Position numbers and translations under genes: made by a program
Shown here: in pieces, positions 1-64,000 of the stretch
Numbering within the stretch: position 1 is the first letter of the stretch
Layout of the letters: every line of letters starts with the position of its first letter
Notes under the pieces: generated by a model
Databases searched by the model: none
What the model saw: only the letters and a program-made list of their open reading frames with translations
Told to the model about the DNA's origin: nothing
From: a virus
Virus record (IMG/VR): IMGVR_UViG_3300044770_000015
Length of the DNA stretch: 64,000 nt
Direction: 5' to 3' (one strand)

Positions 1-308
1 GAACCGTTGTAGGCAGAAATCAACCGTTCTTGGATTGATCCAGGACCAGAAATAAGTCGGAGGAGCCAATCCTTGTAGAAGTCAGTGACTGAAGACGACC
101 CTACCGCCAGCGTGAGAGTGTTCGAGGTACCTGCAGTCGCCTGACCTGAGAGGTCATTAGCGGGGTAGAAGCTCAGATCCTGTGTGTCGTTCACAACACG
201 CACAGGTGTGGCCAGCTGGAGGTGACTAATCTCGAGGAGGTAGACGGGTTCCTGACCCGATGAAGAGCCAACCTTCTCCTTGAAGTTCGAGGTGTAGCTC
301 TTAGCCAC
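1..308 (-). CDS. minor tail protein, DUF1833-like (N-terminal part; gene runs off the window start)
   Basis: Open minus-strand frame from GTG at 308 to the window edge; absent from the ORF track because it is truncated. My translation AKSYTSNFKEKVGSSSGQEPVYLLEISHLQLATPVRVVNDTQDL resembles the DUF1833 tail family. The GTG overlaps the stop of the upstream gene. Confidence 0.45.
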   Translation of the reverse strand, partial: MAKSYTSNFKEKVGSSSGQEPVYLLEISHLQLATPVRVVNDTQDLSFYPANDLSGQATAGTSNTLTLAVGSSSVTDFYKDWLLRLISGPGSIQERLISAYNG

Positions 309-660
309 TCCAGGTCTCGATCATAATTGGGATACGCCACTGTCCCAGACCAACAATAGGACGTTCCTTGTCCAGCTTGTTGACTACACGTGCAGTCCGG
401 ACGACGCTATCCTCAGGGTCAGTAAAGTCGAACCAGTCGGCACCATAGTTAATGGTCGTCTGGAACCAAGTAATGAAGCTCTGGTAGTCCGATAAGTTCG
501 CGATGGCGACAACGAACGAACGACCAACTAAGACTCGGCTGCGGACCTTTAGCTGCTTCGTCATCCCGTCTTCCATGGGAGTACGAACAAGAGCTGAGGC
601 ACGATCTTTCTCGTACCCTTCAGCAAGGATCTTGGCGTATGAATGTGGAAAGGCTGCCAT
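301..660 (-). CDS. minor (distal) tail protein
   Basis: 119-aa ORF immediately downstream of the tape measure gene. Called from position in the tail module. Confidence 0.5.
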   Translation of the reverse strand: MAAFPHSYAKILAEGYEKDRASALVRTPMEDGMTKQLKVRSRVLVGRSFVVAIANLSDYQSFITWFQTTINYGADWFDFTDPEDSVVRTARVVNKLDKERPIVGLGQWRIPIMIETWSG

Positions 661-670
661 GTCTATCGCC

Positions 671-3600
671 TTAGAATGTCGGAGCTCTTGTTAGGGACGC
701 GAGCCGTTCACGGGCTCCAGCGTCTCTGCGCATACGACGGAAGAACATCTCCACAACTGCTCCTTCGGCATCGAACGTAGTTGGACCTTGAGTCGCCTCC
801 ATGACAACTCCTGTCTCATTGCGGACGATGACTTTAATGGACATCCCAGCTCCAGCGGCGTGCTGTTGCTCTTGAGTGAGAACGTCTACCCGCTCTCCAG
901 GGGAGACTCTCATAGCAGCTACTCGGCTATCCGAGCTACCTGATCCACCGATCTTGTAGCTTCCACCAGAAGCATTCTCGCCTAGCCAGTCAATATCATT
1001 GAAGCCCGCCTCATCGACTCCCTGGTAGCTCGGATAATTAGGCATAGTTGACGCGATTGCTAAGCCACCAAACTTCCTCAGAGCTGCTTCGAAGACGCCA
1101 GTATTCGCATCTCCTGTCTGTCCAGTGTAGAGACCTCCGAAGAGTCCCTTCATGATTGGTTCTACAACCGTCATCTTGTACATGAACTCGAGTGCCGACT
1201 GGAGGATCTTATCGAACATTTCCTTCCAGCCGATCTGTTGCCCCATCGAGATCTTGGCAAGCGTTGTCGCGGCAGTGTCTTCGATCTCCCTGAATGTCTC
1301 TTTAAGGCTCCGACCAAACACAGTTGCTCGGTCGACAACCTTGCGATTCATATCGTCCTGGATCAGGAGGAGACGGCGTTCCACGTCCTCTATCGTCCCA
1401 ATACCCTGGCCAAAAGCTCGCCAGACGAGCTCAATCCGGTCACGATATTCCTCCAATACTCGGGTGCTCTTATCGCCCAACTGATTGTCCAGGTGCTCCA
1501 AGGCCTTGGTCAGCTTTTCAACTTCCTTGCTGGCATCTTCCGCGTCCGACATCTCCTTCCACTGCTTGCGGAACTCTGCCACTAACGTGTTGATGTGCTC
1601 CTGCGTGAGGCCCATCTTCTTGAGGACGTCGAAGTGCTCCGTCATTGTGACAAGCTGCTTCTCCAGTTGGGTCTGTTCACCAACTTCGCCCACCGTGGCT
1701 GCCTGGCGTCGGGCTTCCACCGTCTCGAACATCTTCGCGATAGCTTCACCGGCTGTAGCTGCCTTACCCGGCAACGCTTCGAGTTCCTTGAGTGTGTCTT
1801 TGCGCTGCTCGATTAGGAGATACATCTTGGCCAGCTGCTCCGTAAGGTTCCCACCTTCGAAGCCAGCGTCCTTCAAGGCCTTTGCGAGACCAATAAGACT
1901 ACCACGACCCTTCTCAGGCTGATCGGACATCATCTCGATCGCCTTAGCCATCCCTCTGGCCTGCTCAATGGCACCCTGTCCAAGCTCTGAGGCCTTTAGC
2001 TGTTCGCCGAGTCCGGTGACCTCGCGGATACTCTGCTTGATCTTCTCTGCCCAGTTTGCCCATTGAGTCCCAGGTTCTTCCCCACCAGCGACGCTAGTAG
2101 GCTTCAATTTGGACAGACGATCCAGGGTAGTCTCCATCTCCTTCCGGAGATCTTCCAGAGTCTGTAACCGCTTGCGAGCGGCAGTTACTTCAGGAGACTC
2201 ACCTGTTGGTTGAATACCCAGGAATGTACCGCCGAAGGGAGCTGCGATGCTCGGCTTGATATTTACCTCGTCCATCCTAGCCTTCTGAGAGGCTATTGTC
2301 AGACGCAACATCTCATGAGCGGACGAGAGTTCAACAGTCAGAAGCTGCAATCTTTCCTGTGTACCCTTCTTGATCTCGTCGGTAGTCTGTTTGTGCGACT
2401 TGCCGATCTTCTCCTGGACATCGAGCCAGGCCTTAGACTCGTTTACCCAATCCTCCATAGGAGTCTGGACAGACTGGATCGCATCCTTCAGGAGGTTGTA
2501 GCCTACAACGGCCCCTATGATGACAGCCGCCGCTTTGGCCATCACGCTAAGGAGTGCACCCCACCCTGTAGCGAGTGTCACCAGATCGAGCGTGATGATG
2601 GACGCTATAAGTGCCTTCATAGCTGTAACAGTGAGCATAATCACTGCCGGCAACCGAGCAAAGAGCTGGTATACTAGAAAACCGGCTCCGGCTCCTGCCA
2701 TGGCACCGAAGAGTGCAATAACAGTCTCCATGTTCTTAGTGAGGTACTCCAGGGTCAGACGAGTGGCAATTACAGCTTCCCGGAAGAGCTTGGAGAACCC
2801 AGTAACGGCATCGAACCTCTTGAGCAATTCGAAGCTGGCCGAACCAAGCCTCTCGAGCTGAGCTTGCAAAGCAATTGCAGCCTGAGATGCCGCAGGTCCA
2901 AAGGCTTCTATCCATCCCTTGGCCATTTTCGGGAGGAGATCCCTCGCCAGAACTTCCCCGTTCTTGATCATCTTGGTCAACTGACTTTCTGTGACTCCCA
3001 TCGCCTGAGCAGCAATCGCAAAGGAGCCCGGCAGCAAGTCGCCTAACTGTCTGCGGAGTTCCTCCATTGAAACCGTGCCCTTGGAGAACATCTGCTCCAG
3101 GGCTAAGAATACGAGCCCCATGCGCTCGCTATTGAGCTTCATAGCGGTACCAGCAACGGTAGCAGCCTCGAAGATCTTCCGCTGGTCTTGGAGACTAACA
3201 TTCGACAATCGGGCGGCAGTCGTGAACTTAGCGTAGGGCTCGATGAGGTTGCGTACGTTCTGGCCCAGCCTGTTAGACAGCTCCAGAAGGTAGGCGTACG
3301 TATCGGCATTTAAGACTGCAGCGCCGGTAGACGCTGTCAACTGGGCGTTGAAGCGCTCCATGTCCATCGTGGCCTTAACACCTGCCGCAGCGAGGAGGCC
3401 AATGCCTGTGACAACGCCCGTTGCTCCGGCAATCATCAACGTCATCGAGCTACCAACGGATTCGAAGAGCGCGGCCAAGACTGCGAGGCGCGCTCCGACT
3501 CCTGACAGAGGACCAATTGCGAGAATGGCAGCCCGCTCAAGGTCCCTGAAGGCAAGCGCTAGTCCGCCCACCTCCTTTTGACTTGCCAACCGATTACCAC

Positions 3601-3973
3601 CTGAGATGACAGCGCCCATACCGATGGACGCTCGGGCGATCTGCGACCGACTCAGTAAATCAGCCTGCCTGGTAAGAGTCGTGTTGACTCTCTTATACGC
3701 CTGATCAATCTTGTCGATTTCCGTCGCAGAAACTCCCGCCTCTCTCATGCGGGCGATAACAGCCGAAGTCCTCACATAGAGTGTAGTGAGGATACGCTCG
3801 ATGCTGGCGAACTTCCGATACTGCTTCTGGACAGTATCGTCCTCGATCTGACCAAGACGCTCGACTTCCTTACCGTACTTGCGGAGCTGGGTAAGTGATT
3901 GCTCGAGCGCCCTAGTCTCAGGTACGAGACCGAATCCGACTGTTCCTAGATCGATTGTTCGGCGGGTGGCCAT
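671..3973 (-). CDS. tail tape measure protein
   Basis: 1100-aa ORF with coiled-coil-like stretches and central hydrophobic/glycine-rich segments (GATGVVTGIGLLAAAGV, AGAGAGFLVY). It follows the G/GT chaperone pair. Confidence 0.9.
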   Translation of the reverse strand: MATRRTIDLGTVGFGLVPETRALEQSLTQLRKYGKEVERLGQIEDDTVQKQYRKFASIERILTTLYVRTSAVIARMREAGVSATEIDKIDQAYKRVNTTLTRQADLLSRSQIARASIGMGAVISGGNRLASQKEVGGLALAFRDLERAAILAIGPLSGVGARLAVLAALFESVGSSMTLMIAGATGVVTGIGLLAAAGVKATMDMERFNAQLTASTGAAVLNADTYAYLLELSNRLGQNVRNLIEPYAKFTTAARLSNVSLQDQRKIFEAATVAGTAMKLNSERMGLVFLALEQMFSKGTVSMEELRRQLGDLLPGSFAIAAQAMGVTESQLTKMIKNGEVLARDLLPKMAKGWIEAFGPAASQAAIALQAQLERLGSASFELLKRFDAVTGFSKLFREAVIATRLTLEYLTKNMETVIALFGAMAGAGAGFLVYQLFARLPAVIMLTVTAMKALIASIITLDLVTLATGWGALLSVMAKAAAVIIGAVVGYNLLKDAIQSVQTPMEDWVNESKAWLDVQEKIGKSHKQTTDEIKKGTQERLQLLTVELSSAHEMLRLTIASQKARMDEVNIKPSIAAPFGGTFLGIQPTGESPEVTAARKRLQTLEDLRKEMETTLDRLSKLKPTSVAGGEEPGTQWANWAEKIKQSIREVTGLGEQLKASELGQGAIEQARGMAKAIEMMSDQPEKGRGSLIGLAKALKDAGFEGGNLTEQLAKMYLLIEQRKDTLKELEALPGKAATAGEAIAKMFETVEARRQAATVGEVGEQTQLEKQLVTMTEHFDVLKKMGLTQEHINTLVAEFRKQWKEMSDAEDASKEVEKLTKALEHLDNQLGDKSTRVLEEYRDRIELVWRAFGQGIGTIEDVERRLLLIQDDMNRKVVDRATVFGRSLKETFREIEDTAATTLAKISMGQQIGWKEMFDKILQSALEFMYKMTVVEPIMKGLFGGLYTGQTGDANTGVFEAALRKFGGLAIASTMPNYPSYQGVDEAGFNDIDWLGENASGGSYKIGGSGSSDSRVAAMRVSPGERVDVLTQEQQHAAGAGMSIKVIVRNETGVVMEATQGPTTFDAEGAVVEMFFRRMRRDAGARERLASLTRAPTF

Positions 3974-4438
3974 CTTTGTACACGTGCTCCTTGAGGTACG
4001 TGACCCAGCGGGCGAACTCGTCGCCCCCCATCACCTTTACCTCCGACTCTGTCTTACCCAGATGATATCCGACGCTCTGGATCAAGAACTGGTAGGAGTC
4101 CTGCTTTAGTCTTTTCCCGCTGCTTTGAGCTCCGCCGGTAGGAGCTGCTTGTTGATCGCGTCCATCAGCTTCTGGTAGTAACCACCAGCCGGAAGTCCCA
4201 TCAGGACATCGAAGTCCTGCGCCTCGAAGACGGGGTCCTCAGTGCCAGGTACGAAGCAACATGAGATGAGATAACTCGCCATGCGCTTCTTGTTGTCGGT
4301 CTCGTTCACTGCATCGAGCATCTGCCCGATCGACATTTGGCGGACTTCCACCTGTGTACTGTCGTCAAGCTCTACTACGATCCGACGGATCTTCTCGTCC
4401 AGGATCTTGCCACGAATACTATCACGTACTGTGTTCAT
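3918..4438 (-). CDS. tail assembly chaperone, -1 frameshift product (GT-like)
   Basis: After the slippery GGGAAAA at 4118..4112, the -1 frame stays open for 66 codons (GKRLKQDSYQFLIQSVGYHLGKTESEVKVMGGDEFARWVTYLKEHV...). It ends at TGA 3920..3918, overlapping the tape measure start. Confidence 0.65.
4106..4438 (-). CDS. tail assembly chaperone (G-like, zero-frame product)
   Basis: 110-aa acidic ORF between the major tail protein and the tape measure. The slippery heptamer lies 2 codons before its stop. Confidence 0.75.
   Translation of the reverse strand: MNTVRDSIRGKILDEKIRRIVVELDDSTQVEVRQMSIGQMLDAVNETDNKKRMASYLISCCFVPGTEDPVFEAQDFDVLMGLPAGGYYQKLMDAINKQLLPAELKAAGKD
4112..4118 (-). other. programmed -1 ribosomal frameshift slippery heptamer G_GGA_AAA
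   Basis: Plus-strand ttttccc equals minus-strand GGGAAAA, read in zero frame as GCG GGA AAA GAC TAA. This is the X_XXY_YYZ pattern, as in the lambda G/GT site. Confidence 0.65.
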
Positions 4439-4523
4439 GTTCTACTCCTCTACGTTGAAAGGGGCCTAGGAGCGCCGGACATTAATTTCAGACCCTTGCC
4501 CCTAGGTGATTCGGTAATTGATC

Positions 4524-5579
4524 TTACGCCGCGGTTGGCTGTCCGCTACCCTGGATGTTGACGGCGAACGTATTGACCGACTCCATCCCAGCCGTGAGGG
4601 AGAGACTCGTCAGGACGCCTGCACCTTTCCAGCCGGCGACACCGTCGTGGAGATATTTGCCATAGATCGGCAGATCCCCGAGGAACCGATCCAGACAGGT
4701 CTTGATGGCCGTCGGAATCGGCGACAGTGGCGACGTCGAATGGAACCAGTTGAACGGCGACGTGAGACCCGGCGTCGAGGCATAGTACGGGACGTTCAGC
4801 TCGAACCGGAGGTTCTCATCTTCCAGTGCCCCGACGTTACCCGACTGCCTTTGGGACATGAGACGGAAGAAGCCCCGTGCAATGGAGCCTGACCACCCAG
4901 TGCCATCGGGGTTGATCTCGATCAACCATTCCTGGCGGTCATCGACCTCATCGCCCCACCCGTCGGCTGCCAAGAAGACGTTCGGTAGCTCCAAGGTAAC
5001 GGTCTTGAGACCTGGCGAGTGCGTATGGTACCCCGAGTTCGCCTGGAGTGCGGGCATATCGGAGGTACGAAGGGCCTCGGCCGTCATGTTGAGCGTAAAG
5101 CCAGTGTACTTGGCGATCGCCACCGTCATCGGGAAGTAATTCCCCGTGATAGTGACTGAACCCGTAACCGTGTAGGCTGACTTGAACGTCACCGTCCCCA
5201 GCAAGTAGTCGATATGATCGACGTCTGCTGTGTGATCGACAGCGTTGTCCTCTACCACTACCGTCGTTGCGCGGTCGATTGCGCGCTTGGCTGTTGCGGT
5301 AATACGGTACGTCTTGCCCGAAACAAGGGCCATCGCTTCGTCCGACATCGCTGTTGAGGTACCGGGCTTGAGGATCTTCGCGGCGTAACCCGGGAAGCCC
5401 TTGTACACAGCGTTGGCGTTGATACCCCACGTGATTGGACCCGTCAGGGCAGACTTGTAGACCTGCCCGAAGATGGTGTCGTCGATTGACGCTCCGTCGC
5501 GACTGATTTCGCCCTGACCTCCAGGAAGAAGGTAATAGGTTGCGTCGTCGGCGGAGATTTCGATGCGCTTTGCAGCCAT
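4524..5579 (-). CDS. major tail (tube) protein
   Basis: 351-aa ORF directly upstream of the chaperone/tape-measure pair, the canonical siphovirus order. Confidence 0.65.
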   Translation of the reverse strand: MAAKRIEISADDATYYLLPGGQGEISRDGASIDDTIFGQVYKSALTGPITWGINANAVYKGFPGYAAKILKPGTSTAMSDEAMALVSGKTYRITATAKRAIDRATTVVVEDNAVDHTADVDHIDYLLGTVTFKSAYTVTGSVTITGNYFPMTVAIAKYTGFTLNMTAEALRTSDMPALQANSGYHTHSPGLKTVTLELPNVFLAADGWGDEVDDRQEWLIEINPDGTGWSGSIARGFFRLMSQRQSGNVGALEDENLRFELNVPYYASTPGLTSPFNWFHSTSPLSPIPTAIKTCLDRFLGDLPIYGKYLHDGVAGWKGAGVLTSLSLTAGMESVNTFAVNIQGSGQPTAA

Positions 5580-5597
5580 GGTTTGTCCTTTCCTTTA

Positions 5598-6035
5598 CTA
5601 GGTAATAGCGACTCTGTTTCCGCCGGCTTCCGCCGCGGGCTCAACTATGAACCAGAAATTCGCCACCAACATCGGGCGAGTATTGTCGTCCTGCCCCAGA
5701 TAGCTCACATCACCGACCTGGTTGCAAGACCGGTAGGTATCCCCTTGGAGAACCTGTGTCGTCATCCCTAAAAGGCGATTGACGATTGCTTGGATCTTGT
5801 TACTCGCATCCACGTAACCATTCTTTGAGCCTCGAACCATTACCTGAACTGAAGGCTCGTTCAGGAGTAAGTGAGGGAAGGGAGGACGACCACCAGTCCT
5901 ATTGACGAGAATAATCGTGTCTGGCACTGAAGGAAGCGCTCCGAGAAACACGCCCCATCCCGTCGTAGCCCCGAAGGCTCCAAGGGGGGGTGCTCCTACG
6001 ATCACGTCCTTAATGCAGATGGCTGGATCTTTCAT
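5598..6035 (-). CDS. tail completion/terminator-type protein
   Basis: 145-aa ORF between the neck genes and the tail tube gene. Called from position. Confidence 0.45.
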   Translation of the reverse strand: MKDPAICIKDVIVGAPPLGAFGATTGWGVFLGALPSVPDTIILVNRTGGRPPFPHLLLNEPSVQVMVRGSKNGYVDASNKIQAIVNRLLGMTTQVLQGDTYRSCNQVGDVSYLGQDDNTRPMLVANFWFIVEPAAEAGGNRVAIT

Positions 6036-6502
6036 ACCATCCCCAGTGCCGAGGCATAGTCTACAGCCAGTGAAGTGAGGAAGCTATCCATCTCCTCCTC
6101 CAGGGCAGACTGTAGATACTTGGCACGAGTCGGTGGATTGTGGTTAAGCCATACGTACTCGTGTACCAATGCAGCGTACCAAGCCTCGTGGTTGCCGTAG
6201 GTGATTGATCCTCGGATGTTGCCTGGGCTCCCTTCCACTTCGAGAATCGCCGACTCGGACAGGCGACCCGATTTGTAGGGTACGTACTCCAGACTCTTAT
6301 TGAAGACAGGCTCGAGCGCATTCCTGACAGCATCAGGCGTAACGCTATGGAGCTGCTTGATGATTCTTTCGTAGTTCCTAACTACAGTCGCCATGCTCTC
6401 ACGTGCAGAGATCATGGAGCTCCGTCGGTAGAATGCGTGACTCCCCTCGTTTACACGCCCGGGGAGTCTTGGCTGGAAATCGGCTTTAATCCTGGTGGCC
6501 AT
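6032..6502 (-). CDS. HK97 gp10-like neck/tail-joining protein
   Basis: 156-aa ORF. The segment YVPYKSGRLSESA...ITYGNHEAWYAALVHE resembles the HK97 gp10 family. ATGA-type coupling to its neighbours. Confidence 0.5.
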   Translation of the reverse strand: MATRIKADFQPRLPGRVNEGSHAFYRRSSMISARESMATVVRNYERIIKQLHSVTPDAVRNALEPVFNKSLEYVPYKSGRLSESAILEVEGSPGNIRGSITYGNHEAWYAALVHEYVWLNHNPPTRAKYLQSALEEEMDSFLTSLAVDYASALGMV

Positions 6503-6867
6503 TAGAGGACCGCCCTTCTGACTTCGTCTAGTGAGCGAAGGTCAGGAATCTTGTCGTAGCGCTGGATCTTTAGTGCTCCAGCAATAGCCACGGGCGAGCT
6601 TTGGGCCACTTGGTTACCTTGCAGGAGGAAGTCACCAACTGCCATGTCCCGATCTACGAACACGACGGCTTTGCTGATCAATTCCCGGCGATCCAGGGCA
6701 CCATAGAAGGTCTCCTGACGATCCTCCCACCGCCCATCGATCAATACTGGGGATGCAAAGGTATCACCGCCAAAGCCATCTCCTCCAGTGACTCTCCACC
6801 AAGTCAGCTTGTGCGGAAGACGGCCTACGAGAATGCCCATTAGTGCTTCACTCCAGGGGATCCACAT
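6502..6867 (-). CDS. head closure / head-tail adaptor protein
   Basis: 121-aa ORF in the connector block. Called from position only. Confidence 0.4.
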   Translation of the reverse strand: MWIPWSEALMGILVGRLPHKLTWWRVTGGDGFGGDTFASPVLIDGRWEDRQETFYGALDRRELISKAVVFVDRDMAVGDFLLQGNQVAQSSPVAIAGALKIQRYDKIPDLRSLDEVRRAVL

Positions 6868-7255
6868 CAGGAGTACCGATCACAGTGAACTCGGCACGTC
6901 TCATTGGGCTCGTAGCGTTCGCCGACATATCCGAGAGTATCCCGGATCTGTCAAGCAAAAGAGCCTGTTGGCCAAAGCGGGTGGAGCTGAAACCAGCTTT
7001 GTAGATATCGTGGTACCTCTCGGTAGCCTCACCGACTTGGACTGCAGCTAAGGGACCCTTCTCCCAAGACAGCGTCGCAAAGTGCGCCGCAAGGAAGAGC
7101 TCGATGTTCTTAAGCGTTGCATCTGTCATCCCCTGGCCTACAAGGTTCTCCGTGACTAGAGTAGAGGCAACCGGGATGGCAGTAATAATCGCCGGAGCCG
7201 CCTGGTCTGGCAGTCCCGCGATACTACGTACTTCCGCCTGTCCTACTCTGGCCAC
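6848..7255 (-). CDS. head-tail connector protein (gp6/DUF4054-like)
   Basis: 135-aa ORF, the first gene after the capsid cassette. Called from position and size. Confidence 0.4.
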   Translation of the reverse strand: MARVGQAEVRSIAGLPDQAAPAIITAIPVASTLVTENLVGQGMTDATLKNIELFLAAHFATLSWEKGPLAAVQVGEATERYHDIYKAGFSSTRFGQQALLLDRSGILSDMSANATSPMRRAEFTVIGTPDVDPLE

Positions 7256-7267
7256 AAGAGTCTCCCG

Positions 7268-7522
7268 TTACTTGCTGGTCTTCGGACCGACTAGTGCTGA
7301 CTTCGAAGTCGGCGTCGGCGTCTTGTTCGGTTCGGGTTCGGGTTCGGCCGCGGCCGCGACCGCGACTACTGGCTCGTCCTCGATGACGGGAACGAACTTG
7401 TTCGGGAACTTGGCGGCTTCCGACGCCGACATCTCGATCGGGTCGCCCTGGTTGAAAGTCTTTTCCGACCCATCGGCTTGACGCTGGTGATGCTTGCCTG
7501 CTGCGACCTTGAACTTTGCCAT
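7268..7522 (-). CDS. hypothetical protein with A/E/P-rich tail
   Basis: 84-aa ORF just after the capsid terminator. Contains AVAAAAEPEPEPNKTPTPT. Confidence 0.55.
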   Translation of the reverse strand: MAKFKVAAGKHHQRQADGSEKTFNQGDPIEMSASEAAKFPNKFVPVIEDEPVVAVAAAAEPEPEPNKTPTPTSKSALVGPKTSK

Positions 7523-7545
7523 GATGATCTCCTGACTAGTTGACT

Positions 7546-7579
7546 ACGAAACAAATGGTGGGGGTCTCGGCCCCCACCA
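7546..7579 (-). terminator. rho-independent terminator downstream of the major capsid gene
   Basis: Perfect 9-bp stem, tggtggggg (7556-7564) pairing with cccccacca (7571-7579). On the minus strand it is followed by TTTGTTTCGT. Confidence 0.7.
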
Positions 7580-7623
7580 TCCCGATGCTATTGCCGTTCG
7601 TGCGCTCCTGAGCTTCAGGCCGC

Positions 7624-8616
7624 TTACGTGTAGTGCACGACTCCTGACTGGCCCGTCTGATCGGACTTGATGCGTGGTGCACCGATCATCATGACCTTGA
7701 AGTGGATCATCATGCCGCCGTGCGAGTCCCACATCACGGTCGTGGGTTGCAGGCCATCCAGCCAGTCGACGACGTCCGAGGACATCTGCACCAGCAGGAC
7801 TTCCGCACCAGTGGCGACTTGCGACGTCGGGCGGATCGCTGCGATCTCCGGTACTTCCAGCAGCCGGGAGATGATCGACTTGTCGCTGGCCGCTTTGAAG
7901 TCGCCGAGCAGGCGAACGTAGGAGGCGACACTGACATACACGATGTACGGGCCGAACATGTTGTCAGCCACGGCCTTGGCGATCATCGCCATCAGGTCGG
8001 TCAGGATCACTTCACCGGTCGTGGTGCCGAGATCCCAGTCCGTCGTGGTTGAACCCGTATTACGGGAGGGATGGTTCTTGTAGCCGTAGATCGTCCCGCC
8101 ACCGGCCACCACGCTCGCGCCGTTGAACACCATCGCTTCGGCCGCATCCGCGACCTTGCGCGTGGCGATCGCTGCCATCGTGGTATCGACTGGCTGACCC
8201 ATCCGACGCCCCGACTCGAGGTTCCGCAAGGACAACTGAAAGTCCTTGTGGATGATCGGCAGTGGCGTGTTCACCTGGCTGAACAGCACCCGGTCACGCT
8301 CGCCCTCCGCCAGACCCGTCATGTTGATGTCGGCAGCCGACATGTCGCTCGACGTCTCGTGCTGGACGATCGTTGTGCCCATCGCGTTGGCGATTGGCAT
8401 GCGCAGACCGCGAGTCAGCAGATCGCCGACTGCCACGAGCCGTGGACGGGCGACTTCGACCACGGTGCGATCGAACAGCAGCCACTCCTCCTTGCGGAGT
8501 ACATCGTTGGTGCGGAGGGCGTTGATATTGAGCCCGTTCGCCATGAGCCTTGCGGCCACGGAGCCCGGCTGGTACTGACCGCCTTGCACCAGTCCTTCGA
8601 CTTGGTTCGGATTCAT
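7624..8616 (-). CDS. major capsid protein (HK97 fold, encapsulin-like family)
   Basis: 330-aa ORF following the scaffold and decoration genes. The N-terminal LRKEEWLLFDRTVVEVARPRL pattern is typical of this capsid family. Confidence 0.8.
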   Translation of the reverse strand: MNPNQVEGLVQGGQYQPGSVAARLMANGLNINALRTNDVLRKEEWLLFDRTVVEVARPRLVAVGDLLTRGLRMPIANAMGTTIVQHETSSDMSAADINMTGLAEGERDRVLFSQVNTPLPIIHKDFQLSLRNLESGRRMGQPVDTTMAAIATRKVADAAEAMVFNGASVVAGGGTIYGYKNHPSRNTGSTTTDWDLGTTTGEVILTDLMAMIAKAVADNMFGPYIVYVSVASYVRLLGDFKAASDKSIISRLLEVPEIAAIRPTSQVATGAEVLLVQMSSDVVDWLDGLQPTTVMWDSHGGMMIHFKVMMIGAPRIKSDQTGQSGVVHYT

Positions 8617-8652
8617 TAGTGCTTCCTTTCCTGAGTTGGACTGAACTGGGAC

Positions 8653-9099
8653 CTAGACGGTCTCGACTTTGATTCGAACCACCGTACCGCCGGCGGAGTT
8701 GTCCACGGCTTCGAGCGCACGCGCCAGTACTCGACGCAGATTGCCCACGGTCACCGCGCCGGCAGTGACTTTCTTCAGCGTGCCGTCGCCGTTGCTCACC
8801 AGCTCATCGCCGATGACGACTGCCAGAGCGCTCGCCGGCAGGAGCGCATAGATCTCGGCGCCTCTCAGCGGAATCACCGCTTGGACACGTTCGGTCGAGC
8901 TGTAGGCGGAGCTGATGTCCTTGCCGACGAAGTCCTTCTCGAGGGCGAACATCGGGTAGGCGTTGCCTTCCGCCGTACCGTGAACGACGAACTGCTTGGA
9001 CGTGTTGTAGTTGATCAGGTGACCCGGAGTGATTGCGCCCCCAGCGGCTGCTTCTTTGACTTGGCCTTCGCCCTTCAGCCAGATGGTATTGCTTGCCAT
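8653..9099 (-). CDS. head decoration protein (DUF2190-like)
   Basis: 148-aa ORF between the scaffold and capsid genes. Size and G/A/V-rich beta-type sequence fit DUF2190. Confidence 0.55.
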   Translation of the reverse strand: MASNTIWLKGEGQVKEAAAGGAITPGHLINYNTSKQFVVHGTAEGNAYPMFALEKDFVGKDISSAYSSTERVQAVIPLRGAEIYALLPASALAVVIGDELVSNGDGTLKKVTAGAVTVGNLRRVLARALEAVDNSAGGTVVRIKVETV

Positions 9100-9172
9100 G
9101 GTAGTGCCCTTTCAGGGTTAGTTCGGTTTCTTTGCGTCGACTATGTGACGACTTGACTACGCCCCGTTGGGG

Positions 9173-10891
9173 CTACGCTGCCTTACGGCCGGGTACTACT
9201 TGCTTCGCCGGAACCTGCTCGTTCTCCGCGAACACTGGAGTCGCTGGCGTGAAGTCCAGCTGACCGTTGCCCTGAACTGCGGCTGCGGCATTCGCTGCGA
9301 CGCTTCCGCCACCGGCACCGGAATAGTCGATTGGCTGACCGCCGTTCAGCTTGGTGGCCATCTTCTCGAGCTGTTCCAGGGAGAGGCTCTTCAGCTCGTT
9401 GGCGTCCAGGCCGACCTTGTTCTCCAGGCTCTTGATCAGCGCCGCAGCACGATCGGTGTTGACTTTGATGATGCTCTGGAGTTGCGTCTTGACATTGGGC
9501 TCGGCCATCTCCATCAGCTCTTCCATCGACTTCGCCTTCTTCGGTTCCGCTGACGCTACCGCAGCGACGATCGGTGCTACCCCTGCTGCTGCTACTGCTG
9601 CTACTGCTGGGACTTGTGCGACGGCCGGAACCACAGGCTGCGCCGCAACAGCTGCTACTGCGGGTTGTGCGTTGGCCGCCGGTTGCGCGCCACTCGGGGC
9701 TGCTTCGTTCGGTTTGCTCATGTTCTCTGCTCCTACGTTGGTGGTGGTGGTGGTTTGTTCGACTGTGATGACGAGTGGTACGTACTTCGTTTCGGCCCTC
9801 ACTTCAGTGATGTCGGAGCCGAGCGAAATCGCCCCGCCCTCCGCCACTGAGTAGGTTCTCTGGTACACTTCCCACTTATACGACTGCGGATCCATGTGTG
9901 CGTACACGACCGTATCGGAGAACATCGCGAGGATCATGCACCAGCCGTTGCCGTCGTAGGCTTCGCTGAGTGCCATCTCGACAGCCGACCGTTTGTCGGT
10001 ATCGGAGAGTTCGTTGGTCTGCAACCCACTCTTAGCGAAGAAGCTCTCCAGGGCCTTTCGCGTATTGGCCTGGACTTGTTCAGCGCACTTCGCGCAATTC
10101 TGTTGGGGCTGGGCCGCAGCTGCAGTCATGGATGCCTCGCTTGATTGGTTGGTTCGGGGAGCTCCGCAACCATCGGCGATACTACACGCGCCAACGGAAC
10201 CTATCGGGAGTAGTGCGAGATGATCCGGCACGATATTGCGCCAGATTGACTTGTAGTCCTTGCCTTCGAACTGACCTTCGGTCTTCTCTTCGAGGGCGTA
10301 TAGCCCTGTTGATACTTCGACCGTTTCGCCCTTCTCTAGGGCCTCGAGTTCCTTCTTCGGGGCCTTCGCCTTGTCCAGCCACATATATGTCCGGAGTTTC
10401 TTCTTGCCTTTCATGCCAGAGCCAAACAAGTGGCCGATGACTTGATCTTCCCAGATCCCGGGACTGTTCGCTGAGACTGCCTCGCCATCCTCGTTTGGGT
10501 GACCAAAGACGATTGGACGGCCATCCCAGCTCTGGGGGAAGATTCCGAATTCCTCGGACAACGCAAGTGCAGGATGATCGGCGTTACTCGAGTGGAGGAC
10601 TCCCTCGACTAACATAATTGCGGGCACGACGAGATGGTCTCGACCGTTCCACTTTCTGGTCTCGACCTTCCCGTCCTGACCTACCTGTATTCGGACGTGC
10701 TGATGTGACACTCCGTCTGCTCCGCTGTTCGTGGCCTTCTTCTTCTGGTGTACCTCGCCCCGGTGAGTCTTGCCTCCCATGGTGCAGTATCTGACATACT
10801 CGCCTTCCTTCAGCCTGTGTTCCTTGTTGGGTCCACTGACCGTGCGAACTGCGCCACCTTCCGAAACGCACCTGTCAAATGCGGCGGGCAT
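9173..10891 (-). CDS. prohead protease/scaffold-type fusion protein (DUF2213-like N-domain)
   Basis: 572 aa. N-terminal half has DHLVVPAIMLVEGV...PDHLALLPIGSVGAC. C-terminal half is A/P/V/Q low-complexity plus helical. GAGGAG lies before the ATG. Confidence 0.55.
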   Translation of the reverse strand: MPAAFDRCVSEGGAVRTVSGPNKEHRLKEGEYVRYCTMGGKTHRGEVHQKKKATNSGADGVSHQHVRIQVGQDGKVETRKWNGRDHLVVPAIMLVEGVLHSSNADHPALALSEEFGIFPQSWDGRPIVFGHPNEDGEAVSANSPGIWEDQVIGHLFGSGMKGKKKLRTYMWLDKAKAPKKELEALEKGETVEVSTGLYALEEKTEGQFEGKDYKSIWRNIVPDHLALLPIGSVGACSIADGCGAPRTNQSSEASMTAAAAQPQQNCAKCAEQVQANTRKALESFFAKSGLQTNELSDTDKRSAVEMALSEAYDGNGWCMILAMFSDTVVYAHMDPQSYKWEVYQRTYSVAEGGAISLGSDITEVRAETKYVPLVITVEQTTTTTNVGAENMSKPNEAAPSGAQPAANAQPAVAAVAAQPVVPAVAQVPAVAAVAAAGVAPIVAAVASAEPKKAKSMEELMEMAEPNVKTQLQSIIKVNTDRAAALIKSLENKVGLDANELKSLSLEQLEKMATKLNGGQPIDYSGAGGGSVAANAAAAVQGNGQLDFTPATPVFAENEQVPAKQVVPGRKAA

Positions 10892-10926
10892 CAGTTCTCC
10901 TCACTACCAGGACTTCCCATACCTCC

Positions 10927-10955
10927 ATTATAAATGGTTCTGAGAAAAGTGTCAC
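10927..10955 (-). promoter_or_regulatory. sigma70-type promoter, class II (late/capsid cassette)
   Basis: Minus strand reads GTGACA-17 nt-TATAAT. It shares the 13-mer AACCATTTATAAT with the promoter at 20303-20332. The start codon at 10891 is preceded by GAGGAG. Confidence 0.5.
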
Positions 10956-10969
10956 CGGGAATTTAGTGG

Positions 10970-11332
10970 TCAAATGATGGTCTCGGGATAATCCGGTAAC
11001 GGGATTGTCTGACCTCCTAGAGGATGTGGAGAGTCCCCATGGTATATAATGCTACCGTCCGTGATATTGTAGTGGCATGTTGTTACATCAGGACCTGTTG
11101 GTGTCCATTTGTCTCCCTCCCACTTACCCTTATTCGTGAAGCATCTAACACTTGGACTGAACGTTGGACTCTCGAGATTACCATTAAACTTCCAGGTAGC
11201 TCCTTGAGAGTTGCGACCATTCGTCTGTATGAAGTGGGATCCTTTGCATCCCGGACACCAATGGGTGTAGCCAACTAGCTCGTTGGCTTGATTGACTACC
11301 TCGCGAAGTTTTTGCGCCACAACGGCCCTCAA
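10970..11332 (-). CDS. DUF6527-like protein
   Basis: 120 aa. The pattern HWCPGCKGSH...WKFNGNLESPTFSPSV...CHYNITDGSIIYHGDSPHPLGG matches what I recall of DUF6527. Confidence 0.45.
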   Translation of the reverse strand: MRAVVAQKLREVVNQANELVGYTHWCPGCKGSHFIQTNGRNSQGATWKFNGNLESPTFSPSVRCFTNKGKWEGDKWTPTGPDVTTCHYNITDGSIIYHGDSPHPLGGQTIPLPDYPETII

Positions 11333-11350
11333 ATCAGGCTGCAGGCCTTG

Positions 11351-11647
11351 TTAGCACTCTGCTTGAATACGGAGGTCACCCTTGAGTTCCTTCTTAAGAC
11401 CGGTTGAACAGGTCGCAAGGCAGTGGATACAGTAGAGGACGCCCTCTACACCGCCCTGGAGTTTGATCGAGACAATCGGCCCCGCAACACTAGCGGAGCC
11501 AGCAATTATTGCACCGGGACTCGGGTCAACACCATCGATCACGTCGACTGTGACAACAGCGGATACGATCGTCTCTCCTGCGGAGAGGAGATCAGTGTAG
11601 TCGAAACCGAAGGAGTCTTCTTCCTGCGGGGTCTTAGGATCGAACAT
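11351..11647 (-). CDS. hypothetical small virion-module protein
   Basis: 98-aa ORF whose start abuts the stop of the repeat protein. Confidence 0.55.
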   Translation of the reverse strand: MFDPKTPQEEDSFGFDYTDLLSAGETIVSAVVTVDVIDGVDPSPGAIIAGSASVAGPIVSIKLQGGVEGVLYCIHCLATCSTGLKKELKGDLRIQAEC

Positions 11648-12952
11648 TTAGGGCCTCCTAGCGGTTCGGATCCTATCGGATCCAGTAATCATCCTGTTGG
11701 GATCTCCGTCTACAATTCTTCTCGGCCTATAACCTTGCTTCGTATTTCCCTCGCCAGCCGGTGGTGAAGGCTGCAACTGGAACATATCTGGGTCGTCGTG
11801 TTGCTCCGTGATGGCCAGAACGCCTTTGATTCGACCCTTAGCAGTGATTGTTGAGATGTCATATTGCTCAGTTCTAGCAAGAGAGCCCCTCGTTACGACC
11901 TTACCAGTAATCGCTCTGGTATCAGACTGTTCGGTCTTTGCGACGGTACCGACGTACCGAAGTTTGCCGGCTGCTGCTTGGGTGTCGTTCTGATTCGTCC
12001 GAGCGAGAGTTCCGTGAGCACGGATCTTCGCCGTGATTGATGGCGAATCGTTCTGGTTGGCTTTAGCGAGCGAACCCCTAGACGCGATCTTACCCGAAGC
12101 CGTTGCCGGGTCGTGGGTCTCCGTACGAGACATTGAACCATCGATGTCGACTCGACCGGAAGCTGACAGGGTGTCATGTTGCTCCGTTTTAGCGACTGTA
12201 CCAACGATAACCGAGCCGACCATCCCAGTGAAAGAGGCCGTGTCGTTCTGGTTAGTCCTAGCGAGAGTGCCTTTAGCTGTGAGCTTACCGGATAGAACTC
12301 GGGTATCACCTTGTTCCAGCTTTGCGACAGTACCTCTGATTGCAACCTTACCTGAAGCAGCCTGCGTATCGTTTTGGTTAGTCCGAGCGATCGTACCCTT
12401 GGCAGTGACTTTACCTGAGGCAGCTTGAGTGTCATTCTGGTTAGTTTTGGCGAGCGTTGCGACCCAACGAACCTTACCTTGGGCAGCCTGGGTATCGGCT
12501 GCGTTTGTACGAGCCAAAGAGCCCTTAGCTGTGACCTTACCCGCAATAGCCCGGGTATCACCCTGCTCGGATTTCGAGACAGTACCTTTGACTGTTACTT
12601 TACCTGCTATTGATCTGGTATCTGGTTGCTCGGTCTGCGAGACTGAGCCGTTGACTCCTGGGTTCGTTACAGTCCCCGAGGCAGCCTGGATATCATCCGT
12701 ATTTGTGCGAGTAAGAGTGCCCTTAACAGAGATCTTACCTGCGATAGCACGAGTGTCACTAGTCTCCGTTTTGGCTACGGTGCCTCTGACTGAGACTTTG
12801 CCTGATATCGCTCTGGTATCTGCACCCTCTGTCTTAGCGACAGTGCCCGTGATTCCTGCTGGTGGTGGTTCCAGCCCACCGAGAATCTGCGGCCACAAGT
12901 TGCGCTGGTCGCGCGTGTAGGTCGGGTAGCCTCTCGTGAAGTTTTTGCTCAC
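11648..12952 (-). CDS. fibre-like protein built from 17 tandem 21-residue repeats
   Basis: 434 aa. Residues 36-392 are repeats of GT[VL]A[KR]T[EN]Q.DT[RQ]A[IA].GKV.... The many overlapping ORFs in other frames are repeat artefacts. Confidence 0.8.
   Translation of the reverse strand: MSKNFTRGYPTYTRDQRNLWPQILGGLEPPPAGITGTVAKTEGADTRAISGKVSVRGTVAKTETSDTRAIAGKISVKGTLTRTNTDDIQAASGTVTNPGVNGSVSQTEQPDTRSIAGKVTVKGTVSKSEQGDTRAIAGKVTAKGSLARTNAADTQAAQGKVRWVATLAKTNQNDTQAASGKVTAKGTIARTNQNDTQAASGKVAIRGTVAKLEQGDTRVLSGKLTAKGTLARTNQNDTASFTGMVGSVIVGTVAKTEQHDTLSASGRVDIDGSMSRTETHDPATASGKIASRGSLAKANQNDSPSITAKIRAHGTLARTNQNDTQAAAGKLRYVGTVAKTEQSDTRAITGKVVTRGSLARTEQYDISTITAKGRIKGVLAITEQHDDPDMFQLQPSPPAGEGNTKQGYRPRRIVDGDPNRMITGSDRIRTARRP
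11777..12847 (-). repeat. tandem 63-bp coding repeats (about 17 copies; two are 69/72 bp)
   Basis: Parsed by hand from the translation. Two alternating subtypes: GTVAKTEQxDTRAIxGKV and GTLARTNQNDTQAASGKV. Confidence 0.85.
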
Positions 12953-13611
12953 GACCTGTGGTCTCGGTTGTGTTTCATCGGCGCGAACGGCGGCAGGATC
13001 AACTCACCGGGCGTCTGCGCTTGCAGCGCCCTCACCTCGATAGTGTAGGAAATCCAGCCGCTCGCCGTACCGCCGATGCTGCGTGTCTGTGTGGACCACG
13101 AGGACACCGCGCCATTTGTGTCTTGGCTCGCCATCTCCGCCGTCGCGTTGACCGGGTTTTGCCTGCTTGTCATACCAGTCCACGCCGTGTTCAGATCGGT
13201 ATCCACGCTGCGGTGACCAACAAAGCCAGCTACCCACGATGTTGCGTTCGTGCGGTTGAGAGTGAAGGTCTGCATCGCTACCGAGGTGTTCACCGTGCCC
13301 TGCGCCGTGCCACCGAGCAGAAACGGTGCAATGAATGGTTCGCACCCACGATAGACCTGCACCGCTATGATCGAGGCGTTCGTCCATGTACCAGTTGTCG
13401 TGTCGCCGACCAGCAACCTACGCCAGCCGATTGACACAGAGCAGGTCGAGCCATCGAGCGTGTTGGTGAGGTTTGTCCAGCCTGCGGGCACCGATGGATT
13501 CGTTGTCGAGCCATCGCGGAAGGCAAACACCACCGCGCAATCGCCGCTGTTAAACGATGGCAGTGTCGCGCTCGTTGTACCGGTCGCCGCGCCGACGAAG
13601 GAAATGGCCAT
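12949..13611 (-). CDS. hypothetical protein (GC-rich block, gene 5 of 5)
   Basis: 220-aa ORF rich in T/S/G/N, beta-type sequence. GTGA/ATGA coupling to neighbours. Confidence 0.6.
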   Translation of the reverse strand: MAISFVGAATGTTSATLPSFNSGDCAVVFAFRDGSTTNPSVPAGWTNLTNTLDGSTCSVSIGWRRLLVGDTTTGTWTNASIIAVQVYRGCEPFIAPFLLGGTAQGTVNTSVAMQTFTLNRTNATSWVAGFVGHRSVDTDLNTAWTGMTSRQNPVNATAEMASQDTNGAVSSWSTQTRSIGGTASGWISYTIEVRALQAQTPGELILPPFAPMKHNRDHRS

Positions 13612-13614
13612 GGC

Positions 13615-14322
13615 TTACCAGCGTAACCCAGATTGGGTGACGCGGATCGGCGCTACGCTCGGCTCACCTGCCACAGCCGCCTTGAACGTAGCAATCTTGG
13701 CAACCCAATTGCTGCTGGTAATGGTGCCGTAGTCGGCGCTCTGCGCTCCGGTGGCGGATACCACCTTGTAGTCCGTGGCATATGCCCAAATCGCAGTGCC
13801 ATTCTGATCCACCGTGATATTCGTGTACCCAGCCGTAGGTGGCACGTCAATGCCAACTGGATCGGCAACTACATCGGTTGTCACACACGCCAGCACTAAC
13901 TCATCATCCTGCGTGGTCGGGGGCGTCGTTCCCGTGGTGGGAGTTGTGCTGTTCCCCACATTCGATGCCTCTTGATCAAGCGCCAAAGCGAGCGCCACGC
14001 CAGAGTATTCTCCGAAACTGCCGCTGTAAGCAAAAGGGTCACTACCTCCTTGGTCCAGCGTGACGGTGGTGTTACCCGCCGAGACGTTCATTGCGTAACT
14101 GATGTACTCGACCATGAGAGCCTGAAGGGCAGAAGGAGTCGTCGTGCTCCAGGTGTTACCGTTACCATCAGGCGAATTCACCGGTTGCTGGTGCGTGGCG
14201 TTCTGGATGATGCCTACCTGTATGGCTAGAAAATTCCCGGCCACCACCCCGTTCAGCGTCACATCGACGGTAGTGACGTTGCTACCCAGCTTGAACGCAA
14301 CGGATTGAACTGGCAAGATCAC
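13615..14322 (-). CDS. hypothetical protein (GC-rich block, gene 4 of 5)
   Basis: 235-aa ORF, T/S/G/N-rich with a TTPTTGTTPPTTQ linker. Confidence 0.6.
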   Translation of the reverse strand: MILPVQSVAFKLGSNVTTVDVTLNGVVAGNFLAIQVGIIQNATHQQPVNSPDGNGNTWSTTTPSALQALMVEYISYAMNVSAGNTTVTLDQGGSDPFAYSGSFGEYSGVALALALDQEASNVGNSTTPTTGTTPPTTQDDELVLACVTTDVVADPVGIDVPPTAGYTNITVDQNGTAIWAYATDYKVVSATGAQSADYGTITSSNWVAKIATFKAAVAGEPSVAPIRVTQSGLRW

Positions 14323-14690
14323 GTTAGCGCCTCGATGGTGATCGCACTGGTGAACTCCTGCAACACCTGAAGCGAAAAGTCACCGTGCACCACGTTACGG
14401 TCGCGCAAGCCACCGCTCCCATCCGCCTCCTGCGGAACTTCAAACTCAAAGGGGAAGACCGTCTGCGGTTGACCATCCTTGCCGAGAACGACACCACCCG
14501 CCACCGTGGGAGCAATCCCGGTGCCGTCCGACCAGAGCACGCTGACCTTGAACACGTTGCCCACAGGCCAGTTCACGCGCGTCATGGTGACGCGGATGCG
14601 CTTCACGTTCGCCGGAAAGCTGTCCACCTGCCGCGTGATGGGCGGGCCTACCGGGAACGTGCGCTCGTCGATGGTGACTGAACTAGGCAC
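14319..14690 (-). CDS. hypothetical protein (GC-rich block, gene 3 of 5)
   Basis: 123-aa ORF, translationally coupled to its neighbours. Confidence 0.6.
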   Translation of the reverse strand: MPSSVTIDERTFPVGPPITRQVDSFPANVKRIRVTMTRVNWPVGNVFKVSVLWSDGTGIAPTVAGGVVLGKDGQPQTVFPFEFEVPQEADGSGGLRDRNVVHGDFSLQVLQEFTSAITIEALT

Positions 14691-14693
14691 GGA

Positions 14694-15128
14694 TTATTCG
14701 TCCCAGTCCATCCAGTAGTCGAGGACTTGACCTGCACCAGTCGGAACGATCAGTCCAATACCGTTCCCCGTACCCACCGGGATCAAGATGCCAGAATCAC
14801 CGAACGTCCACACCACACCAGCACCAACAGCCGCCGCGATGGTTGCTTGCCGGAAAATCTGACCTACCGCGCCATCCGCCGTGTGGCCTGCGAAGCCAGT
14901 ACAGGCTGCTGGCTGCGCCGGATCATAGTCAGCCTCGGTAAGTGCCGCACCAACACCTGTGGCGTTCGTGAAGCGCGCCAGCGCGACCGCCAAGGCTGTG
15001 ACGGTAGTGTTCGTGACGCCGACCTCGCGCAGCTTCCCGCCGGTTGCCGCAATGGCGAACAGCGAGAATGCCGCGCGAACACCGGACCACGTAACGCTGG
15101 TGCCACGACCTGCAATTGAGTGACGCAT
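14694..15128 (-). CDS. hypothetical protein (GC-rich block, gene 2 of 5)
   Basis: 144-aa ORF, A/G/T-rich. Confidence 0.6.
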   Translation of the reverse strand: MRHSIAGRGTSVTWSGVRAAFSLFAIAATGGKLREVGVTNTTVTALAVALARFTNATGVGAALTEADYDPAQPAACTGFAGHTADGAVGQIFRQATIAAAVGAGVVWTFGDSGILIPVGTGNGIGLIVPTGAGQVLDYWMDWDE

Positions 15129-15140
15129 ATACCCTCCAGG

Positions 15141-16094
15141 TTACGGGTTGCCTTCGGTGATGACCGCCGAGGTGATCGAGACTTCCTGGCCGACGCTAAT
15201 GGACGTGGAATTCAGGTTCAAGTCCGAGCCCGAAGTACCGACGCTCATATCGACACAGCAGGTACCGGTGGAGTCCACGATTCTGGACCACGTAGCCGTT
15301 CCTGTCGCGTTCGCCGAGGCATCTGCCGTGATGGCCGAGAACGTGAGTGCTTGCGAGGCGACTGAGCCCGATGGATCCGAGCAGGTCATCTCCGCCAAGA
15401 GCGTCGTTGCCGTGCCGCAGGTTGCTGGTCTGGAACCATCGTAGATCCGCCACAGAGCCGGACCCGCACCGCCGTCGATCGCGTTCAGCACTTGCGACAT
15501 CCGGTTGTTTCGGACGGTCGTCGAGTAGGCGAGCGCGAAGATCAGTGGGCTAAGGAGACGGCGGAGGCCCTCGAATAGCGCATCGAGGATCCAGCCACCT
15601 GAGATTAAGCCCACCATTGCGTGGCCACTCTGTGGGTTCACTGCTGGCTCGGGGCGCTTGTAGTTCTCCATCTGAGCCAGAACCCATTGCTGCGCAGCCG
15701 TGTCGGCTTCGTCCCTCGTGTCCGTCACACCGACTTGCTCGGCGGTCTGGAATAAGGCCTTCGGGTGTGCTTCGTAGATGGCCGCACACTGGGCTCTACG
15801 CTCGTCTTGCCACCGCTCCACTTGCGCTTGTCCCTCCGCGTCCATCTTCAGATACTGGACCTGAGAGACAGGGACATCCGGCGGATAGACAGGCATCGGG
15901 ACATCGGGACGTTTCTCCGTACGCTGTCCCTTGTAGTCCCAGCCAACAAGACTGTAGGACGAGATCGTCGCTTGCCAGCGATAGCCTTCGTCGTCGTTAC
16001 CTTCTACGACGATATGCCAGTGCGCTGAGTACTTGTCGCGCGGGTAGTCGGCGACGTTGATGAGTGCGACTTTGCGAGGTTGCTTCGTTGCCAT
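15141..16094 (-). CDS. hypothetical protein (GC-rich block, gene 1 of 5)
   Basis: 317-aa ORF directly after the portal gene. C-terminal domain: RNNRMSQVLNAIDGGAGPALWRIYDGSRP...GTATWSRIVDSTG. Confidence 0.6.
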   Translation of the reverse strand: MATKQPRKVALINVADYPRDKYSAHWHIVVEGNDDEGYRWQATISSYSLVGWDYKGQRTEKRPDVPMPVYPPDVPVSQVQYLKMDAEGQAQVERWQDERRAQCAAIYEAHPKALFQTAEQVGVTDTRDEADTAAQQWVLAQMENYKRPEPAVNPQSGHAMVGLISGGWILDALFEGLRRLLSPLIFALAYSTTVRNNRMSQVLNAIDGGAGPALWRIYDGSRPATCGTATTLLAEMTCSDPSGSVASQALTFSAITADASANATGTATWSRIVDSTGTCCVDMSVGTSGSDLNLNSTSISVGQEVSITSAVITEGNP

Positions 16095-16123
16095 GATGCT
16101 CTCCTTGCTAGTGTAGTTGGTAA

Positions 16124-17563
16124 CTATTGTCCGCCGCGAGTATCTGGTGCCTCGCGAGTTGCCGGGGCTGTTGCTGCTGGTGCTTCTGTTGGACTAGCTC
16201 TCTGCGTACCTGCCCCAGCTCCTGGGTTTGCTGATCCTGTGGGGGCCTTTGGCATTGTGTCTCCACTCTTCACCTTCTCTGGGAGTCCCAAAACGACGCG
16301 GCATTCCTCGTCGGAGACGATCGGATCTCCAAACTGAGCTCTGCGGCTCATATTCACGACTGCCCTGGCTTTCTCTGCAAGGGTTCGCGCATCTTCTAGA
16401 GGAGACATGTGAAAAGCCTCAGGCCAATCAAAAGCCGAGTCGTCGGTTCCGAGTTTGGCCTTCATAGTGGAGTCCTTGGACAGATATTGTCTGTCCTCCA
16501 GGAATTGGAACGTCGGAAGGAGGATGTAGGGCTCTCCGAAGACGCGTCTGCGACGCTCCATGTACTCCGCCCAGTTTGCTCTGTCCTGTTCACTCGCGAG
16601 TTGGCCCGCTTCCGACCCCGTCAGAATTCTCTGCGGAATTGACGTGGTTCCGGCCAGAATTGACACTAAAGTCTCGAAAACTCCGCGTGGATCGGCGACT
16701 TCTCCGCCCAAAGGCGTCACTTTCACACCTCGGGTCCGAATGTAGCGCCTGAGCTCGTGCTGGAACTCATCCAGCTCATCTTCCAGAGCTTCAGCGTCGC
16801 CGGTCTGGAGCTGCATATCTTTGTCCACGTCGATTTGCATTCCTCGGTTGGCTGTCAGCCAGTAGAGCTCGGCACTACCTCCCCCCACCTTCAGGATGTC
16901 CTCCAGGGTATTGTAGATCTGGGCCAACCGGGGTTCGCCGAACATCAGACCTTGTAAGGGACGATCGACGATGTGGATCAGCCTTGAGTAATGGACCATG
17001 GCGGTCCTCTGTTGGTTTTCCGGACCTACCTTGATCTCGTAGTCGACAGGCTGTCCGTACCTGGGATTCTGTGTGTCGTCCTCATACGACTTGACCGTGA
17101 CGTTCTCACCGCCATAGGCCTGGACGTAGAGGATATCGTCCACTGTGCCAATATTGGGGGCCTTTGCCTTGGAGTCACCCTTCATCCCGACCCACAGTAC
17201 TGCAAAGGGGCCAAAACTGAGGAGCTTGTCCACTTGGATGACACGTTGCCAGAACTGAGTCCTGGCAGTGAAATCGTCCCATCTGGCCTTCACACCATGC
17301 GTCGGCTTGAGCTTTGGCGGATGGGCCCACATCTCTTCCGGTGGCATATCGACGATTCTTGAGGCCAGATCCTGCCGTTGATATTTGGCCAGAAGGTGAT
17401 TGACATTAAGCTTCTGCGGATAGCCGAATACGTCGTACAGCTTCCGCTTCCCTTCGAACATTGTTCCGAAGAGCCGGGCAAGACCCATTCTTGCCATCAG
17501 AGCTGAGGCGTTCTGTCTGATCGATGTGACGTTGCTTCCGCTCTTACCCATGTCTTTGGCCAT
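16124..17563 (-). CDS. portal protein
   Basis: Large ORF after TerL. I place the start at ATG 17563 (MAKDMGKSG), preceded by GAGGAA. The track's longer start would overlap TerL. Confidence 0.8.
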   Translation of the reverse strand: MAKDMGKSGSNVTSIRQNASALMARMGLARLFGTMFEGKRKLYDVFGYPQKLNVNHLLAKYQRQDLASRIVDMPPEEMWAHPPKLKPTHGVKARWDDFTARTQFWQRVIQVDKLLSFGPFAVLWVGMKGDSKAKAPNIGTVDDILYVQAYGGENVTVKSYEDDTQNPRYGQPVDYEIKVGPENQQRTAMVHYSRLIHIVDRPLQGLMFGEPRLAQIYNTLEDILKVGGGSAELYWLTANRGMQIDVDKDMQLQTGDAEALEDELDEFQHELRRYIRTRGVKVTPLGGEVADPRGVFETLVSILAGTTSIPQRILTGSEAGQLASEQDRANWAEYMERRRRVFGEPYILLPTFQFLEDRQYLSKDSTMKAKLGTDDSAFDWPEAFHMSPLEDARTLAEKARAVVNMSRRAQFGDPIVSDEECRVVLGLPEKVKSGDTMPKAPTGSANPGAGAGTQRASPTEAPAATAPATREAPDTRGGQ

Positions 17564-17574
17564 AGTTGATTCCT

Positions 17575-19191
17575 CTATCTCATACCTGGAAGTGATAGTT
17601 GAGTCCTGCGACCCCACGTGATGCCTTGGATGAGTCGTCCTGTATCACCTTTGACAACACCAGTATCTGCTGGGCTTGGACGACCCCATGTGGGGACGAG
17701 GATGTTGGATTGATGGAGCTCGATGAAAGCCTGGCTCACAGAGTCGATTGTATCATCGTACCGACCGTTTGGGAAGTCCTTAAGTTCGTCCTTGTGAACC
17801 TGATTCCAGACGGCCCGAAGCATGAGGATGCGGCCATGGGAAACAGCTGCGACGTAGGGCTGCGCACGGATCCACTTATTCTCACCACCTGCAGGTTTGA
17901 TGGTGACATTGTATCCACGGAGGACGTTCGTCGCGAGGTGTTCCGCATATGCTTTTCCTGAAGAGCCTGGTTCCTGCTCGATGATGATTGGTGTCCCGGG
18001 ACCATCACTTTGGGCAGTCTTGAGGAGAAGATCCTCGACTTTGGCCGGAGACAGTTTGTCTCGTTGCATGTCGTAGATACAAGTCAACGCTGTTGGTAGT
18101 CCTGGACGGCCATTAGTACCAACGAGAGAGCCCACAGTCCAGTCACCCTTCTTCTTCTTTTTCCCGTCCGTAGCTGCAATGTCCCAGGACCTGATCCAAC
18201 GGTAGAGCTGTGGGTTTTCCAGCTGGTCAACGATTCGAATCTGTTCGGGATCGGCTTTTGTGTCGCCAATGTTTTTCGGATCCTGCTGGTACATCGCGTT
18301 GAAAATAAAGTCCCCCACGACACTCTTGATCTGGAGGAGTTTGTCGATCGGGTATCTAGCAGGCCATAAAGCTTCACCGACTGCTCTGTTGAGGATGTCA
18401 TTCTCTTCGGCGATTGCTGGCATGCGGATAACTGTCCACATGTGATCCCTGTCGTTCTTGATCAACCAACCAATAAGGTCATTTAAGACCCATCGAGTCG
18501 CTAGAATGACGCAAGAACCTCCTGGCTCGAGTCGAGTATAGGCAGTTGTTCCGAACCAACTCTGGATGCCCTGCAGTACAAGGTCTGAACTGGCTTCTGC
18601 CCAGTTTTTGATGTAGTCGTCGATGACGAGCAGGTTAGCACCACGACCTGTGATGGGTCCGCCAATTCCGACCGAAGCCATGCCGCCGCCCTCGGTGGTA
18701 AGGAAGTGGTCAGTACGCTGAACGTCATCTCGGACTCGTGCATCGAGAAGTCTTGGTCCATCGGTTGCGTCATCCAGCAGGAAAGAGTCACGAACACGAC
18801 GGCCAAAACCGCTAGCAAGCTCGGCAGCATAGGTGGCCAGAATGACACTGGCCCATGGCCAATGCTCGAGGAACCAAATTGGAGTGTGGACACTAATCTC
18901 CTCCGATTTGCCGTGGCGTGGTGGGAGCTCCACTATGATCCGTGCGTCGCCCTGGCTAATTTCGTGAGCCAGGATACTTGAGAGGAATAACAAGTGCTCA
19001 GCTGGTATCCATCTACCGCTTGTACGATAGTTCGCGAGAGTGGCAGGCGTGAACTTGACAGCGTCCCGGAACTCCTTTGAGCGCGGGTCGAGGATACCTT
19101 CAACGGCTAGCTGTAAATCCGTCTGACTAAACGGAGTAGGCGGGAGCGGGAGCTCAAAGGACTCGGAGAGGCTTTTGAAGTCGTCAAGCAC
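17575..19191 (-). CDS. terL: terminase large subunit
   Basis: 538 aa. Walker-A-like ELPPRHGKSE, the VIDDYIKN motif and a C-terminal nuclease-type region. GTG start with GGAG 7 nt upstream. Confidence 0.9.
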   Translation of the reverse strand: MLDDFKSLSESFELPLPPTPFSQTDLQLAVEGILDPRSKEFRDAVKFTPATLANYRTSGRWIPAEHLLFLSSILAHEISQGDARIIVELPPRHGKSEEISVHTPIWFLEHWPWASVILATYAAELASGFGRRVRDSFLLDDATDGPRLLDARVRDDVQRTDHFLTTEGGGMASVGIGGPITGRGANLLVIDDYIKNWAEASSDLVLQGIQSWFGTTAYTRLEPGGSCVILATRWVLNDLIGWLIKNDRDHMWTVIRMPAIAEENDILNRAVGEALWPARYPIDKLLQIKSVVGDFIFNAMYQQDPKNIGDTKADPEQIRIVDQLENPQLYRWIRSWDIAATDGKKKKKGDWTVGSLVGTNGRPGLPTALTCIYDMQRDKLSPAKVEDLLLKTAQSDGPGTPIIIEQEPGSSGKAYAEHLATNVLRGYNVTIKPAGGENKWIRAQPYVAAVSHGRILMLRAVWNQVHKDELKDFPNGRYDDTIDSVSQAFIELHQSNILVPTWGRPSPADTGVVKGDTGRLIQGITWGRRTQLSLPGMR

Positions 19192-20404
19192 TATCTGCTC
19201 CAGTTCCTGCCTTTGGATCTGGTGTATTTTCCCCTGGAGCTCCCGTCAAGTCGTAAGGACCTGCGAGATCATCTCGGGTGATGAGTTCTTGCGCACGCTG
19301 GCGACTCTTGAACTGGCGACCTTGAAATTGCTCGTGCGGGTTTGGCAAACGTTGCTGCGCCGTTCTGGTAACACGAATGATCAGTTCCTGCATGTTCTTG
19401 GAAGCCTCAGGATCCTTCAAGACATCACTGAGAATCCCCTTAGTCTCGCCTGCTGGCTGTCCAGGTACACCATTCTCATAGACGTTTCCAGCTGCCTTCT
19501 GGGCGAGGCTTCGGACGATCATCTCGAAGCTGGTGTCCTCGTCACGTTCCTTCTGTGCTAAGGGACCAGCGGCTGGGAGACCAACACTGACACGCTGGAT
19601 GCCTACTAGCTTACTTAGAAGATCTGCCGCCGTCTGGGGCTTCATGTTGTCGAAGAACTTAGGCTGGCTGAAGACTTTTTCCCTCAGCTCCCGGAGGAGA
19701 CTCGAAGCCATTGTGAAGTGCTCGTCCTCTACCGACATCTGACGCTTCAGACGGAGGTGGCGGTAGGCAGCTTCCTTGTAGACGTCGTATGCCTTAGCTC
19801 TAGGACGCCAGAAGTAGAGGATGCTTGTTTCGTACAGAAAGGCGTTCAGCTGTTTTGGGGTCCACGAACCTTGTGGAAGAGGTTGTCCCTGATCCATGAT
19901 TCGGAGAAGTTCCCCGTCGGTCGAGAGTTTTGACAGTTCACGGGGCCCTTCGTGGATCGCCTCTAAGTACGTCTGGAAACTACCGAAGGCAAAGCTGGGT
20001 TCGAAGTCGAGCTTGTGCCAGAAGGGGCGGCCATCTGGGAGCGTCGGGTAACCATACTCGAAGCTCAAGTCTGTGTAGGCGTTCTTGAGGGACTGGACTT
20101 CTTCCTTCTCTGGCAGTTGTTGCAAGGGGAGGAGATCTATTCGGTAGAAGCCTACTGGGAGTCCCTCCGCTGTTGATGGGACCCTCGGTTGCGCTCTTTG
20201 GATCAGCTGGGCCCTGTAAGAGAGAACAGGACTACCATTGATTGGTTGTGAACCTTGCTGTGTGGGGACCTCTCTCTTGAGAGCAGGAGCATTCATATCC
20301 CTATTATAAATGGTTGTCAATGGGACTGTCAACAGGTTTTTGTAGGTCATTTGTGGGTCCTTGAGGTTGGTGTGTTTCCTACCAAAATTTTGCAATATGG
20401 CCAA
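19184..20404 (-). CDS. hypothetical protein, possibly small terminase by position (start uncertain)
   Basis: The ORF overlaps the TerL start by 8 nt. The track start is TTG at 20404. Alternative starts are ATG 20350 (AAGGA upstream) and ATG 20296 (see promoter 20303-20332). Confidence 0.55.
   Translation of the reverse strand: MAILQNFGRKHTNLKDPQMTYKNLLTVPLTTIYNRDMNAPALKREVPTQQGSQPINGSPVLSYRAQLIQRAQPRVPSTAEGLPVGFYRIDLLPLQQLPEKEEVQSLKNAYTDLSFEYGYPTLPDGRPFWHKLDFEPSFAFGSFQTYLEAIHEGPRELSKLSTDGELLRIMDQGQPLPQGSWTPKQLNAFLYETSILYFWRPRAKAYDVYKEAAYRHLRLKRQMSVEDEHFTMASSLLRELREKVFSQPKFFDNMKPQTAADLLSKLVGIQRVSVGLPAAGPLAQKERDEDTSFEMIVRSLAQKAAGNVYENGVPGQPAGETKGILSDVLKDPEASKNMQELIIRVTRTAQQRLPNPHEQFQGRQFKSRQRAQELITRDDLAGPYDLTGAPGENTPDPKAGTGADSA
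20303..20332 (-). promoter_or_regulatory. sigma70-type promoter, class II (late operon); consensus TTGACA-18-TATAAT
   Basis: Minus strand reads TTGACAGTCCCATTGACAACCATTTATAATAGGGATATG. Both hexamers are perfect. An ATG (20296) begins exactly 7 nt after the -10 hexamer. Confidence 0.5.
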
Positions 20405-20488
20405 AAGGTTGCAGGATTTTGGTTACGTTTGTTAAGCCCCTGTCGGTTTACTCATACATACAACGACTCTGTCGATACGAAATATTTC

Positions 20489-20518
20489 CTTACCATCCTA
20501 TTAGGATGGATATATAAT
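20489..20518 (+). promoter_or_regulatory. putative promoter for the first plus-strand cassette
   Basis: TATAAT at 20513-20518 within ggatatataatataag. The -35 region (cCTTACCATcc) is weak but related to the class I ACCAT spacer. Confidence 0.35.
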
Positions 20519-20581
20519 ATAAGTATAGTAGGTAGGTAGGAATAGTTCCTATCTATTGTTACTATTAGTAGGAGATACTAA

Positions 20582-20785
20582 ATGAAACCGGTTACTGTTA
20601 CTGAGAAAGAAGTCGAGTCGGTTTTCGACTCAGCTAAGTACATCGCTGAAGTCGGAACGAAATCAGCTGCGATTCGTAAGCTGACTTCGGAAGGTAAGAC
20701 GAGATCGGAAGTCGCGAAGTTACTGAACATTCGCTACCAACACGTCAGGAACGTCCTGATCACTCCGATCAAGAAAGCGAAGTAA
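20582..20785 (+). CDS. small HTH DNA-binding protein, paralog 1
   Basis: 67 aa. KSAAIRKLTSEGKTRSEVAKLLNIRYQHVRNVLITPIKK aligns with 22370..22744 (KSNAIRGL...ISKHLGIIYQHARNVLLRPLK). AGGAG lies before the ATG. Confidence 0.8.
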   Translation: MKPVTVTEKEVESVFDSAKYIAEVGTKSAAIRKLTSEGKTRSEVAKLLNIRYQHVRNVLITPIKKAK

Positions 20786-20795
20786 GTCAGGAATA

Positions 20796-20823
20796 GGATA
20801 AGGATCCGAAAGGATCCTTATCC
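20796..20823 (+). terminator. 12-bp perfect hairpin after HTH paralog 1 (terminator/attenuator)
   Basis: ggataaggatcc-gaaa-ggatccttatcc, followed by a gtcttgtct tract that is only moderately T-rich. Confidence 0.45.
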
Positions 20824-20847
20824 GTCTTGTCTCGATAAGGAGGTCGT

Positions 20848-20943
20848 ATGACCTTAGTAATGGTAGCGGTAGTAGTAACTAGTCTCGTTCTCTACCTCGG
20901 AGCGGTACGTCCTCTACTCAGACGTCTGAGAGTCCTGGACTAG
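20848..20943 (+). CDS. 31-aa hydrophobic micro-protein
   Basis: Below the ORF track's size cutoff. AAGGAGG lies 4 nt before the ATG. My translation is MTLVMVAVVVTSLVLYLGAVRPLLRRLRVLD. A terminator follows directly. Confidence 0.5.
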   Translation: MTLVMVAVVVTSLVLYLGAVRPLLRRLRVLD

Positions 20944-20948
20944 ACGAG

Positions 20949-20976
20949 AGGACCTCTAGACGAGGTCCTTTCTCTT
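20949..20976 (+). terminator. rho-independent terminator
   Basis: aggacctc-tagac-gaggtcct, followed by ttctctt. Confidence 0.6.
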
Positions 20977-21158
20977 ACCTCATGGGGACTAGTCACATAC
21001 CTATGGACCGGGCCTATAGGGACTATAGACCTAGCCCGGTCGAGGACCTGTCCGAATGACCCTGAAAGTAGATTGAATGACAAAGCCAGACCGGTCCGTC
21101 ATTTGCCTATGCGCTAGTCCGTACGCCGACGTCCCTGTTAAATCATATAGTCGGACTC

Positions 21159-21188
21159 TTGAGACCATCTCGTGGACCAGCGTATAAT
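21159..21188 (+). promoter_or_regulatory. class I promoter (plus-strand copy)
   Basis: TTGAGA-18 nt-TATAAT. The upstream box AAATCATATAGTCG and the downstream ATATATGTAC are shared with the copy at 22263-22292. Confidence 0.6.
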
Positions 21189-21238
21189 ATATATGTACCA
21201 TAAATATAGTGGTACGGTTTTAACAACTAGGAGGTATC

Positions 21239-21433
21239 ATGAAAGGTAAGATCATGATAGGTAAGATAGGTGACAAGACCTTAAACATGGAGGTCGAAGA
21301 ACACCTAGTCGTAGAACACGTAGAACGTGACAATAAGAAGTACGTCTCGGTCTATTTCGGAAAGGGTGGTAAGCGGTCGAACTGGTATCTGATATTGAAC
21401 CAGGACGCGATCGACCAGATCAAAAAGATCTGA
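21239..21433 (+). CDS. hypothetical protein
   Basis: 64-aa ORF with AGGAGGT before the ATG. Confidence 0.6.
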   Translation: MKGKIMIGKIGDKTLNMEVEEHLVVEHVERDNKKYVSVYFGKGGKRSNWYLILNQDAIDQIKKI

Positions 21434-21445
21434 CAAGGAGATGAC

Positions 21446-21628
21446 ATGAGAACAATTCCGAGAAAGACTAAAGCCGTGACGCACGTCAAAGTCATGAAAG
21501 CCCTGGAGGAATATTGGCGGGCTGCCGAGGAACACGAAGATGACGATGTCATTCGTGACACATCGGTCGAAGGTCGGCTCAATGACTTTGCGATGTGGTT
21601 ATACCAGACCAGATTCAAGTCTGTCTAA
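21446..21628 (+). CDS. hypothetical protein
   Basis: 60-aa ORF with AAGGAG before the ATG. Confidence 0.55.
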   Translation: MRTIPRKTKAVTHVKVMKALEEYWRAAEEHEDDDVIRDTSVEGRLNDFAMWLYQTRFKSV

Positions 21629-21639
21629 CCGGAAGACAA

Positions 21640-21798
21640 ATGACCAAATACGTCATACACATCACACTCTGGCAGGTTAAAGACGGGGATTTCGACCTGC
21701 TCGAAGAAGAGGAGGTCAAGGGACTCGAAGATGAATACGAGTCCGAGACCGCTGCCAGGGAGGCTTTCAACACAGTCTCCAAATACGCACAGGTCTAA
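21640..21798 (+). CDS. hypothetical acidic protein
   Basis: I place the start at ATG 21640 (MTKYVIHITLWQVKDGDFDLLEEEEV...), which avoids overlap with the previous ORF. Confidence 0.5.
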   Translation: MTKYVIHITLWQVKDGDFDLLEEEEVKGLEDEYESETAAREAFNTVSKYAQV

Positions 21799-21857
21799 GG
21801 AGGTCACATGACAAAGACACAGTACACATTCACGATCGACAAATAACCAGAGCTGAC

Positions 21858-22109
21858 ATGAAACCACATAACCTGTTTACAGTTTGGTCCCCGGACTCCG
21901 TCGCCGAGTGCCTCGAAGGGGTTTCGCCCGAGCTTTATCGTCGGCTCTGGCAGCTGGCCGAAGAGCTACCTGCGGACACATCCGAAGTCCCGGACAACTT
22001 CGAAGTTCGGTGCCTCGCCAAGGTTTGGGACAAGCTGACGCCCGAAGAACAGTCCAAGCTCAACGAACTGGCCAAGAAGAACTATGGTAATACCCATAGG
22101 TTCGATTAG
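21858..22109 (+). CDS. hypothetical protein
   Basis: 83-aa ORF followed by a terminator. Confidence 0.55.
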   Translation: MKPHNLFTVWSPDSVAECLEGVSPELYRRLWQLAEELPADTSEVPDNFEVRCLAKVWDKLTPEEQSKLNELAKKNYGNTHRFD

Positions 22110-22116
22110 TACCCCG

Positions 22117-22142
22117 GAACCGTCGCAAGACGGTTTCTTTTG
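22117..22142 (+). terminator. rho-independent terminator
   Basis: aaccgtc-gcaa-gacggtt, followed by tctttt. Confidence 0.65.
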
Positions 22143-22262
22143 GACCCAAGGACCGGGGACTAGTCCGAATCGCGACATCAGCGCTTTGAATGCCCAGTCC
22201 TCAGGCAGTCCTTATGGCTAGCCCTAGCAAGGGCGTACCAGTAAAATCATATAGTCGCCCTC

Positions 22263-22292
22263 TTGCTACCATATGAGGGACTACTATATAAT
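22263..22292 (+). promoter_or_regulatory. class I promoter (plus-strand copy)
   Basis: TTGCTA-18 nt-TATAAT, with upstream AAATCATATAGTCG and downstream ATAGGTGTAC. Confidence 0.6.
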
Positions 22293-22369
22293 ATAGGTGT
22301 ACGCTCGAGAGAGGGTACAGTAGAGGCTCAGAGGCCTCGACTAACGTTCTTTAACAACCGGAGCATACC

Positions 22370-22744
22370 ATGGCGAAAGCCAAACCGCAAGTGCAACACG
22401 CGCCCGCGCAATCCGTGCCCGCGCAAACGACCCCGATCGTCGCCGAAGCGAAACCCGCGCAAGCGGTCGAACTGAAGACGATGGACGGTGTGACGGCCGA
22501 GAACTTTACGACCTTCACCAAGGAGCAGCTGATCACGGGTTACGGCAACAAGAGCAATGCGATCCGTGGTCTCGCGGCCTTGGGTCTCAAGCCGGGGCCC
22601 ATCTCGAAGCACCTGGGCATCATCTACCAGCACGCGAGGAACGTCCTCTTGCGTCCGCTGAAACGGGTGATCAAGGAAGAGCGGGCAGCCGCAGCAACAG
22701 CAGCGCAGGCCGCACCGGCCGGAGAACAGCCCGCCGGCAAGTAG
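22370..22744 (+). CDS. small HTH DNA-binding protein, paralog 2, with A/P/Q-rich N-terminal tail
   Basis: 124 aa. The core aligns with paralog 1. The tails are AKAKPQVQHAPAQSVPAQTTPIVAEAKPAQA and AAAATAAQAAPAGEQPAGK. GGAG lies before the ATG. Confidence 0.8.
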   Translation: MAKAKPQVQHAPAQSVPAQTTPIVAEAKPAQAVELKTMDGVTAENFTTFTKEQLITGYGNKSNAIRGLAALGLKPGPISKHLGIIYQHARNVLLRPLKRVIKEERAAAATAAQAAPAGEQPAGK

Positions 22745-22749
22745 TACCC

Positions 22750-22827
22750 ATGAAAGCCCTGATCTATGGGGTAGTCCTGGGTTTGACCCTAGTGGTTCTG
22801 ATCATCTGGATCGCTAGGCATCTGTGA
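22750..22827 (+). CDS. 25-aa hydrophobic micro-protein
   Basis: Below the ORF track's size cutoff. My translation is MKALIYGVVLGLTLVVLIIWIARHL. No clear SD, though it starts 6 nt after the upstream stop. Confidence 0.35.
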   Translation: MKALIYGVVLGLTLVVLIIWIARHL

Positions 22828-22874
22828 AGTACGGGGGCGATCGAAAGGTCGCTTCCGAACCGGAGAACCAGAGC

Positions 22875-23072
22875 ATGAAACGTCAATTCAGTGTCGTGAT
22901 GCGTCCCGACCGTACAACGCCGGGAACCTATCTCTACGCCGTCCCTGGCGATAAGAGGCCGTCGGCCGAGGTCAAGAACATCTACATCGGCAAGACCGCG
23001 TTCGCGGACATGCAAGCTCCCCCGGGCGAGATCATCGTTCGGGTCGAGTTCGACGACGGGAAGACGAAGTAG
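22875..23072 (+). CDS. hypothetical protein
   Basis: ATG 22875 (MKRQFSVVMRPD...) is preceded by GGAGAA. The track's alternative start is GTG 22824. Confidence 0.55.
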   Translation: MKRQFSVVMRPDRTTPGTYLYAVPGDKRPSAEVKNIYIGKTAFADMQAPPGEIIVRVEFDDGKTK

Positions 23073-23080
23073 TACAGGAG

Positions 23081-23109
23081 CCGCCCGAAGGTTGGGCGGT
23101 TTCTTTTTG
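23081..23109 (+). terminator. rho-independent terminator closing the plus-strand module
   Basis: ccgccc-gaaggtt-gggcgg, followed by tttcttttt. Confidence 0.8.
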
Positions 23110-23227
23110 TCGGTTGAGGGACATGTCAGTCTATAACGGTCCCGTGGACCAGTCTTAGTCTAGCCCTTGCGCCGGCTTTCTCGTAACTGTTCTTTGGCCA
23201 AATCGAGGGAGGCGGACCGAACTTTAC

Positions 23228-23513
23228 GAAGTAACGAAGTACTGCAGTCCCGAAGTTGTAACTTGTTGATTTCTAAGGGCTTTAGTAGTTCAGTAGTTAC
23301 AGTTCCTAGTTACTCTTAGTGTTCTATAGGTGGGAGACACATTGGGAAGATACAATTCCTGTATACCTACCCTGCCCAATACATTTATTGTATATAGGTT
23401 CACCCTTCCCCAACTTGTAACCACTTGATAGATTAGGAACTGTAAGTAGCGAACTACTTTCCCCTTAAAAATCAACTAGTTAGAACTGAGGGAACTCCCT
23501 ACTTCGTTACTTC
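23228..23513. repeat. long imperfect inverted repeat (about 83-bp arms, 123-bp spacer) in a non-coding region
   Basis: Arms are 23228-23310 and 23432-23513. The outer 14 bp, GAAGTAACGAAGTA, are perfect. The inner 25 bp (AGTAGTTCAGTAGTTACAGTTCCTA vs complement) match 22/25. Hand alignment gives roughly 75% identity overall. Confidence 0.8.
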
Positions 23514-23591
23514 CTAAGTATGGTCGTCTACTCCGTAAGTTGATAGAGGGTCATAAAGAACTTGTATCGCCGAACGAGTACGAGCAGTAAC

Positions 23592-23996
23592 CTAGTAGGA
23601 CACATGACTCATCCGAATCAACATCCGACCAGTATACTCGCCAGCTTCTTCGACGGCGGTAAAGCCTCGGCGGAGGAGCTCGGCAACGAGCAGCTCGAGC
23701 GCCCGAGGCAAGTCGCGATCGATGTAGTCCGAAGTCTGGAAGATTAGGTAAGGCCTCAAAAACGAAGGGGCGGGCTGATCCGTAAACGGTTTCCGTCCTT
23801 CCATGTTGGGCAATGCAACCAGAATTCGGTTGCCTCGGAAGACCTGGTGATAGGGCGATTTGACCTCTCGCACCTTGTAGATACAAGGACCAGCCCATCT
23901 GATGCGAAGGTTCTTAGCCCTAGGTGTGAAGAGGCGCAACTTGACGTGCACCTCCAAGGGCTTTGGTTGGTGAAGTGTTGGTTGTTCTTGGTTCAC
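23592..23996 (-). CDS. hypothetical protein (last gene of the leftward early region)
   Basis: 134-aa ORF. Its GTG start overlaps the upstream stop as GTGA. Confidence 0.6.
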   Translation of the reverse strand: MNQEQPTLHQPKPLEVHVKLRLFTPRAKNLRIRWAGPCIYKVREVKSPYHQVFRGNRILVALPNMEGRKPFTDQPAPSFLRPYLIFQTSDYIDRDLPRALELLVAELLRRGFTAVEEAGEYTGRMLIRMSHVSY

Positions 23997-24268
23997 TGTT
24001 CCTCCCTGTGTTCTGGTCTGGCAGAGAAACCACCGAGGAGCCCTTGACTGATCTCGTGAACCCTCAGTTCGGCCTTAGGGTCGTTATGCCGGATGTGCGA
24101 GGGGTCAATCCGCAACTTGGCGAGGATCATCGTTCCACATTCCGGACAATAGGTCGGTAACCGAGGATTGACCCAGCAGAGAAGGTGGTTACAACAAGGT
24201 GTACAGATCAACCTGAAGTGACACTGCTCGTGAGTGTAAAGACCCTCACCGATACGTTGCCTGGACAT
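23993..24268 (-). CDS. zinc-ribbon protein
   Basis: 91 aa with CTPCC...CPEC cysteine pairs. GGAGAA lies before the ATG. First gene after promoter 24312-24344. Confidence 0.65.
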   Translation of the reverse strand: MSRQRIGEGLYTHEQCHFRLICTPCCNHLLCWVNPRLPTYCPECGTMILAKLRIDPSHIRHNDPKAELRVHEISQGLLGGFSARPEHREEQ

Positions 24269-24311
24269 ATGGTTCTCCGGTTATGCAGACAGCAACATGC
24301 TATCTACACCT

Positions 24312-24344
24312 CTATTATATAGCAACCATAGAGGGTCAAGCAAG
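24312..24344 (-). promoter_or_regulatory. class I promoter
   Basis: Minus strand: CTTGC-TTGACCCTCTATGGTT-GCTATATAATAG, then AGGTGTA. Confidence 0.65.
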
Positions 24345-24364
24345 ATGCCAACCACTAAATTCTT

Positions 24365-24547
24365 TTACCTGCCATCGATCAGACCATTTCGGACCCTCCA
24401 TAGGACAAAGACCATAGCCCAATGGGTCATACCCATGACGAAAGCTGTTATCACTCCACTCTCTTCACCCGTATAGACCGCACCACAGTTCATGCCGAAG
24501 GCAAGAGCATTGAGTTGGATCAGTGCAGTCAGGATAATTCGCTTCAT
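24365..24547 (-). CDS. small membrane protein
   Basis: 60-aa ORF with two hydrophobic segments. Confidence 0.5.
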   Translation of the reverse strand: MKRIILTALIQLNALAFGMNCGAVYTGEESGVITAFVMGMTHWAMVFVLWRVRNGLIDGR

Positions 24548-24555
24548 GACCGCTA

Positions 24556-24741
24556 CTAATAGGGGACATACGAGATAACCCGCCTGAGACCGAGTTTCCG
24601 GAGAGTCTCAGGAGAAGGATTGGTCTTCTCGCCAGAACGAAGTCGGTGGAGATACGCCCAATCGAGTCCAACATCACGAGCAGCAGCCCTAAGGCTACCA
24701 TGTTGCTCCACCAACTGACCAATCCGCTCAGAGAGGGTCAT
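24556..24741 (-). CDS. XRE/Cro-type HTH protein
   Basis: I place the start at ATG 24741. MTLSERIGQLVEQHGSLRAAARDVGLDWAYLHRLRSGEKTNPSPETLRKLG is a typical HTH_XRE pattern. Confidence 0.65.
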   Translation of the reverse strand: MTLSERIGQLVEQHGSLRAAARDVGLDWAYLHRLRSGEKTNPSPETLRKLGLRRVISYVPY

Positions 24742-24746
24742 TAGGG

Positions 24747-25088
24747 CTATCGGAGCCAATCTCCAGTGCCATGATAAGCACCAACAAGACTCGTAACCTG
24801 CATGCACGAGAGGTTGTACCGATACGAAGGATGATCCCACCCCAAGCAGTGGCGACGCTCATGAGCCACTACGCAATCGCGATCGTGGGTAGAGGACGTA
24901 ACGAAGATATGGCAGATCCCAGTAACGGGATCGCGGACAGTCCACCCTTGAACCGAAGCTCCCCAAGGAGAGACGCCAATGTCGTGGATGTGGACCTCTT
25001 TGGGCCCGAACTCAGTCGTCCGAACCCAGTAAGGGCCCGATGCACACCCGACAAGTAGGACCAAAACCAAAAGCGCTAGACGTTCCAT
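24747..25088 (-). CDS. lipoprotein with metzincin-type HExxHxxGxxH motif
   Basis: I place the start at ATG 25088, preceded by GGAGGAG. Lipobox in MERLALLVLVLLVGC. AHERRHCLGWDH is followed by SCMQV, a possible Met-turn. Confidence 0.6.
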   Translation of the reverse strand: MERLALLVLVLLVGCASGPYWVRTTEFGPKEVHIHDIGVSPWGASVQGWTVRDPVTGICHIFVTSSTHDRDCVVAHERRHCLGWDHPSYRYNLSCMQVTSLVGAYHGTGDWLR

Positions 25089-25399
25089 ATCGGAATCTCC
25101 TCCAGTGGGACTACAGTTGTGTGCGGGTTGCCAACGCCTGAATTCGGGCGGATCCACGCTGTGATCTTCCCGGCGAGCATCCAGTCGTCTCGGCCGAGTT
25201 TACCATTAATCGAGCTCTGGAGCTGTCCAATAGCTGCCAAGAAGCTTCCGTTCCCTAGAGCAATCGACACAGCCTCCGAGGACACAACAGCCTCTAGGTT
25301 GTTAAGGTAGTACCCCCCAACACGACCGCACTCGCACCTCTTGGGCTTCATCGTCAGCTTGAAGACGTCCTCGCAGAACATGCAACAGATCAACTTCAT
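25076..25399 (-). CDS. zinc-finger protein
   Basis: 107 aa with CCMFC...CEC. ATGA coupling to the upstream gene. Confidence 0.6.
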   Translation of the reverse strand: MKLICCMFCEDVFKLTMKPKRCECGRVGGYYLNNLEAVVSSEAVSIALGNGSFLAAIGQLQSSINGKLGRDDWMLAGKITAWIRPNSGVGNPHTTVVPLEEIPIWNV

Positions 25400-25659
25400 G
25401 TTGGTTTCCCTCCTAGCTCCATTACGAGCAGATAGTTGACTTGAGCATCCCGATGAAAGAGGTCGGTAATATGGCTACACTCCTCGCACCGCCCAGACTT
25501 GTAGAACTTGTTCTGGTCTTCGAAGGTCTGACGTGCCCCACACTTGGCACAGGTGAACTTGAAGTACACGGCCGCCCCAGACCTAATGAGATCGTCCGCC
25601 CGTTCGAACATTGAGCGCAGGTGGTCGGGAATTGGACCTGTATAGGGCGTATCGCTCAC
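25396..25659 (-). CDS. zinc-ribbon protein
   Basis: GTG 25659 overlaps the upstream stop (GTGA), with GAGGAG upstream. Contains CAKCG...CEEC. Confidence 0.55.
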   Translation of the reverse strand: MSDTPYTGPIPDHLRSMFERADDLIRSGAAVYFKFTCAKCGARQTFEDQNKFYKSGRCEECSHITDLFHRDAQVNYLLVMELGGKPT

Positions 25660-25904
25660 ACCATCTCCTCCGTGATTGTGTGCCACACCATACCACTGTT
25701 GACCTCCATCACCTCGCACTCAAACCCCAGGTTCCGAAGATTGAGCACGGCTCGGAAGGCTCCCTCCGAACCTTTGAGGTGGTGGTAGAAGGCTGGACGA
25801 TCGTGATCGAACATCGGCGTAAAGGCATTGCGGAACTGGCTGAAGAATTCCGGTTTGCCGTCTTGGAGGCGGAGGCGGAAGACGAAGTAGCCAAGCCGGC
25901 TCAT
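25656..25904 (-). CDS. hypothetical protein
   Basis: 82-aa ORF, ATGA-coupled. Confidence 0.55.
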   Translation of the reverse strand: MSRLGYFVFRLRLQDGKPEFFSQFRNAFTPMFDHDRPAFYHHLKGSEGAFRAVLNLRNLGFECEVMEVNSGMVWHTITEEMV

Positions 25905-26140
25905 ATAGCAACCTCATATATGGCGTAGGCGATGAGGTCTTGGACTGTTGTCCAGTAGTGACCCTTGTGGTCGTTGCACTCCTCCCAGTCGAGGGCGTCG
26001 TAGGACTCGCCAAGCAGTTCCTCAAAGTCTTCCTTCGCCACTCGTTGGGCAAGAACTAGCTCCCGCTGAGGAACCCCAACCACCCGAGGAAAGGCTGGAG
26101 TAGTATCGTCTAGATACAGCACGATATACATCAGGTTCAT
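25901..26140 (-). CDS. hypothetical protein
   Basis: I place the start at ATG 26140 (MNLMYIVLYLDD...), overlapping the upstream stop as ATGA. Confidence 0.55.
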   Translation of the reverse strand: MNLMYIVLYLDDTTPAFPRVVGVPQRELVLAQRVAKEDFEELLGESYDALDWEECNDHKGHYWTTVQDLIAYAIYEVAI

Positions 26141-26358
26141 GACCCCTCCCGTTGGGCGGCGATCTCTTCGTGCATCAGCCGCTGTTGCTCTTTCAAGGGG
26201 AGCCCGACGAAATGATTGAGGGCCGCGAGCAACCAATCACGGTCAGTAAAGTTCACCTTGGCGACTGTCGTCAATCCAACAAACTTGACGATGTAGTTCT
26301 CGTTGCCTTCCATCCCGCGGACGAACCCGAATACTCTCTTAGGGTTGGGGTCTTTCAT
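26137..26358 (-). CDS. hypothetical protein
   Basis: 73-aa ORF, ATGA-coupled. Confidence 0.55.
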   Translation of the reverse strand: MKDPNPKRVFGFVRGMEGNENYIVKFVGLTTVAKVNFTDRDWLLAALNHFVGLPLKEQQRLMHEEIAAQREGS

Positions 26359-26585
26359 TGGCTTGCTCCCTTGATCCCTTCGAGCACGCGGATCAATTGA
26401 TCCGTGAACCCGATGATGCCGTTGTACTTGAGCCAGACATCAAGAATCGTCCGAGCTGACGAACCCTTGAAGTGCACAAGTGCCTCTGTCTCGTTCGTAG
26501 CGAAGTCCGATACCACTTCACGGAGATCCCTACGAACCTCCTCTGGGAGATCGTACCACAGAGGCTGTCTCGAATTCCAATCCAT
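26355..26585 (-). CDS. hypothetical protein
   Basis: 76-aa ORF. Confidence 0.55.
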   Translation of the reverse strand: MDWNSRQPLWYDLPEEVRRDLREVVSDFATNETEALVHFKGSSARTILDVWLKYNGIIGFTDQLIRVLEGIKGASQ

Positions 26586-26600
26586 GTTAGCTCCTCCTAG

Positions 26601-26840
26601 TTAGCGGATGTAAATGCCGTACCACACGCCAGCAGCTGTCTTGCGCTCCTCGACGTGGACGCTACGTCCCGGACGCTCCGCAGCCATGAGCATTGCGTCC
26701 CTTTCGACCTGGTTTTGCGCCACTCCTTTGAGGTGGTGCCACTCCCAGCGTCCCGCACCAGGCAGCTTCATACGAGACCGGAACTTACGCTTGACGCCGT
26801 GGGGTATGTCAGGTGCACCGAAGTTTATGCCGTAGATCAT
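26601..26840 (-). CDS. hypothetical protein
   Basis: I place the start at ATG 26840 (MIYGINFGAPD...), 1 nt after the stop of the upstream gene. The track's 161-aa version has an Arg-rich, implausible N-terminus. Confidence 0.5.
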   Translation of the reverse strand: MIYGINFGAPDIPHGVKRKFRSRMKLPGAGRWEWHHLKGVAQNQVERDAMLMAAERPGRSVHVEERKTAAGVWYGIYIR

Positions 26841-26841
26841 G

Positions 26842-27054
26842 TTAGCCCTCCCCGAAGATGCGATCTTGGCACTTCTGGCAGAGCCCGGAGATCGAATACT
26901 CCCGACGAGAAAGATCGTCCTTGAACTCTGTTGCAGAACCCTCGCATCCGAAGGGCTTGCGAATACACATGTTACCCTTGATCGCGGTAGTGCGTCCCGC
27001 TGCCGCTTCGAGGAACGCCTCGATCTCGGGGGGCTTCTTACTTGGTTCGGCCAT
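26842..27054 (-). CDS. zinc-ribbon protein
   Basis: 70 aa with C..C pairs (GLCQKCQD). GGAG lies before the ATG. First gene after promoter 27101-27133. Confidence 0.6.
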   Translation of the reverse strand: MAEPSKKPPEIEAFLEAAAGRTTAIKGNMCIRKPFGCEGSATEFKDDLSRREYSISGLCQKCQDRIFGEG

Positions 27055-27100
27055 CTGTATCTCCTAGTTGCTGTAGCCTGCAACATGCAAGCTTACACCT

Positions 27101-27133
27101 CTATTATATCGCAGTCCTCGCGATGGTAGCAAG
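27101..27133 (-). promoter_or_regulatory. class I promoter
   Basis: Minus strand: CTTGC-TACCATCGCGAGGACT-GCGATATAATAG, then AGGTGTA. Upstream box CCATCATAAGCCA. Confidence 0.65.
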
Positions 27134-27137
27134 TGGC

Positions 27138-27347
27138 TTATGATGGGGGCTCCACCTTGGTCTTGCGGAAGATCAAAAGGGCTGGCCGAGGCACGACGCG
27201 ATGGATAACGCCACTAAGTTCGTACCCTAGTTCGAGGAGTGTATCCAGATCCGCCAGGGCAGCCTCGCCTGCGATAGGAGGAGTAGTCAGCACAACATAG
27301 TACTTACCTTCCCTATCGACTGTGTACTCACGACCATTGACTAACAT
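27138..27347 (-). CDS. hypothetical protein
   Basis: 69-aa ORF. Confidence 0.5.
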   Translation of the reverse strand: MLVNGREYTVDREGKYYVVLTTPPIAGEAALADLDTLLELGYELSGVIHRVVPRPALLIFRKTKVEPPS

Positions 27348-27393
27348 AGATGGCTACTTCCCCTCGGGTTAGGTCGTACAAGTCCTACTCAGA

Positions 27394-27618
27394 TTAGTGC
27401 GTATCCCACCCAAGATCCTTACTGATCTCGGGCGTGAACCCTCCGAACTCCTTGAGACGCTCAGCAATCCGGTCCATGATCGGGACCTCCCGATTGAGCA
27501 CCTCCTCGAAGTCCGGCCGACCAATAGCTCGAGATCCAGGAGAAGGAAGGAAGCGGTACCAGGAGCAAATCTGGTAGTGACTCGCAGCGTTGACCTGCTC
27601 GAGTGTGGGATAGCTCAT
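27394..27618 (-). CDS. hypothetical protein
   Basis: I place the start at ATG 27618, preceded by GGGAGGAAG. It overlaps the upstream stop as TAATG. Confidence 0.55.
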   Translation of the reverse strand: MSYPTLEQVNAASHYQICSWYRFLPSPGSRAIGRPDFEEVLNREVPIMDRIAERLKEFGGFTPEISKDLGWDTH

Positions 27619-27827
27619 TACTTCCTCCCTTTGCCACAGAGAATGGCCATATGTAGTTGGTTGAGACGCAGACACGAACGTTTGATCAGGAGCGTTTGGT
27701 GCCGAGCTCCTTGGGAATGCTGCGGAAGGTGCTGTGCCACATCGAGCAAATGGCGGATGGCCTTCAGCTCGATCCAGATCCAGGACCGCTCATCGAACAG
27801 CTGACCCGGGGACTTGGATTTGCTCAT
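27618..27827 (-). CDS. hypothetical protein
   Basis: 69-aa ORF, ATGA-coupled to the upstream gene. Confidence 0.5.
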   Translation of the reverse strand: MSKSKSPGQLFDERSWIWIELKAIRHLLDVAQHLPQHSQGARHQTLLIKRSCLRLNQLHMAILCGKGRK

Positions 27828-28348
27828 GGCCGCTTCTCTCCTAGGCCAGTACGTCCTATCACATAGTCGGGGCGTCTCTGATCAGGTTGAGGACAAATTG
27901 CAAGGATTCGCCATCCGTCATCGAGCCAGGTTTGGAGATCGTCAGTGCAGTCATTGTTCAGAACCTTGACGTGATCGATGAGCAGGAGCCCCAACCCTGG
28001 CATATGCACCGAGACCTTCTCATTGAACTGGGCATCCTTGTACCCAAAGGCGTCGACCTTTCGCCCGATACCGCGGAGCTCATCCAGTAAAGCCGACAGG
28101 AAGTTAGCTTCCCCCTTACCTTGCACTTCGAATGGTATACCAGTCTTGAGGAGACTCTCGAGGTCGACCTCCCAAGCATTGGAGTAGAGCTTGAACTTGC
28201 CATCTTTGGTCTCTATCTCTTTGTCGTCCGACGAATGAAGGTATCGGCAGAGCTGCTCTGGTGGGTGAGCTCCGCAGAGCTTGGCTAGGTGCTCGAGCAT
28301 TTCCCTCGTCACCCAAGTATTGTACCCAAACTGGATCTTGGCCCTCAT
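27824..28348 (-). CDS. hypothetical protein
   Basis: I place the start at ATG 28348 (MRAKIQFGYNTW...), overlapping the upstream stop as ATGA. Confidence 0.55.
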   Translation of the reverse strand: MRAKIQFGYNTWVTREMLEHLAKLCGAHPPEQLCRYLHSSDDKEIETKDGKFKLYSNAWEVDLESLLKTGIPFEVQGKGEANFLSALLDELRGIGRKVDAFGYKDAQFNEKVSVHMPGLGLLLIDHVKVLNNDCTDDLQTWLDDGWRILAICPQPDQRRPDYVIGRTGLGEKRP

Positions 28349-28734
28349 GGCTTGATCTCCCACTCGTCCCCGTTCGGGAACGAGAACTTGTCGGTCTCGA
28401 ACTGGACACCCAGCTTCTTGAGCCACTTGAACAGAAACTGGACGTAGCCGTGGAGATCCGACATCTCCTCCTCGATCTCCTTGTAGAGATTGTTGTCCGA
28501 AGCGAGGAGCTTAGCACCCCGATTCTCAACCGCGTGGGAAGCACACGGGGCACACACCATATAGGTGTTCTTCCCGTCACGCTTGTACCAGATTACCGCA
28601 GTGACAGGAGCACAGCAGGGTATGAACTTCTCCCGCGAGAAGATGCTAGCCTCTTCGCACATCATCCCTGTGAAGTCTACCTCCCCAGGAACCATTACGT
28701 TCGAGGGGCGTATCGTCCTAGTGGGAAGACTCAC
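28345..28734 (-). CDS. hypothetical Cys-rich protein
   Basis: 129-aa ORF with CC...CAPC. GTGA coupling. Confidence 0.55.
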   Translation of the reverse strand: MSLPTRTIRPSNVMVPGEVDFTGMMCEEASIFSREKFIPCCAPVTAVIWYKRDGKNTYMVCAPCASHAVENRGAKLLASDNNLYKEIEEEMSDLHGYVQFLFKWLKKLGVQFETDKFSFPNGDEWEIKP

Positions 28735-29051
28735 GACACCACCTCCCCCTCCGGCTTCGCCCGCTTGAGGTCGTCGATCTGGATGTTCAGCTCGGAGACC
28801 GTGGCGCGGAGTCCGGCATTGATCTCCTCGCCTCTGGCGATCGACTTCTTCGCCTCGGCAAGTTCGCCAGTAACTCGGGCGAAGCGCTCGCGCATGTTCT
28901 TCCGGGTCTCCCCGTTGGCCGAGGCAATTTGGACCTCGAGCTCCTTGACCCGTGCTTGGAGCCTGTCACGACGGAGTGCCTTCTTGACTCTAGCGTGGGC
29001 AGTTGGGGAATTTGGGCCGGTAGGCGTCTTACGACGAACATGGTTTCTCAT
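28731..29051 (-). CDS. coiled-coil protein
   Basis: 106 aa, basic N-terminus followed by a heptad-like helical region. Confidence 0.55.
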   Translation of the reverse strand: MRNHVRRKTPTGPNSPTAHARVKKALRRDRLQARVKELEVQIASANGETRKNMRERFARVTGELAEAKKSIARGEEINAGLRATVSELNIQIDDLKRAKPEGEVVS

Positions 29052-29296
29052 GTCAGCCTTCCTTTCTTGTCCTGGTAGAAGTGCAACCCATCAACTCGAC
29101 GGGTCACTTGGATGATGGCTGTGGAGCTCCTGGCTTCGTAGACGGTGTACGAATTCCCGACTTCGAGCCAGAAGACAAGCGACAGACACCGTTCGATGGC
29201 CCTCGCCGCCTCGCGATAGGCTCTCCACGGAATATCCTGGCGAGCCTTCTCGTCGTAGATGCGGTAAGGCCGGCAACTCTTGGAGGTGCCAGCCAT
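29048..29296 (-). CDS. hypothetical protein
   Basis: 82-aa ORF. Confidence 0.5.
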   Translation of the reverse strand: MAGTSKSCRPYRIYDEKARQDIPWRAYREAARAIERCLSLVFWLEVGNSYTVYEARSSTAIIQVTRRVDGLHFYQDKKGRLT

Positions 29297-29300
29297 CTCG

Positions 29301-29516
29301 CTAGCTCTTGTCGGCCACAGTCGCGATCGCCACGCCGATCATCGATCCAACAGCCTCGGGCGTGAGAACGATGACGTTGGGGACGTACATCGGCTGTCCG
29401 AGTTGTGGGACATCCATGGGTTGGAGGTGCTGCTTCTTGATTTTGTGGCCACCCCCGGACTTCTTCTTGCCTTTGCCATACTTCGAGAACGGACCCGTAC
29501 CTTTGACTCCTTGCAT
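29301..29516 (-). CDS. hypothetical protein (Lys-rich N-terminus, hydrophobic C-terminus)
   Basis: 71 aa with GGAGAAGGAG before the ATG. The overlapping 186-aa ORF (29104..29664) is rejected. Confidence 0.5.
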   Translation of the reverse strand: MQGVKGTGPFSKYGKGKKKSGGGHKIKKQHLQPMDVPQLGQPMYVPNVIVLTPEAVGSMIGVAIATVADKS

Positions 29517-29632
29517 GACTTGCTCCTTCTCCAGTTACCACCAGCACCATGCCAGTGGGTACTACATCCGAATCGAACTCACTAAGATTGGTAGCCTGTG
29601 TCTCTATCCACAGCGCTCCTCTTAGCTTAATT

Positions 29633-29665
29633 CCATTATATAGCGCTCCAGCGATGGTCATCAAG
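29633..29665 (-). promoter_or_regulatory. class I promoter
   Basis: Minus strand: CTTGA-TGACCATCGCTGGAGC-GCTATATAATGG. Confidence 0.55.
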
Positions 29666-29870
29666 AGTCATTTAATGCTCCATATGTACCGTCGTTCTGG
29701 GCTTGACGGAACTCCTCGCGGACAAAGAACTCGGAATAGTAAGCATACCAAGGATACTCACCATTCACACCGAGAATCTGTGCATACAATCCAGGCCTCT
29801 CACGGAAGACTAGCTGCCCAGTAATGGCATTCTGGATATGACTATAGCTGTGATTAACGGAGTCTGTCAC
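29661..29870 (-). CDS. hypothetical protein
   Basis: 69-aa ORF with a GTG start and no clear SD. Confidence 0.45.
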   Translation of the reverse strand: MTDSVNHSYSHIQNAITGQLVFRERPGLYAQILGVNGEYPWYAYYSEFFVREEFRQAQNDGTYGALNDS

Positions 29871-30171
29871 GTTGGTGATCCCGGCGGCTACCTACGCCTC
29901 CATTAGGGGCATCATTACGGCGCGAGCGATCTCCTTCACCGACTCCGCCAGGAGTATTATTCCGACGTTTGGTTCCATCGGCATTAGCACACTTCGGTAT
30001 AGGTAAAGGTCTCCCGGTGAGCTCCCCGTGACGGATCCATTGATCGCCATGCTTACTAGAACAGCGAAGAGGAACTGAAAGAGGCTCCGCCTTAGTGGGT
30101 GGAGCACAGTAAGCCATCATGAATACTAGTAGCAGACAGAACTGCAAGGGATCAGTACGCTTCTTGTTCAT
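29854..30171 (-). CDS. secreted protein (signal peptide)
   Basis: I place the start at ATG 30171, preceded by AGGAGGG. MNKKRTDPLQFCLLLVFMMAYCAPPTKA looks like a signal peptide. Confidence 0.45.
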   Translation of the reverse strand: MNKKRTDPLQFCLLLVFMMAYCAPPTKAEPLSVPLRCSSKHGDQWIRHGELTGRPLPIPKCANADGTKRRNNTPGGVGEGDRSRRNDAPNGGVGSRRDHQRDRLR

Positions 30172-30287
30172 GAATCCCTCCTGAGTAACTCGTAAACACA
30201 TCCTACGAATCCGCCAAAGGTAATCCAGGAGAGCACCTCCTCGATGGACATCTGCTGGAAGTAGACCCAAAGATCATAGGTAGTCAT
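30168..30287 (-). CDS. 39-aa micro-protein
   Basis: Below the ORF track's size cutoff. My translation is MTTYDLWVYFQQMSIEEVLSWITFGGFVGCVYELLRRDS. Its stop overlaps the next ATG as ATGA. Confidence 0.35.
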   Translation of the reverse strand: MTTYDLWVYFQQMSIEEVLSWITFGGFVGCVYELLRRDS

Positions 30288-30322
30288 AGATCTAGTACGT
30301 CCTAGTTTCTACCAAGTACAGT

Positions 30323-30574
30323 TCATCGTAGGAGAGCAATTTCCTGCTCTCCTCCTGCAATCCAGTCTTGCACGATTCGTACATGCTTGTCTAAGATGCC
30401 TGTTCCTCGATACATTCCAGCAGGACAGTCGCACAGCCCTCGGTTCCTAGAGGGATCGTAGATGACCTTATACACTACAAGAGGTTGTTCACCTCCTGTC
30501 ATAGACCCGAACTTAGCGACCTCGTAGTTGATCACCCCGAGGCGTCGCACATAGTACTCAAACTTCGTAGCCAC
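30323..30574 (-). CDS. hypothetical protein with degenerate SWIM-like motif
   Basis: I prefer the GTG start at 30574; the track start is 30685. Contains CDCPAGMYRGTGILDKH. Confidence 0.45.
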   Translation of the reverse strand: MATKFEYYVRRLGVINYEVAKFGSMTGGEQPLVVYKVIYDPSRNRGLCDCPAGMYRGTGILDKHVRIVQDWIAGGEQEIALLR

Positions 30575-30746
30575 GAGAAACCCCTTTCCGGAACCGGGAG
30601 ATACGCTCGCGCAAATCCTTTGTCTCACACCGAGCATGGCACTGTAGGACCTTTTGGCACTCCTTAAGGAGGGTATCAGCTCCACGCACTTGATCCTTGA
30701 GCACCCGTAGGGTGATCTGGTTTAGTGTATGTCCCGTATCAGCCAT
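30558..30746 (-). CDS. hypothetical protein
   Basis: I place the start at ATG 30746 (MADTGHTLNQ...), an 8-nt overlap with the upstream stop. Confidence 0.45.
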   Translation of the reverse strand: MADTGHTLNQITLRVLKDQVRGADTLLKECQKVLQCHARCETKDLRERISRFRKGVSRGYEV

Positions 30747-30927
30747 GAGGAGTCTCCAAGCGGCGACGCTTCTTGTAGCGTATGACGGGAACCTTCTTCG
30801 GAGGTCTCCGCTGGGCTGTAGACACAAAGCCAGCAGCCAGAAAGCGAAGGCTATCAACGACACCGCGGAGGAACTCGGGATCTTCAACGAGTCGGCGAGG
30901 TCTCTTACTACCGTAGGGTGATCTCAT
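30739..30927 (-). CDS. small basic protein
   Basis: 62 aa, R/K-rich. ATGA coupling to the SLOG gene. Confidence 0.45.
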   Translation of the reverse strand: MRSPYGSKRPRRLVEDPEFLRGVVDSLRFLAAGFVSTAQRRPPKKVPVIRYKKRRRLETPHG

Positions 30928-31349
30928 ACGTGTGGTTTCCGATGTTCCGCACGGAGACAGCCGTTAGGAAGGATGATAAGAATTGGACGCCTGAGGGTAC
31001 GAGCATATCGGATTGTAGACCAAGTCCCAGATCGAAGCGTTTCCTCCGATTCCTTGGGGGTCGCGAGTAACATCTCGGCCTCTAGCACGATATGTCGATT
31101 GCGGACGAGATACTCTTCAGGGAGGCGGAGCTCGTCACACTGAAATTTGCCCATCTTATGGTGGTTGATAGGAGGATGGCCAACAATGTAGAACCCTTCC
31201 TCTCGTGCTATAGTCGCAGCCTGGATATCTGCTCCGATGCAGAGCCCCATATGGAATTGACTACTTCCACCATGGGGTAATAGGGTGCGGATGACAGCGA
31301 GTTGCTTCTCTGTCATCCCGTGTTGAGTTCCTGTGAACCCTACCTTCAT
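30924..31349 (-). CDS. SLOG/DUF2493-like Rossmann-type protein
   Basis: 141 aa. The pattern MKVGFTGTQHGMT...GLCIGADIQAA...GHPP... is what I associate with the YspA/DprA-like SLOG fold. GGAGGT lies before the ATG. Confidence 0.5.
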   Translation of the reverse strand: MKVGFTGTQHGMTEKQLAVIRTLLPHGGSSQFHMGLCIGADIQAATIAREEGFYIVGHPPINHHKMGKFQCDELRLPEEYLVRNRHIVLEAEMLLATPKESEETLRSGTWSTIRYARTLRRPILIILPNGCLRAEHRKPHV

Positions 31350-31398
31350 TGTACCTCCGACTTACCCGCTAGCTGCAACGTGCAACTAGCTTATACCC

Positions 31399-31431
31399 CT
31401 ATTATATAGCGACCACTAATGTGGTCGCAAG
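31399..31431 (-). promoter_or_regulatory. class I promoter
   Basis: Minus strand: CCATCATAAGACT-CTTGC-GACCACATTAGTGGTC-GCTATATAATAG-GGGTATA. Confidence 0.7.
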
Positions 31432-31450
31432 AGTCTTATGATGGTTGGTC

Positions 31451-32269
31451 CTACGTAACTTCCAACGTCTGTGCATCGGTGTAGGAAAGTCGAAAGCCAC
31501 TGGCGTTCTTGTGACCTCCGCCACCATACTGCTTGGCGATTGCCGACACATCTAGCCCTTCGTCGGTCGAACGCAAACTGAACACTCGCCCCTGCGGTGT
31601 GTCCCAGTAGCATCCGGCAAACGGCTCCCCCTTAGCCAGTAGATGTCCGGCGTCCGAGGTCAGCGTGTACGGAAGATTGGCGATGGGCACGTTGTGACCA
31701 CCGATGTTCATGCGCCGCGTCACTACGCCAACCAGTTCTCGGATGTCCTTGAAGTGCTTGCGTTCGATTGCCTCGCCCTCGACGGCCAATTGCTCCAAGT
31801 CCGCCGACATGAGGAAGTCCCACACCTTGAACTCGTATGGGTAGGCGAACACGGACGCCTGAATCTCTCGCGTCTTGCGCAGGGCGAAGCGCCACAGGTC
31901 GCGGTCCTCGACGTGTAGCAACAGTTGGGGAGGCTCCTGATTGGGAAAGTAGTGGTCCCAAGTTATGCGAGCCCCGGCCCTGTTCATGTCGAATACGGAC
32001 ACCACTCCCGGCAGGTCACGCAGATCGGCCTCGGCCGTCTTGTGGTGGTCCAGAATCAGGACGCTGGCGGCGCGCTCTCTGATCTCCTCGAGCACGGCAC
32101 GCTTGTAGGAGAAGTCCACCATCACCACGTCGCGGCCCTCCACGTCAGGAGGCGCGTCCTGATAGACCCCGACATGGAACTCGACATCCTCGCCAAGAGC
32201 CTTCCGGACGACCCACGCGGAGGTAAAGCCATCGGCGCAGTTGCCGTGATAAATGCAAAGTTTCTTCAT
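31451..32269 (-). CDS. DHH/DHHA1 family phosphoesterase (NrnA/RecJ-like)
   Basis: I place the start at ATG 32269, preceded by AGGAGGT. Motifs: HGNCADG, VMVDFS, ILDHHKT (DHH) and GGGGHKNASGF (DHHA1). Confidence 0.8.
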   Translation of the reverse strand: MKKLCIYHGNCADGFTSAWVVRKALGEDVEFHVGVYQDAPPDVEGRDVVMVDFSYKRAVLEEIRERAASVLILDHHKTAEADLRDLPGVVSVFDMNRAGARITWDHYFPNQEPPQLLLHVEDRDLWRFALRKTREIQASVFAYPYEFKVWDFLMSADLEQLAVEGEAIERKHFKDIRELVGVVTRRMNIGGHNVPIANLPYTLTSDAGHLLAKGEPFAGCYWDTPQGRVFSLRSTDEGLDVSAIAKQYGGGGHKNASGFRLSYTDAQTLEVT

Positions 32270-32376
32270 GTTACCTCCTGTTTGGTGCACCATAGACCGT
32301 CGGTGCTGAGTTTAAGGTCCGCCGTTTCTTCCAGCCATTTGGTCGCGAGGAAGCCCCGGTCAAACTTATCGCCCAT
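32266..32376 (-). CDS. possible 36-aa micro-protein
   Basis: Below the ORF track's size cutoff. Its stop overlaps the DHH ATG as ATGA. The SD is weak. Confidence 0.25.
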   Translation of the reverse strand: MGDKFDRGFLATKWLEETADLKLSTDGLWCTKQEVT

Positions 32377-32465
32377 TCACGTCGAGAGATTTCCTTCCGT
32401 CCTCTTCGGTATGGCTACCGTCTCTGGACACTATAACGTCCGCCAGAGCTCGGACGTACTAAAAA

Positions 32466-33263
32466 CTAGCCGATGCGATGACCTTCGTAGTGCATCACCA
32501 CTTCGTCGGCCGGGATCAAGAACGTACTCCCCTTAACGAGATTGGCCACAAGACATCTGACGGTCGAGTCCGCCGAACTCAAGTTCCCATCTCTCGTCCA
32601 GAGGTGCTCCATTCGACAGCCGCGATCGCGCAATGCTTGGGCCATCATCCCAATTGGGACTGTCTTCATGTAGATGTAGGAAGGAGAGCTCCCCTTCATC
32701 ACCAGAGTAGAGGTTGGGAGGAGCTTGAACTTCCCGCCGGGGGCCAGATCGCGTAACGGCATCTCCTTCTCGTCGCGATCCCTGGGGTGTTTGCCGCCGT
32801 AGCCACGAGCGATGTCCTCGTAGGTCGGGAACTGATACTGAGCCACTTCACGAGGCTCGATATCGCTGTGATGGATCTCGATCGATTCCACCTCGCCAGA
32901 TACCTCGCGCTTCTGTGACGAAGGTCCGAGACGCCACTTGCTGAGAGTGAGATACACCCGCTTGCCAATGAGCCAACTGAGAGGGGTGATCTCCTCGTCA
33001 CCAGACAGATGCCGCTGCCGAATAGTTAGATCGCCATCTCGAAGCGGCAACTGATCAGAGTAGTTGCGCCAGCGGAGGCCGCGCTTCATTGCCTCCTGGC
33101 GGAGCCAGAAGTAGCCGTCCGACCGCTGTTCCCGATTCGGGACTTGGTAGTGGGATTGACGATCCTTCTCGCACCAGTTGATAGCGTTGATCAGGTGTTC
33201 GTCCGTCATACGGCTAACAGGGATCTCTCTACCACCGCTCGCCTTCCATACGTAGATCGTCAT
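32466..33263 (-). CDS. hypothetical protein
   Basis: I place the start at ATG 33263 (MTIYVWKASGG...), preceded by GGAG. The track's TTG at 33296 would lie only about 8 nt from the predicted transcription start. Confidence 0.6.
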   Translation of the reverse strand: MTIYVWKASGGREIPVSRMTDEHLINAINWCEKDRQSHYQVPNREQRSDGYFWLRQEAMKRGLRWRNYSDQLPLRDGDLTIRQRHLSGDEEITPLSWLIGKRVYLTLSKWRLGPSSQKREVSGEVESIEIHHSDIEPREVAQYQFPTYEDIARGYGGKHPRDRDEKEMPLRDLAPGGKFKLLPTSTLVMKGSSPSYIYMKTVPIGMMAQALRDRGCRMEHLWTRDGNLSSADSTVRCLVANLVKGSTFLIPADEVVMHYEGHRIG

Positions 33264-33308
33264 GTAGTTCTCCGTTCCGTTTCCAGTTGGCTGCAATTCG
33301 CAGTATCC

Positions 33309-33341
33309 CTATTATATAGAACCCCCTAGAGGGTAAGCAAG
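33309..33341 (-). promoter_or_regulatory. class I promoter
   Basis: Minus strand: CATCATAAGCCA-CTTGC-TTACCCTCTAGGGGGT-TCTATATAATAG-GGATA. Confidence 0.65.
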
Positions 33342-33345
33342 TGGC

Positions 33346-33606
33346 TTATGATGTTACGGGCCCCGTGAGATACGATCCTATCTTAGCCTGCAGGGCAACA
33401 AAGTCGCGGAGGTCCATATCCAGGACCTCATCGTACGTAGGGTTCTTCCCGTCGATCTTCACTCCGAGTGTAATCAGTATAACAACTATGTCCTTGTCCT
33501 TGTCCGACTTCATCTCCGCTTGGGCTGCCAGGAGATCACGAGCCTTTAGCACACGTATGTGTGCAAAGGCACCAGACGGAAGAACAATCTCGCTGTCCGG
33601 ACTCAT
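33346..33606 (-). CDS. hypothetical protein
   Basis: 86-aa ORF, ATGA-coupled. Confidence 0.55.
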   Translation of the reverse strand: MSPDSEIVLPSGAFAHIRVLKARDLLAAQAEMKSDKDKDIVVILITLGVKIDGKNPTYDEVLDMDLRDFVALQAKIGSYLTGPVTS

Positions 33607-33794
33607 AGGACACCAGGAGGTGGGGGCTTTAGTGGGTCCCGCCCTTGAAGATGATCGGTCACAACTTTAGCCCACCTCATAAAGGCTCCCATCGTCCTAA
33701 CGGTATGGTGGACAACAACTACGTTGTACACAGCTAGGACTACAACAGCTGTCCACAACCAGAAAATATGGTCAAATGCTGGTTCAGGAACCAT
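33603..33794 (-). CDS. small membrane protein
   Basis: I place the start at ATG 33794 (MVPEPAFDHIFWLWTAVVVLAVYNVVVV...). One transmembrane segment. Confidence 0.45.
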   Translation of the reverse strand: MVPEPAFDHIFWLWTAVVVLAVYNVVVVHHTVRTMGAFMRWAKVVTDHLQGRDPLKPPPPGVL

Positions 33795-34623
33795 GTGACC
33801 TCCCAAAGAGTGCCATCGTTCGGGGGAAGTCCAGCTCGAGCACAGAGCAAACAGATTCGGCATACAACCGGATCTCCTTCTGGGCCTGAAGAGCTGTCCG
33901 GAGCTCGAGGAACTGTAGCCAGTTGCGTAAGTTCGCGGAGGCCCTCATCACAGAGAACCTCCCAACGGTAACTGGCAAACGGGCGAGCTCCTTAGGAATC
34001 CCTAGTTGGAGGGCCTCCTCGTAGAGGCGCTGTCCCCTCTCGTAGTAGCTGTCTAGATCGTGTAGCCACTGCAGAGTCTCCCCTTCAGTAACAACACGAT
34101 CCGAAGCCGAGCGAGCCTGCTTGTTCTTGGAGTCATAGGCGGCCTGGGATCTCTCCATGACATCCTTCCGATCTGGCACATAGTTCTCGTTCGGCAAAGG
34201 AATGTAGCGAGCGGACATCTCGTTGTAGCTCTGCGTCCGATGGCGATGCCACTCCCGAAACACCATGATCGGCGCTTTGATCTCGAAGATCGCACCAGCC
34301 ATCTCGAATGGGGTCATGTGCTTGCGCTTGTAGAGATACGCCAACAGCTTCTCGTCCCCAGCTTCTTCCTTGACGACAAACAGGAAATCGTCACTGTTGT
34401 CACACTGCTTACACGACTTCTGGTTTTGGTCGTATAGAGACCACGACTCGTCGGGGTTCTTCCGCCACAAGCACAAGCACAGAGTACATCTCCATCGTGG
34501 ACCCCATCCCTGAAAGCCCTTCTGGGTCGACATCCGAGCAGCCTCGATGATTACCTCGTCCGAGCCCCAAGTCTCGATGAGCCGAACGTACCCGTGATCA
34601 AGCACTCTGATAGAATCGTCCAT
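33784..34623 (-). CDS. thyX: flavin-dependent thymidylate synthase ThyX with Cys-rich insertion
   Basis: ThyX signature RHRTQSYNEMSARY, plus TPFEM...FEIKAPIMVFREW. I prefer the ATG start at 34623 (MDDSIRVLDHGYV). Confidence 0.85.
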   Translation of the reverse strand: MDDSIRVLDHGYVRLIETWGSDEVIIEAARMSTQKGFQGWGPRWRCTLCLCLWRKNPDESWSLYDQNQKSCKQCDNSDDFLFVVKEEAGDEKLLAYLYKRKHMTPFEMAGAIFEIKAPIMVFREWHRHRTQSYNEMSARYIPLPNENYVPDRKDVMERSQAAYDSKNKQARSASDRVVTEGETLQWLHDLDSYYERGQRLYEEALQLGIPKELARLPVTVGRFSVMRASANLRNWLQFLELRTALQAQKEIRLYAESVCSVLELDFPRTMALFGRSHGS

Positions 34624-34900
34624 TGCGCCTCCCGTATCGACTCTGGTTCGCGGCACGCCTCCAGTACTTCTGGTGACTCCTCCAAGGATGAGGTTTCTCC
34701 TCGAGGACTCTCTTCACCTGCAGAACTGCCTCTTCGGCAGTAATAACAGGCTTCTTCCCCAAGGTAGGAATGAATGCTTGGATACCCTTGAAGAAGGCCT
34801 CCAGTGGAGCCTGACGGTACATCGCGTCACGGGCCTCCTGGAACTTCTTCCGCTGAGCAATATCCACTATCCTTGGTAGCTTCTTTGGTCTCGCTCTCAT
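34598..34900 (-). CDS. hypothetical basic protein
   Basis: I place the start at ATG 34900, preceded by AAGGAGAG. Confidence 0.5.
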   Translation of the reverse strand: MRARPKKLPRIVDIAQRKKFQEARDAMYRQAPLEAFFKGIQAFIPTLGKKPVITAEEAVLQVKRVLEEKPHPWRSHQKYWRRAANQSRYGRRNGRFYQSA

Positions 34901-35033
34901 CCCACTCTCCTTGCTATAGTTACCCAGTACTCCAGTCGCCTCCGAAGGATCGGGGCACACCTAATAATGCGTCCGTTCTCAACGACGAACCCAGCACACA
35001 AGTACCGCGTCGTAACGCGATACAACCCGTCGA

Positions 35034-37364
35034 CTAGATTTCGCATGCTCCTGAAACGCAGGCGAACTCCTTAGATCCCTCGGTGTTGTCTTCCTTCTCG
35101 TATGTCACGATCCGGCTGTAATCCACCCCCTCGAACTTCTTGCACATCTCTGTGTACCGAGCTTCGTCGATTGCTTCATAGGGCGCGAGCTGGTAGACAT
35201 GGTCTTCTCTGGGTAGAAAGCTCAATCCTCCGACGATCTCCCAGTTCTGCCACACCCAGTGGCCAACATCGACCCACTCGTTCTCGCCTACGGAGATAGT
35301 AACGGAGGGGTTATGCTCAGTATAATACTTCTTGACCTTCTTCCAGTACTCAAGCTGATCCAATGCATTGAGCGTACCATTGTAGACCTTGTCGTGATCC
35401 TCAGGCGACTTTACCGGAAACTCGAACACGAATGTCGAAGCCGAATCAAAAGTCTGTCCAACATCTGGGAAGAAGGGGAGACCCTGATCCTTGAGCATAC
35501 GGAACAAGGGATCAGAGGAGGAAATACGAACTCGCCGAATGTAGTAAGGAGCGTAGCGGGGATGCATCCCAGGAGCGGCATCAACTAGTTGAGACACAGT
35601 GCCAGAGGGCTTGACGCATGTAACCGCAGTCGAAGGGTTAATACCGAACTTCTTGGCAAACTCGATGTTGGTCTCAACAATGGCTTCACGTAGACCCTCT
35701 AGTACGCTAGAGTTTCGTACGACTTCGCAATCCCACTGGCCGGTGAGCGAGACTCCTAGCAGACGCTCCCTCTCACAGTTCTCCTTCCACTCCTCGGAGA
35801 GGTAGGGGTAATTGGTGAGCATCGACTGGTAAGTCCCGAGGATAGTAGCTATACGAGCCTTTCGGAGGAGCGACGCAAAATCATCGTCTGCACGGCATAC
35901 TACCTCGGTTAGATTGCAGAACTGCTTCGAGAGGAGATTGATCTCACCGCAGGGATTCGTTCCGATTTGGGAAAGAACCGCCGCGTTGTTGGCATGGGCA
36001 TACTGAAGCCAGTTTGCTCTCCGCCGCTGAGGAATTTGATCGAAGAGGCCACCACGATTGAAGATTCCCCTCTCCCCTGACCTACTTTCGACTAACGCCA
36101 TCCACTCCCGAAGAAACTCCCCGGCAGAGGGCTTAGAGAGATAGACGGCAGAGTTGTTGGCTAACTGACGTTGGTTGTTGGAGATGAAGAAGTGGCCTTG
36201 CTTGGCCAACTTCATGTCCGTATCGTCTAAGTCGCTAAGGGAAATAAGTGCCGAGCGCCGGACGCCACCAGCAACAATGCAGTCACCGATCTTACAAATG
36301 ATGTCGTGGACGTCAAGATTGGTGAGCCGTCGACCTTCGCGATTCAGGATCTTGGAACGAACAAACTGCAACAGATCCATAAGGGGCTTAGGTCCGGAGC
36401 TCCGACCACCCATCGTCCTAAGACGAGCCCCCTCGGGGCGCAACAGGGAATAGTCGAAGTGAACATCATCACCGCCGTACCAAGTACGCATTCCTATTGA
36501 GAGGGCTGTTGCCCAGCCCTCTTTGCTGTCCTCGATCTTGTAGAGCAGAATCCGCTCCAACTTCTGGAACTCTACCATCGGTAACTGTTGTACACTCCGG
36601 CTTTCAACGGAGAAGCCAACACCAGTTCCGCAGGCGAGAACGTAGAGGATCTCAGCAAAGTCCTGGAAACACGTCGGAGCAATGAAGGCACAGTTGAAAG
36701 CGCTGACATTGGTCTTCTCAGCAGCGACTCCAGCAGACCACATAAGACGCATGGAGGGCATCACCTCCATACGAAGGATAGCCTGGAAAATCTCGTCGTA
36801 CTCGTTGTCACTCAGCGTCCCACCAATCTCAGAACGCATGAAGGCCATGTAGCGCTCGACGGTCTCGATCCAGGTCTCACGACGACTCTTCTGCTCGATC
36901 CATCGGCTGTACGTCCGATAGTAGACGAACTCCGCTAAGGGATTACGGAAGTACTTCCGACTACTTTCGACGAGACTCCGGACTTCCGGAGAGATCTCAG
37001 TCTCTACTGCTCGCAGTCTAGCTCGCTCGTCGCGGTACAAAATAAAGTGCTTGGCAGTTGCCGTGAAGCCTTGGAGCATTAGCTCCCTCTCGATGGCATC
37101 CTGGATGGCCTCAACTTCCGGTACACTCACCGCCTTCATCAGAGTAGCGGCTCGTTGGAACTGCGATTGAACGTTCCGGGCGACAAACGTCGAATCGTTG
37201 TCAGGATCCGGAGCTTCCACAGCTGAGTACATCGCCTTGCAGATAGCGGTCTCGATCTTGTGGAAATCGTAGGGGACTAAAGTTCCATCCCGCTTTCGAA
37301 CCTGCTCGATCTTGCGGAAGCCTTGAATACTGTCAAAGCCAGATTCCTTCAGGTTGGCATTCAT
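35034..37364 (-). CDS. nrdJ: ribonucleotide reductase, class II (B12-dependent) type with ATP-cone
   Basis: 776 aa. N-terminal ATP-cone (VRKRDGTLVPYDFHKIETAI). Active-site TNPCGEINL...FCNLTEV. Confidence 0.8.
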   Translation of the reverse strand: MNANLKESGFDSIQGFRKIEQVRKRDGTLVPYDFHKIETAICKAMYSAVEAPDPDNDSTFVARNVQSQFQRAATLMKAVSVPEVEAIQDAIERELMLQGFTATAKHFILYRDERARLRAVETEISPEVRSLVESSRKYFRNPLAEFVYYRTYSRWIEQKSRRETWIETVERYMAFMRSEIGGTLSDNEYDEIFQAILRMEVMPSMRLMWSAGVAAEKTNVSAFNCAFIAPTCFQDFAEILYVLACGTGVGFSVESRSVQQLPMVEFQKLERILLYKIEDSKEGWATALSIGMRTWYGGDDVHFDYSLLRPEGARLRTMGGRSSGPKPLMDLLQFVRSKILNREGRRLTNLDVHDIICKIGDCIVAGGVRRSALISLSDLDDTDMKLAKQGHFFISNNQRQLANNSAVYLSKPSAGEFLREWMALVESRSGERGIFNRGGLFDQIPQRRRANWLQYAHANNAAVLSQIGTNPCGEINLLSKQFCNLTEVVCRADDDFASLLRKARIATILGTYQSMLTNYPYLSEEWKENCERERLLGVSLTGQWDCEVVRNSSVLEGLREAIVETNIEFAKKFGINPSTAVTCVKPSGTVSQLVDAAPGMHPRYAPYYIRRVRISSSDPLFRMLKDQGLPFFPDVGQTFDSASTFVFEFPVKSPEDHDKVYNGTLNALDQLEYWKKVKKYYTEHNPSVTISVGENEWVDVGHWVWQNWEIVGGLSFLPREDHVYQLAPYEAIDEARYTEMCKKFEGVDYSRIVTYEKEDNTEGSKEFACVSGACEI

Positions 37365-37477
37365 TTGATGATGACCTCTCTGATGGCACGAACCAGATCG
37401 AGGGTCGTCTCGATCGAACCGTCGATATAGTCCTGGAGGAGCTGCTTGATCGCTGCTACCTTCTCTGCGTCGGTCAT
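37361..37477 (-). CDS. 38-aa micro-protein
   Basis: Below the ORF track's size cutoff. My translation is MTDAEKVAAIKQLLQDYIDGSIETTLDLVRAIREVIIK. It overlaps both neighbours as ATGA, with AAGGAGAAGG upstream. Confidence 0.5.
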   Translation of the reverse strand: MTDAEKVAAIKQLLQDYIDGSIETTLDLVRAIREVIIK

Positions 37478-37872
37478 GCCTTCTCCTTGGCTAACTTGTA
37501 GGGTTCGCGTGGTGGGCGAGATGGATTCGTCGCCAGCTTGGGTTTGTAGTACTCGGTACTGTGCTGCCTCTTAGTCGGAGGTACTCCGCCAATCTGGACA
37601 GGTTCTACTGCAGGAGTCCACCACCGAGCCTCAGCACCGCAGAGTCCTCGAGATCCCCGAACGATCGATGCGAGACGAGGGTATATGCCGTCAGACATTA
37701 CAACTCGAGCATCCCGGTGTAAGCAGAAGACAAGAAGCTCTGTTACCCCACTCCTGACCTCTTGGAAGTTAGGAGGAAGATTCCAGCTACAGTCACACTC
37801 GGAGCAACTCCGACCCTTTCGAGTCGGAGTCGGAGTCGAAGTCGAATGCATAATCACGTTGGCTCTGTCCAT
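37474..37872 (-). CDS. hypothetical Cys-containing protein
   Basis: 132-aa ORF with CSECDC. No clear SD. Confidence 0.5.
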   Translation of the reverse strand: MDRANVIMHSTSTPTPTRKGRSCSECDCSWNLPPNFQEVRSGVTELLVFCLHRDARVVMSDGIYPRLASIVRGSRGLCGAEARWWTPAVEPVQIGGVPPTKRQHSTEYYKPKLATNPSRPPREPYKLAKEKA

Positions 37873-37982
37873 AGAAGTTAGGAGGGCCCCCAGCCGCCGC
37901 TACCGACGAGTGTGACGAACGCTTGGCCTAAGGCCGTCACAGCGACTCCGTAGCTCATTCCGCGTAGGGGGCCCATTGAGAG

Positions 37983-38417
37983 TTACCCAGCCACACCAGG
38001 TGACTGAGCGATCGGTACGATCTTGAGGGTGAAAATCTCCGAGGTCTTGCAGTAGTTCGGGTACTCCGCACCGAAATACGTCTTGACCTTGTCGCGATCG
38101 ATGTCCGTTCGGGTCGATTTGGAGTAGTGCGCCTCGAAGAGTCTTCCTGGCGTCACGGTCTCTTCGCCTGCTTGAGCCGGTACAGGAAGCTTCTGCTTCA
38201 GAACCCCTCTTGCCCCTTCGACCCATTTCTCGAGGGCCTTCAGATGGTCATCAACCATCCGGACTTGGTCAATAAGATCCCCCAAGGGAACATCGCCGAA
38301 CTTCCAGCCGAGCTTGATGAGGTGTGGGACGAGCAGAACAGAGGCGGGATCGGCTCCGGGTGCTACGACTGCGAACACATGGACTGGCGAGCCTACAGGA
38401 ACAGCGGGCTTGCTCAT
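37983..38417 (-). CDS. hypothetical protein
   Basis: I place the start at ATG 38417 (MSKPAVPV...), preceded by AAGGAG. First gene after promoter 38444-38476. Confidence 0.6.
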   Translation of the reverse strand: MSKPAVPVGSPVHVFAVVAPGADPASVLLVPHLIKLGWKFGDVPLGDLIDQVRMVDDHLKALEKWVEGARGVLKQKLPVPAQAGEETVTPGRLFEAHYSKSTRTDIDRDKVKTYFGAEYPNYCKTSEIFTLKIVPIAQSPGVAG

Positions 38418-38443
38418 GGTGAACTCCTTTCTCAAGCCTGATT

Positions 38444-38476
38444 CAATTATACAGGCAAACTAAATGGGTCATCAAG
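38444..38476 (-). promoter_or_regulatory. class I promoter
   Basis: Minus strand: CCATCATTTGACA-CTTGA-TGACCCATTTAGTTTG-CCTGTATAATTG. Confidence 0.6.
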
Positions 38477-38497
38477 TGTCAAATGATGGTCGCCCGA

Positions 38498-38809
38498 CTA
38501 GAACGCTTTCCCATGCTTGTATGGCCTCGACTCATTGTACGTAGCCTTTGCGACCAACGCTTCCTCGAGACGAAGGCCGTAGTGATACACGTAGTCGAGG
38601 ATGCGGATGACAGCATCCGCCAGTTCTACGGTTTCCTGTGTGAACTCGGGGCAATGCTTGTCAGGACCCGGCTTGCGTACCCCTTCGAGGCACTCGGAGA
38701 GCTCGGAGTGCATCAGTGCGATCTTCTCAGCCTTGTTTGCCTGTCCATCCCAGAAGCCATGATCGCAGGCAGTCTGGTGGACGCGCTTGGAAAATTCATA
38801 GATGTCCAT
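38498..38809 (-). CDS. mazG: MazG-like nucleoside triphosphate pyrophosphohydrolase
   Basis: 103 aa. EKIALMHSELSECLEGVR...ELADAVIRILDY...NESRPYKHGKAF is typical of phage MazG. AGGAGAAG lies before the ATG. Confidence 0.75.
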   Translation of the reverse strand: MDIYEFSKRVHQTACDHGFWDGQANKAEKIALMHSELSECLEGVRKPGPDKHCPEFTQETVELADAVIRILDYVYHYGLRLEEALVAKATYNESRPYKHGKAF

Positions 38810-38829
38810 ATTACTTCTCCTATAGTCAA

Positions 38830-39021
38830 CTAGCGCGGTACAATAATAACGGGTTTGTGCTCACCACAGACCCACTCGGGCATTGTAGGCGGAAAGCCAC
38901 CTTGGGCTGCGGGCTTCCCCTCCGGGGTGCGCATTATCACAAGTGTCGGCGGAAAACGGATACAAACCATACCCTTTGGATCCGTACGTAGGAACCCACA
39001 CGTAGTACATGTCTCTTTCAC
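38830..39021 (-). CDS. small Cys-containing protein
   Basis: 63 aa with CTTCG...C...C. GTGA coupling. Confidence 0.5.
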   Translation of the reverse strand: MKETCTTCGFLRTDPKGMVCIRFPPTLVIMRTPEGKPAAQGGFPPTMPEWVCGEHKPVIIVPR

Positions 39022-39785
39022 TTCGCCCCCTTGTTAGGTAACATACGGTCGATACTCTTCGTGCCCGTTCCTACAGTAGGATCAGGAGGCGGCAACTCAG
39101 GTAGCGTAAAGCGGAACATCTCAGAACCTCGGGCGACGTAAACGTACCGATCCCGGGGCATATTCGCCAAACAGAGCTCGTCTCCGCGGCATATCTCCGC
39201 CGGGACCCATAAGTGCAAACCTTCTTGGGCTCCCCCTCTTGCGGACCGCAGCGAGAGCGCAGCTTCGTGTTCGCTCCATCGCTGGTGCCACATCACTCGC
39301 TGCTCGTTCGCCTCCGCCAACTCCCGCTCAAGTTGCTCGATGCGGTCGGCTGCTTCGTCGCCCATCTTGTTGATGAGCATCACGATTCCGTCAAGCAAAG
39401 GTTGGTTAGGGGTTGGGCTGCATTTCTTCCGCAGCCGTGCCACCAGCCCTTCGCCGTCCTTCTCTCCGGGCGCAGCGGGGACAGGCAGGCGCTCACCTTT
39501 GCCGACGCCTTTAATGTTCAGTGAGCCTTCCTCGGCCCGTCCTGCCTGCCCCGCTGCATTGTTCTGTCCCTCCGGCTGCGCGAGGAGAGCCTCTTTAGCT
39601 ATGCGGTACATGGCGTCGCGTTCGGACTCCGGCCAGTTGCGAAAGACGCCATGCTCATCCTTGCCGTCGATGCCGCATTCCTTGATCCAAAGAATATGGC
39701 GCAACGCATCCTCCACCCGCAGCAGCCTGCGCTCGGGGGATTCGCTGTTGGAGGACTCGCGCGAAGGTTTCATGGGCGATTGCAT
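39018..39785 (-). CDS. hypothetical protein (GC-rich island)
   Basis: I prefer the ATG start at 39785 (MQSPMKPS...). Contains a coiled-coil, EAADRIEQLERELAEANEQ. Start uncertain; the track gives 39851. Confidence 0.5.
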   Translation of the reverse strand: MQSPMKPSRESSNSESPERRLLRVEDALRHILWIKECGIDGKDEHGVFRNWPESERDAMYRIAKEALLAQPEGQNNAAGQAGRAEEGSLNIKGVGKGERLPVPAAPGEKDGEGLVARLRKKCSPTPNQPLLDGIVMLINKMGDEAADRIEQLERELAEANEQRVMWHQRWSEHEAALSLRSARGGAQEGLHLWVPAEICRGDELCLANMPRDRYVYVARGSEMFRFTLPELPPPDPTVGTGTKSIDRMLPNKGAK

Positions 39786-39962
39786 AGGTGATCTCCGTGC
39801 AGGTAGCGGACTTCTTGGCCGAGCGTACTGTCGGTCACGGTCGCCGGACATTCACGCCACCAGCGACCGTCTGCCGTGCGGTATCGAGATTCACCTGTTC
39901 CCATGCCAGGCTTGGTTTCCACCACGCGGAGGCAACTGCCGTATCCTGGTCCTGGTGCCACG

Positions 39963-40160
39963 TCAGCCTCCTTCGCGCGAGTTGCCAGACTGCGAAGGCG
40001 CAGGTAACAAACTGATTGAGCCATCTTCAGATACAATGAACTTATCCGTTTGTTTCTCAGCCCACTCAAATACTTTGTCCATTGGCAAAGTTCTTGCGGG
40101 CCGTCCACTATGTTTGGCATCATAGAGATTAGCCAAGTCATTCCAAGTAAGAGCTTTCAT
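39963..40160 (-). CDS. hypothetical protein (GC-rich island)
   Basis: 65-aa ORF, ATGA-coupled. Confidence 0.5.
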   Translation of the reverse strand: MKALTWNDLANLYDAKHSGRPARTLPMDKVFEWAEKQTDKFIVSEDGSISLLPAPSQSGNSREGG

Positions 40161-40783
40161 GCGCTTTCCTTTGGCAAAGGTGCGACGGCGAGCATGGCGC
40201 GGTAGATGCCGACGATAAAGCCCTCAGCAAGTGTTCCGCCTGCCGCCTTCACTCCTGCGATCTGTTGCTCGGCGGTGGGGAAATCCCGCACCAGCTTCCA
40301 CCCCTCCGGCACCTTCGCCGTACCGCTGGGCGCGGTCTCCGAGAGGGACGCTTCGATGGCCTCCTTCGCAATTTCATGGAGCGCGTGGCACATTTCGCAC
40401 TCGTCCGGCTGGTGCTGGCTGATTGGGTAGTGAGCGTCGATCATGGCCGCAGTCAGCCCATGCGCAGCGTGGTGCGCGGCCTTGCTCCGCTGTGTCGCAG
40501 GCTGCGGCGCTTCCGGCAGGGTGGCGGCGTAGGCGCGGATCGTCGCCATGCACTCGCGGATTGCTTCGTCGCGGTCAGGCTCCCCGCCGTCAAGTTCGCC
40601 GCACAGCCACGCGCACTTCTCTGCCACCGCCCGAGCGTTCGCGGGGGCAGACCGCAGCGCATGCAGTTCAATGGCAAGCGCACCGATTAAGGTTGCTGGG
40701 TCGTATGCTGTACCGTTCACCAACACGCCGATCATGGTTGGCGTGCGATATATCTCCACTACCTTACCACGCAGATTACCCAT
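40157..40783 (-). CDS. hypothetical protein (GC-rich island)
   Basis: 208 aa. The C-terminal VPEGWKLVRDFPTAEQQIAGVKAA...YRAMLAVAP is a motif common in phage hypothetical proteins. Confidence 0.6.
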   Translation of the reverse strand: MGNLRGKVVEIYRTPTMIGVLVNGTAYDPATLIGALAIELHALRSAPANARAVAEKCAWLCGELDGGEPDRDEAIRECMATIRAYAATLPEAPQPATQRSKAAHHAAHGLTAAMIDAHYPISQHQPDECEMCHALHEIAKEAIEASLSETAPSGTAKVPEGWKLVRDFPTAEQQIAGVKAAGGTLAEGFIVGIYRAMLAVAPLPKESA

Positions 40784-41207
40784 GGTTTCCCTCTATGATT
40801 ACATGTCCATCGGGACCTACACGCATGTCAAGAATCTCCTGCGGTGTGAAAGGTACATCTCGATAGAACTCCCTTGTAGAGTTAACCCTATCGACATCTG
40901 CCTGAGCGTCGGCCCGTTTGTTCAACTTCTGCTGCTTCCGCCTCCAGGCTCTAGCTTCATACTCGTACAAGGCCATTGTAAGCCAGTAGATAGCGTTCTC
41001 GGACTCTTCGCATGGTCCTAGAGCATTGAGGTACTCCGTCCTATCGATCAATACTCGGATGAGTTCCTGAGTGTTGATACCAGACCACTCGAGTGGATGA
41101 GACACCATATCCGACGATCGACGGATGAACCGAACAAGCAGATATCCAGAGTGCTCAAGATACGGCACCCTATAAAGGTGTCCTGGAACGAGAATCTTGG
41201 TGCGCAT
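40776..41207 (-). CDS. hypothetical protein
   Basis: 143-aa ORF. Confidence 0.6.
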   Translation of the reverse strand: MRTKILVPGHLYRVPYLEHSGYLLVRFIRRSSDMVSHPLEWSGINTQELIRVLIDRTEYLNALGPCEESENAIYWLTMALYEYEARAWRRKQQKLNKRADAQADVDRVNSTREFYRDVPFTPQEILDMRVGPDGHVIIEGNHG

Positions 41208-41209
41208 TA

Positions 41210-41470
41210 CTAGTACCTCTCGAAGCTATCCAGTAGATCAAGAATCTCTTGGTCAGTAAGCTTACCTGACTTATACAAAGTCACGGTTAGACTTGCCAGA
41301 AACCTGGTTGCGTCGTCCAATTTGTACCTCAGACCCTCCAGTTCACCTGACTCCTCGAAACCAGGACCATCAATGGTGCGCTCGACGGCATCTTCTATCG
41401 AGACCTTCTTAGGAGGCGTACTATAGTCCCACCGGAACTTAAGGATAAGAGGATCTCGCTGTGAGCTCAC
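41210..41470 (-). CDS. hypothetical acidic protein
   Basis: 86 aa. GTG start with GGAGGA upstream. Confidence 0.55.
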   Translation of the reverse strand: MSSQRDPLILKFRWDYSTPPKKVSIEDAVERTIDGPGFEESGELEGLRYKLDDATRFLASLTVTLYKSGKLTDQEILDLLDSFERY

Positions 41471-41520
41471 ATATCCTCCATTACGTCCTCACGAGTCCAC
41501 CTCATTTCGGCGTGGTCCTC

Positions 41521-41685
41521 CTACTTGACCAGATAGCGTTTGTGACCACTCCTAAATACTGTACCGGGTTCGACGATAGTTCCTAGTGTTCCGGCTTTAA
41601 TGTTCGTCATGGAGAACTTCAGGTGCCGTACTCGGTTACCGACAGCAAACCTGTTGTGATCGACTGGACCAGCGTAAGCTGACAT
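41521..41685 (-). CDS. possible 54-aa protein
   Basis: Below the ORF track's size cutoff. My translation is MSAYAGPVDHNRFAVGNRVRHLKFSMTNIKAGTLGTIVEPGTVFRSGHKRYLVK. It fills an otherwise empty 226-nt gap. No clear SD. Confidence 0.35.
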   Translation of the reverse strand: MSAYAGPVDHNRFAVGNRVRHLKFSMTNIKAGTLGTIVEPGTVFRSGHKRYLVK

Positions 41686-41696
41686 ATTACAAACGA

Positions 41697-42611
41697 TCAC
41701 ATATCCTCCGGTGAACGTAGTCCTTTGAAGATTGGTTGGCGAGGAGCATCCTTCGTTCCATATGGCTTGTACTTGAAGGTGGCTAGCTTCCCTTTGTAGT
41801 GGGTCTCGAAGTTGTCGAAGGCATGCTTGCGGAATGCATGATCCATCTCCCCTGAGAGACGGAAAGGTCCCGCATAGTCAGGATGCTCGACAATGAACGC
41901 GCCGAGCATTCCTGACGGACGCAGACCGGCCTGATGCGAGGACCGCTTCGTGAAGCCCCTCGCATCTGTTGTGGCGACGTTGTCATTGTGCATCATCTCC
42001 TCGAAGCCAACAATTACGGCCTCTGAAGTCAACCATCGAGCCAGCTTCATCAAGTAGCCCTGCTTGATCGTTGACCTATTCTGTTTGTACGGAGCATCCA
42101 AACGCCTAAGAATAACGCCTTCGTGTCCACTATCGAGCGCCTGTTTCTCGTACTCCAGTACATCATCTAGATTCCTGACAAGTACCTGATTAACGAGTAG
42201 AACTTCAGGTCCTAGATAACCTGCGTGGTTGTGAGCAAACTTCAGGAGGTACTCGTACCTCTTCTCGTACGGTAAGTCGATACGAGTGTGATCGAAGACA
42301 TGCCAACACACAGGCTCCTCAGAGCCATGCGTCATGACAGCTGAGAAGGTGTCGTGGTAGATCGTTGGACCGTGCTGCTTCGGTACTAATAGCTCACCAT
42401 CGAACCCCTCGTACTCCTCCTGGCCGAACATCCTCTGGACATAGGCCGAAGGGATACGGGTCATCGTCCGACTCATCACAGACTCACTTCGCCTATGACC
42501 TCGTATACCGTCAATCTTGTCCGATACGAAGCAGGGATAATGGGGCTCGAACGCCCGAAGATCCTCAGGAGTCTCCGCAGCAAGCAGCACTCTAAAAGGC
42601 TTGTCGGTCAC
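41697..42611 (-). CDS. lig: ATP-dependent DNA ligase
   Basis: 304 aa with adenylation motif I, SDKIDGIRG. GTG start. Confidence 0.85.
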   Translation of the reverse strand: MTDKPFRVLLAAETPEDLRAFEPHYPCFVSDKIDGIRGHRRSESVMSRTMTRIPSAYVQRMFGQEEYEGFDGELLVPKQHGPTIYHDTFSAVMTHGSEEPVCWHVFDHTRIDLPYEKRYEYLLKFAHNHAGYLGPEVLLVNQVLVRNLDDVLEYEKQALDSGHEGVILRRLDAPYKQNRSTIKQGYLMKLARWLTSEAVIVGFEEMMHNDNVATTDARGFTKRSSHQAGLRPSGMLGAFIVEHPDYAGPFRLSGEMDHAFRKHAFDNFETHYKGKLATFKYKPYGTKDAPRQPIFKGLRSPEDM

Positions 42612-42617
42612 TAGCAG

Positions 42618-42866
42618 TCACCTTTGCACGTTGTTATTGAGGTCCAATTGACCACCCCGACGGAGAGCGTTGATGTAGTTGTCAATACAAACCCGAGTGT
42701 CAAGATCATCTGGATAGGCCAGACGATAGCTATCCAGTCGCTCCAACTTGACCTCTGTCGATGTGCCCTTGATTGACAGACGGAATCTCTGCCAGACCTC
42801 GTTCCGTACGGCCCGAAGAATGGCATGTATGTTATGGCTTCCTACTGGATGCGGCCAACTCTTCAT
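42618..42866 (-). CDS. hypothetical protein
   Basis: 82-aa ORF, the first gene after promoter 42890-42922. Confidence 0.55.
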   Translation of the reverse strand: MKSWPHPVGSHNIHAILRAVRNEVWQRFRLSIKGTSTEVKLERLDSYRLAYPDDLDTRVCIDNYINALRRGGQLDLNNNVQR

Positions 42867-42889
42867 AGAGTCCCTTTCATCAGCATACC

Positions 42890-42922
42890 CTATTATATAG
42901 CACCACAGCGATGGTTTGCAAG
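42890..42922 (-). promoter_or_regulatory. class I promoter
   Basis: Minus strand: CTTGC-AAACCATCGCTGTGGT-GCTATATAATAG-GGTATG. Confidence 0.65.
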
Positions 42923-42939
42923 AGTCAAATAAGCGTCGC

Positions 42940-43164
42940 TCAGCCCACCGACATCTCGGAGTCCACTTGCCTCTCGACGATCTCCCGTGTCAGCTTATTA
43001 GCCCTCTTTGCCAAAGGAGCACCACCGGGTGTTCGGAGGGCTATTTCCCGGATACGGCGTAAGAGCTTGAGGGCCTTCTCGACCGTCATCTTCTCCTTAA
43101 TGGCCAGCGAAGGATCGTTCCAGCACCTCGACACTCTAAAGTATACCTGCAGTAGCTTATCCAT
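42940..43164 (-). CDS. hypothetical protein
   Basis: 74-aa ORF with GAGG before the ATG. Confidence 0.55.
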   Translation of the reverse strand: MDKLLQVYFRVSRCWNDPSLAIKEKMTVEKALKLLRRIREIALRTPGGAPLAKRANKLTREIVERQVDSEMSVG

Positions 43165-43182
43165 GTTGCCTCTTCTGGTACG

Positions 43183-45636
43183 TTAAGACGCACTCACCCT
43201 TTCGAGCCACTTCTCATAGCTCTGAGCCTGTCCCCAGTGAGTGCCAACCTTCAAATCCACCTTGAAACGGATCGGAGTAGTAATCCACCTCGTTGGTACT
43301 TCTTCCTGCACCTCTTTGATGATGTCCGCCACTTTACATATGACTGAAGGGTCATTTGGCACCTCGGCCACAGTCGAGTCGTGGACAAGATTGACAAAGT
43401 GTGCGTCATACTGCTTGATGAGCGGTAGAGCTTCCATCCCTGTGTGCAAGGTGAAGTCCGAGATTGGACTCTGCTCATGGAAGTTGGCGAACTCGTTCTG
43501 CAGCCCATGCATGCGTTCGGCGGATACTACTCCCGGTCGACGTTTGCGACCAAATACCGTAATGAGGGTACGCCCTTCAAGCGGAGCACGCCGGCACCTC
43601 TTGAGGAATTGGGCAGCCTGAGGCGCACGCTCGAACCATGCGTCGATAAGCCTCTGAGCCTCAGGAGTAGGTATATCAAACTCTTCTGCGATTGAGAACG
43701 CTTCTCGACCGTACGGGATACCGAAGTTAATTGCCTTAGCACGTATTCGCTGGTCAACGGTGAACCCTTGACCATACATCGCGACGGAGACTTCATCGTG
43801 CAGATTGCGTTTGTCGTCAAGGAATACTCCGGTTAGGAACTCGTCTCCTGAGAGGGCGGCGAGCATTCGTAGTTCGGCGGAGTTATAGTCGGCCTCCAGT
43901 AGAATATAACCTGGACGGGCACAATACATCCGCCGGTAACGACCTTCACGAGGGATATTTTGGATGTTCGGTTCAGACGACGACAATCGACCTGTAGTCG
44001 TAGCATGGAGCTTAAACGAGGTGTGAATGCGATTCCCGACGGCGTGCTTCTCGACCCCTTTCACATAGGTCGAGAGCATCTTAGTCGTGGAACGATACTG
44101 TCTAATGAGCTTTACCGCTGGATGTGCGGGGAGCTTCTCGAACGTTTCCTTGGTGGTATCTTGTGGTCTCCTCCCCTTGATCTTCAGTCCATACTCGTCA
44201 TATAGCAGGGTAGAGACTTCATCTGGCGAATTGGGGTTTATATGACGTCCGACTAACTCCTGGAGCTTTACCTCAAGCCCAACAAGCTCGGCTTCTAGTT
44301 CCAAACGGTTGAGCTTTACGTACTCCCAGTCGACCTCAATACCGTAACCTTCAATCTGTGCCAGGAGATGGCTAGCTGGTATCAAGGTTCGAGTATAGAG
44401 CTTCTCCAGGTTTGCATCTGCCTTAACCTGGGGACGTTTGTGCATATAGACGAGAAGAGTCTTCTTTAGGTCCTTGGCGAGGTAGTCGAAGAGAACAGGC
44501 TCTGGTACTGCAGCATATGAATCGGTCTTCTTCGGGGCCCACTTCTTGAGCATCCCTTTGTGCTCGGGAATGCCGAGGTCGTTCTTAGCTTGCTCGTCTA
44601 GGTCGTGATCCTTCGTAGCCTCGGAGAGGGCATAGGACAACAACCCAGTATCTTCCGTGTTGATACTCTCCTCTGGGCGAAGCAACTTCTCTTCGTGCAA
44701 GAACTTCTCGTCGAACTTCCCGAACTGCCATACCCAGCGGACTCCGGGTATCAACAGCAGTCGACGGAGGTAATAGCAATAGGCTTGATCCAGAAGGGCT
44801 TCCTTGGGAACGATAGCTGCCGTATCCGACGGATCATCAAAGTAGAACCCGATCCCAAGAATATAGTCAACCTTCGGATTGAAGCCGGAGGTCTCAATGT
44901 CCGCTGCTACAACTACCCCCTCATCCTTACCCTTTTCAAGTAGGCCCTTAACTTTGCGTGTGTACGCCACGAGATCCTCGAGTTCGCGGAGGACAATATT
45001 ATGCGGCTCTTCCCACTTATACGTCCTGACTTGCACGGGATGGTTATCGTAGGCAATCGACATTGCCAGAGTGATATCATCCTTGAAGACCTTAGGATTG
45101 CCGGATCCTCTAAGAAGGAACGCAGGATGAACTGTTGGTACGACAACAGCTTCTTGGCCGGAATCAGGATCCTTAATGGTATAGAGCTGCCCACGTTTCT
45201 GCGTGATCTTATAGCCATAGTCGCCCGTGAGAGAAATGTTGGAGTAGGCACCCATCGCCAGTACACACCGACGAGGATAAGCAAAGACCTGCGCGAGAAC
45301 TCTTGAGCGACAAGCAGCACAGGCTCTAGCCTTGAAGTCCTTATCCCGAAGTGTATCGTCCGTCTTAGGAGGGCGACACTGCATGGCATTGATGATATAT
45401 GCGTCATCAAAGTCATACCCTTCTGGAACAGTTTTGTCTAGGAGATCCCCAGATGGACCACAAATAGGAGCACCATACTTCAACTCCTCAGTCCCTGGAG
45501 CCTCCAAAATGATGACAAGGGGAGAATCTATTGTCCCACGAGCACCTACCCGTCGACTACCACTGAGGGGACACATCGGACAAGGCTCAGGCGAGAACTT
45601 CTTATCAGGAGTAGGGAGGAGTCGCTTGAACAACAT
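43183..45636 (-). CDS. polA: DNA polymerase I (family A) with 3'-5' exonuclease domain and N-terminal family-4 UDG-like domain
   Basis: Pol motifs: RLSSSEPNIQNIP, DYNSAELRMLA, KAINFGIPYG, VHDS. Exo motif: VAADIETSG. N-terminal: CPMCPL...ILEAPGTEE...GPSGDLL...CRPP...VHPAFLLR. I prefer ATG 45636, preceded by AGGAG. Confidence 0.9.
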   Translation of the reverse strand: MLFKRLLPTPDKKFSPEPCPMCPLSGSRRVGARGTIDSPLVIILEAPGTEELKYGAPICGPSGDLLDKTVPEGYDFDDAYIINAMQCRPPKTDDTLRDKDFKARACAACRSRVLAQVFAYPRRCVLAMGAYSNISLTGDYGYKITQKRGQLYTIKDPDSGQEAVVVPTVHPAFLLRGSGNPKVFKDDITLAMSIAYDNHPVQVRTYKWEEPHNIVLRELEDLVAYTRKVKGLLEKGKDEGVVVAADIETSGFNPKVDYILGIGFYFDDPSDTAAIVPKEALLDQAYCYYLRRLLLIPGVRWVWQFGKFDEKFLHEEKLLRPEESINTEDTGLLSYALSEATKDHDLDEQAKNDLGIPEHKGMLKKWAPKKTDSYAAVPEPVLFDYLAKDLKKTLLVYMHKRPQVKADANLEKLYTRTLIPASHLLAQIEGYGIEVDWEYVKLNRLELEAELVGLEVKLQELVGRHINPNSPDEVSTLLYDEYGLKIKGRRPQDTTKETFEKLPAHPAVKLIRQYRSTTKMLSTYVKGVEKHAVGNRIHTSFKLHATTTGRLSSSEPNIQNIPREGRYRRMYCARPGYILLEADYNSAELRMLAALSGDEFLTGVFLDDKRNLHDEVSVAMYGQGFTVDQRIRAKAINFGIPYGREAFSIAEEFDIPTPEAQRLIDAWFERAPQAAQFLKRCRRAPLEGRTLITVFGRKRRPGVVSAERMHGLQNEFANFHEQSPISDFTLHTGMEALPLIKQYDAHFVNLVHDSTVAEVPNDPSVICKVADIIKEVQEEVPTRWITTPIRFKVDLKVGTHWGQAQSYEKWLERVSAS

Positions 45637-45644
45637 AGCTACTC

Positions 45645-46475
45645 CTACTCCTGGATCCACCTCCGATATTGATCGAGATTTTCCCGGATACAGGCAAGTC
45701 TCTCAGGCTGAAGAACCTCTTCTATCGGGATGTCCCAGAACTTTCCTCTTGGTCCTAACTCGCTGGACCAGTTGTAGGCCCACATAGCGTCGCGGACTTC
45801 CATCGTAGCCAAACCCGCACGAATCGGAACTGCGGAGTCGATCCCTTTGACGATCTGCATCCGGGCGCAAGCCACATCATCGAGGATATTGTTCGAGAAC
45901 CCGAGGAGGTGAACCCCTTTGAAGAGCTTGTAGGTGTCGCGCCGGATGAGTTCGTGCAACACTGGCATGCGAGACCCATTCTCGTTGGCGAAGATCCTAG
46001 GAACAGATACGTAGTCCACCATCGGGAGGGAATACATCACCGCGGTGGTCTCCATCGCGTCATCGACATTCGATCCTTGCAGTACACCAAGCAAGGCAGG
46101 TACCTCGTCGGCGAACTGCTGTTTGGACTGAAAGTATCGGCAATACTCGCGTACGAACGTTTTGGCCATCTCCCTTGTTCCGGCTCCATCACCCATCGCA
46201 TCTGGGATCACAATGCAGTCAGGAGGGACGATATTTGCTGCGGCCAGAAGATCATCCAGATCGAGTGGGTGCCCAAGCTCGACGATCGAGTTGTCCAGGA
46301 TGATGAACGAATCCTCGTAGTCCTCACGCACTTTGTTGTAGACCTCACGGTACTCATCCGGCTTCTCGAGGATATCATGTGCCAGCAAGAGATGATAACG
46401 GCCGAGATAGTCCTTGGGCCCCTTCTGTAGCTCACGGGCGATCTGGATTGGCACTACAGGAGCAAAGCGGGCCAT
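45645..46475 (-). CDS. dpdA: DpdA-like (TGT-superfamily) 7-deazaguanine DNA transglycosylase candidate
   Basis: 276-aa ORF immediately downstream of folE-queE-queD-queC and upstream of polA. Called mainly from context. GAGGAGG lies before the ATG. Confidence 0.5.
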   Translation of the reverse strand: MARFAPVVPIQIARELQKGPKDYLGRYHLLLAHDILEKPDEYREVYNKVREDYEDSFIILDNSIVELGHPLDLDDLLAAANIVPPDCIVIPDAMGDGAGTREMAKTFVREYCRYFQSKQQFADEVPALLGVLQGSNVDDAMETTAVMYSLPMVDYVSVPRIFANENGSRMPVLHELIRRDTYKLFKGVHLLGFSNNILDDVACARMQIVKGIDSAVPIRAGLATMEVRDAMWAYNWSSELGPRGKFWDIPIEEVLQPERLACIRENLDQYRRWIQE

Positions 46476-46515
46476 TTGCGGGCCTCCTCAGGTGAATTGG
46501 ATTCGAGCTTATACC

Positions 46516-46548
46516 CTATTATACAGCAGTCCCAGCTATGGTATCTAG
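46516..46548 (-). promoter_or_regulatory. class I promoter (weak -35)
   Basis: Minus strand: CTAGA-TACCATAGCTGGGACT-GCTGTATAATAG-GGTATAAG. Confidence 0.5.
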
Positions 46549-46562
46549 TGGAGTACCATCAT

Positions 46563-47195
46563 TTAATTTGACCTCGACCCCATACGGACTAGCTCGAAGA
46601 ACTCCTCTCTTGCAGCAGGGACGTCACGAAAGAGCCCCCTGACTGTCGAAGTTGAGGTCGGGGTCGAGTGTACCTTTACTCCACGACCAGTCATACAGGA
46701 GTGATCTGCCTTGATAACGACCATCACTCCTTTGGCTCCCAGATGCTTCTCTAGCACGTCCGCAATGAGATCCGTACAGGTCTCCTGCATCCTTGGAAAC
46801 TCATGACCAACAGCTTCGACAATGCGAGTCAGCTTTGAGAGTCCGACTACCCGAGTGGAAGGAATATACCCAATGTGGCACACCCCGAGAACGGGGAGAA
46901 GATGATGTGGGCAGATCGTCCTGAAGGGGATTCCCGACTGAACCAAGACCCCCTTGTATCCGTTGTCGATATGAGTCGATGTGAAGTCCACCTTAAGGAC
47001 ACGGTTAACGTCGTAGGGCTTCTTGTACTCCAAGAGGTAGCGCACGAATCGCTCAGGTGTTCCATCGAAGTTCTCGTCTGTCAGGTCGAATCCTAGGGTC
47101 TCCAGAACAGCTGCTATGAGATTAGCAGCGTCCTGGATCGGGTTGGTAGTCTTCTTACGGGCCATTGCCTGTTTCCTCTGTGGTTTTATTGTCAT
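46563..47195 (-). CDS. folE: GTP cyclohydrolase I
   Basis: 210 aa. ICPHHLLPVLGVCHIGYIP...VVGLSKLTRIV...QETCTDLIA...ADHSCMTGRGV. Confidence 0.85.
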   Translation of the reverse strand: MTIKPQRKQAMARKKTTNPIQDAANLIAAVLETLGFDLTDENFDGTPERFVRYLLEYKKPYDVNRVLKVDFTSTHIDNGYKGVLVQSGIPFRTICPHHLLPVLGVCHIGYIPSTRVVGLSKLTRIVEAVGHEFPRMQETCTDLIADVLEKHLGAKGVMVVIKADHSCMTGRGVKVHSTPTSTSTVRGLFRDVPAAREEFFELVRMGSRSN

Positions 47196-48013
47196 GGCAG
47201 GTGTAGCAGCTTGTGGAGCTGCAGACTAACTCGGTAGTTGAACTTCATGGCGAGCTCAGCGCAGAGCCGGATGTTGCGCTGAGTAGCCTCTTCGTCTCGG
47301 ACAGATGACGTCACTTCTTGGTCTTCGAGTTGTGGTACTAAAGGACCAGATACAGCCTTTGTACCTAGAGTCCCTTTGATGCGGTATCCCACCTTGTACG
47401 CCTCGCAAGGTTGGAGCCACACCGTGTCATCTTCCGGACTAGGCGGCCGAAAGATCTGAGCCTCCTTACCTGGGATCTGAGTCGACATAATTGGTAATCC
47501 ATCCAGCAGAGATACTTCGCCCGCACGAATGAGGTACTTCCAGTGCTTACACCATCGTGCAATCTGGGGATGAACCTTTGGAGTCTTGGGCGAGCAAACC
47601 AGAGAGATACGACCTGGAACGATATAGTCCTCTAAATGTTCAACCCAGACTGTACCAGCAGTCTCAAACTGGACGTGAAACCCACTCTTGTCGAGTACTG
47701 AGCACAGGGGCCCAATGTTCTGGAGGAGAGGCTCACCACCAGTTACTACAACAAGATTTGTCTTTCCGATCTTATCGCGGGTAGCCAGCATCTCGACTTT
47801 TACCCGGATTTCACCCAAAGCCATCGTAGTACGGCGACTCTCGAAGTCCGTGTCGCAAAAGTGACACCGAAGGTTACATCCAGCCAGCCGAAGGAAGATA
47901 GCAGGCTTCCCAGCAAAGGGCCCTTCACCTTGGATCGTGGAGAAGATGTCCTGCACTTCGAGCCACATCCCATCTCCTTCGATGGGACTACTCAGAGGGT
48001 TCGTTCCGAACAT
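47192..48013 (-). CDS. queE: 7-carboxy-7-deazaguanine synthase (radical SAM)
   Basis: IQGEGPFAGKPAIFLRLAGCNLRCHFCDTDF, i.e. the CxxxCxxC radical-SAM motif. Confidence 0.85.
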   Translation of the reverse strand: MFGTNPLSSPIEGDGMWLEVQDIFSTIQGEGPFAGKPAIFLRLAGCNLRCHFCDTDFESRRTTMALGEIRVKVEMLATRDKIGKTNLVVVTGGEPLLQNIGPLCSVLDKSGFHVQFETAGTVWVEHLEDYIVPGRISLVCSPKTPKVHPQIARWCKHWKYLIRAGEVSLLDGLPIMSTQIPGKEAQIFRPPSPEDDTVWLQPCEAYKVGYRIKGTLGTKAVSGPLVPQLEDQEVTSSVRDEEATQRNIRLCAELAMKFNYRVSLQLHKLLHLP

Positions 48014-48014
48014 G

Positions 48015-48485
48015 TTAGCCCCCTTTGGCTATTCGCCGTTTGACCATCTCTTCGATGAGTATGTTCGACATAGTATCGGCTGATGCCGAACACTTTCTAG
48101 TCTCTTCCACAGTGACCTTAATAAGGTCGACTCCCGTTCCTTCGAGGAGCTTGGGTCCCATGACCCGGCAAAGAAAGTCTGCCATGTTCTCCGCCGTCGG
48201 ATTGAACGGTAGTACGACGACAGTAGGATCAAGCAACCCGAGATCGTTCGACCAGGGGTCTTCTTGCCAGACGAGGAAGTGGTGATCCCACACATCCTCG
48301 AGCCACATACACAGGCGACTCTTCATGACCGAGAAGTCGATTACTCTTCCTACCTGGTCAAGCTCAGGAGCTGCACACGTGAAGTGCACTCGATAGTTGT
48401 GCCCATGAAGGTGAGCACACTTCGATTCGTGACCATAGACACGATGGCCACAGGAGATGTCGTGATACCGATGGCAGGTAATCAT
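48015..48485 (-). CDS. queD: 6-carboxytetrahydropterin synthase
   Basis: I place the start at ATG 48485, preceded by AAGGAGAGG. CGHRVYGHESKCAHLHGHNYRV is the QueD/PTPS motif. Confidence 0.85.
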   Translation of the reverse strand: MITCHRYHDISCGHRVYGHESKCAHLHGHNYRVHFTCAAPELDQVGRVIDFSVMKSRLCMWLEDVWDHHFLVWQEDPWSNDLGLLDPTVVVLPFNPTAENMADFLCRVMGPKLLEGTGVDLIKVTVEETRKCSASADTMSNILIEEMVKRRIAKGG

Positions 48486-48495
48486 GGGCCTCTCC

Positions 48496-49260
48496 TTAGA
48501 ATGGGATGTCGTCGATAAGGCCAGGAACTCCAACCTTGTCAGACTTGTAGATGGTTGGATCTTTGACACCAGCCTTGAGGAAACCAGCCTTACGAGCCCT
48601 ACAAGTGGGACAGATGCCACAGTGGAGTTCCTCCCCTTTGTAGCAGGACCACGTGAGATGCCAGGGCACACCCAGTTTCTCGCCTGCTAAGACGATCTCA
48701 TCCTTGAACATCTGGATCAGAGGCGCCGCGATACGCACTTGGTGGTACGTCCCGATGTACACGGCTGCTCCCATCGCGCCGACGAAGTCCAATCTACAGT
48801 CGGGATACGCATCTCCGGCAGCGTCCTCGGCATGCGCTCCGAAGTAGATCCGGCCTTCCCAGTCGGCATCAGTCTCTGAGCTCGGATCGGCCTCGATCGC
48901 CTTGTTCAATTGCTCGACACGATGGGCTGCGATCCCGGCGATACGCGAGATCAGTTGACCATTGCGGAAGGGAACATATGTGGGACTTACCCCTCGGAGC
49001 TCCGCGTAGGATACTGAGGGGATATCCGCGTGATGGTCAGTAAGGCCAGCCTTAGGCATCCCGACAATATCGTGGATCTCGTGCGAGACCGAGAGGTACG
49101 AAGCGACCTTCATTGCTTGCGATAGTTCCTTCTGGTGTCGTTGTCCGTAGTTGATCGAAATTGCTATGACGTTCTCTCTGCCACAATCCCTTACTGCGTA
49201 TGCCAGGCACGTAGACGAATCGATACCGCCTGACAGCAAGACGAATCCGAGCTGTCGCAT
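48496..49260 (-). CDS. queC: 7-cyano-7-deazaguanine (preQ0) synthase
   Basis: I place the start at ATG 49260, preceded by GGAG. LLSGGIDSS PP-loop and a C-terminal CGICPTCRARKAGF zinc site. No fused amidotransferase domain. Confidence 0.85.
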   Translation of the reverse strand: MRQLGFVLLSGGIDSSTCLAYAVRDCGRENVIAISINYGQRHQKELSQAMKVASYLSVSHEIHDIVGMPKAGLTDHHADIPSVSYAELRGVSPTYVPFRNGQLISRIAGIAAHRVEQLNKAIEADPSSETDADWEGRIYFGAHAEDAAGDAYPDCRLDFVGAMGAAVYIGTYHQVRIAAPLIQMFKDEIVLAGEKLGVPWHLTWSCYKGEELHCGICPTCRARKAGFLKAGVKDPTIYKSDKVGVPGLIDDIPF

Positions 49261-49281
49261 GTCTATCTCCGGTTGATGGAC

Positions 49282-49312
49282 AATAAACCCAGCCACCTTG
49301 TGGGTGACTGGG
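49282..49312 (-). terminator. possible rho-independent terminator between the DUF669 gene and queC
   Basis: Stem cccagccacc/gggtgactggg (9 bp, 1 mismatch). On the minus strand it is followed by TTTATTGT. Confidence 0.4.
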
Positions 49313-49360
49313 TTCCTCAACAGATGCTCATACAACTACCCGAGCAGGTGCTCTTGCTCG

Positions 49361-49900
49361 TTACTGGCCGGCTGCGAGAAACGCGCCGCCTTGGCCCTCT
49401 TCCGCCGGAAGCACATCGCGGACGTTGTTGCGGGGTTTCCCTTCGTACTGCTTGATGTCGAGACGAACGCGGCACGCCTTCCCGACCAGGACACCGTCGG
49501 CCGCGATCTTCTCGGGGTCGAACGGGCCTTGCAACAGCTCGGGAGCCACACGGCTGATCACCTTCTTGACGCGCGGCATCATCACTTCGACGAAGGGCGT
49601 ATGGAAGAACATCTTCCTGCCCGCGTGTTCGCCTGCACCTTCCATCAGCTCGAACACCCACGTCCACATCGGATTGCCGCTGCTCTGGCTAAAGCCGAAA
49701 GTGACGTCGTCGACGGTTGCGGGGTAGATCCCTCTCGGCACAACCGGACGTTCCGTCTCGTCCGGCACCGAGGAAAGATCGATCATCAGACTGCCGCCAC
49801 CTTCGCTACCGGCTGCCTCTTCGGCGGGTACCGGCTGTTGTACAGCTGGTTCTGCTGCTGGTGCTGGTGCTGGTGCTGCTTCCTGCTTCGGTTTTGCCAT
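49361..49900 (-). CDS. DUF669-type protein (putative ssDNA-binding)
   Basis: 179 aa. A/P-rich N-terminus followed by GIYPATVDDVTFGFSQSSGNPMWTWVFEL, typical of DUF669. It sits beside the AAA_24 ATPase. Confidence 0.6.
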   Translation of the reverse strand: MAKPKQEAAPAPAPAAEPAVQQPVPAEEAAGSEGGGSLMIDLSSVPDETERPVVPRGIYPATVDDVTFGFSQSSGNPMWTWVFELMEGAGEHAGRKMFFHTPFVEVMMPRVKKVISRVAPELLQGPFDPEKIAADGVLVGKACRVRLDIKQYEGKPRNNVRDVLPAEEGQGGAFLAAGQ

Positions 49901-50000
49901 GGTAGTACTCCTTCTGGTTTGGTATGTTGATCGGGACTTACTTCGATCCAGTCAACGTACTGGTTGACCCCTGAGTGCCCAACCGTCTCCCAGGTAAAGG

Positions 50001-51080
50001 TTAAGCTTGTTTCGCCTTGACGAGTCCTTTCTCCAGTAAGCCGACTGACTCCAGGATCGAGTGCATCGTCGGATTCTGCCAGCCAAGGAGCTTGAAGTTC
50101 GAGAACCTGCACTTCGCGTTGATTGTTCGGCTTGGCTGAACCTGCATATTGTGAACCTTGGTGTTGTTCTCACCTTGCGTTACGTACATGAAGCCGACGA
50201 TATCCATGAAGCCCTGGCATTGACGAGCCAGCTTACCAGTGAGAGCCGGCATCCAGATCATCTTCTTGGCATCGTCCTGGACGTAAGATCCAGCTGCCGT
50301 GAACATCACGTGCATGGGCAAATCGCGGTAAGCCCGGATAGCCCGGAGGACTTGACTGTGATTACGCTTGAACTCTGACCACTCAGGGTTCGCAAGCTCC
50401 TCATCGATTCTGGTACGATCGTTGACGCCAAGGAGCTGGTACATAGAGTAGCTCTCGACCTCCGACAACGAGTCCGTGATGACAGTACGGAAGCGCTTCG
50501 GCGGTGCATCCGGCTCGTACTGATCTGCCGGGATGAGGAGCTTCTCCAGATCCTTGAGCTTCTTGTCTGCCTCGGGCGTATGCTGATCCCTGAGTGAGCA
50601 ATGCAGCTTGAGGTACTCCTGCACACGAGCGTACACCTTGAAGTCCTTCACGCGAACGACAGTGAAGTGCTTCTTCAGAGGGGCGAACAGTTCCTCCGTC
50701 GCGATCGTAAGGTCACCAGCTTCGGCGTCGATGAAGAAGATGTCCCTCATATCCGGCACTAGCACTGCCGATCCGAGGAGGCGGGTCTTACCCGAGCCGT
50801 AGTCGCCGTAGGCCAACATCTTGAGCCACCGATCGTACTCGGTGAGTCCATGCATCTGGAACGGAGGCCCAGCTGGCACCTTTGGGGCCACCGGAGCAAC
50901 CCCTACTTGTGGCTGTGAAGCTATTCCTGTTACTGCAGGCCGATTTCCTGGCTGAATGCTTCCTCCGGGGACAATTGACTGTCCTCCGACACCGGCTCCA
51001 GGTTGCTTAGTAGCTGGCTGTATTGCACTCCTTCCAGCGGGAGCTGCACTTCGTTGGGTTCCGGTAGTAGATTGCGCCAT
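50001..51080 (-). CDS. AAA_24/Sak4-like RecA-type ATPase
   Basis: Walker A at AYGDYGSGKTRLL. I place the start at ATG 51080, preceded by AAGGAG at 8 nt. The N-terminal 75 aa are Q/P/G/A low-complexity. Confidence 0.65.
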   Translation of the reverse strand: MAQSTTGTQRSAAPAGRSAIQPATKQPGAGVGGQSIVPGGSIQPGNRPAVTGIASQPQVGVAPVAPKVPAGPPFQMHGLTEYDRWLKMLAYGDYGSGKTRLLGSAVLVPDMRDIFFIDAEAGDLTIATEELFAPLKKHFTVVRVKDFKVYARVQEYLKLHCSLRDQHTPEADKKLKDLEKLLIPADQYEPDAPPKRFRTVITDSLSEVESYSMYQLLGVNDRTRIDEELANPEWSEFKRNHSQVLRAIRAYRDLPMHVMFTAAGSYVQDDAKKMIWMPALTGKLARQCQGFMDIVGFMYVTQGENNTKVHNMQVQPSRTINAKCRFSNFKLLGWQNPTMHSILESVGLLEKGLVKAKQA

Positions 51081-52189
51081 CTGATTTGCTCCTTTTCTCT
51101 TCCTGTAAGACCGTCTCCGGTCATTATCGTCATCGAATCGAGAATGTTTGCCCAATCCGAACCATCGTCCATGGCGATACATGCTGCCTGTAGCGGGCAC
51201 ATATTGTCACAGTCTTTGGTAGCGTTCGGATACATAGCGAGATTGGGATTGGCTTCATCTTCCAGCTCCAGGAGAACCTTCTGCTCGAAGGACAAGAGCT
51301 GCATCTCATTGCGCTCGATCCGGTGGCGAACAATGAATCTGTCACGATCTTCGTCCTCCGACATACGGATCTTGTTCAGGGCAATGATGTTCTCGTTTGG
51401 GGCTGTGTCAAGATTTCCGTACATGTCCACGAGCAGTCGAGCATAGAGTGCGGCGGAAGTCGCCTGGCGCACGTCAGTAGATACTCTTCCTGTGGCCAGT
51501 ACTTTAGGTAATACAGGCATTCGTTTCGCAAACTGTTGGTACACCACGCCTGCAACGTGTACTCCGTAGAGACGCCATGCGGCCCAACAATATGCCGTAA
51601 CCTGCTCGTCAACATCGAGATGTAGTACGCGGATTTGCTTGGCGGTCTTGTACTCCACAATCCAAAGACGGCCGAAGTCGTCAACAATGACCCGGTCAAG
51701 TGTGAAGCCGTAAAGAACTCTTCGCCCATCCGCTGTGCGTACCCCAAGATCAATTGCTCCATTAACCTCGACCTGAGGTACTCCTCTAAGTTCATACGTA
51801 TCGAGTGCTGGTCTGCATGATAGCCACTCCTCCGCGTAATACGTCATCAGCACGATGCCAAGCCGAAGATGCTCCTGCCATGTAGGAGGTAACATTTCTG
51901 CTGCTCGGGAGGCTTCGACGAACGCTATGAACGCTTTGGCCGGATGGCCGTAGAGGTTGAGACCGTGGTAATCTTCGAGGGCGTAGTGTATGCCGGTACC
52001 AAACCACAAGTAGTCGGCGTTCTCTTGGAGCCGCCTCCCTTGACGGAGGTGAGACATCCACCCCCAGAGCCTACGACACCTCTTGAATAATATCCGATCA
52101 CTCGTCCGTAACATGAACGGTGACAAGTCCTCTTCGAGGTGAACTCTGAGGTGCTCCAGGCTGACTGCCTGGACTGGTACATCTAGCAC
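50930..52189 (-). CDS. PD-(D/E)XK (RecB/Cas4-like) exonuclease
   Basis: 419 aa. LWIVEYKTAKQ motif and C-terminal CDNMCPLQAAC cysteines. GTG start with GGAGGAAG upstream. Confidence 0.7.
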   Translation of the reverse strand: MLDVPVQAVSLEHLRVHLEEDLSPFMLRTSDRILFKRCRRLWGWMSHLRQGRRLQENADYLWFGTGIHYALEDYHGLNLYGHPAKAFIAFVEASRAAEMLPPTWQEHLRLGIVLMTYYAEEWLSCRPALDTYELRGVPQVEVNGAIDLGVRTADGRRVLYGFTLDRVIVDDFGRLWIVEYKTAKQIRVLHLDVDEQVTAYCWAAWRLYGVHVAGVVYQQFAKRMPVLPKVLATGRVSTDVRQATSAALYARLLVDMYGNLDTAPNENIIALNKIRMSEDEDRDRFIVRHRIERNEMQLLSFEQKVLLELEDEANPNLAMYPNATKDCDNMCPLQAACIAMDDGSDWANILDSMTIMTGDGLTGREKEQIRWRNLLPEPNEVQLPLEGVQYSQLLSNLEPVSEDSQLSPEEAFSQEIGLQ

Positions 52190-52264
52190 TGAACTTCCTC
52201 CGCTGGTTGATTGCCTTGTGTGGCCGGGTGAGAGTAGCTCGAACCCTTAATTCATCCTATATCC

Positions 52265-52297
52265 CTATTATATAGGCTCAATAAGGGGGTCTACAAG
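52265..52297 (-). promoter_or_regulatory. class I promoter
   Basis: Minus strand: CTTGT-AGACCCCCTTATTGAG-CCTATATAATAG-GGATATA. The -35 overlaps the SNF2 stop codon. Confidence 0.6.
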
Positions 52298-53709
52298 TAG
52301 TTGACCATAGGAATTTGATGGGCGTGAACCTTGCCGTATCCTGCGAGGAACTCTCGGACGTTAATCACCTTACCATCTACTACCTCCATTACTTGATGGT
52401 AGTCCGAGCCTTCTGGTACTATGTATCGAACCATACAGGGAGTCTGTAGGATTGTGTCGAACCTGCGAAGACGCCCTTCAGCTTGGTAGTTATTATTCGG
52501 GTCCCAATCGAACCCTAGCATATATGCTGTATCCGTTGTATCCAGATCAAAACTTTGCGCAAAGGCGATCGTGCATAGTGCTACTCCTTGACTCTGCTTC
52601 CATGCCCGGACACGTTCGTTAATCTCGTCCGGCCGCATCCCACCGCGGAACACGAAGATTCTGTCCTCAGGGTACTTATCGTCAATAAGAGCCTGCCGCA
52701 ACACATCAAGCCCTTCGCGGAAGGGGCAGAATATAACAGTATGGCGATCGTCCGAGATAGTGTTGACCATCCAATCGATCACACCGCCATATTCGGCTGA
52801 GGGCATCAGGATCTTAGGACTAATCGCCATCTGCAACTTGCGGGTCAGAAGAGCAAGGGAGTTGGGTGTTACTACCCGATCTGGACCAAGCTCGACGATC
52901 ATCTCGGCGTCGAGCTCCCTAATGAGCTTGGTTTGTTGCTTGCCCATGAGGATCTCTTCCACGCGCCTTATGACAGGATTGGAGGAGGCAAACTCTCCTT
53001 TGCGGAACTGAGCTCCTACCTCAGGCCACGTTCTAGCTCTGTAGTACCGCTCGTGGAGCATCGCTCGGAGGTTCTCGGCATTACGGACGCCGAATATCTC
53101 CGTGCCATATGTGGACTTCTCTACGTAGCACCAGGTATTGACGAATCGCCAATAGGATGAGAAGGTCTGGCGATTCACGAGATTGAGCACAGGGAAACAA
53201 TCCTGAGGACCTCGTGAAGCCCAAGTCGCGGAGAGTCCAAGATAGTGTTCGAACTCTAGTCGCTTGAACTGCTCCCATATCTTATTCCGCGTCCGCATCA
53301 TCCGATGCAATTCATCGTTGACCAGCAGATCGAAGTAGGGTTTCCCTCTGAGAACAGTCTTCATGCCATAGAGGAAGGTCATGTATGTACACATGTACAC
53401 ACCTTCCTTAACAGCTAGAGCCTCGGCCCAAAGAGGATCGCTCTTACCCTGGATGAACTTAGGTTCGACTCCTCCCCATCGAGTCATAACCTTGTACCAA
53501 GTGGCCATTGACCCTAAGGTACCACAGATGAGGGCCTTGTTGGCTTTAGGCCACTTCGACCACGCTAGAAGACTAATGAAGGTCTTACCGAGACCAGTCT
53601 GATGTCCCAACACGACAGAGCTATTGCGAGCAGCAAAGTCGGCATCCTCCTTCTGGAACGGGACAGCCGACTCCCATGCTGCGGAGATGTTAAGATCTTG
53701 CAGGATCAT
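52291..53709 (-). CDS. SNF2-family helicase
   Basis: 472 aa. Motif I LGHQTGLGKTFISL, motif II VNDELHRM, and C-terminal helicase motifs (QAEGRLRR). Confidence 0.85.
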   Translation of the reverse strand: MILQDLNISAAWESAVPFQKEDADFAARNSSVVLGHQTGLGKTFISLLAWSKWPKANKALICGTLGSMATWYKVMTRWGGVEPKFIQGKSDPLWAEALAVKEGVYMCTYMTFLYGMKTVLRGKPYFDLLVNDELHRMMRTRNKIWEQFKRLEFEHYLGLSATWASRGPQDCFPVLNLVNRQTFSSYWRFVNTWCYVEKSTYGTEIFGVRNAENLRAMLHERYYRARTWPEVGAQFRKGEFASSNPVIRRVEEILMGKQQTKLIRELDAEMIVELGPDRVVTPNSLALLTRKLQMAISPKILMPSAEYGGVIDWMVNTISDDRHTVIFCPFREGLDVLRQALIDDKYPEDRIFVFRGGMRPDEINERVRAWKQSQGVALCTIAFAQSFDLDTTDTAYMLGFDWDPNNNYQAEGRLRRFDTILQTPCMVRYIVPEGSDYHQVMEVVDGKVINVREFLAGYGKVHAHQIPMVNYL

Positions 53710-53878
53710 CCAGGTTCTCTACCTTGGCATCCCATTTGCAGGCCTCGAAGAGATCCGTCAAGAGCTGATTGTTAGCTGTGTAGCTCCTTCGAGACCGATC
53801 CGCGTACCACGCTCTTGCAGCTACAAGTAGACGCTCCTCAGCTTGCCTCTTCAAGTCAGTCCTTTGTCTGTTGGCCAT
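53690..53878 (-). CDS. hypothetical protein
   Basis: 62-aa ORF overlapping the SNF2 start by 20 nt. Confidence 0.4.
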   Translation of the reverse strand: MANRQRTDLKRQAEERLLVAARAWYADRSRRSYTANNQLLTDLFEACKWDAKVENLDDPARS

Positions 53879-54495
53879 TTGCCCTCCCTTACGTACTTTG
53901 CTCTCATCGCTTGGTACGATCCTTTGAAGAACTCTTCCGCAACCTGGGCAGCCGGAACCAACTCCCCAGTGCTAGGATGAGGGAGGAATATCGAGTTGCG
54001 CTTATTGCGGGCTTGATACTTAGCCGTCTGCCAGGAAACGTTTCCGGGTTCATAATTACCATTAACCTCTTTCCGATCAAGGCTGTGATCCTTGGAGGGG
54101 CGTTTTCCAATGTAGGTGAGAAACGCTTCGAATCCGGACTTAGGATCAGACCATTCAGCACAAACGCGGATACCTCGACCACCATACTGGGGGTATCCAA
54201 CGTGATTCTGTACATTGCATCGCCTAAGCATGGAGTTCCAGATGTGGTACTCTTGCGGATGAAGAGTTGGCAGTCCACGATTTTTGCAACCACAGTGACG
54301 CTTGGGATTGTTTGTGTGGAGGAGATAGTCATGTCGTACTCCTACTTCGACTCCACAAGCACACTTGCAGAGCCACATACGCTTTCGGTTGTGCCGCTGG
54401 GGCAAAAGACGGAGGACAGTCAAGTCCCCAAAGACCTGGTCTTTGAGGTTAAACATCCCTCCGTGACCTTTGAGCCTCTGGAGACTTGTTGCCAC
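53851..54495 (-). CDS. free-standing HNH-type homing endonuclease-like protein
   Basis: 214 aa. WLCKCACG...HCGC, YPQYGGRGIRVCAEW, SLDRKEVNGNYEPGNVSWQTAKYQARNKR. Confidence 0.65.
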   Translation of the reverse strand: MATSLQRLKGHGGMFNLKDQVFGDLTVLRLLPQRHNRKRMWLCKCACGVEVGVRHDYLLHTNNPKRHCGCKNRGLPTLHPQEYHIWNSMLRRCNVQNHVGYPQYGGRGIRVCAEWSDPKSGFEAFLTYIGKRPSKDHSLDRKEVNGNYEPGNVSWQTAKYQARNKRNSIFLPHPSTGELVPAAQVAEEFFKGSYQAMRAKYVREGKWPTDKGLT

Positions 54496-54501
54496 CGCGA
54501 G

Positions 54502-55011
54502 TTACCTCCTGCGCCGTTGGCTACGACGCTCTCTTTGGAACACATCCTTGATGGTGTATTGCTTCGGCACTTCCTTCTTGAAGAGCTCCTGCAGATGCTC
54601 CACCAGCTTGACGACATCGTGATCCAGATAGCTTTCGATGTCGGGATCGACACGCCCACGCGGAGGGCGATCATCGATCAACGTACCATAATGGAGTGCA
54701 TCGATCATGATCGCTGCACAGCAGCGGATATACCCGAGGTGCGAGATGAGGGTCTTGGAGTCCACATGATCGCCAGCCTGGAGTTTCAAACCATGGCGCA
54801 TCAACGCGGAATAGTACACGGACATCTTGACTGGTTTCATCCTCCAGTTGAAGCGGCCGTACTTCAGTGCCCCTTCGAGGAACGCCAGCGCCTCTGCGAT
54901 GATCGCCGTCTCCGGTACGAGGGAGAGGTCGAGCTTGCTTTGCGCAACGAGATCCTTCGGGTTGACGGCTCTGAAGTACGGGTCTTTGGGCTTGAGTTTC
55001 TTGACTGTCAT
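54502..55011 (-). CDS. dATP/dGTP diphosphohydrolase-like protein (DUF5664-type)
   Basis: I place the start at ATG 55011, preceded by GGAGGAAAG; it overlaps the RuvC stop as ATGA. LSLVPETAIIAEALAFLEGALKYGRFNWR matches what I recall of this family. Confidence 0.55.
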   Translation of the reverse strand: MTVKKLKPKDPYFRAVNPKDLVAQSKLDLSLVPETAIIAEALAFLEGALKYGRFNWRMKPVKMSVYYSALMRHGLKLQAGDHVDSKTLISHLGYIRCCAAIMIDALHYGTLIDDRPPRGRVDPDIESYLDHDVVKLVEHLQELFKKEVPKQYTIKDVFQRERRSQRRRR

Positions 55012-55511
55012 GACTTTCCTCCGGTAGTAGGAATATGCAGTTTTGCAATGGTGAACAATAGGTAGTAACATGCATGTCTTATTGCGTCACGGGCGTGTTT
55101 CTGGTTTATTTGGTACACCCCCCATGCCTTAAGCTTGTCGTCAGTACAGAACCCTTTACCTTGCTGGGCAGTCTGCTTGACAAGTGGAAGCTGATCGAGA
55201 TTGTAGCGGCAAATGTACTCCACAGCCCCAATGAGACGAGGGGTATGTAGACCTGCCCATGCATGGTCCTTGGTCTTCCAGCTGTACACTCGGTAGTCTT
55301 CTATGACTACAACAGCGTTGCTAGTCCGGAACATTGACAGATACTCGTACACAGTATACGCAGCATCAGGCATTAGCCCAGTCGAGAGTTGACGGGCATC
55401 AATAAGATCGGGTCCATCGAATACGCAGGCGCCTGTAGTCTCGCCTGGATCGAGCGCCAAAACCCTCAGGCGACTATCGCCTAGGGCCTCCTGTAGGAGG
55501 TTGTTGGCCAT
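55008..55511 (-). CDS. RuvC-like Holliday junction resolvase
   Basis: LRVLALDPGETTGA, VVVIEDYRVY, KHARDAIRHA. I prefer ATG 55511; the track's GTG 55562 would read through the terminator hairpin. Confidence 0.75.
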   Translation of the reverse strand: MANNLLQEALGDSRLRVLALDPGETTGACVFDGPDLIDARQLSTGLMPDAAYTVYEYLSMFRTSNAVVVIEDYRVYSWKTKDHAWAGLHTPRLIGAVEYICRYNLDQLPLVKQTAQQGKGFCTDDKLKAWGVYQINQKHARDAIRHACYYLLFTIAKLHIPTTGGKS

Positions 55512-55512
55512 A

Positions 55513-55559
55513 TTAAAAAGCCTGCGGGGTGGAGCTAGGTGGAGATCTCCACCCCGCAG
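55513..55559 (-). terminator. strong rho-independent terminator after HTH paralog 3
   Basis: Perfect 13-bp stem, ctgcggggtggag (55522-34) with ctccaccccgcag (55547-59). On the minus strand it is followed by GCTTTTTAAT. Confidence 0.8.
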
Positions 55560-55604
55560 CACCCTGGGTCAGAGGAACCCAGGGACCGGAGAAACGACGA
55601 CGAC

Positions 55605-55883
55605 TTACTTCGCAGCCGGCGCAGCGGCGGCGGCTTCCTTCTTGGCCTTGGTGGCCGCGAACACGATCTGGTACGGGACGCCGAGTTCCTTGGCGATCTC
55701 GCCGCGCTTCGCACCTTCCGCGAAACGACGCTTGATGTAGTCGACCCGACGCTCGCCGGAATCCAGAACGATCGCGGCGCCGACCTTGTTGGTGGCAGGT
55801 GCGACCAACGGGGCCGGCGCTGCTACCGGGGCGGGGGCGGGGGCTGCGGCTTTCGGGGCTTGCTTCTGCGGTGCTTGTGCCAT
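55605..55883 (-). CDS. small HTH DNA-binding protein, paralog 3, with A/P/K-rich tails
   Basis: I place the start at ATG 55883, preceded by AAGGAG. RRVDYIKRRFAEGAKRGEIAKELGVPYQIVFAATKAKKEAAAAAPAAK. Confidence 0.75.
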   Translation of the reverse strand: MAQAPQKQAPKAAAPAPAPVAAPAPLVAPATNKVGAAIVLDSGERRVDYIKRRFAEGAKRGEIAKELGVPYQIVFAATKAKKEAAAAAPAAK

Positions 55884-55939
55884 GACATGCTCCTTCACTG
55901 GTTGAGGTTGTATATCGGCTTCTAATGAAGTCGATGCTT

Positions 55940-55972
55940 AGATTATATAGCATCGAGTGTAGTCCTCGCAAC
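55940..55972 (-). promoter_or_regulatory. class I promoter
   Basis: Minus strand: CCATCAAAATCCA-GTTGC-GAGGACTACACTCGAT-GCTATATAATCT. Confidence 0.6.
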
Positions 55973-55995
55973 TGGATTTTGATGGTACCCAAAGT

Positions 55996-58458
55996 TCATT
56001 TGACGGGCGTGAGACGGTAGCCGTCTCGATTAGCGTATTTACCCGGCATCTCCATGAAACCCGCTACGGTCTCGACCATATATTTGTGCGATTTGACATA
56101 CCGAGAGAGCCTCCGCGCATTCGTGAGGGTCTGATTGTCCAAGAAGTCCTCGCGACTCTCGGCCCAAGCAGCGATGTCCTGTAGGGTGAAGACCTTCTTC
56201 GGATCTTTCTGGAACTGACCGATGTACTCCTGGTTGAACTGCTTCAGACCTTCCATCGTCCAATCGTATTCACTGACCTGAGTCTCGGCCACTCCAGCAA
56301 GGGTCTGCGAGACCAACTCAGCATCAGGTACGCCGATAATGTTCCCTATGAGCCTGAACATCTGCTCGAAGTGCGCCAACCGATGGCCCGACTTGTAATT
56401 AGGGTTCCACCCACCGCTATTAGCCCGACGAAAGAACAGGTGGAGAACAGCTAGCTGTTGAGCGAGCCATCCTACACGCCCACCAAAGGCTTTCAGAGCC
56501 ATGCCAGCCCAGTCAGAGGAATGATCCTTACCTACTGCCTGGACCTCTACGATTAAGCTGCGCTGAAGGATGTCCGCGCTTAGGAATGGTTGTTGGATTG
56601 CGGTCATTGCGAACGTAACCCTTACTGGGAGGCGGAAGTTGTCCGACGTGGTGAAGAGCTTGCGCATCTCGACGAATGGTGCTGGCTCGGTTACGATTCG
56701 GCAGATCTCGTCCGAAAGCCGTTGTCGCAGTTCCTTGTTCACCATATGGACATTGTCCACACAGTGCAAGCCATCGCCTGAGGTTATTGATGCATACCAA
56801 TCCCGAACGTCTGTCGGCTGGTTCCTTAGGGCTGGACGGCCGTTGAGGATCTGCAATCGGAGACTGTACAAACTGGATTTCCCTGAGCCTGGTTCGCCAA
56901 CCATTAGCTCCACTGGTAACTGAGTTCCGTTCCACCGCAATAACCATGGCGACATATAGTTCAAGCATGAGAGCACCTTCGCGTCATTATCACGGGAGAA
57001 CTTCATCTGGGCTAGTGCCTTAGGCCAATAGAGCTCCATGTAGGGAGGCTTCTTGAGGAGCCACGCAATCTGGCGCTTAACTTCCTGCAGGAGGGCACCT
57101 CGGTCTATAGGTTCTACTTGGTCAGCCTTGAAGAGGACCCCTTCTGAGCCATTCTCGCAAATTGTGATAGGGTTAGTTGCATCACCTGACACGACTGCGA
57201 AATGGCCATCATCGAGCTGGTAAGCAATTCGATTGTCAGACAACAGTGCGAGAACGCTTCGGGGTTCAACCTGTGAGACTGGTTCTTCACCTGTGAATCC
57301 AGCTGCGAGCCATTGGACGAGCTTGAGGTCGGCTTGTCCGATGTCATAATTGCGGTAGAGGAACTCCCCGAACTTGGTTTCATGTAGAGGCTCCGAATGG
57401 TGTTGCATTAAGTTGACGGACATTAATGCCTTTGTCCGACTATCGAAGAAGTGCGGCGAGTTCGTGCCTTTCTCTATCATGCGGATACCATGGCGATCCA
57501 TATCTGTCAGGATCATCAAACTGAGCTCTTTGGCTTCCGCGCGATCCAGTTGGCCGCTCATCCGCTTGTTGACGAGCGCCTTGAGATTGGGGTGTGCAGG
57601 GAAAGCTGACTTGGCAGCCATCACCTGTTCTAGCAACTGATCGAGAGCTTCCGGTCCATGTTGTGTCAGAAAGTCATCCAATCCCAATTTCTTCCCGGGA
57701 TTAGCCGGTAGCTTAAGCTGGCGAATCTTGTTCGTCGGGATGCCATGGATCCTAAACTCGAACGCCATCTCGGCACAAGCTGCCTCGACATCCGTGTTGA
57801 TAGGGTTATCGGTGTCAAACGCAAAGATAACCTGCATGTGGTTCTCGAGGACGAACCGCATAAGTCCTTCAAGGCCTGCGGCTAAGAAGGCTCTCCGATC
57901 ACTAGTGGGAGGTAAAGTGGTACCAGTCGCCATCTTGGCAACAATCTGGTTGTCTCGGTTCTTGAGGAGAGTTGTCCCTTCTGGGAGGATTACTGTCCTA
58001 GTACGCCAGTTGTATACACCACCAACAGCACATGTGGGAAAGCCATCATGACATCCCTTTGCCGCCTTCTTCTCGCCCTCTGTCACTATGACAGCAGCAG
58101 GGTACCCATTGATCTTTGTCCGACCTTTGTCTTGAGCTGCATTCTTGAGTAGGGCAGCGAAGGTCTTAGGGAAGTATATCCACGTACCGGAGTTCTGGGG
58201 CTGTAGGTATCGAGCTCCCTTAGGAAGGGGATTGAAGAGCCTGACCCTATAGAATGGAGCCCTATGCCCATTGAGGTCGTAGTAGGGGATCACATACCCT
58301 GGAGTCCCGACACCGGGGTTATCTAAGTAGAGGTGTGGTCTGATCCCTACTGCAGCTAGCTCAGTTTCCTGGGCCAGATAGGCATCCAGGTCAACAGCTT
58401 TGAGGCCGCTCCTACCTAGATCCTCTGCTAGGAGCTGCTCTGAAGTGACTACTTGCAC
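55996..58458 (-). CDS. bifunctional primase-helicase (TOPRIM + SF3/D5-like NTPase)
   Basis: 820 aa. TOPRIM: AVIVTEGEKKA, FAFDTDNP. Walker A: MVGEPGSGKSS. GTG start with GGAGGG upstream. Confidence 0.8.
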   Translation of the reverse strand: MQVVTSEQLLAEDLGRSGLKAVDLDAYLAQETELAAVGIRPHLYLDNPGVGTPGYVIPYYDLNGHRAPFYRVRLFNPLPKGARYLQPQNSGTWIYFPKTFAALLKNAAQDKGRTKINGYPAAVIVTEGEKKAAKGCHDGFPTCAVGGVYNWRTRTVILPEGTTLLKNRDNQIVAKMATGTTLPPTSDRRAFLAAGLEGLMRFVLENHMQVIFAFDTDNPINTDVEAACAEMAFEFRIHGIPTNKIRQLKLPANPGKKLGLDDFLTQHGPEALDQLLEQVMAAKSAFPAHPNLKALVNKRMSGQLDRAEAKELSLMILTDMDRHGIRMIEKGTNSPHFFDSRTKALMSVNLMQHHSEPLHETKFGEFLYRNYDIGQADLKLVQWLAAGFTGEEPVSQVEPRSVLALLSDNRIAYQLDDGHFAVVSGDATNPITICENGSEGVLFKADQVEPIDRGALLQEVKRQIAWLLKKPPYMELYWPKALAQMKFSRDNDAKVLSCLNYMSPWLLRWNGTQLPVELMVGEPGSGKSSLYSLRLQILNGRPALRNQPTDVRDWYASITSGDGLHCVDNVHMVNKELRQRLSDEICRIVTEPAPFVEMRKLFTTSDNFRLPVRVTFAMTAIQQPFLSADILQRSLIVEVQAVGKDHSSDWAGMALKAFGGRVGWLAQQLAVLHLFFRRANSGGWNPNYKSGHRLAHFEQMFRLIGNIIGVPDAELVSQTLAGVAETQVSEYDWTMEGLKQFNQEYIGQFQKDPKKVFTLQDIAAWAESREDFLDNQTLTNARRLSRYVKSHKYMVETVAGFMEMPGKYANRDGYRLTPVK

Positions 58459-58537
58459 TTGAACTCGCCCTCCGGTAGAGCGGCACTGAAGTCATAGCCA
58501 GGAACTTGCCGGCACAAATAGACTCGCAGCGCTAATG

Positions 58538-58570
58538 CTATTATATAGCGGTCCAAAGGGAACAATCAAC
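58538..58570 (-). promoter_or_regulatory. class I promoter (first of the leftward early region)
   Basis: Minus strand: GTTGA-TTGTTCCCTTTGGACC-GCTATATAATAG. It lies 19 nt after the endolysin stop. Confidence 0.6.
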
Positions 58571-58588
58571 GGGAACTTGATGTTACTG

Positions 58589-59242
58589 CTAGTCCCCTTC
58601 TTGTTCGGTCACTCCCAAGACCTCTTTGGCTTTGCGCCAGAGGTCGAGTCGGTCGTCTAGACCTCGGAGCCCGCGATTGATCCTACGGGTGAGATTTCGG
58701 AACTCTGCCGCGGAGTTGCGATCGGCATAGTCGTTCAGACCATTCTCATCCCAATAGTCGAAAGCCGTTCGGACAGCCCACTCAGGCTCCAAGAGGGCGT
58801 CGGGGTTCTCGATGAAGTACTCCGGCATAGACAGAAGACGGAGCCCTCGACGGCGATAGTTGGCCTTGAGAGTAACCTGAATCAGCCCCCGCCCTCTATA
58901 TCGCCAACCGTCTCCCGAGTCTTCATCCCCGTTGCCACCTTTATTGGCATACACCCGATTGGCGATCTTCTGGGGCTTGTATGCGAACTCCTTGGCGGTC
59001 TCGTGGTTGAAGAAGGTCGGGAAGGTTCGGATGAGACCATTGGCCGAATAGTTCAGATTCTCTTCAGTGCGGGTTAGTCTCGTACTTTCATGACCTACCT
59101 GCGAGATGAAGCCGGCCTGTCTCAGTGGCGTATTGGTCTCGAAGTGCTCGAAGGCCTCGTTCAAATACTCTACGTACTTATCGACTACATGCTGGCACTC
59201 CGGCATGATCTCGATGAACTGTTCTCTAGTGACTACACTCAT
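58589..59242 (-). CDS. endolysin, glycoside hydrolase family 19 type
   Basis: 217 aa. AGFISQVGHESTRL...GDGWRYRGRGLIQVTLKANY. Confidence 0.8.
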   Translation of the reverse strand: MSVVTREQFIEIMPECQHVVDKYVEYLNEAFEHFETNTPLRQAGFISQVGHESTRLTRTEENLNYSANGLIRTFPTFFNHETAKEFAYKPQKIANRVYANKGGNGDEDSGDGWRYRGRGLIQVTLKANYRRRGLRLLSMPEYFIENPDALLEPEWAVRTAFDYWDENGLNDYADRNSAAEFRNLTRRINRGLRGLDDRLDLWRKAKEVLGVTEQEGD

Positions 59243-59306
59243 GACTGTGCTCCTTATGCAGTTACGGACGGGCTAAGTTACGGCTCAGCCCTACCGCGGG
59301 TTACGA

Positions 59307-59549
59307 CTACGACGTTTCTTGTGCGAGCTTTGCTGCAGCCAGCTTGGCGACCTGTATGGCCTCCTTTACGTCGCCTTCGGACATCAGGGTATCGACATCC
59401 GCATCCGTGACCTGTGTGCCTTCAGCCGCACGCTTGGCCTGGAGCTCCGATAGCTTGGTCATCACCAAACTGCTGGCGTTGATCAGCTCGATGGCCAGAT
59501 TGAGACCCTGGAACAGTTTCGCGCCTACTACGATTGCGCCTGCGCTCAT
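59307..59549 (-). CDS. hypothetical lysis-cassette protein
   Basis: 80 aa with an N-terminal hydrophobic segment followed by a helical region. ATGA-coupled. Confidence 0.5.
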   Translation of the reverse strand: MSAGAIVVGAKLFQGLNLAIELINASSLVMTKLSELQAKRAAEGTQVTDADVDTLMSEGDVKEAIQVAKLAAAKLAQETS

Positions 59550-59947
59550 GACTTGGCTCCTTGTGCTTGGGCTTCGAGGACCTTACGCTCCACCTCCAGC
59601 ATCAGAACCTTAACTGCGGAGATGCAAGCTGCTTGAGTCCTCTTCGCACCGAGACACTCGCCGATCTGACCGCCGGTAATGCCCTTGGCGATCTTCAGAG
59701 CGGCTCGAGCATCCCGAACCTGCTTGTGCAAGGTTTCACCTTGTGTGGCATTGAAAGCCTTGCCGGGCTCGACACACTGCTTGTTGACGTACTTGGTACA
59801 CGTCAAGTTCACAATGGACTCGCCCATTGCTTGCAGGGAGAGCTCCGTTGCCTCGATTTGCTCCAGAGGCCCTTGTGGTGCCCGTGGCATGACGCTTGGA
59901 CACCCCGCCAGAAAGAAGGCGAGCACCAATACGAGAACGGTCTTCAT
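59546..59947 (-). CDS. lipoprotein (o-spanin-like by position)
   Basis: MKTVLVLVLAFFLAGC lipobox. Sits in the lysis cassette. Confidence 0.6.
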   Translation of the reverse strand: MKTVLVLVLAFFLAGCPSVMPRAPQGPLEQIEATELSLQAMGESIVNLTCTKYVNKQCVEPGKAFNATQGETLHKQVRDARAALKIAKGITGGQIGECLGAKRTQAACISAVKVLMLEVERKVLEAQAQGAKS

Positions 59948-60180
59948 ACTGTCCTCCGTCCGGTCCAGTACCCCGCAAGAGCTCCGACAAGGATGGAGAT
60001 ATCGATCTCCGATCCCTGCAGAACCGCGGCGATCTCTGGGCTAGTCACGCTCAGGATCTTCAGCAGGATATTGGTTGCTGACCCTGCAACTAGGGAAACG
60101 GTGACTGGCGGATGCGCAGTCATCGACATCTTGTCGGCAACTAGCGCTGCCGTGGACTTCACTGCATCTGTTGCACTCAT
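59944..60180 (-). CDS. small membrane protein (holin/i-spanin candidate)
   Basis: 78 aa with hydrophobic segments. Confidence 0.5.
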   Translation of the reverse strand: MSATDAVKSTAALVADKMSMTAHPPVTVSLVAGSATNILLKILSVTSPEIAAVLQGSEIDISILVGALAGYWTGRRTV

Positions 60181-60231
60181 TATACCTCCTTGCGTTGGTT
60201 AACTATCTTACCTTCCTTCTACTACTGCTAC

Positions 60232-60606
60232 TCATTCCTTCGGTGGTTTTGGAGTCCCCATAGTTCCAATCCGCGCTTTCATCTGGGTCCACAGGAAATC
60301 CAGGAATTCAGTCGAGTACAGGCCCACTAGGGTTGCACCGAGATAGCTTAGAGGTGATCCTGTGAGAGATTGCCACACTACGATGTTGTACCACAAAAGT
60401 CCTGACACGAGAGCGAAGAATAGCTTACGCCAGAGGGCCCAGATGTTCTGCATGAAAGTGCGAGTAGGATTCTTATCCTCCCACTCTTTCACGAAAGCTG
60501 CAGCGCCACCCACAATAGAGACTAGGAGATACCCTAGTATTGGGATTACCGTCTCGATCTTGCGGGCTACAGCCGCAACACTATCCAGGATCTCAAGCAC
60601 AGTCAT
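60232..60606 (-). CDS. holin-like membrane protein
   Basis: 124 aa with 3-4 predicted transmembrane segments and a charged C-terminus. Confidence 0.55.
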   Translation of the reverse strand: MTVLEILDSVAAVARKIETVIPILGYLLVSIVGGAAAFVKEWEDKNPTRTFMQNIWALWRKLFFALVSGLLWYNIVVWQSLTGSPLSYLGATLVGLYSTEFLDFLWTQMKARIGTMGTPKPPKE

Positions 60607-61006
60607 CGTAGGCTCCCTTGCTCTTTGGTTTTTGTGCTACGTCGTTAATGTACAGGACGAAGCAGAACACAGCAAGAAGCGGGGCCGTCATGAGCACCGA
60701 TCCTATAGTCCACTTGACTGCTATTAGGTAGTAGGCGTACATTACACTAAAGGCAGCCCACATAGCACAGGAGAGTACTAGCCCAAGCTGTCGTCCTCCT
60801 CGCCAGCGAAGGATCGAACTGGCGAGTAGTAGTATCCCTAGAGACGCCATGACAGTGAACCACTCTTCGGCTTGTTCGTAGTACTCCAGTACACGATGCA
60901 GTCTCAGATCCGCTCCGATTATCGGGAGAACTGACCAGAGTACTTGAATAGCCCCGACCAACATTGTCGCCAGTCGGAGCTCATTGCGTTCTGCGAATAG
61001 TTGCAT
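60593..61006 (-). CDS. membrane protein
   Basis: I place the start at ATG 61006, preceded by AAGGAGAGG. About 4 transmembrane segments. Confidence 0.5.
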   Translation of the reverse strand: MQLFAERNELRLATMLVGAIQVLWSVLPIIGADLRLHRVLEYYEQAEEWFTVMASLGILLLASSILRWRGGRQLGLVLSCAMWAAFSVMYAYYLIAVKWTIGSVLMTAPLLAVFCFVLYINDVAQKPKSKGAYDDCA

Positions 61007-61022
61007 ATACCTCTCCTTAGTC

Positions 61023-61775
61023 TCAGTCGCTCGGACTCGTTGAACCAGTGTCGAGCGTTCCGGTAATACTGAAATTCCCACCAGTACCGCGGTTCGTGGC
61101 GAAATTGGCGACAGCTTCCCCCTTACGTAGCGACTGATAAACGAGGGGTCTGATCCCATTCAGAGGGTACTCACCAAATCTACCTAGTGACACGGGCTTA
61201 CCAGCGGCTGAGATAAACTTACGACGATTTGCCGTAACTGAAAAATCGAGGTACTGACCGGGAGCGAAATATAGCTCTGCCAGACACCCGTTAAACTTAA
61301 TTGTGCCATCAGCTGTTGCCCCTACTACCCAATCAGGATAGGTGTAATCCGCTGTGAAAGTGTCATTGTCTACAACCGTCTGATCACTTGTATCCCCTAC
61401 ATAGAGAGAAGAAACGGGGATGCTTCTGTCCCAGGCGATCAGTAGATGCCGCCACGTCGCACTAGCAGCGTAGGCCGTTGTACTACGGTGCTGAAATGTA
61501 CTAGCACCAGCCACAACAGTATTCAAAAACTGGTTGCTCGTATTCAAGGAAAAACGTGGACCGTCAACTGCCCCACCCAAAGTGGTAGCTGCACTGAAAA
61601 AACGTCGAGAAGTGCCGTCCCCACCGTCGATTCTTAACCAAGCCGAGAAGATGCCTTGAGCATGATCTGAGGCTCCTGTTAGACCAGCTCCACGAGTCAT
61701 ATAGTCGTTCGTGCCGTCAAAGTCGGCACTAGCGACCGGGAGGCCGCTAAATCTACTAGGAATGAGTCCGAACAT
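61023..61775 (-). CDS. tail fibre-associated protein with LamG/concanavalin-like domain
   Basis: 250 aa. FDGTNDYMTRG...FSAWLRIDG...WRHLLIAWD...FNGCLAELYFAPGQYLDF. Confidence 0.6.
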   Translation of the reverse strand: MFGLIPSRFSGLPVASADFDGTNDYMTRGAGLTGASDHAQGIFSAWLRIDGGDGTSRRFFSAATTLGGAVDGPRFSLNTSNQFLNTVVAGASTFQHRSTTAYAASATWRHLLIAWDRSIPVSSLYVGDTSDQTVVDNDTFTADYTYPDWVVGATADGTIKFNGCLAELYFAPGQYLDFSVTANRRKFISAAGKPVSLGRFGEYPLNGIRPLVYQSLRKGEAVANFATNRGTGGNFSITGTLDTGSTSPSD

Positions 61776-62770
61776 TATGCGGATCCTCTCGAGGCGAACA
61801 TCATGTGTACACTCGTTCCATCGGAGTGCCAGGCAAAAATGTCAACCGAGTTAATAGCAGTCGAAAGTACTGGATCGACGTTGCCTTCGAACAAATAGGC
61901 GGATCCCCAGGTTAGTAAGCGAGTACCAGTTCCATCTTGGATTACCCGAAGAATACCTGATGATCCATCTCGCATGAAGGTTGGGTTATCCAGAGTACGG
62001 TTACCACCCAAGATAACCTTGGCGACGGGCTGTGTCTGGAGGTTCCAGGCGATGTTTGCACCGTCTGTTAGCGTCTGAGTAGGGTTGTACTGTTGCCTAT
62101 CCCAGACATTCTCCTCCACTACAAGGTTCTTTGGCCCTGGTTGGACTACTGAGGGGATCGCGGCCCAGAGACCAGCTGTCGTCTGAGTGTCCTTCGTTGT
62201 GGCGATCTTCCTGAACGGGACGCTCGTTCTGGCAGTAGTTGAGTACATCACCGTCGCCGAGTCGGCTGCCCCAGCTCCGCCCTCTGCTACTGTCGTAACG
62301 ATACCACTGTCACCGTAGTCCTTCGTGGACCAGGCGAGTTCCTGCGTACCAGAATCGATGAGGTACCAGTGCAGATACCCCTCGACTGCCGAGGCGTGAC
62401 CTGCCGTCGAGCCGGACGAGATGACGGTTGAGAAGTTGGCCGTTGCAGTTCTGAGGGCTTGGGTACCGTTGCTCAGCGTAGCATGACGTTGCATTACAAA
62501 CCCGGGATTCGAGGCTGAGAGGTCGGCCCCTTTCGAATCCTTGACCGTCGCTGTCAGGGCGTTGGATCCGACAGCGAAGCTGACACCAAAGTTCAGCACC
62601 ATCTGCGGATCGAGCGCCTTAAGTGCGTCGATCGCACTAGCCGGAGTACCAGCTGTGCCGAAGAGGCCTGAGAGGTAGTCCCGTACGCCTCCGATCGCCG
62701 TCTTGAACATCCCCTGGTTGTGACCACCAGTCGTACCATCGAGATCACCTTTTGCTGGAAGAGCAGTCAT
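61775..62770 (-). CDS. tail fibre protein
   Basis: 331-aa ORF, G/T/S/A-rich, located in the tail-tip module. Confidence 0.55.
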   Translation of the reverse strand: MTALPAKGDLDGTTGGHNQGMFKTAIGGVRDYLSGLFGTAGTPASAIDALKALDPQMVLNFGVSFAVGSNALTATVKDSKGADLSASNPGFVMQRHATLSNGTQALRTATANFSTVISSGSTAGHASAVEGYLHWYLIDSGTQELAWSTKDYGDSGIVTTVAEGGAGAADSATVMYSTTARTSVPFRKIATTKDTQTTAGLWAAIPSVVQPGPKNLVVEENVWDRQQYNPTQTLTDGANIAWNLQTQPVAKVILGGNRTLDNPTFMRDGSSGILRVIQDGTGTRLLTWGSAYLFEGNVDPVLSTAINSVDIFAWHSDGTSVHMMFASRGSA

Positions 62771-62777
62771 AGCTTTA

Positions 62778-64000
62778 TCACCATCCTTTCACACGAAAAT
62801 CGCCCTGGCCCGCAACGGCTGCAAGATCCTTGTCGCGAGCCTTGATTAGAGGTCCGAGGTCAGGGTCTCTGTCCTCGATGGTAAATGTCACTGCTGTACC
62901 GCCAATACTTTCAAGCGTACCTTGAACACTCTTGATGCTGGTAAAGTCCTTCGTGATCGGCAGTCTTGTTCCTGATCCACTAATCACGACGTTGTTCAGT
63001 TCCTCCTCCATGTCAGGTGCGTCAATCGACACTAGCAGCTCGGAAAAGATCCCTTGAAGTGCACCTCCGCCGGCTTTCAGTCGGAATATGTAGCGGTCTC
63101 CAGGCTCGATGACTCGGGCTCCAGTCCAAGGCAGGTATTCGCTAGACCCATCGTAGAAGGGATCAGCATCTGCCGTGTAGATCAAGTCGGTATCGCTTAG
63201 TGAGTAGAGGGGTCCTATACCATCCTGCTTCCACTCTAGGTAGTGTGGATCCCCTTGCATTACATGCTGGACTGTGATGATAGAGCCAAACAGAGGAGCC
63301 TCCGGAACGATAACATTGGACTCGAAGGTTAAGTCCTTGAACAGGGATGCTGGATAGAAGATGTCAGCATCGCTAGCTGAATAGAAGGGTGCGCCATCAT
63401 CTGGCCCATAGAACAAGGTCGATGTGTCAGCTTGGATTTCGTCCACTACGATCGTTCCGTTAGTAATCGTACCTGGCCAGCCATCGTTCGCGAAGTCAAT
63501 CACCTCGATAACGTTAGCCAGCCCGGCGTCTCCTAGTCCTCTGACAATAGCAGCAGCGTTCGCTGACTCCTGGCCTGCGGCATCGATCGCTTTGATGAGA
63601 TAGACCGTACGCAAGTCGTCTAACGGCAAGCTCGCGGCTTCCCAGTCGTGCTCCGTGATAACGCCCTCGTGTAGGGGGAGTGCATCTTCCCACGTCCGTT
63701 TGTCGCCCAAATGGAACCGAATCTGGTAGCCAATGACATCTGCCTCATCTACAGCTTTCCAGGTAAACACCTTACCCGAGATGAAGAACCCTGGCGCATC
63801 CCCCGGTACTCTTAAACCGGTAAAGTCAATGAACTGTGAGACGGAGGCCTTGGCAGTCGAACCTACACGACCGAGATCGCTGTACACCGTAATTTCCACG
63901 GTGACATCTTGACGATCAGCGATGGTGATCTCCGTCGACGTACCTTTCATCTCCCTTGCCAGCATGAAGAATGGATTTCCACCTACTGCGACGCGCACGT
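62778..64000 (-). CDS. central tail fibre / host-specificity (gpJ-like) protein, C-terminal part (gene runs off the window end)
   Basis: The frame is open to the window edge. Contains an FN3-like segment, KVFTWKAVDEADVIGYQIRF. Confidence 0.55.
   Translation of the reverse strand, partial: VRVAVGGNPFFMLAREMKGTSTEITIADRQDVTVEITVYSDLGRVGSTAKASVSQFIDFTGLRVPGDAPGFFISGKVFTWKAVDEADVIGYQIRFHLGDKRTWEDALPLHEGVITEHDWEAASLPLDDLRTVYLIKAIDAAGQESANAAAIVRGLGDAGLANVIEVIDFANDGWPGTITNGTIVVDEIQADTSTLFYGPDDGAPFYSASDADIFYPASLFKDLTFESNVIVPEAPLFGSIITVQHVMQGDPHYLEWKQDGIGPLYSLSDTDLIYTADADPFYDGSSEYLPWTGARVIEPGDRYIFRLKAGGGALQGIFSELLVSIDAPDMEEELNNVVISGSGTRLPITKDFTSIKSVQGTLESIGGTAVTFTIEDRDPDLGPLIKARDKDLAAVAGQGDFRVKGW

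Follow-up and report, generated by a model that had tools for sequence, protein, structure and literature searches.

Coliphages T5 and T7 (A1–A3) have strong early promoters that are reportedly transcribed by unmodified host RNA polymerase (RNAP) and are said to combine a 17-nt spacer with an A/T-rich upstream block and a conserved transcribed sequence. T4 middle promoters involve AsiA and a MotA box that replaces the -35 element, at -30, and P2/P4 late promoters carry an Ogr/Delta site near -55, which in P2 is a dyad, TGT-N12-ACA. In both of these systems, a small phage protein recognises the upstream element, which sets one temporal class of promoters apart. The PeSL (promoter-early stem-loop) cassettes of T4-like phages (Arbiol et al. 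2010; Comeau et al. 2014, PMC4122927) are dozens of near-identical intergenic elements of about 50–60 bp, in which a near-consensus sigma-70-type promoter is followed by a Shine–Dalgarno (SD) sequence and start codon; they cluster mainly where the genome does not encode structural proteins, and some lie at the junctions of indels or gene replacements. For bacterial promoters in general, a study of 49 bacteria (Kuo et al. 2025, PMC12641261) described C enrichment just upstream of the -35 and a YRY 'start' element 7–8 nt past the -10, both weak statistical tendencies, and spacers in cellular genomes of 16–18 nt, with 17 nt dominant.

The DNA analyzed here is a stretch of 64,000 nt (the window; IMG/VR record IMGVR_UViG_3300044770_000015) from an uncultivated tailed phage of 64–69 kb that carries about 15 near-identical 53-bp promoter cassettes. 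These units resemble PeSLs in all the respects listed above. The differences lie in the surroundings and the design: in PeSLs a stem-loop or terminator directly precedes the promoter, the upstream region is A/T-rich and the spacer is 17 nt, whereas the units, from an unrelated siphovirus-type lineage, have stem-loops downstream, at the transcript 5' end, none upstream and no upstream terminator, together with a specific ACCATCA box and an 18-nt spacer. With the T5/T7 early promoters they share homology that runs past the hexamers, upstream to a block near -43 and downstream to the region around +1, and near-consensus hexamers with which a lytic phage out-competes host promoters; they differ in the fixed 18-nt spacer, a C-containing, orientation-flexible box and conservation that ends at +2. 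The combination of a host sigma-70 -10 with a phage-specific upstream element recalls the T4 middle and P2/P4 late promoters, but TTG is invariant in the -35 of the units, unlike in T4, and the box is single and asymmetric rather than a dyad as in P2; a search of about 75 ORFs gave no homolog of MotA, AsiA or Ogr. Elements that are tendencies in generic bacterial promoters (PMC12641261) are near-fixed in every phage copy, with a spacer of 18 nt. A looser form of the unit occurs in Brevundimonas phage StAshley. Strzyga (ON529867), an unrelated phage of the same host, repeats a sigma-70-like unit of its own, TTGACn-N16-TATGAT-GTCTTCATC, whose flanks are conserved; this unit differs in spacer, -10 and a conserved transcribed block and lacks the ACCATCA box, as the phage lacks the HTH-like protein family described below. 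That Strzyga also has such a unit indicates that promoter sets of this kind are ordinary.

Conservation was profiled over a non-redundant set of 45 copies, drawn from the window and from its relatives. It sets in sharply at -51 and ends at +2, with the layout ACCATCA box, C.C-TTGnnn, 18-nt spacer, perfect TATAAT, A-G-.-G and T(-1)A(+1)T(+2); the other positions vary freely, both between copies and between orthologs. Within the -35 hexamer TTG alone is conserved, and about 41 of 42 copies have an 18-nt spacer. When the upstream half (-51 to -29) was used for scanning, matches of ~14 bits or more all carried a perfect TATAAT at 18 nt, with one exception at 17 nt, so neither the spacer nor the TATAAT is an artefact of the way in which copies were chosen. 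A preliminary description of the window had proposed repeated promoter units with a fixed 18-nt spacer, a perfect TATAAT, a distinct upstream ATCA-type box and conservation well past both hexamers, and the anatomy, conservation and placement of the copies support each of these points. It had also extended conservation to +10, as an initially transcribed block; what lies there is the discriminator and start site. As conservation ends at +2, a conserved transcribed block was rejected.

To score the window, we used a position weight matrix (PWM) built from 30 units of related metagenomic phages only. It returned 14 strong copies of 26.6–59.8 bits, each named here after the first base of its TATAAT: the eleven minus-strand copies previously listed, two on the plus strand (21183 and 22287) and a further one on the minus strand (20308). 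All 14 positions listed earlier carry a unit, and the plus-strand copy given there as 20489 and called weak (TATAAT at 20513) indeed scores 15.3 bits. Beyond these fifteen, the matrix found no window site of at least 8 bits; ten shuffled controls gave 0–2 matches at that threshold, with a top score of 20.3. With up to two mismatches allowed, GCTATATAATAG has 12 matches in the window against 1.5 expected. The window has 19 TATAAT sequences where 9.7 ± 2.8 would be expected; 16 are inside units, and the three outside compare with about 9.7 expected in the whole window, which fits selection against stray strong -10 elements. The strong copies are all intergenic and point in the direction of the downstream genes, none being inside coding sequence. 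In most copies the upstream ORF stops 18–48 nt ahead of TATAAT, and an SD and start codon follow 25–81 nt past it, except at copies 20308 and 29640. The SD and start codon that the preliminary description placed after every copy are not clear at 29640.

Eleven co-directional units on the minus strand punctuate a 35-kb train of replication and nucleotide-metabolism genes. The first after the endolysin gene, unit 58545 (58532..58584; TATAAT 58545-58540; TTGATT-18-TATAAT; 39.6 bits), lies ahead of an 820-aa primase-like gene, its TATAAT 43 nt past the upstream ORF stop and GGAGG with GTG 81 nt downstream. Unit 55947 (55934..55986; TATAAT 55947-55942; 33.1 bits) has its ACCATCA box at -51 and a 5' hairpin of z = -4.6 and precedes a 91-aa HTH-like gene. 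In unit 52272 (52259..52311; TATAAT 52272-52267; 33.6 bits), ahead of a PD-(D/E)XK nuclease gene and with orthologous units in three relatives (L123, L130 and L127), the CCATCA box is displaced to -61. Unit 46523 (46510..46562; TATAAT 46523-46518; 32.7 bits), ahead of a 276-aa ORF and PolA, has TAGATA as its -35 and an inverted box, TGATGGT, at -50; it is kept in eight relatives, there with TTGATA as the -35. After PolA and ahead of an 82-aa ORF and the ligase gene comes unit 42897 (42884..42936; TATAAT 42897-42892; 40.6 bits), with orthologs in L123, L120 and L125, and then unit 38451 (38438..38490; TATAAT 38451-38446; 42.7 bits), which reads ACCATCA at -51, then TTGACA-C-TTGATG, and has orthologs in L123, L125 and L130. 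Unit 33316 (33303..33355; TATAAT 33316-33311; 52.0 bits) is followed by GGAG and ATG 47 nt downstream. The copy closest to consensus is unit 31406 (31393..31445; TATAAT 31406-31401; 59.8 bits), whose 5' hairpin reaches -15.4 kcal/mol (z = -3.6). Unit 29640 (29627..29679; TATAAT 29640-29635; 46.8 bits) shows no clear SD and start in the 80 nt downstream. Unit 27108 (27095..27147; TATAAT 27108-27103; CCATCA at -50; 51.4 bits) has a 5' hairpin in which the close relative L165 has replaced a U-A pair by A-U, a compensatory change, and the unit that closes this early train, 24319 (24306..24358; TATAAT 24319-24314; 26.6 bits), has a 5' hairpin of -15.8 kcal/mol (z = -4.3). No terminators were found between the eleven promoters, which argues that transcription is repeatedly reinforced along the train.

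Three further units would drive a small divergent regulatory island on the plus strand. The weak unit 20513 (20474..20526; TTACCA-17-TATAAT) lies ahead of a 67-aa HTH-like gene, and unit 22287 (22248..22300; TATAAT 22287-22292; 40.6 bits; 5' hairpin z = -2.5) ahead of a 124-aa one. Between them, unit 21183 (21144..21196; TATAAT 21183-21188; 29.9 bits; 5' hairpin z = -2.4) carries a box variant, AAATCATATAGTC, 5 nt further upstream than usual. Two late-type copies on the minus strand share an exact 13-mer. Copy 20308 (20295..20347; 26.9 bits), absent from the earlier list and conserved in L165, L213, L214 and L216, matches the hexamers at 12 of 12 positions (TTGACA-18-TATAAT, preceded by AACCATT) and is without the ACCATCA box. 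An ATG 6 nt past its -10 opens a 370-aa ORF that precedes the terminase gene, so the mRNA of that ORF is predicted to be leaderless. The second, copy 10932 (10919..10971; GGTGAC-18-TATAAT with AACCATT, CCATCA at -61), is degenerate, at less than 8 bits with the class I matrix, and its ATG 6 nt past the -10 opens a 9-codon mini-ORF overlapping the start of a 572-aa head gene. Both variants, with AACCATT-TATAAT and no box at -51, may start structural genes as leaderless transcripts. One core is common to the early, regulatory and late gene blocks.

We favor the reading, with a probability of about 0.68 from the sequence evidence, that the units are lineage-specific near-consensus promoters for host RNAP with its primary (sigma-70-type) sigma factor, and we infer that this holoenzyme acts alone. 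Each unit would be a compact 53-bp cassette between one gene's stop codon and the next gene's ribosome-binding site, in which sigma region 4 contacts C.C-TTGnnn at -39 to -31, sigma region 2 contacts the invariant TATAAT at -12 to -7, and the A-G-.-G discriminator with the T-1/A+1/T+2 element sets initiation 7 nt past the -10. Stable hairpins start at the predicted +1 (mean z = -1.33 for +1 to +33; -2.4 or lower in five of eight tested), which gives independent support for this start site, and the stem-loop at the 5' end of many transcripts probably shields that end. Along the train, the eleven promoters would boost transcription again and again over 35 kb.

The preliminary description had taken the extra conservation as evidence against plain sigma-70 promoters, and the positions argue otherwise. 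First, the conserved span from -51 to +2 equals the span of sequence-specific RNAP contacts. Second, the G two bases past the -10 is reportedly the preferred contact of sigma region 1.2. Third, C at -37/-39 matches the enrichment in C at the 3' end of the UP region in the PMC12641261 set, which may not be the host's pattern, and T-1 A+1 T+2, centred 7 nt past the -10, matches the YRY 'start' element of that set. As most of the extra positions fall on generic RNAP and primary-sigma contacts, they are no evidence against plain sigma-70. Searches of about 75 ORFs against Pfam and PHROGs gave no sigma factor, RNAP, MotA/AsiA-like or sigma-modifying protein, or other known transcription protein. 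The many small ORFs without detectable homologs leave room for a phage factor unlike known families. For an E. coli-type polymerase an 18-nt spacer is suboptimal, and by that standard, which may not be the host's, this spacer and the TTG-only -35 do not guarantee unaided strength. Against the host-sigma reading also stand the box, which, unlike a classical UP element, is not A/T-rich, its inversion and 10-bp shift, more typical of a transcription-factor site, and its coincidence with a lineage-specific HTH-like family.

That box, around -51 to -45, would be an upstream accessory site, most likely read by the C-terminal domains of the polymerase alpha subunits or by some other DNA-binding protein on the same helix face. 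It is possible, if doubtful, that host RNAP reads the core and that the efficiency or shut-off of class I units needs a phage protein, a class I activator-like factor or a repressor, bound to ACCATCA. The candidates are three HTH-like paralogs of 124 aa (22370..22744, plus), 67 aa (20582-20785, plus) and 91 aa (55605-55880, minus), each directly behind a unit and sharing the motif KSxAIRxL..G....I(S/A)K.L.I.YQH.RNVL..P.K. The box holds about 9–10 bits at -51 to -37 and tolerates both inversion (at -50) and a shift of one helical turn (from -51 to -61), and the two late promoters lack it at the standard position and have a different common signature. The family, seen solely in this lineage, accompanies units that carry the box in three diverged phage groups (the window clade, StAshley/MaInes and L081/L113/L221-L223), and Strzyga has neither, yet this co-occurrence may be mere shared ancestry. 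For the 124-aa protein AF2 gives short helices with a core pLDDT of about 90, but the top Foldseek matches, small HTH domains, are non-significant (E > 2), and the family has no match in Pfam, PHROG or PDB. The 67-aa paralog has its promoter within an imperfect palindrome (20482-20520, 19-nt arms) holding CCATC/GATGG; in L165, however, the palindrome reads GTCAT..ATGAC while the boxes remain CCATCA. The box is also a single asymmetric site with no dyad, and promoters that need to fire first in a naive host bear it too. Of the phage-specific determinant proposed earlier, then, most positions reduce to generic RNAP contacts, and a phage factor survives as a minority hypothesis for the upstream box only.

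It is improbable that the units are alike mainly as portable cassettes, short homologies for module-shuffling recombination made uniform by gene conversion rather than by functional constraint at each position. Such a role has been proposed for PeSLs (PMC4122927), and several junctions fit: L183 carries an insertion of an extra unit and about 0.9 kb of unrelated DNA immediately ahead of its unit 58545 ortholog, L129 and L130 lack the genes between ligase and unit 38451, with the unit at the junction, and synteny with L127 breaks directly after two units. Homogenisation would not, however, yield conservation at specific positions with free variation elsewhere, most units have a stable position, shared by their orthologs, within the core replication module, and no PeSL-type stem-loop or terminator lies upstream of them. 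Relatives with a polymerase of just 58–69% identity have the same architecture at orthologous sites, and StAshley has a looser form of it, which shows that the pattern is kept by selection and not just by recent copying. Recombination at the units is plausibly a side effect rather than the reason for their existence.

Recognition by a diverged phage-encoded sigma factor or RNAP, past detection, is very improbable: the uniform unit sequence, the fixed 18-nt spacer and the many ORFs without assigned function speak for it, but TTG and TATAAT are the signature of a primary sigma factor, sigma-70 regions 2 and 4 and the RNAP families have no match among the ORFs, the only four ORFs longer than 700 aa encode a primase-like protein, PolA, RNR and a tape measure protein, and an early phage polymerase would itself need host-type promoters, while the early region has no second promoter class.

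The set illustrates neatly a strategy already known in phages rather than a system of a new type, and its units look like very strong initiation signals for the standard RNA polymerase of the host.

The promoter cassette that recurs through the window is a 53-bp unit. When 45 non-redundant copies from the window and its relatives are aligned with TATAAT set at positions -12 to -7, conservation begins at -51 and ends at +2. The upstream consensus is A-51 C C A T c A W A w g M C-39 W C-37, followed in the -35 region by T-36 T G and then [A/C][T/G]a; the spacer carries c C-29, then G-21 G-20 R, and T-17 g C-15 T-14 a directly ahead of TATAAT, with A-6 G-5. G-3. T-1 A+1 T+2 downstream. About 20 bits of this conservation lie outside the positions used for collecting copies. 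Each of the 14 strong window copies has a perfect TATAAT, as does every relatives' copy found from the upstream half alone; TTG is present in 42-45 of the 45 copies (positions 4-6 of the hexamer are weak), and the spacer measures 18 nt in about 41 of 42, at the upper edge of the accepted 16-18 nt range. The preliminary description had called this spacer invariant, and the claim survived a scan with positions -51 to -29 alone: all matches of at least about 14 bits have a perfect TATAAT at exactly 18 nt, with a single exception at 17 nt, so the unit genuinely has an invariant -10 and a fixed spacer. The start site, read at the sequence level only, is marked by T-1 (30/45), A+1 (28/45), and T+2 (24/45), centred 7 nt after TATAAT. 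What had been described as a conserved initially transcribed block is the discriminator plus this start site, and no sequence conservation was found beyond +2 in the 45 aligned units. Three details of the unit are unusual: the invariant TATAAT, the fixed 18-nt spacer, and an ACCATCA box upstream of the -35 whose position is flexible.

Copies in the window were located with a matrix built from 30 units of relatives only, to guard against circularity; it superseded an initial 70-column matrix that was over-fitted. Fourteen sites score 26.6-59.8 bits, namely eleven previously listed minus-strand copies, 21183 and 22287 on the plus strand, and 20308 (-), which was absent from the earlier list (copies are named by TATAAT position). 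A unit is present at all 14 positions in that list, including the copy at 20489 that had been called weak, which scores 15.3 bits. No further window site reaches 8 bits with this matrix, and a degenerate extra copy lies at 10932 (-). The intergenic placement noted from the start holds, every copy being intergenic, upstream of a gene, and in the same orientation as that gene. In most copies, TATAAT lies 18-48 nt from the end of the preceding ORF, and a Shine-Dalgarno sequence with a start codon follows 25-81 nt after it. The motif GCTATATAATAG, allowing up to 2 mismatches, has 12 matches in the window against 1.5 expected, and a generic sigma-70 scan ranks the units top, all with an 18-nt spacer. 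Perfect TATAAT occurs 19 times in the window (9.7 ± 2.8 expected), 16 times in units and 3 times elsewhere, and the scarcity outside units suggests that stray strong -10 elements are avoided in coding sequence.

At 54.6% G+C, the window covers nearly all of a tailed-phage genome that is known from metagenome assemblies only, and its capsid gene recurs unchanged on one ENA contig of 68.9 kb and 16 further contigs. Among 50,697 phage records, none is a close DNA relative. The isolates that come nearest, the Brevundimonas phages StAshley and MaInes, show 47% identity for the capsid and 37% for the polymerase, and an IMG/VR clade of relatives has polymerases 58-91% identical to that of the window. 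Brevundimonas is the host of these sole cultured relatives; as for other clues to the host, the window has no tRNA genes, and capsid relatives in GTDB genomes are spread over many phyla. Nearly all genes lie on the minus strand. Replication and nucleotide-metabolism genes run from 58.5 kb down to 23.5 kb (-) and include a primase-like protein, an SNF2-type helicase, a PD-(D/E)XK nuclease, FolE/QueE/QueD/QueC, PolA with a UDG-like N-terminus, ligase, class II RNR, and ThyX. The terminase, portal, capsid, tape measure, tail, and endolysin genes extend from 20.3 kb to 1 and wrap to 64-58.6 kb (-). Between these blocks sits a small plus-strand island at 20.5-23.1 kb, whose transcripts are closed by two strong terminator-like hairpins (23076-23104 and 20796-20823, both +); the former is the meeting point of plus- and minus-strand transcription.

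Several features of the minus-strand replication block are recorded here in their own right. The preQ0-type 7-deazaguanine pathway is complete (FolE, QueE, QueD, QueC) and is encoded alongside a MazZ-like dATP/dGTP diphosphohydrolase and a 276-aa ORF, these genes jointly occupying 46563-49335, 54502-55071, and 45645-46475 (all -). The 276-aa ORF lies between the 7-deazaguanine-type genes and PolA, in a synteny that is kept in StAshley, and may encode a divergent DNA transglycosylase; G in the phage DNA is probably hypermodified. The family A DNA polymerase (43183-45660, -) combines an N-terminal domain of the uracil-DNA-glycosylase superfamily with a 3'-5' exonuclease domain.

Units occupy orthologous positions in relatives whose polymerases are 58-69% identical, namely in front of the nuclease gene, in front of the 276-aa ORF and PolA, after PolA, and in front of the 38.4-kb gene, and their non-conserved columns vary freely. 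This pattern is that of units maintained by selection, as judged from the alignments, rather than by recent copying. The same design, GGCGACCATCATTTGGACTCTTGATG-N18-TATAAT, recurs in the distant phage genomes L221-L223 and L081/L113, and StAshley has a looser version with spacers of 15-18 nt, for example GACCATCTAGGACTCTCTTGACA-N17-TATAAT before its terminase-side operon.

We interpret the units as lineage-specific, near-consensus promoters of the host polymerase, a class assignment that rests on sequence features and is a prediction for the host holoenzyme. TTG together with TATAAT is the signature of primary sigma factors, and the span from -51 to +2 matches the region of sequence-specific polymerase contacts. 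The G two bases after the -10 is reportedly, from work by Haugen et al. in 2006, a favoured contact of sigma region 1.2. A C immediately 5' of the -35 is a general bacterial promoter feature attributed to contacts with sigma-70 R554/R586, and a Y-R-Y 'start' element centred 7-8 nt after the -10 determines where transcription begins and strengthens promoters across 49 species (PMC12641261); the T-A-T of the units falls exactly at the position of this element. Among about 75 ORFs scanned, none matched a sigma factor, RNA polymerase, MotA/AsiA, or other known transcription protein, and all ORFs longer than 700 aa are assigned, with the RNA polymerase family not among them. The same core stands ahead of early-type, regulatory-island, and late genes. 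A literature search with the motif strings returned unrelated primer matches only. The Alphaproteobacterial/Caulobacter register TTGaCgS-N10-14-GCtANAWC (PMC8144410) fits the geometry and the gCTA, with N = 13, and was set aside because it leaves the invariant AAT unexplained.

No terminator-like sites lie between the eleven co-directional units, which should therefore act as successive boosters, each adding to transcription of a single long train of genes. Promoters with long spacers are favoured when the DNA is under high negative supercoiling (PMC9303308), so the uniform 18 nt would make the whole promoter set respond together to supercoiling.

The two promoters that precede the structural genes, 20308 and 10932 (20295-20308 and 10919-10932, both -), form a second class that lacks the box at -51 and shares the exact 13-mer AACCATTTATAAT. 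In both, an ATG follows 6 nt after the -10 and its A coincides with the predicted +1, so leaderless late mRNAs are predicted; this arrangement is kept in the relatives L165, L213, L214, and L216. At 10932, the ATG starts a mini-ORF of 9 codons, and the stop of this mini-ORF overlaps the start codon of the 572-aa head gene as TGATG.

The predicted transcripts tend to be structured at their 5' ends. Compared with shuffles, their first 33 nt have a mean z of -1.33, with 47% below -1.5, and no excess structure was found in the spacer, the -10 surroundings, or the upstream flank. Many transcripts have a stable stem-loop from their predicted +1; these lie at 24275-24309, 27064-27098, 31362-31396, and 55903-55937 (-) and at 21193-21227 and 22297-22331 (+). 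At units 24319, 31406, 55947, 22287, and 21183, hairpins begin 0-3 nt from the predicted +1, with z of -2.4 to -4.6. The hairpin at 27108 carries a compensatory double change, U-A to A-U, in L165; at the orthologous sites of L123 and L125, the sequence differs and the hairpin still forms. Several stem-loops have the loop context GCAUGUUGC in common, and no Rfam match was found in the window. We infer that these elements are 5'-terminal stabilisers of the transcripts; such stem-loops are said, by Emory et al. in 1992, to protect E. coli mRNAs. Their start at +1 corroborates the predicted start site. Two other placements were rejected: an N4-like spacer hairpin or cruciform has a mean z of only -0.45, its apparently covarying ACC...GGT pairs being the conserved ACC and GG(T/A) blocks, and a hairpin around the -10 (z -0.27) is not significant.

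The box that defines the first class, class I, is where a phage-encoded factor could still act. Six window copies have it at -51; in 52272 and 10932 it is displaced by one helical turn, to -61; 46523 and all of its orthologs carry it in inverted form (TGATGGT) at -50; and in the island promoters it is shifted by 5 nt. It is not enriched elsewhere in the genome. Such flexibility suits a protein on one helix face, which could be a transcription factor or the C-terminal domain of alpha on its flexible tether. The preliminary description had proposed a phage-specific recognition determinant; in the form of a phage sigma factor or RNA polymerase, this finds no counterpart among the ORFs scanned, and as a reader of the box it is kept alive by the box's flexibility and by three HTH-like paralogs of 67, 124, and 91 aa (20582-20785, +; 22370-22744, +; 55605-55880, -). 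Each lies directly behind a unit, and they share ...KSxAIRxL..G....I(S/A)K.L.I.YQH.RNVL..P.K. They have no sequence match in Pfam, PHROG, or PDB and no significant PDB-profile match; an AlphaFold model is a confident bundle of short helices whose best Foldseek neighbours are small HTH domains, none significant (E > 2). The family profile also resembles histone H4 alpha1-L1-alpha2, weakly and below significance (E = 0.09).

The family is confined to the phage lineage and co-occurs with box-bearing units in the window clade, StAshley/MaInes, and L081/L113; Strzyga, an unrelated Brevundimonas phage, lacks both and has its own unit, TTGACn-N16-TATGATGTCTTCATC. Co-inheritance alone can, however, account for this association, the box is a single asymmetric site, and it also stands on promoters that must fire first. 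Moreover, L165 has a different palindrome sequence over the 67-aa gene's own promoter but unaltered boxes. We consider it unlikely that the paralogs and their target box form a portable transcription-control module in several diverged phage groups, recruiting or later releasing host RNA polymerase at promoters with half a -35 and an over-long 18-nt spacer. If true, the module would be a new accessory-factor system for host transcription takeover and might suit 7-deazaguanine-modified, highly supercoiled phage DNA. Relative to the UP element, the alpha-CTD site (A/T-rich tracts at about -38 to -59), the box at -51 to -37 is rightly placed and partly A/T (ATCAWAW), and it also has conserved C's and is invertible. 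An IHF, DnaA, CtrA, or CcrM site is dismissed as a general explanation, since the spacing misfits WATCAA-N4-TTR and GACTC (GANTC) occurs in only about half of the copies.

Two repeats near the 67-aa gene look operator-like. An imperfect palindrome at 20482-20520, with 19-nt arms and core CCATCCTA.TAGGATGG, covers the -35 and -10 of that gene's promoter, and an inverted repeat at 20381-20423 (ACCAAAATTTTGCAA/TTGCAGGATTTTGGT) occupies the divergent stretch separating that promoter from the late one.

Phages are already well known to carry sets of near-identical promoter cassettes of the sigma-70 type. Of those described, the PeSL element of T4-like phages (PMC4122927) comes closest, being likewise a near-consensus early promoter cassette repeated in intergenic spaces. 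In contrast to PeSL elements, no unit has a terminator-like site upstream on the coding strand and the stretch from -77 to -45 is unstructured (mean z -0.24), and because this defining stem-loop/terminator is absent, the unit is not a PeSL. Most units lie in stable synteny, with a few at cassette junctions in the relatives L183, L129, L130, and L127. L183 has an extra unit and about 0.9 kb of novel DNA (3971-5087), and L129 (9929-11374) and L130 (14100-14555) are missing the window genes at about 38.5-41.5 kb. By analogy, these unit-bounded cassettes resemble PeSL-type shuffling, and the few insertions and deletions make recombination at units a plausible side effect. T4-type middle promoters differ, their MotA box (TGCTT at -30) replacing the -35, whereas the units have TTG at -36 to -34 and the window has no match to the MotA/AsiA family. 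Promoters of T7-like single-subunit RNA polymerases (~23 bp) lack the -35/-10 hexamers that the units possess, and no RNA polymerase family is found among the large ORFs. The unit is also not of the P2-late type. In Strzyga (ON529867, ~21200-26200), a repeated promoter-like unit, TTGACn-N16-TATGAT-GTCTTCATC, precedes at least 7 small genes.

With about 45 natural versions of a very strong promoter whose spacer is fixed at 18 nt, the units are of use for promoter grammar and, once the host is known, as expression parts. For an abundant uncultivated phage lineage, they provide a transcription map of 14-16 predicted start sites that distinguishes two classes of promoter and predicts leaderless transcripts for the late genes. 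If the box is read by the lineage-specific HTH-like proteins, these would constitute a new small family of phage regulators; otherwise, the units would be a clear yet unremarkable example of a phage optimising its promoters.

Follow-up and report, generated by a model that had tools for sequence, protein, structure and literature searches.

A conserved mirror-image array of IHF-type sites in a phage genome as a possible replication origin

Introduction

The Escherichia coli oriC and the origins of pSC101 and R6K gamma are AT-rich, carry repeated initiator boxes and are bent by IHF beside the region that is unwound. In the origins of SV40 and the papillomaviruses and in archaeal ORB elements, inverted recognition elements flank the region that melts, and to our knowledge mirror-symmetric origins of this type use no IHF. 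Among packaging sites, P1 pac and SPP1 pacL/pacC/pacR have two clusters of repeated boxes on either side of a centre, and P1 cleavage is stimulated by IHF/HU. The partition site parS of P1 and P7 consists of an IHF bend flanked by two kinds of protein boxes. In the R3-I1-R2 segment of lambda cosB, an IHF bend at I1 brings the boxes R3 and R2 face to face, which lets TerS (gpNu1) dock on both through its dimeric DNA-binding domain (PMC4856287).

The element described here appears to belong to a known kind, that of IHF-assisted assembly sites of the ori/pac type. It lies in a stretch of phage DNA of 64,000 nucleotides (IMG/VR record IMGVR_UViG_3300044770_000015), the whole of which is called the window below. 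As in lambda cosB, an IHF-type site stands between two inverted boxes, here about 54 bp from box to box; unlike in cosB, this module is present twice, as mirror images on the two sides of a 120-bp centre, the element lies 2.8 kb from the gene upstream of TerL, and no cosN-like nicking site is evident. The element resembles the IHF-assisted iteron origins (oriC, pSC101, R6K gamma) in being non-coding and AT-rich with repeated boxes, but its boxes are strictly mirror-symmetric and no initiator gene adjoins it in the window. With the SV40, papillomavirus and ORB origins it shares inverted elements flanking a centre, in a phage that has a P-loop protein of the primase-helicase type, but it differs from them in having IHF-consensus sites. 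Two box clusters flank a central region as in P1 and SPP1 pac; on the other hand, the element is neither within nor beside terS, and its boxes contain, by eye, no Dam- or CcrM-type motifs. Finally, it differs from P1/P7 parS in being larger and duplicated, in a lytic-looking phage in which no ParA/ParB was found and which has no prophage or plasmid relatives. What appears from the sequence to be new is the mirror-duplicated grammar of box, IHF site and inverted box, together with an unclassified HTH family. We found no description of the element in the literature, and the one paper found on the Brevundimonas phages makes no mention of termini or packaging.

Very few uncultured phages have known origins or packaging signals, and the element provides a precisely delimited candidate of 294 bp together with its motif grammar, which the cultured Brevundimonas phages MaInes and StAshley would allow to be tested directly. 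If the interpretation developed below is correct, a new HTH family and host IHF would be tied to the initiation of replication or packaging in a lineage of phages with modified-base (7-deazaguanine) genes, and paired inward-facing IHF-type sites 175-270 bp apart would form a search pattern for metagenomes. Should the element be an ordinary origin, the finding would be solid and unsurprising, and its function is probably conventional.

Genomic setting

The window phage looks lytic. Its structural genes occupy the minus strand from 20404 down to 1 and are followed by a 2.5-kb early block of small plus-strand genes (20582-23072), which includes two HTH paralogs. A long minus-strand block encodes ThyX, a class II RNR, ligase, PolA fused to a UDG-like domain and FolE/QueE/QueD, as well as an AAA_24 protein, a PD-(D/E)XK nuclease, a SNF2 helicase and an 820-aa DUF3854 protein; this last, the putative SF3 primase-helicase of the sequence-only reading, has DUF3854 as its only Pfam match and one Walker A motif. 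The phage encodes its own replisome, comprising PolA, a primase-helicase-like protein, ligase and nuclease. The features that frame the element are as follows.

16124-17617, minus strand: portal
17575-19191, minus strand: TerL, the large terminase subunit, of the Terminase_6C type
20582-20785, plus strand: 67-aa HTH paralog opening the early block, a putative trans-acting partner
22370-22744, plus strand: 124-aa HTH paralog, likewise a putative trans-acting partner
23076-23104, plus strand: intrinsic terminator of the plus-strand early block, flanking the element but outside it, conserved in A1

The element itself lies in the intergenic region 23073-23591, between the last plus-strand gene (82 aa, 22824-23072) and the last minus-strand gene (134 aa, 23592-23996). 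The gene for the putative primase-helicase is about 32 kb away from it and TerL 4 kb, and the block of opposing early genes separates it from the gene upstream of TerL. The region had been described, from a sequence-only reading of the window, as its only large non-coding stretch; its 478-bp gap is indeed the largest without likely genes, but 20786-21238 provides another of 453 bp. All 14 sigma-70-like promoters predicted in the window are co-oriented with genes, and none of them is in or next to the element. GC skew follows gene orientation as its dominant effect. The tRNA search found none in the window, which agrees with the earlier view that the element region has no tRNA; Rfam gave no match to the element at the gathering threshold or at E <= 1, and when compared with GenBank phages by megablast and blastn, the region gave no match at the DNA level.

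The inverted repeat

The inverted repeat that had been read at this position was borne out by repeat search, self-alignment and self-blastn. The repeat search returns two pairs of arm segments, 23224-23279/23462-23517 (56 nt, 80%) and 23284-23308/23434-23458 (25 nt, 88%), the latter equal to the 22 of 25 matches that had been counted for the inner block. Direct reading gives the 26/32 matches claimed for a further block, and the outer 14 bp are identical between the arms, as the window has GAAGTAACGAAGTA at 23228(+) and 23500(-) and nowhere else. The claim that the arms differ by one 1-nt indel had to be corrected, since gapped alignment takes three gap positions, with a net length difference of 1 nt. 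When the gap 23073-23550 (478 bp) is compared with its own reverse complement, the best local alignment scores 113, whereas 300 dinucleotide shuffles of it score 23.2 +/- 4.2 with a maximum of 48; blastn of the window against itself gives no inverted repeat with E <= 1e-5 other than the element (85 nt, 79%, E 4e-12).

The centre had been singled out as AT-rich, which holds against the window (40.5% versus 54.6% GC) but not against the arms (39.1% and 38.4% GC), all three parts being AT-rich relative to the window. In duplex stability the element falls within the least stable 0.2-0.3% of the window, and the promoter regions at 20.3-20.6 kb and 21.2 kb melt more easily than its centre. GTAAC/GTTAC pentamers are enriched, as had been noted, with 6 in 23228-23513 against about 0.4 expected, most of the copies being mirror partners; the window has 97 of them (1.5 per kb) and 23150-23600 has 8. 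The density of AGTA/TACT words is highest at the element, at 12 per 300 nt, the window as a whole having 2.1 +/- 1.9.

Motif anatomy of the arms

23224-23517, strandless: whole element, two imperfect mirror-image arms and an asymmetric centre, kept in relatives
23224-23310, plus strand: left arm, on the side of the 82-aa gene
23228-23241, plus strand: M1-L, outer box GAAGTAACGAAGTA, two AAGTA units 8 bp apart, found in the window only in the element
23259-23271, minus strand: M2-L, AATCAACAAGTTA, exact match to WATCAANNNNTTR, with its WATCAA end towards the centre
23284-23298, plus strand: M3-L, inner box AGTAGTTCAGTAGTT, degenerate inverted copy of M1
23301-23308, plus strand: inner-end word AGTTCCTA, with its mirror partner at 23434-23441
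23311-23431, strandless: centre, 121 bp, 40.5% GC, among the least stable duplex in the window
23407-23430, minus strand: site B with its CCCCAAC flank, TATCAAGTGGTTA at 23418-23430, third IHF-consensus match
23432-23517, minus strand: right arm, on the side of the 134-aa gene
23444-23458, minus strand: M3-R, inner box, AGTAGTTCGCTACTT on the minus strand
23470-23482, plus strand: M2-R, AATCAACTAGTTA, exact match to the IHF consensus
23500-23513, minus strand: M1-R, outer box GAAGTAACGAAGTA

The arms of all genomes were aligned by anchoring them on M2, the most conserved motif. In this alignment each arm has, from outside to inside, M1, a variable spacer of about 17 bp, M2, about 12 bp and M3, with the order and spacing of the motifs fixed. 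M1 has the consensus (G)AAGTAACGAAGTA, a 13-bp box of two AAGTA units 8 bp apart, while the consensus of M2 is TAACTnGTTGATTTT, with 12 of 13 core positions invariant. M3 reads AGTAsTTnAGTAsTT, often followed by TGACTTCCTAATCTA, and TTCCTAATCTA is kept at the inner arm ends in many relatives. Compared with the reverse complement of M1, M3 matches at 13/13 positions in the related contig L024, 12/13 in L031 and L034 and 11/13 in the right arm of the window, with a mean of 9.6 against 8.3 for shuffles. M3 is thus a degenerate M1 in inverted orientation, which gives each arm a dyad of its own centred on M2.

The element as a whole has four AAGTA-type boxes and two or three M2 sites, and none of M1, M2 and M3 was found elsewhere in the window by motif scan. 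The number and orientation of the repeat modules differ between lineages (L030, L032). The centre is poorly conserved in sequence outside close relatives, and it contains site B, which makes the element asymmetric and lies 52 bp from M2-R, a spacing kept in L002, L008 and L027. Taken together, the sequence data support the view that the element is a conserved, cis-acting array of protein-binding sites.

IHF-consensus matches

WATCAANNNNTTR is the consensus for IHF, a bacterial DNA-bending protein, and the reverse complement of M2, AATCAAC(A/T/G)AGTTA, matches it exactly. The 64-kb window contains exactly three matches, at 23259-23271(-), 23418-23430(-) and 23470-23482(+), and all of them fall inside the element, within 224 bp, where about 0.95 would be expected per window; the chance of such clustering is about 4e-5. 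These matches had gone unmentioned in the sequence-only reading. IHF-consensus M2 sites are present in all relatives, including MaInes and StAshley, in which the other arm motifs are different. The outer M2 pair faces inward, with the WATCAA ends towards the centre, and spans 175-271 bp across genomes, with the exception of L030, where one M2 is in direct rather than inverted orientation.

Two lines of evidence bear on which protein reads M2, and they point in different directions. First, site B has all consensus positions in common with M2 and differs from it at 3 of the 4 free (N) positions, which fits a shared IHF constraint; M2 and site B share, in essence, the IHF-consensus positions and one further C, with a probability of about 1e-4 if IHF were irrelevant. 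Second, 3 of the 4 N positions are invariant within M2 across very distant genomes, so that the 12 invariant positions of 13 include some that IHF leaves free. M2 is thus stricter than IHF requires, and a specific protein may read it, instead of or besides IHF. Departures from the consensus occur in the right arms of L001 and L031, which read ATTCAAC, and site B is degenerate at WATCAA in L009, L019 and L024. In two unrelated low-GC contigs, L039 and L040, the same 13-mer lies within a repeated 17-mer in an iteron-like manner; the annotation of the L040 locus was not informative. A search for an HU/IHF homologue encoded in the window found none, so any IHF would be that of the host, where its presence is assumed from the relatives that infect Brevundimonas. 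On balance, we lean slightly towards IHF as the reader of M2, the alternatives being the invariant HTH family or dual use of the site.

Conservation among relatives

Relatives were retrieved through the 406-aa protein encoded upstream of TerL, the 134-aa flanking protein, DNA patterns and the HTH protein. The element is kept in at least 15 related genomes, including those of the cultured Brevundimonas phages MaInes and StAshley, which answers in the affirmative the conservation check that had been proposed for it. In closer contigs it aligns at 69-84% identity, and its arms are far better conserved than the indel-rich DNA between the terminator and the left arm; L019, L021, L024, L027 and L031-L036 are beyond blastn alignment, with the architecture unchanged. 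The counterpart of the element in MaInes and StAshley, which are grown on Brevundimonas pondensis LVF1, lies in a gap of 613 bp (L028:16460-16690); in MaInes, M2 is unchanged while the flanking boxes differ, with TTGCGAnC outside and TTYGAGCAAAAA inside.

In every genome the element lies in the early-gene region beside genes for small DNA-binding proteins. Its position between converging transcription units, on the other hand, is not a defining feature: such a context, which the sequence-only reading had stressed, is found in the window, L033 and L036 but not in several other relatives. In MaInes and L030 the element is flanked by genes of the same strand, in L027 it stands upstream of the HTH operon, and in L031 and L032 it falls within the minus block. 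Many short metagenome contigs end in or near the element, at varied positions, which we attribute to assembly trouble at an inverted repeat of 85 bp. Genome termini were rejected as the reason for this clustering, since long contigs run through the element and the breakpoints of the short ones differ.

Candidate protein partners

Each genome encodes two to three HTH paralogs, and none of the 61 homologues has a Pfam domain. Their core, NKSNAIRgLaalG-kpGpIsk-LgIrYQHaRNVL-rPLKr, is nearly invariant, and the recognition helix RYQHxRNVL is invariant across the family, MaInes included. An AlphaFold2 model of the HTH protein has a compact helical core, with pLDDT above 85 for residues 41-100. Foldseek with this model gave no significant match, its weak neighbours being HTH domains of the ParB/Spo0J, KorA/KorB, IstA, resolvase and LuxR type. 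Searches of Pfam, PHROGs, NCBIfam and PDB sequences with the HTH, 82-aa, 134-aa, 406-aa and 820-aa proteins were essentially uninformative.

A genetic link between the element and the HTH paralogs, already suspected, is strengthened by the seven contigs found through the HTH protein alone: each has the motif pair or cluster, placed in a non-coding gap at a distance of 0.5-3.7 kb from its HTH gene. No DNA motif other than M2 is conserved along with the HTH helix across the family, and this is the main argument for the HTH proteins over IHF as its reader. The promoter of the HTH gene itself has a different palindrome, CCATCCTATTAGGATGG, and no M2. Neither this palindrome nor the TTCCTA words were retained as HTH targets, as they are not conserved in MaInes. 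The 82-aa gene usually follows the 124-aa HTH gene; its product was rejected as the binder of M1/M3 on phyletic pattern, because L031 and L032 keep the AAGTA boxes without an 82-aa homologue.

A tentative replication origin

Of the roles that had been proposed for the locus, a replication origin and a packaging site both stay live. Our preferred reading of the sequence, which we put forward tentatively, makes the element a symmetric site for nucleoprotein assembly with bends by IHF, and most likely a replication origin. In the mechanism we propose, host IHF would make a U-turn at each M2, which would place M1 beside M3, and an oligomer of a phage protein would clamp both; candidates for the clamping protein are the nearby HTH paralogs and the DUF3854/P-loop primase-helicase. 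The two clamped arms would then strain the roughly 120 bp of unstable central DNA between them until it opens, and the arms would load the replicative helicase in opposite orientations, leading to bidirectional replication.

Several observations favour an origin. First of all, the inverted repeat is significant, the order and spacing of its motifs are fixed, and its IHF-consensus matches are clustered. Second, it is the motifs rather than the pairing that are kept, at an arm-to-arm identity of 63-82% in 15 genomes. Third, the element is non-coding, unique in the window, AT-rich, promoter-less and among the least stable 0.2-0.3% of the DNA, and its modules vary in number and orientation between lineages (L030, L032) as iterons do. 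Finally, its early-gene location beside small DNA-binding proteins is constant, and the phage encodes its replisome. Against an origin, two promoter regions are less stable than the centre, which is no more AT-rich than the arms, and in the window TerL, at 4 kb, is much closer to the element than the primase-helicase gene, at about 32 kb. The resemblance of each arm is to a packaging site, lambda cosB (R3-I1-R2); M2 is stricter than IHF needs, an unrelated contig uses the 13-mer as an iteron, and the presence of IHF is only assumed, from Brevundimonas-infecting relatives. It is rather improbable that the element represents an undescribed type of origin, in which a Pfam-less HTH family and host IHF would fold the arms and load a DUF3854-type primase-helicase bidirectionally, the 13-mer being reused as an iteron in L039 and L040.

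Alternative explanations

Next to an origin, the element might be a packaging initiation (pac) site, which is the main rival reading although we consider it unlikely. TerS would bind M1/M3 across the IHF bends and TerL would make the first cut in the centre, after which packaging would proceed by headful; TerS would possibly be the conserved 406-aa protein encoded upstream of TerL, or an HTH paralog. A TerL of the Terminase_6C type is often a headful enzyme, so a pac site is expected, and a layout in two parts, with a poorly conserved centre between them, is reminiscent of the pac sites of P1 and SPP1. The distance between the element and the terminase genes stays at 3-7 kb in every genome, and in MaInes the gene upstream of TerL is 5.4 kb away. 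The element is internal to three long contigs, at offsets that differ, and that long contigs start at different points relative to it fits permuted genomes. An IHF site flanked by inverted boxes in each arm is, in addition, the arrangement of cosB R3-I1-R2 (PMC4856287). The element is, however, neither in nor adjoining the gene upstream of TerL, from which 2.8 kb and the opposing early block separate it in the window, no TerS was found, the 406-aa protein itself matching no family, and packaging in one direction needs no mirror symmetry.

Somewhat less probable still is a regulatory or architectural site, at which the HTH proteins would bind M2, and possibly other boxes, to form a looped or silenced complex; at the same low likelihood, this complex would insulate or terminate the transcription units that meet there, or time the switch from early to late expression. 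The co-conservation of M2 with the RYQHxRNVL helix, MaInes included, the motif pair or cluster near the HTH gene in all seven HTH-selected contigs and the greater invariance of M2 than IHF requires speak for such a site, and so do the HTH-like AlphaFold2 model and its non-significant Foldseek neighbours with HTH domains of the ParB, KorA, KorB or resolvase type. On the other hand, the window has no promoter within or beside the element, the HTH promoter has CCATCCTATTAGGATGG and not M2, and the sharing of IHF positions between M2 and site B would be a coincidence of about 1e-4 if IHF were irrelevant. The classical form of this idea, an operator array for the HTH paralogs, was not upheld, as the element contains no promoter and the recurrence of an arm word in the 5' UTR of an HTH gene is not conserved: the word AGTTCCTA followed by GTTAC is present at 20544, as had been pointed out, but relatives differ there while the arms are kept.

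A role based on base pairing is very unlikely. It would make the element a long RNA hairpin at the 3' end of the minus-strand transcript, acting as an RNase III or stability signal, or else a DNA cruciform or single-strand hairpin. Its predicted folds are far more stable than those of shuffles, at -63.8 kcal/mol for single-strand DNA (z -10.7) and -125.7 kcal/mol for RNA (z -11.2). Across nine diverse genomes, 92% of the arm-to-arm cells are paired and 24 of 60 pairs have changed on both sides, a result that none of 500 shuffles reaches; such paired changes show that the arms co-evolve. If both arms have to fit the same drifting proteins, however, changes on both sides are equally expected without a hairpin. 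The arms are moreover never near-perfect, with 63-82% identity and 0-8 gap positions in 15 of 15 genomes, and within one genome the spacers of the two arms mismatch, in contrast to the invariant motifs. Among close relatives the left/right differences are retained, for example CCCGAAGTTG versus CCCTCAGTTC, so that it is the motifs and not the base pairing that are conserved. One M2 of L030 is in direct orientation, the location relative to transcription units varies among relatives, Rfam gave no match, and no U-tract follows the hairpin. The sequence pattern indicates that selection acts on a symmetric array of binding sites, not on a hairpin.

Mobile or recombinational DNA is hardly credible, be it a MITE-like element bounded by terminal inverted repeats, an attP site or an invertible switch: some transposon ends, attP and the fim switch do have terminal inverted repeats with IHF sites, and numerous short metagenome contigs have their breakpoints in or near the element, but these breakpoints vary in position, as expected from assembly trouble at the 85-bp inverted repeat, the element has a single copy per window and occupies the same early-gene region by the HTH genes in every genome despite divergence beyond blastn, and its architecture persists in MaInes with different, phage-specific boxes. 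A MITE or insertion sequence was rejected on the single copy, the constant location and the lack of any direct repeat seen by eye in the DNA flanking the arms. An attP site, and with it the recombination site proposed earlier, was set aside since the large ORFs scanned include no match to an integrase family and searches of 185,579 bacterial and archaeal genomes with the DNA pattern and the HTH profile found no prophage relatives. An invertible switch was likewise rejected, as the orientation of the centre relative to its flanks is constant wherever synteny is kept, site B lying by the same arm in the window, L001, L002, L008, L009, L019 and L024. In those seven sequences, the arm beside site B is the one far from the 82-aa or HTH gene.

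Control region of the first HTH gene

The first early gene, which encodes the 67-aa member of the helix-turn-helix (HTH) family of small paralogs, is preceded by a promoter and two palindromes, and the gene is followed by a gap without likely genes. The features of this stretch of the window are as follows.

20490-20518: promoter of the first HTH gene, TTACCA-17-TATAAT
20493-20509: perfect palindrome CCATCCTATTAGGATGG, in the spacer of this promoter
20531-20557: palindrome in the 5′ UTR, directly downstream of the promoter
20786-21238: second gap without likely genes (453 bp), containing the next three features
20796-20823: terminator
about 20849: possible ORF for a 31-aa hydrophobic peptide, with a Shine-Dalgarno sequence
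21159: promoter

The spacer palindrome, whose sequence is unrelated to M2 (the central 13-mer of each arm of the conserved inverted repeat), is kept in the related contigs L001, L007, L008, L009 and L019; the cultured Brevundimonas phage MaInes lacks it. This palindrome is likely an autoregulatory operator for the first HTH gene. The 5′ UTR palindrome has a counterpart in the relatives that is very different in sequence yet also palindromic, and it would act either as an RNA 5′ hairpin or as a co-evolving operator. As for the proteins themselves, the invariant core of the family (22370-22744 and homologues) is weakly similar to the α1-L1-α2 region of histone H4, AIRrLarrGgvkRISgLIYEEvRnVL (E 0.1-0.4 in a search of PDB sequences); the predicted fold and its Foldseek comparison point to an ordinary HTH protein.

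Promoters across the window

At a threshold of at least 10/12, 14 σ70-like promoters were found across the whole window, all oriented as the genes are, mostly with an 18-nt spacer and with a perfect TATAAT.

Examples, minus strand: 58569, 55971, 46547, 42921, 38475, 31430, 27132, 20332, 10955

One of them, a perfect TTGACA-18-TATAAT at 20332-20303, falls within the mechanically called ORF of the 406-aa protein encoded upstream of TerL, and the true start may therefore be Met37 (~20296), in which case the mRNA would be almost leaderless.

Repeats in the window and in other contigs

The M2 13-mer is contained in a 17-mer, TGACAATCAACGAGTTA, of which at least four copies in both orientations occur in the unrelated low-GC viral contigs L040 (5824-6590) and L039 (480-800). 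These copies sit within a 766-nt intergenic gap, and the fetched locus of the contigs held no homologues of HTH, TerL or the 406-aa protein. In the relative L032, the element is flanked (7190-7260 and 7845-7905) by short tandem repeats, GCGCAAGTTG, in about 3-4 copies and by AAAGTACTTTCTTACGAAAGTACTTTG palindromes, and a third partial arm lies at 7420-7470. Elsewhere in the window, a 434-aa ORF (11648-12952) contains three diverged direct repeats of ~100-180 nt with 71-74% identity (12251-12858); these probably correspond to repeated domains in a structural protein.

Possible DNA modification

PolA carries an N-terminal UDG-superfamily domain, and its gene is adjoined by FolE, a radical-SAM QueE-like gene and QueD (43183-48671), suggesting that the phage DNA carries 7-deazaguanine modifications. 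In a winter ssDNA virome of B. pondensis, 17/17 contigs mapped to the dsDNA phages MaInes and StAshley (PMC10070969); modified DNA or single-stranded regions may account for their presence there.
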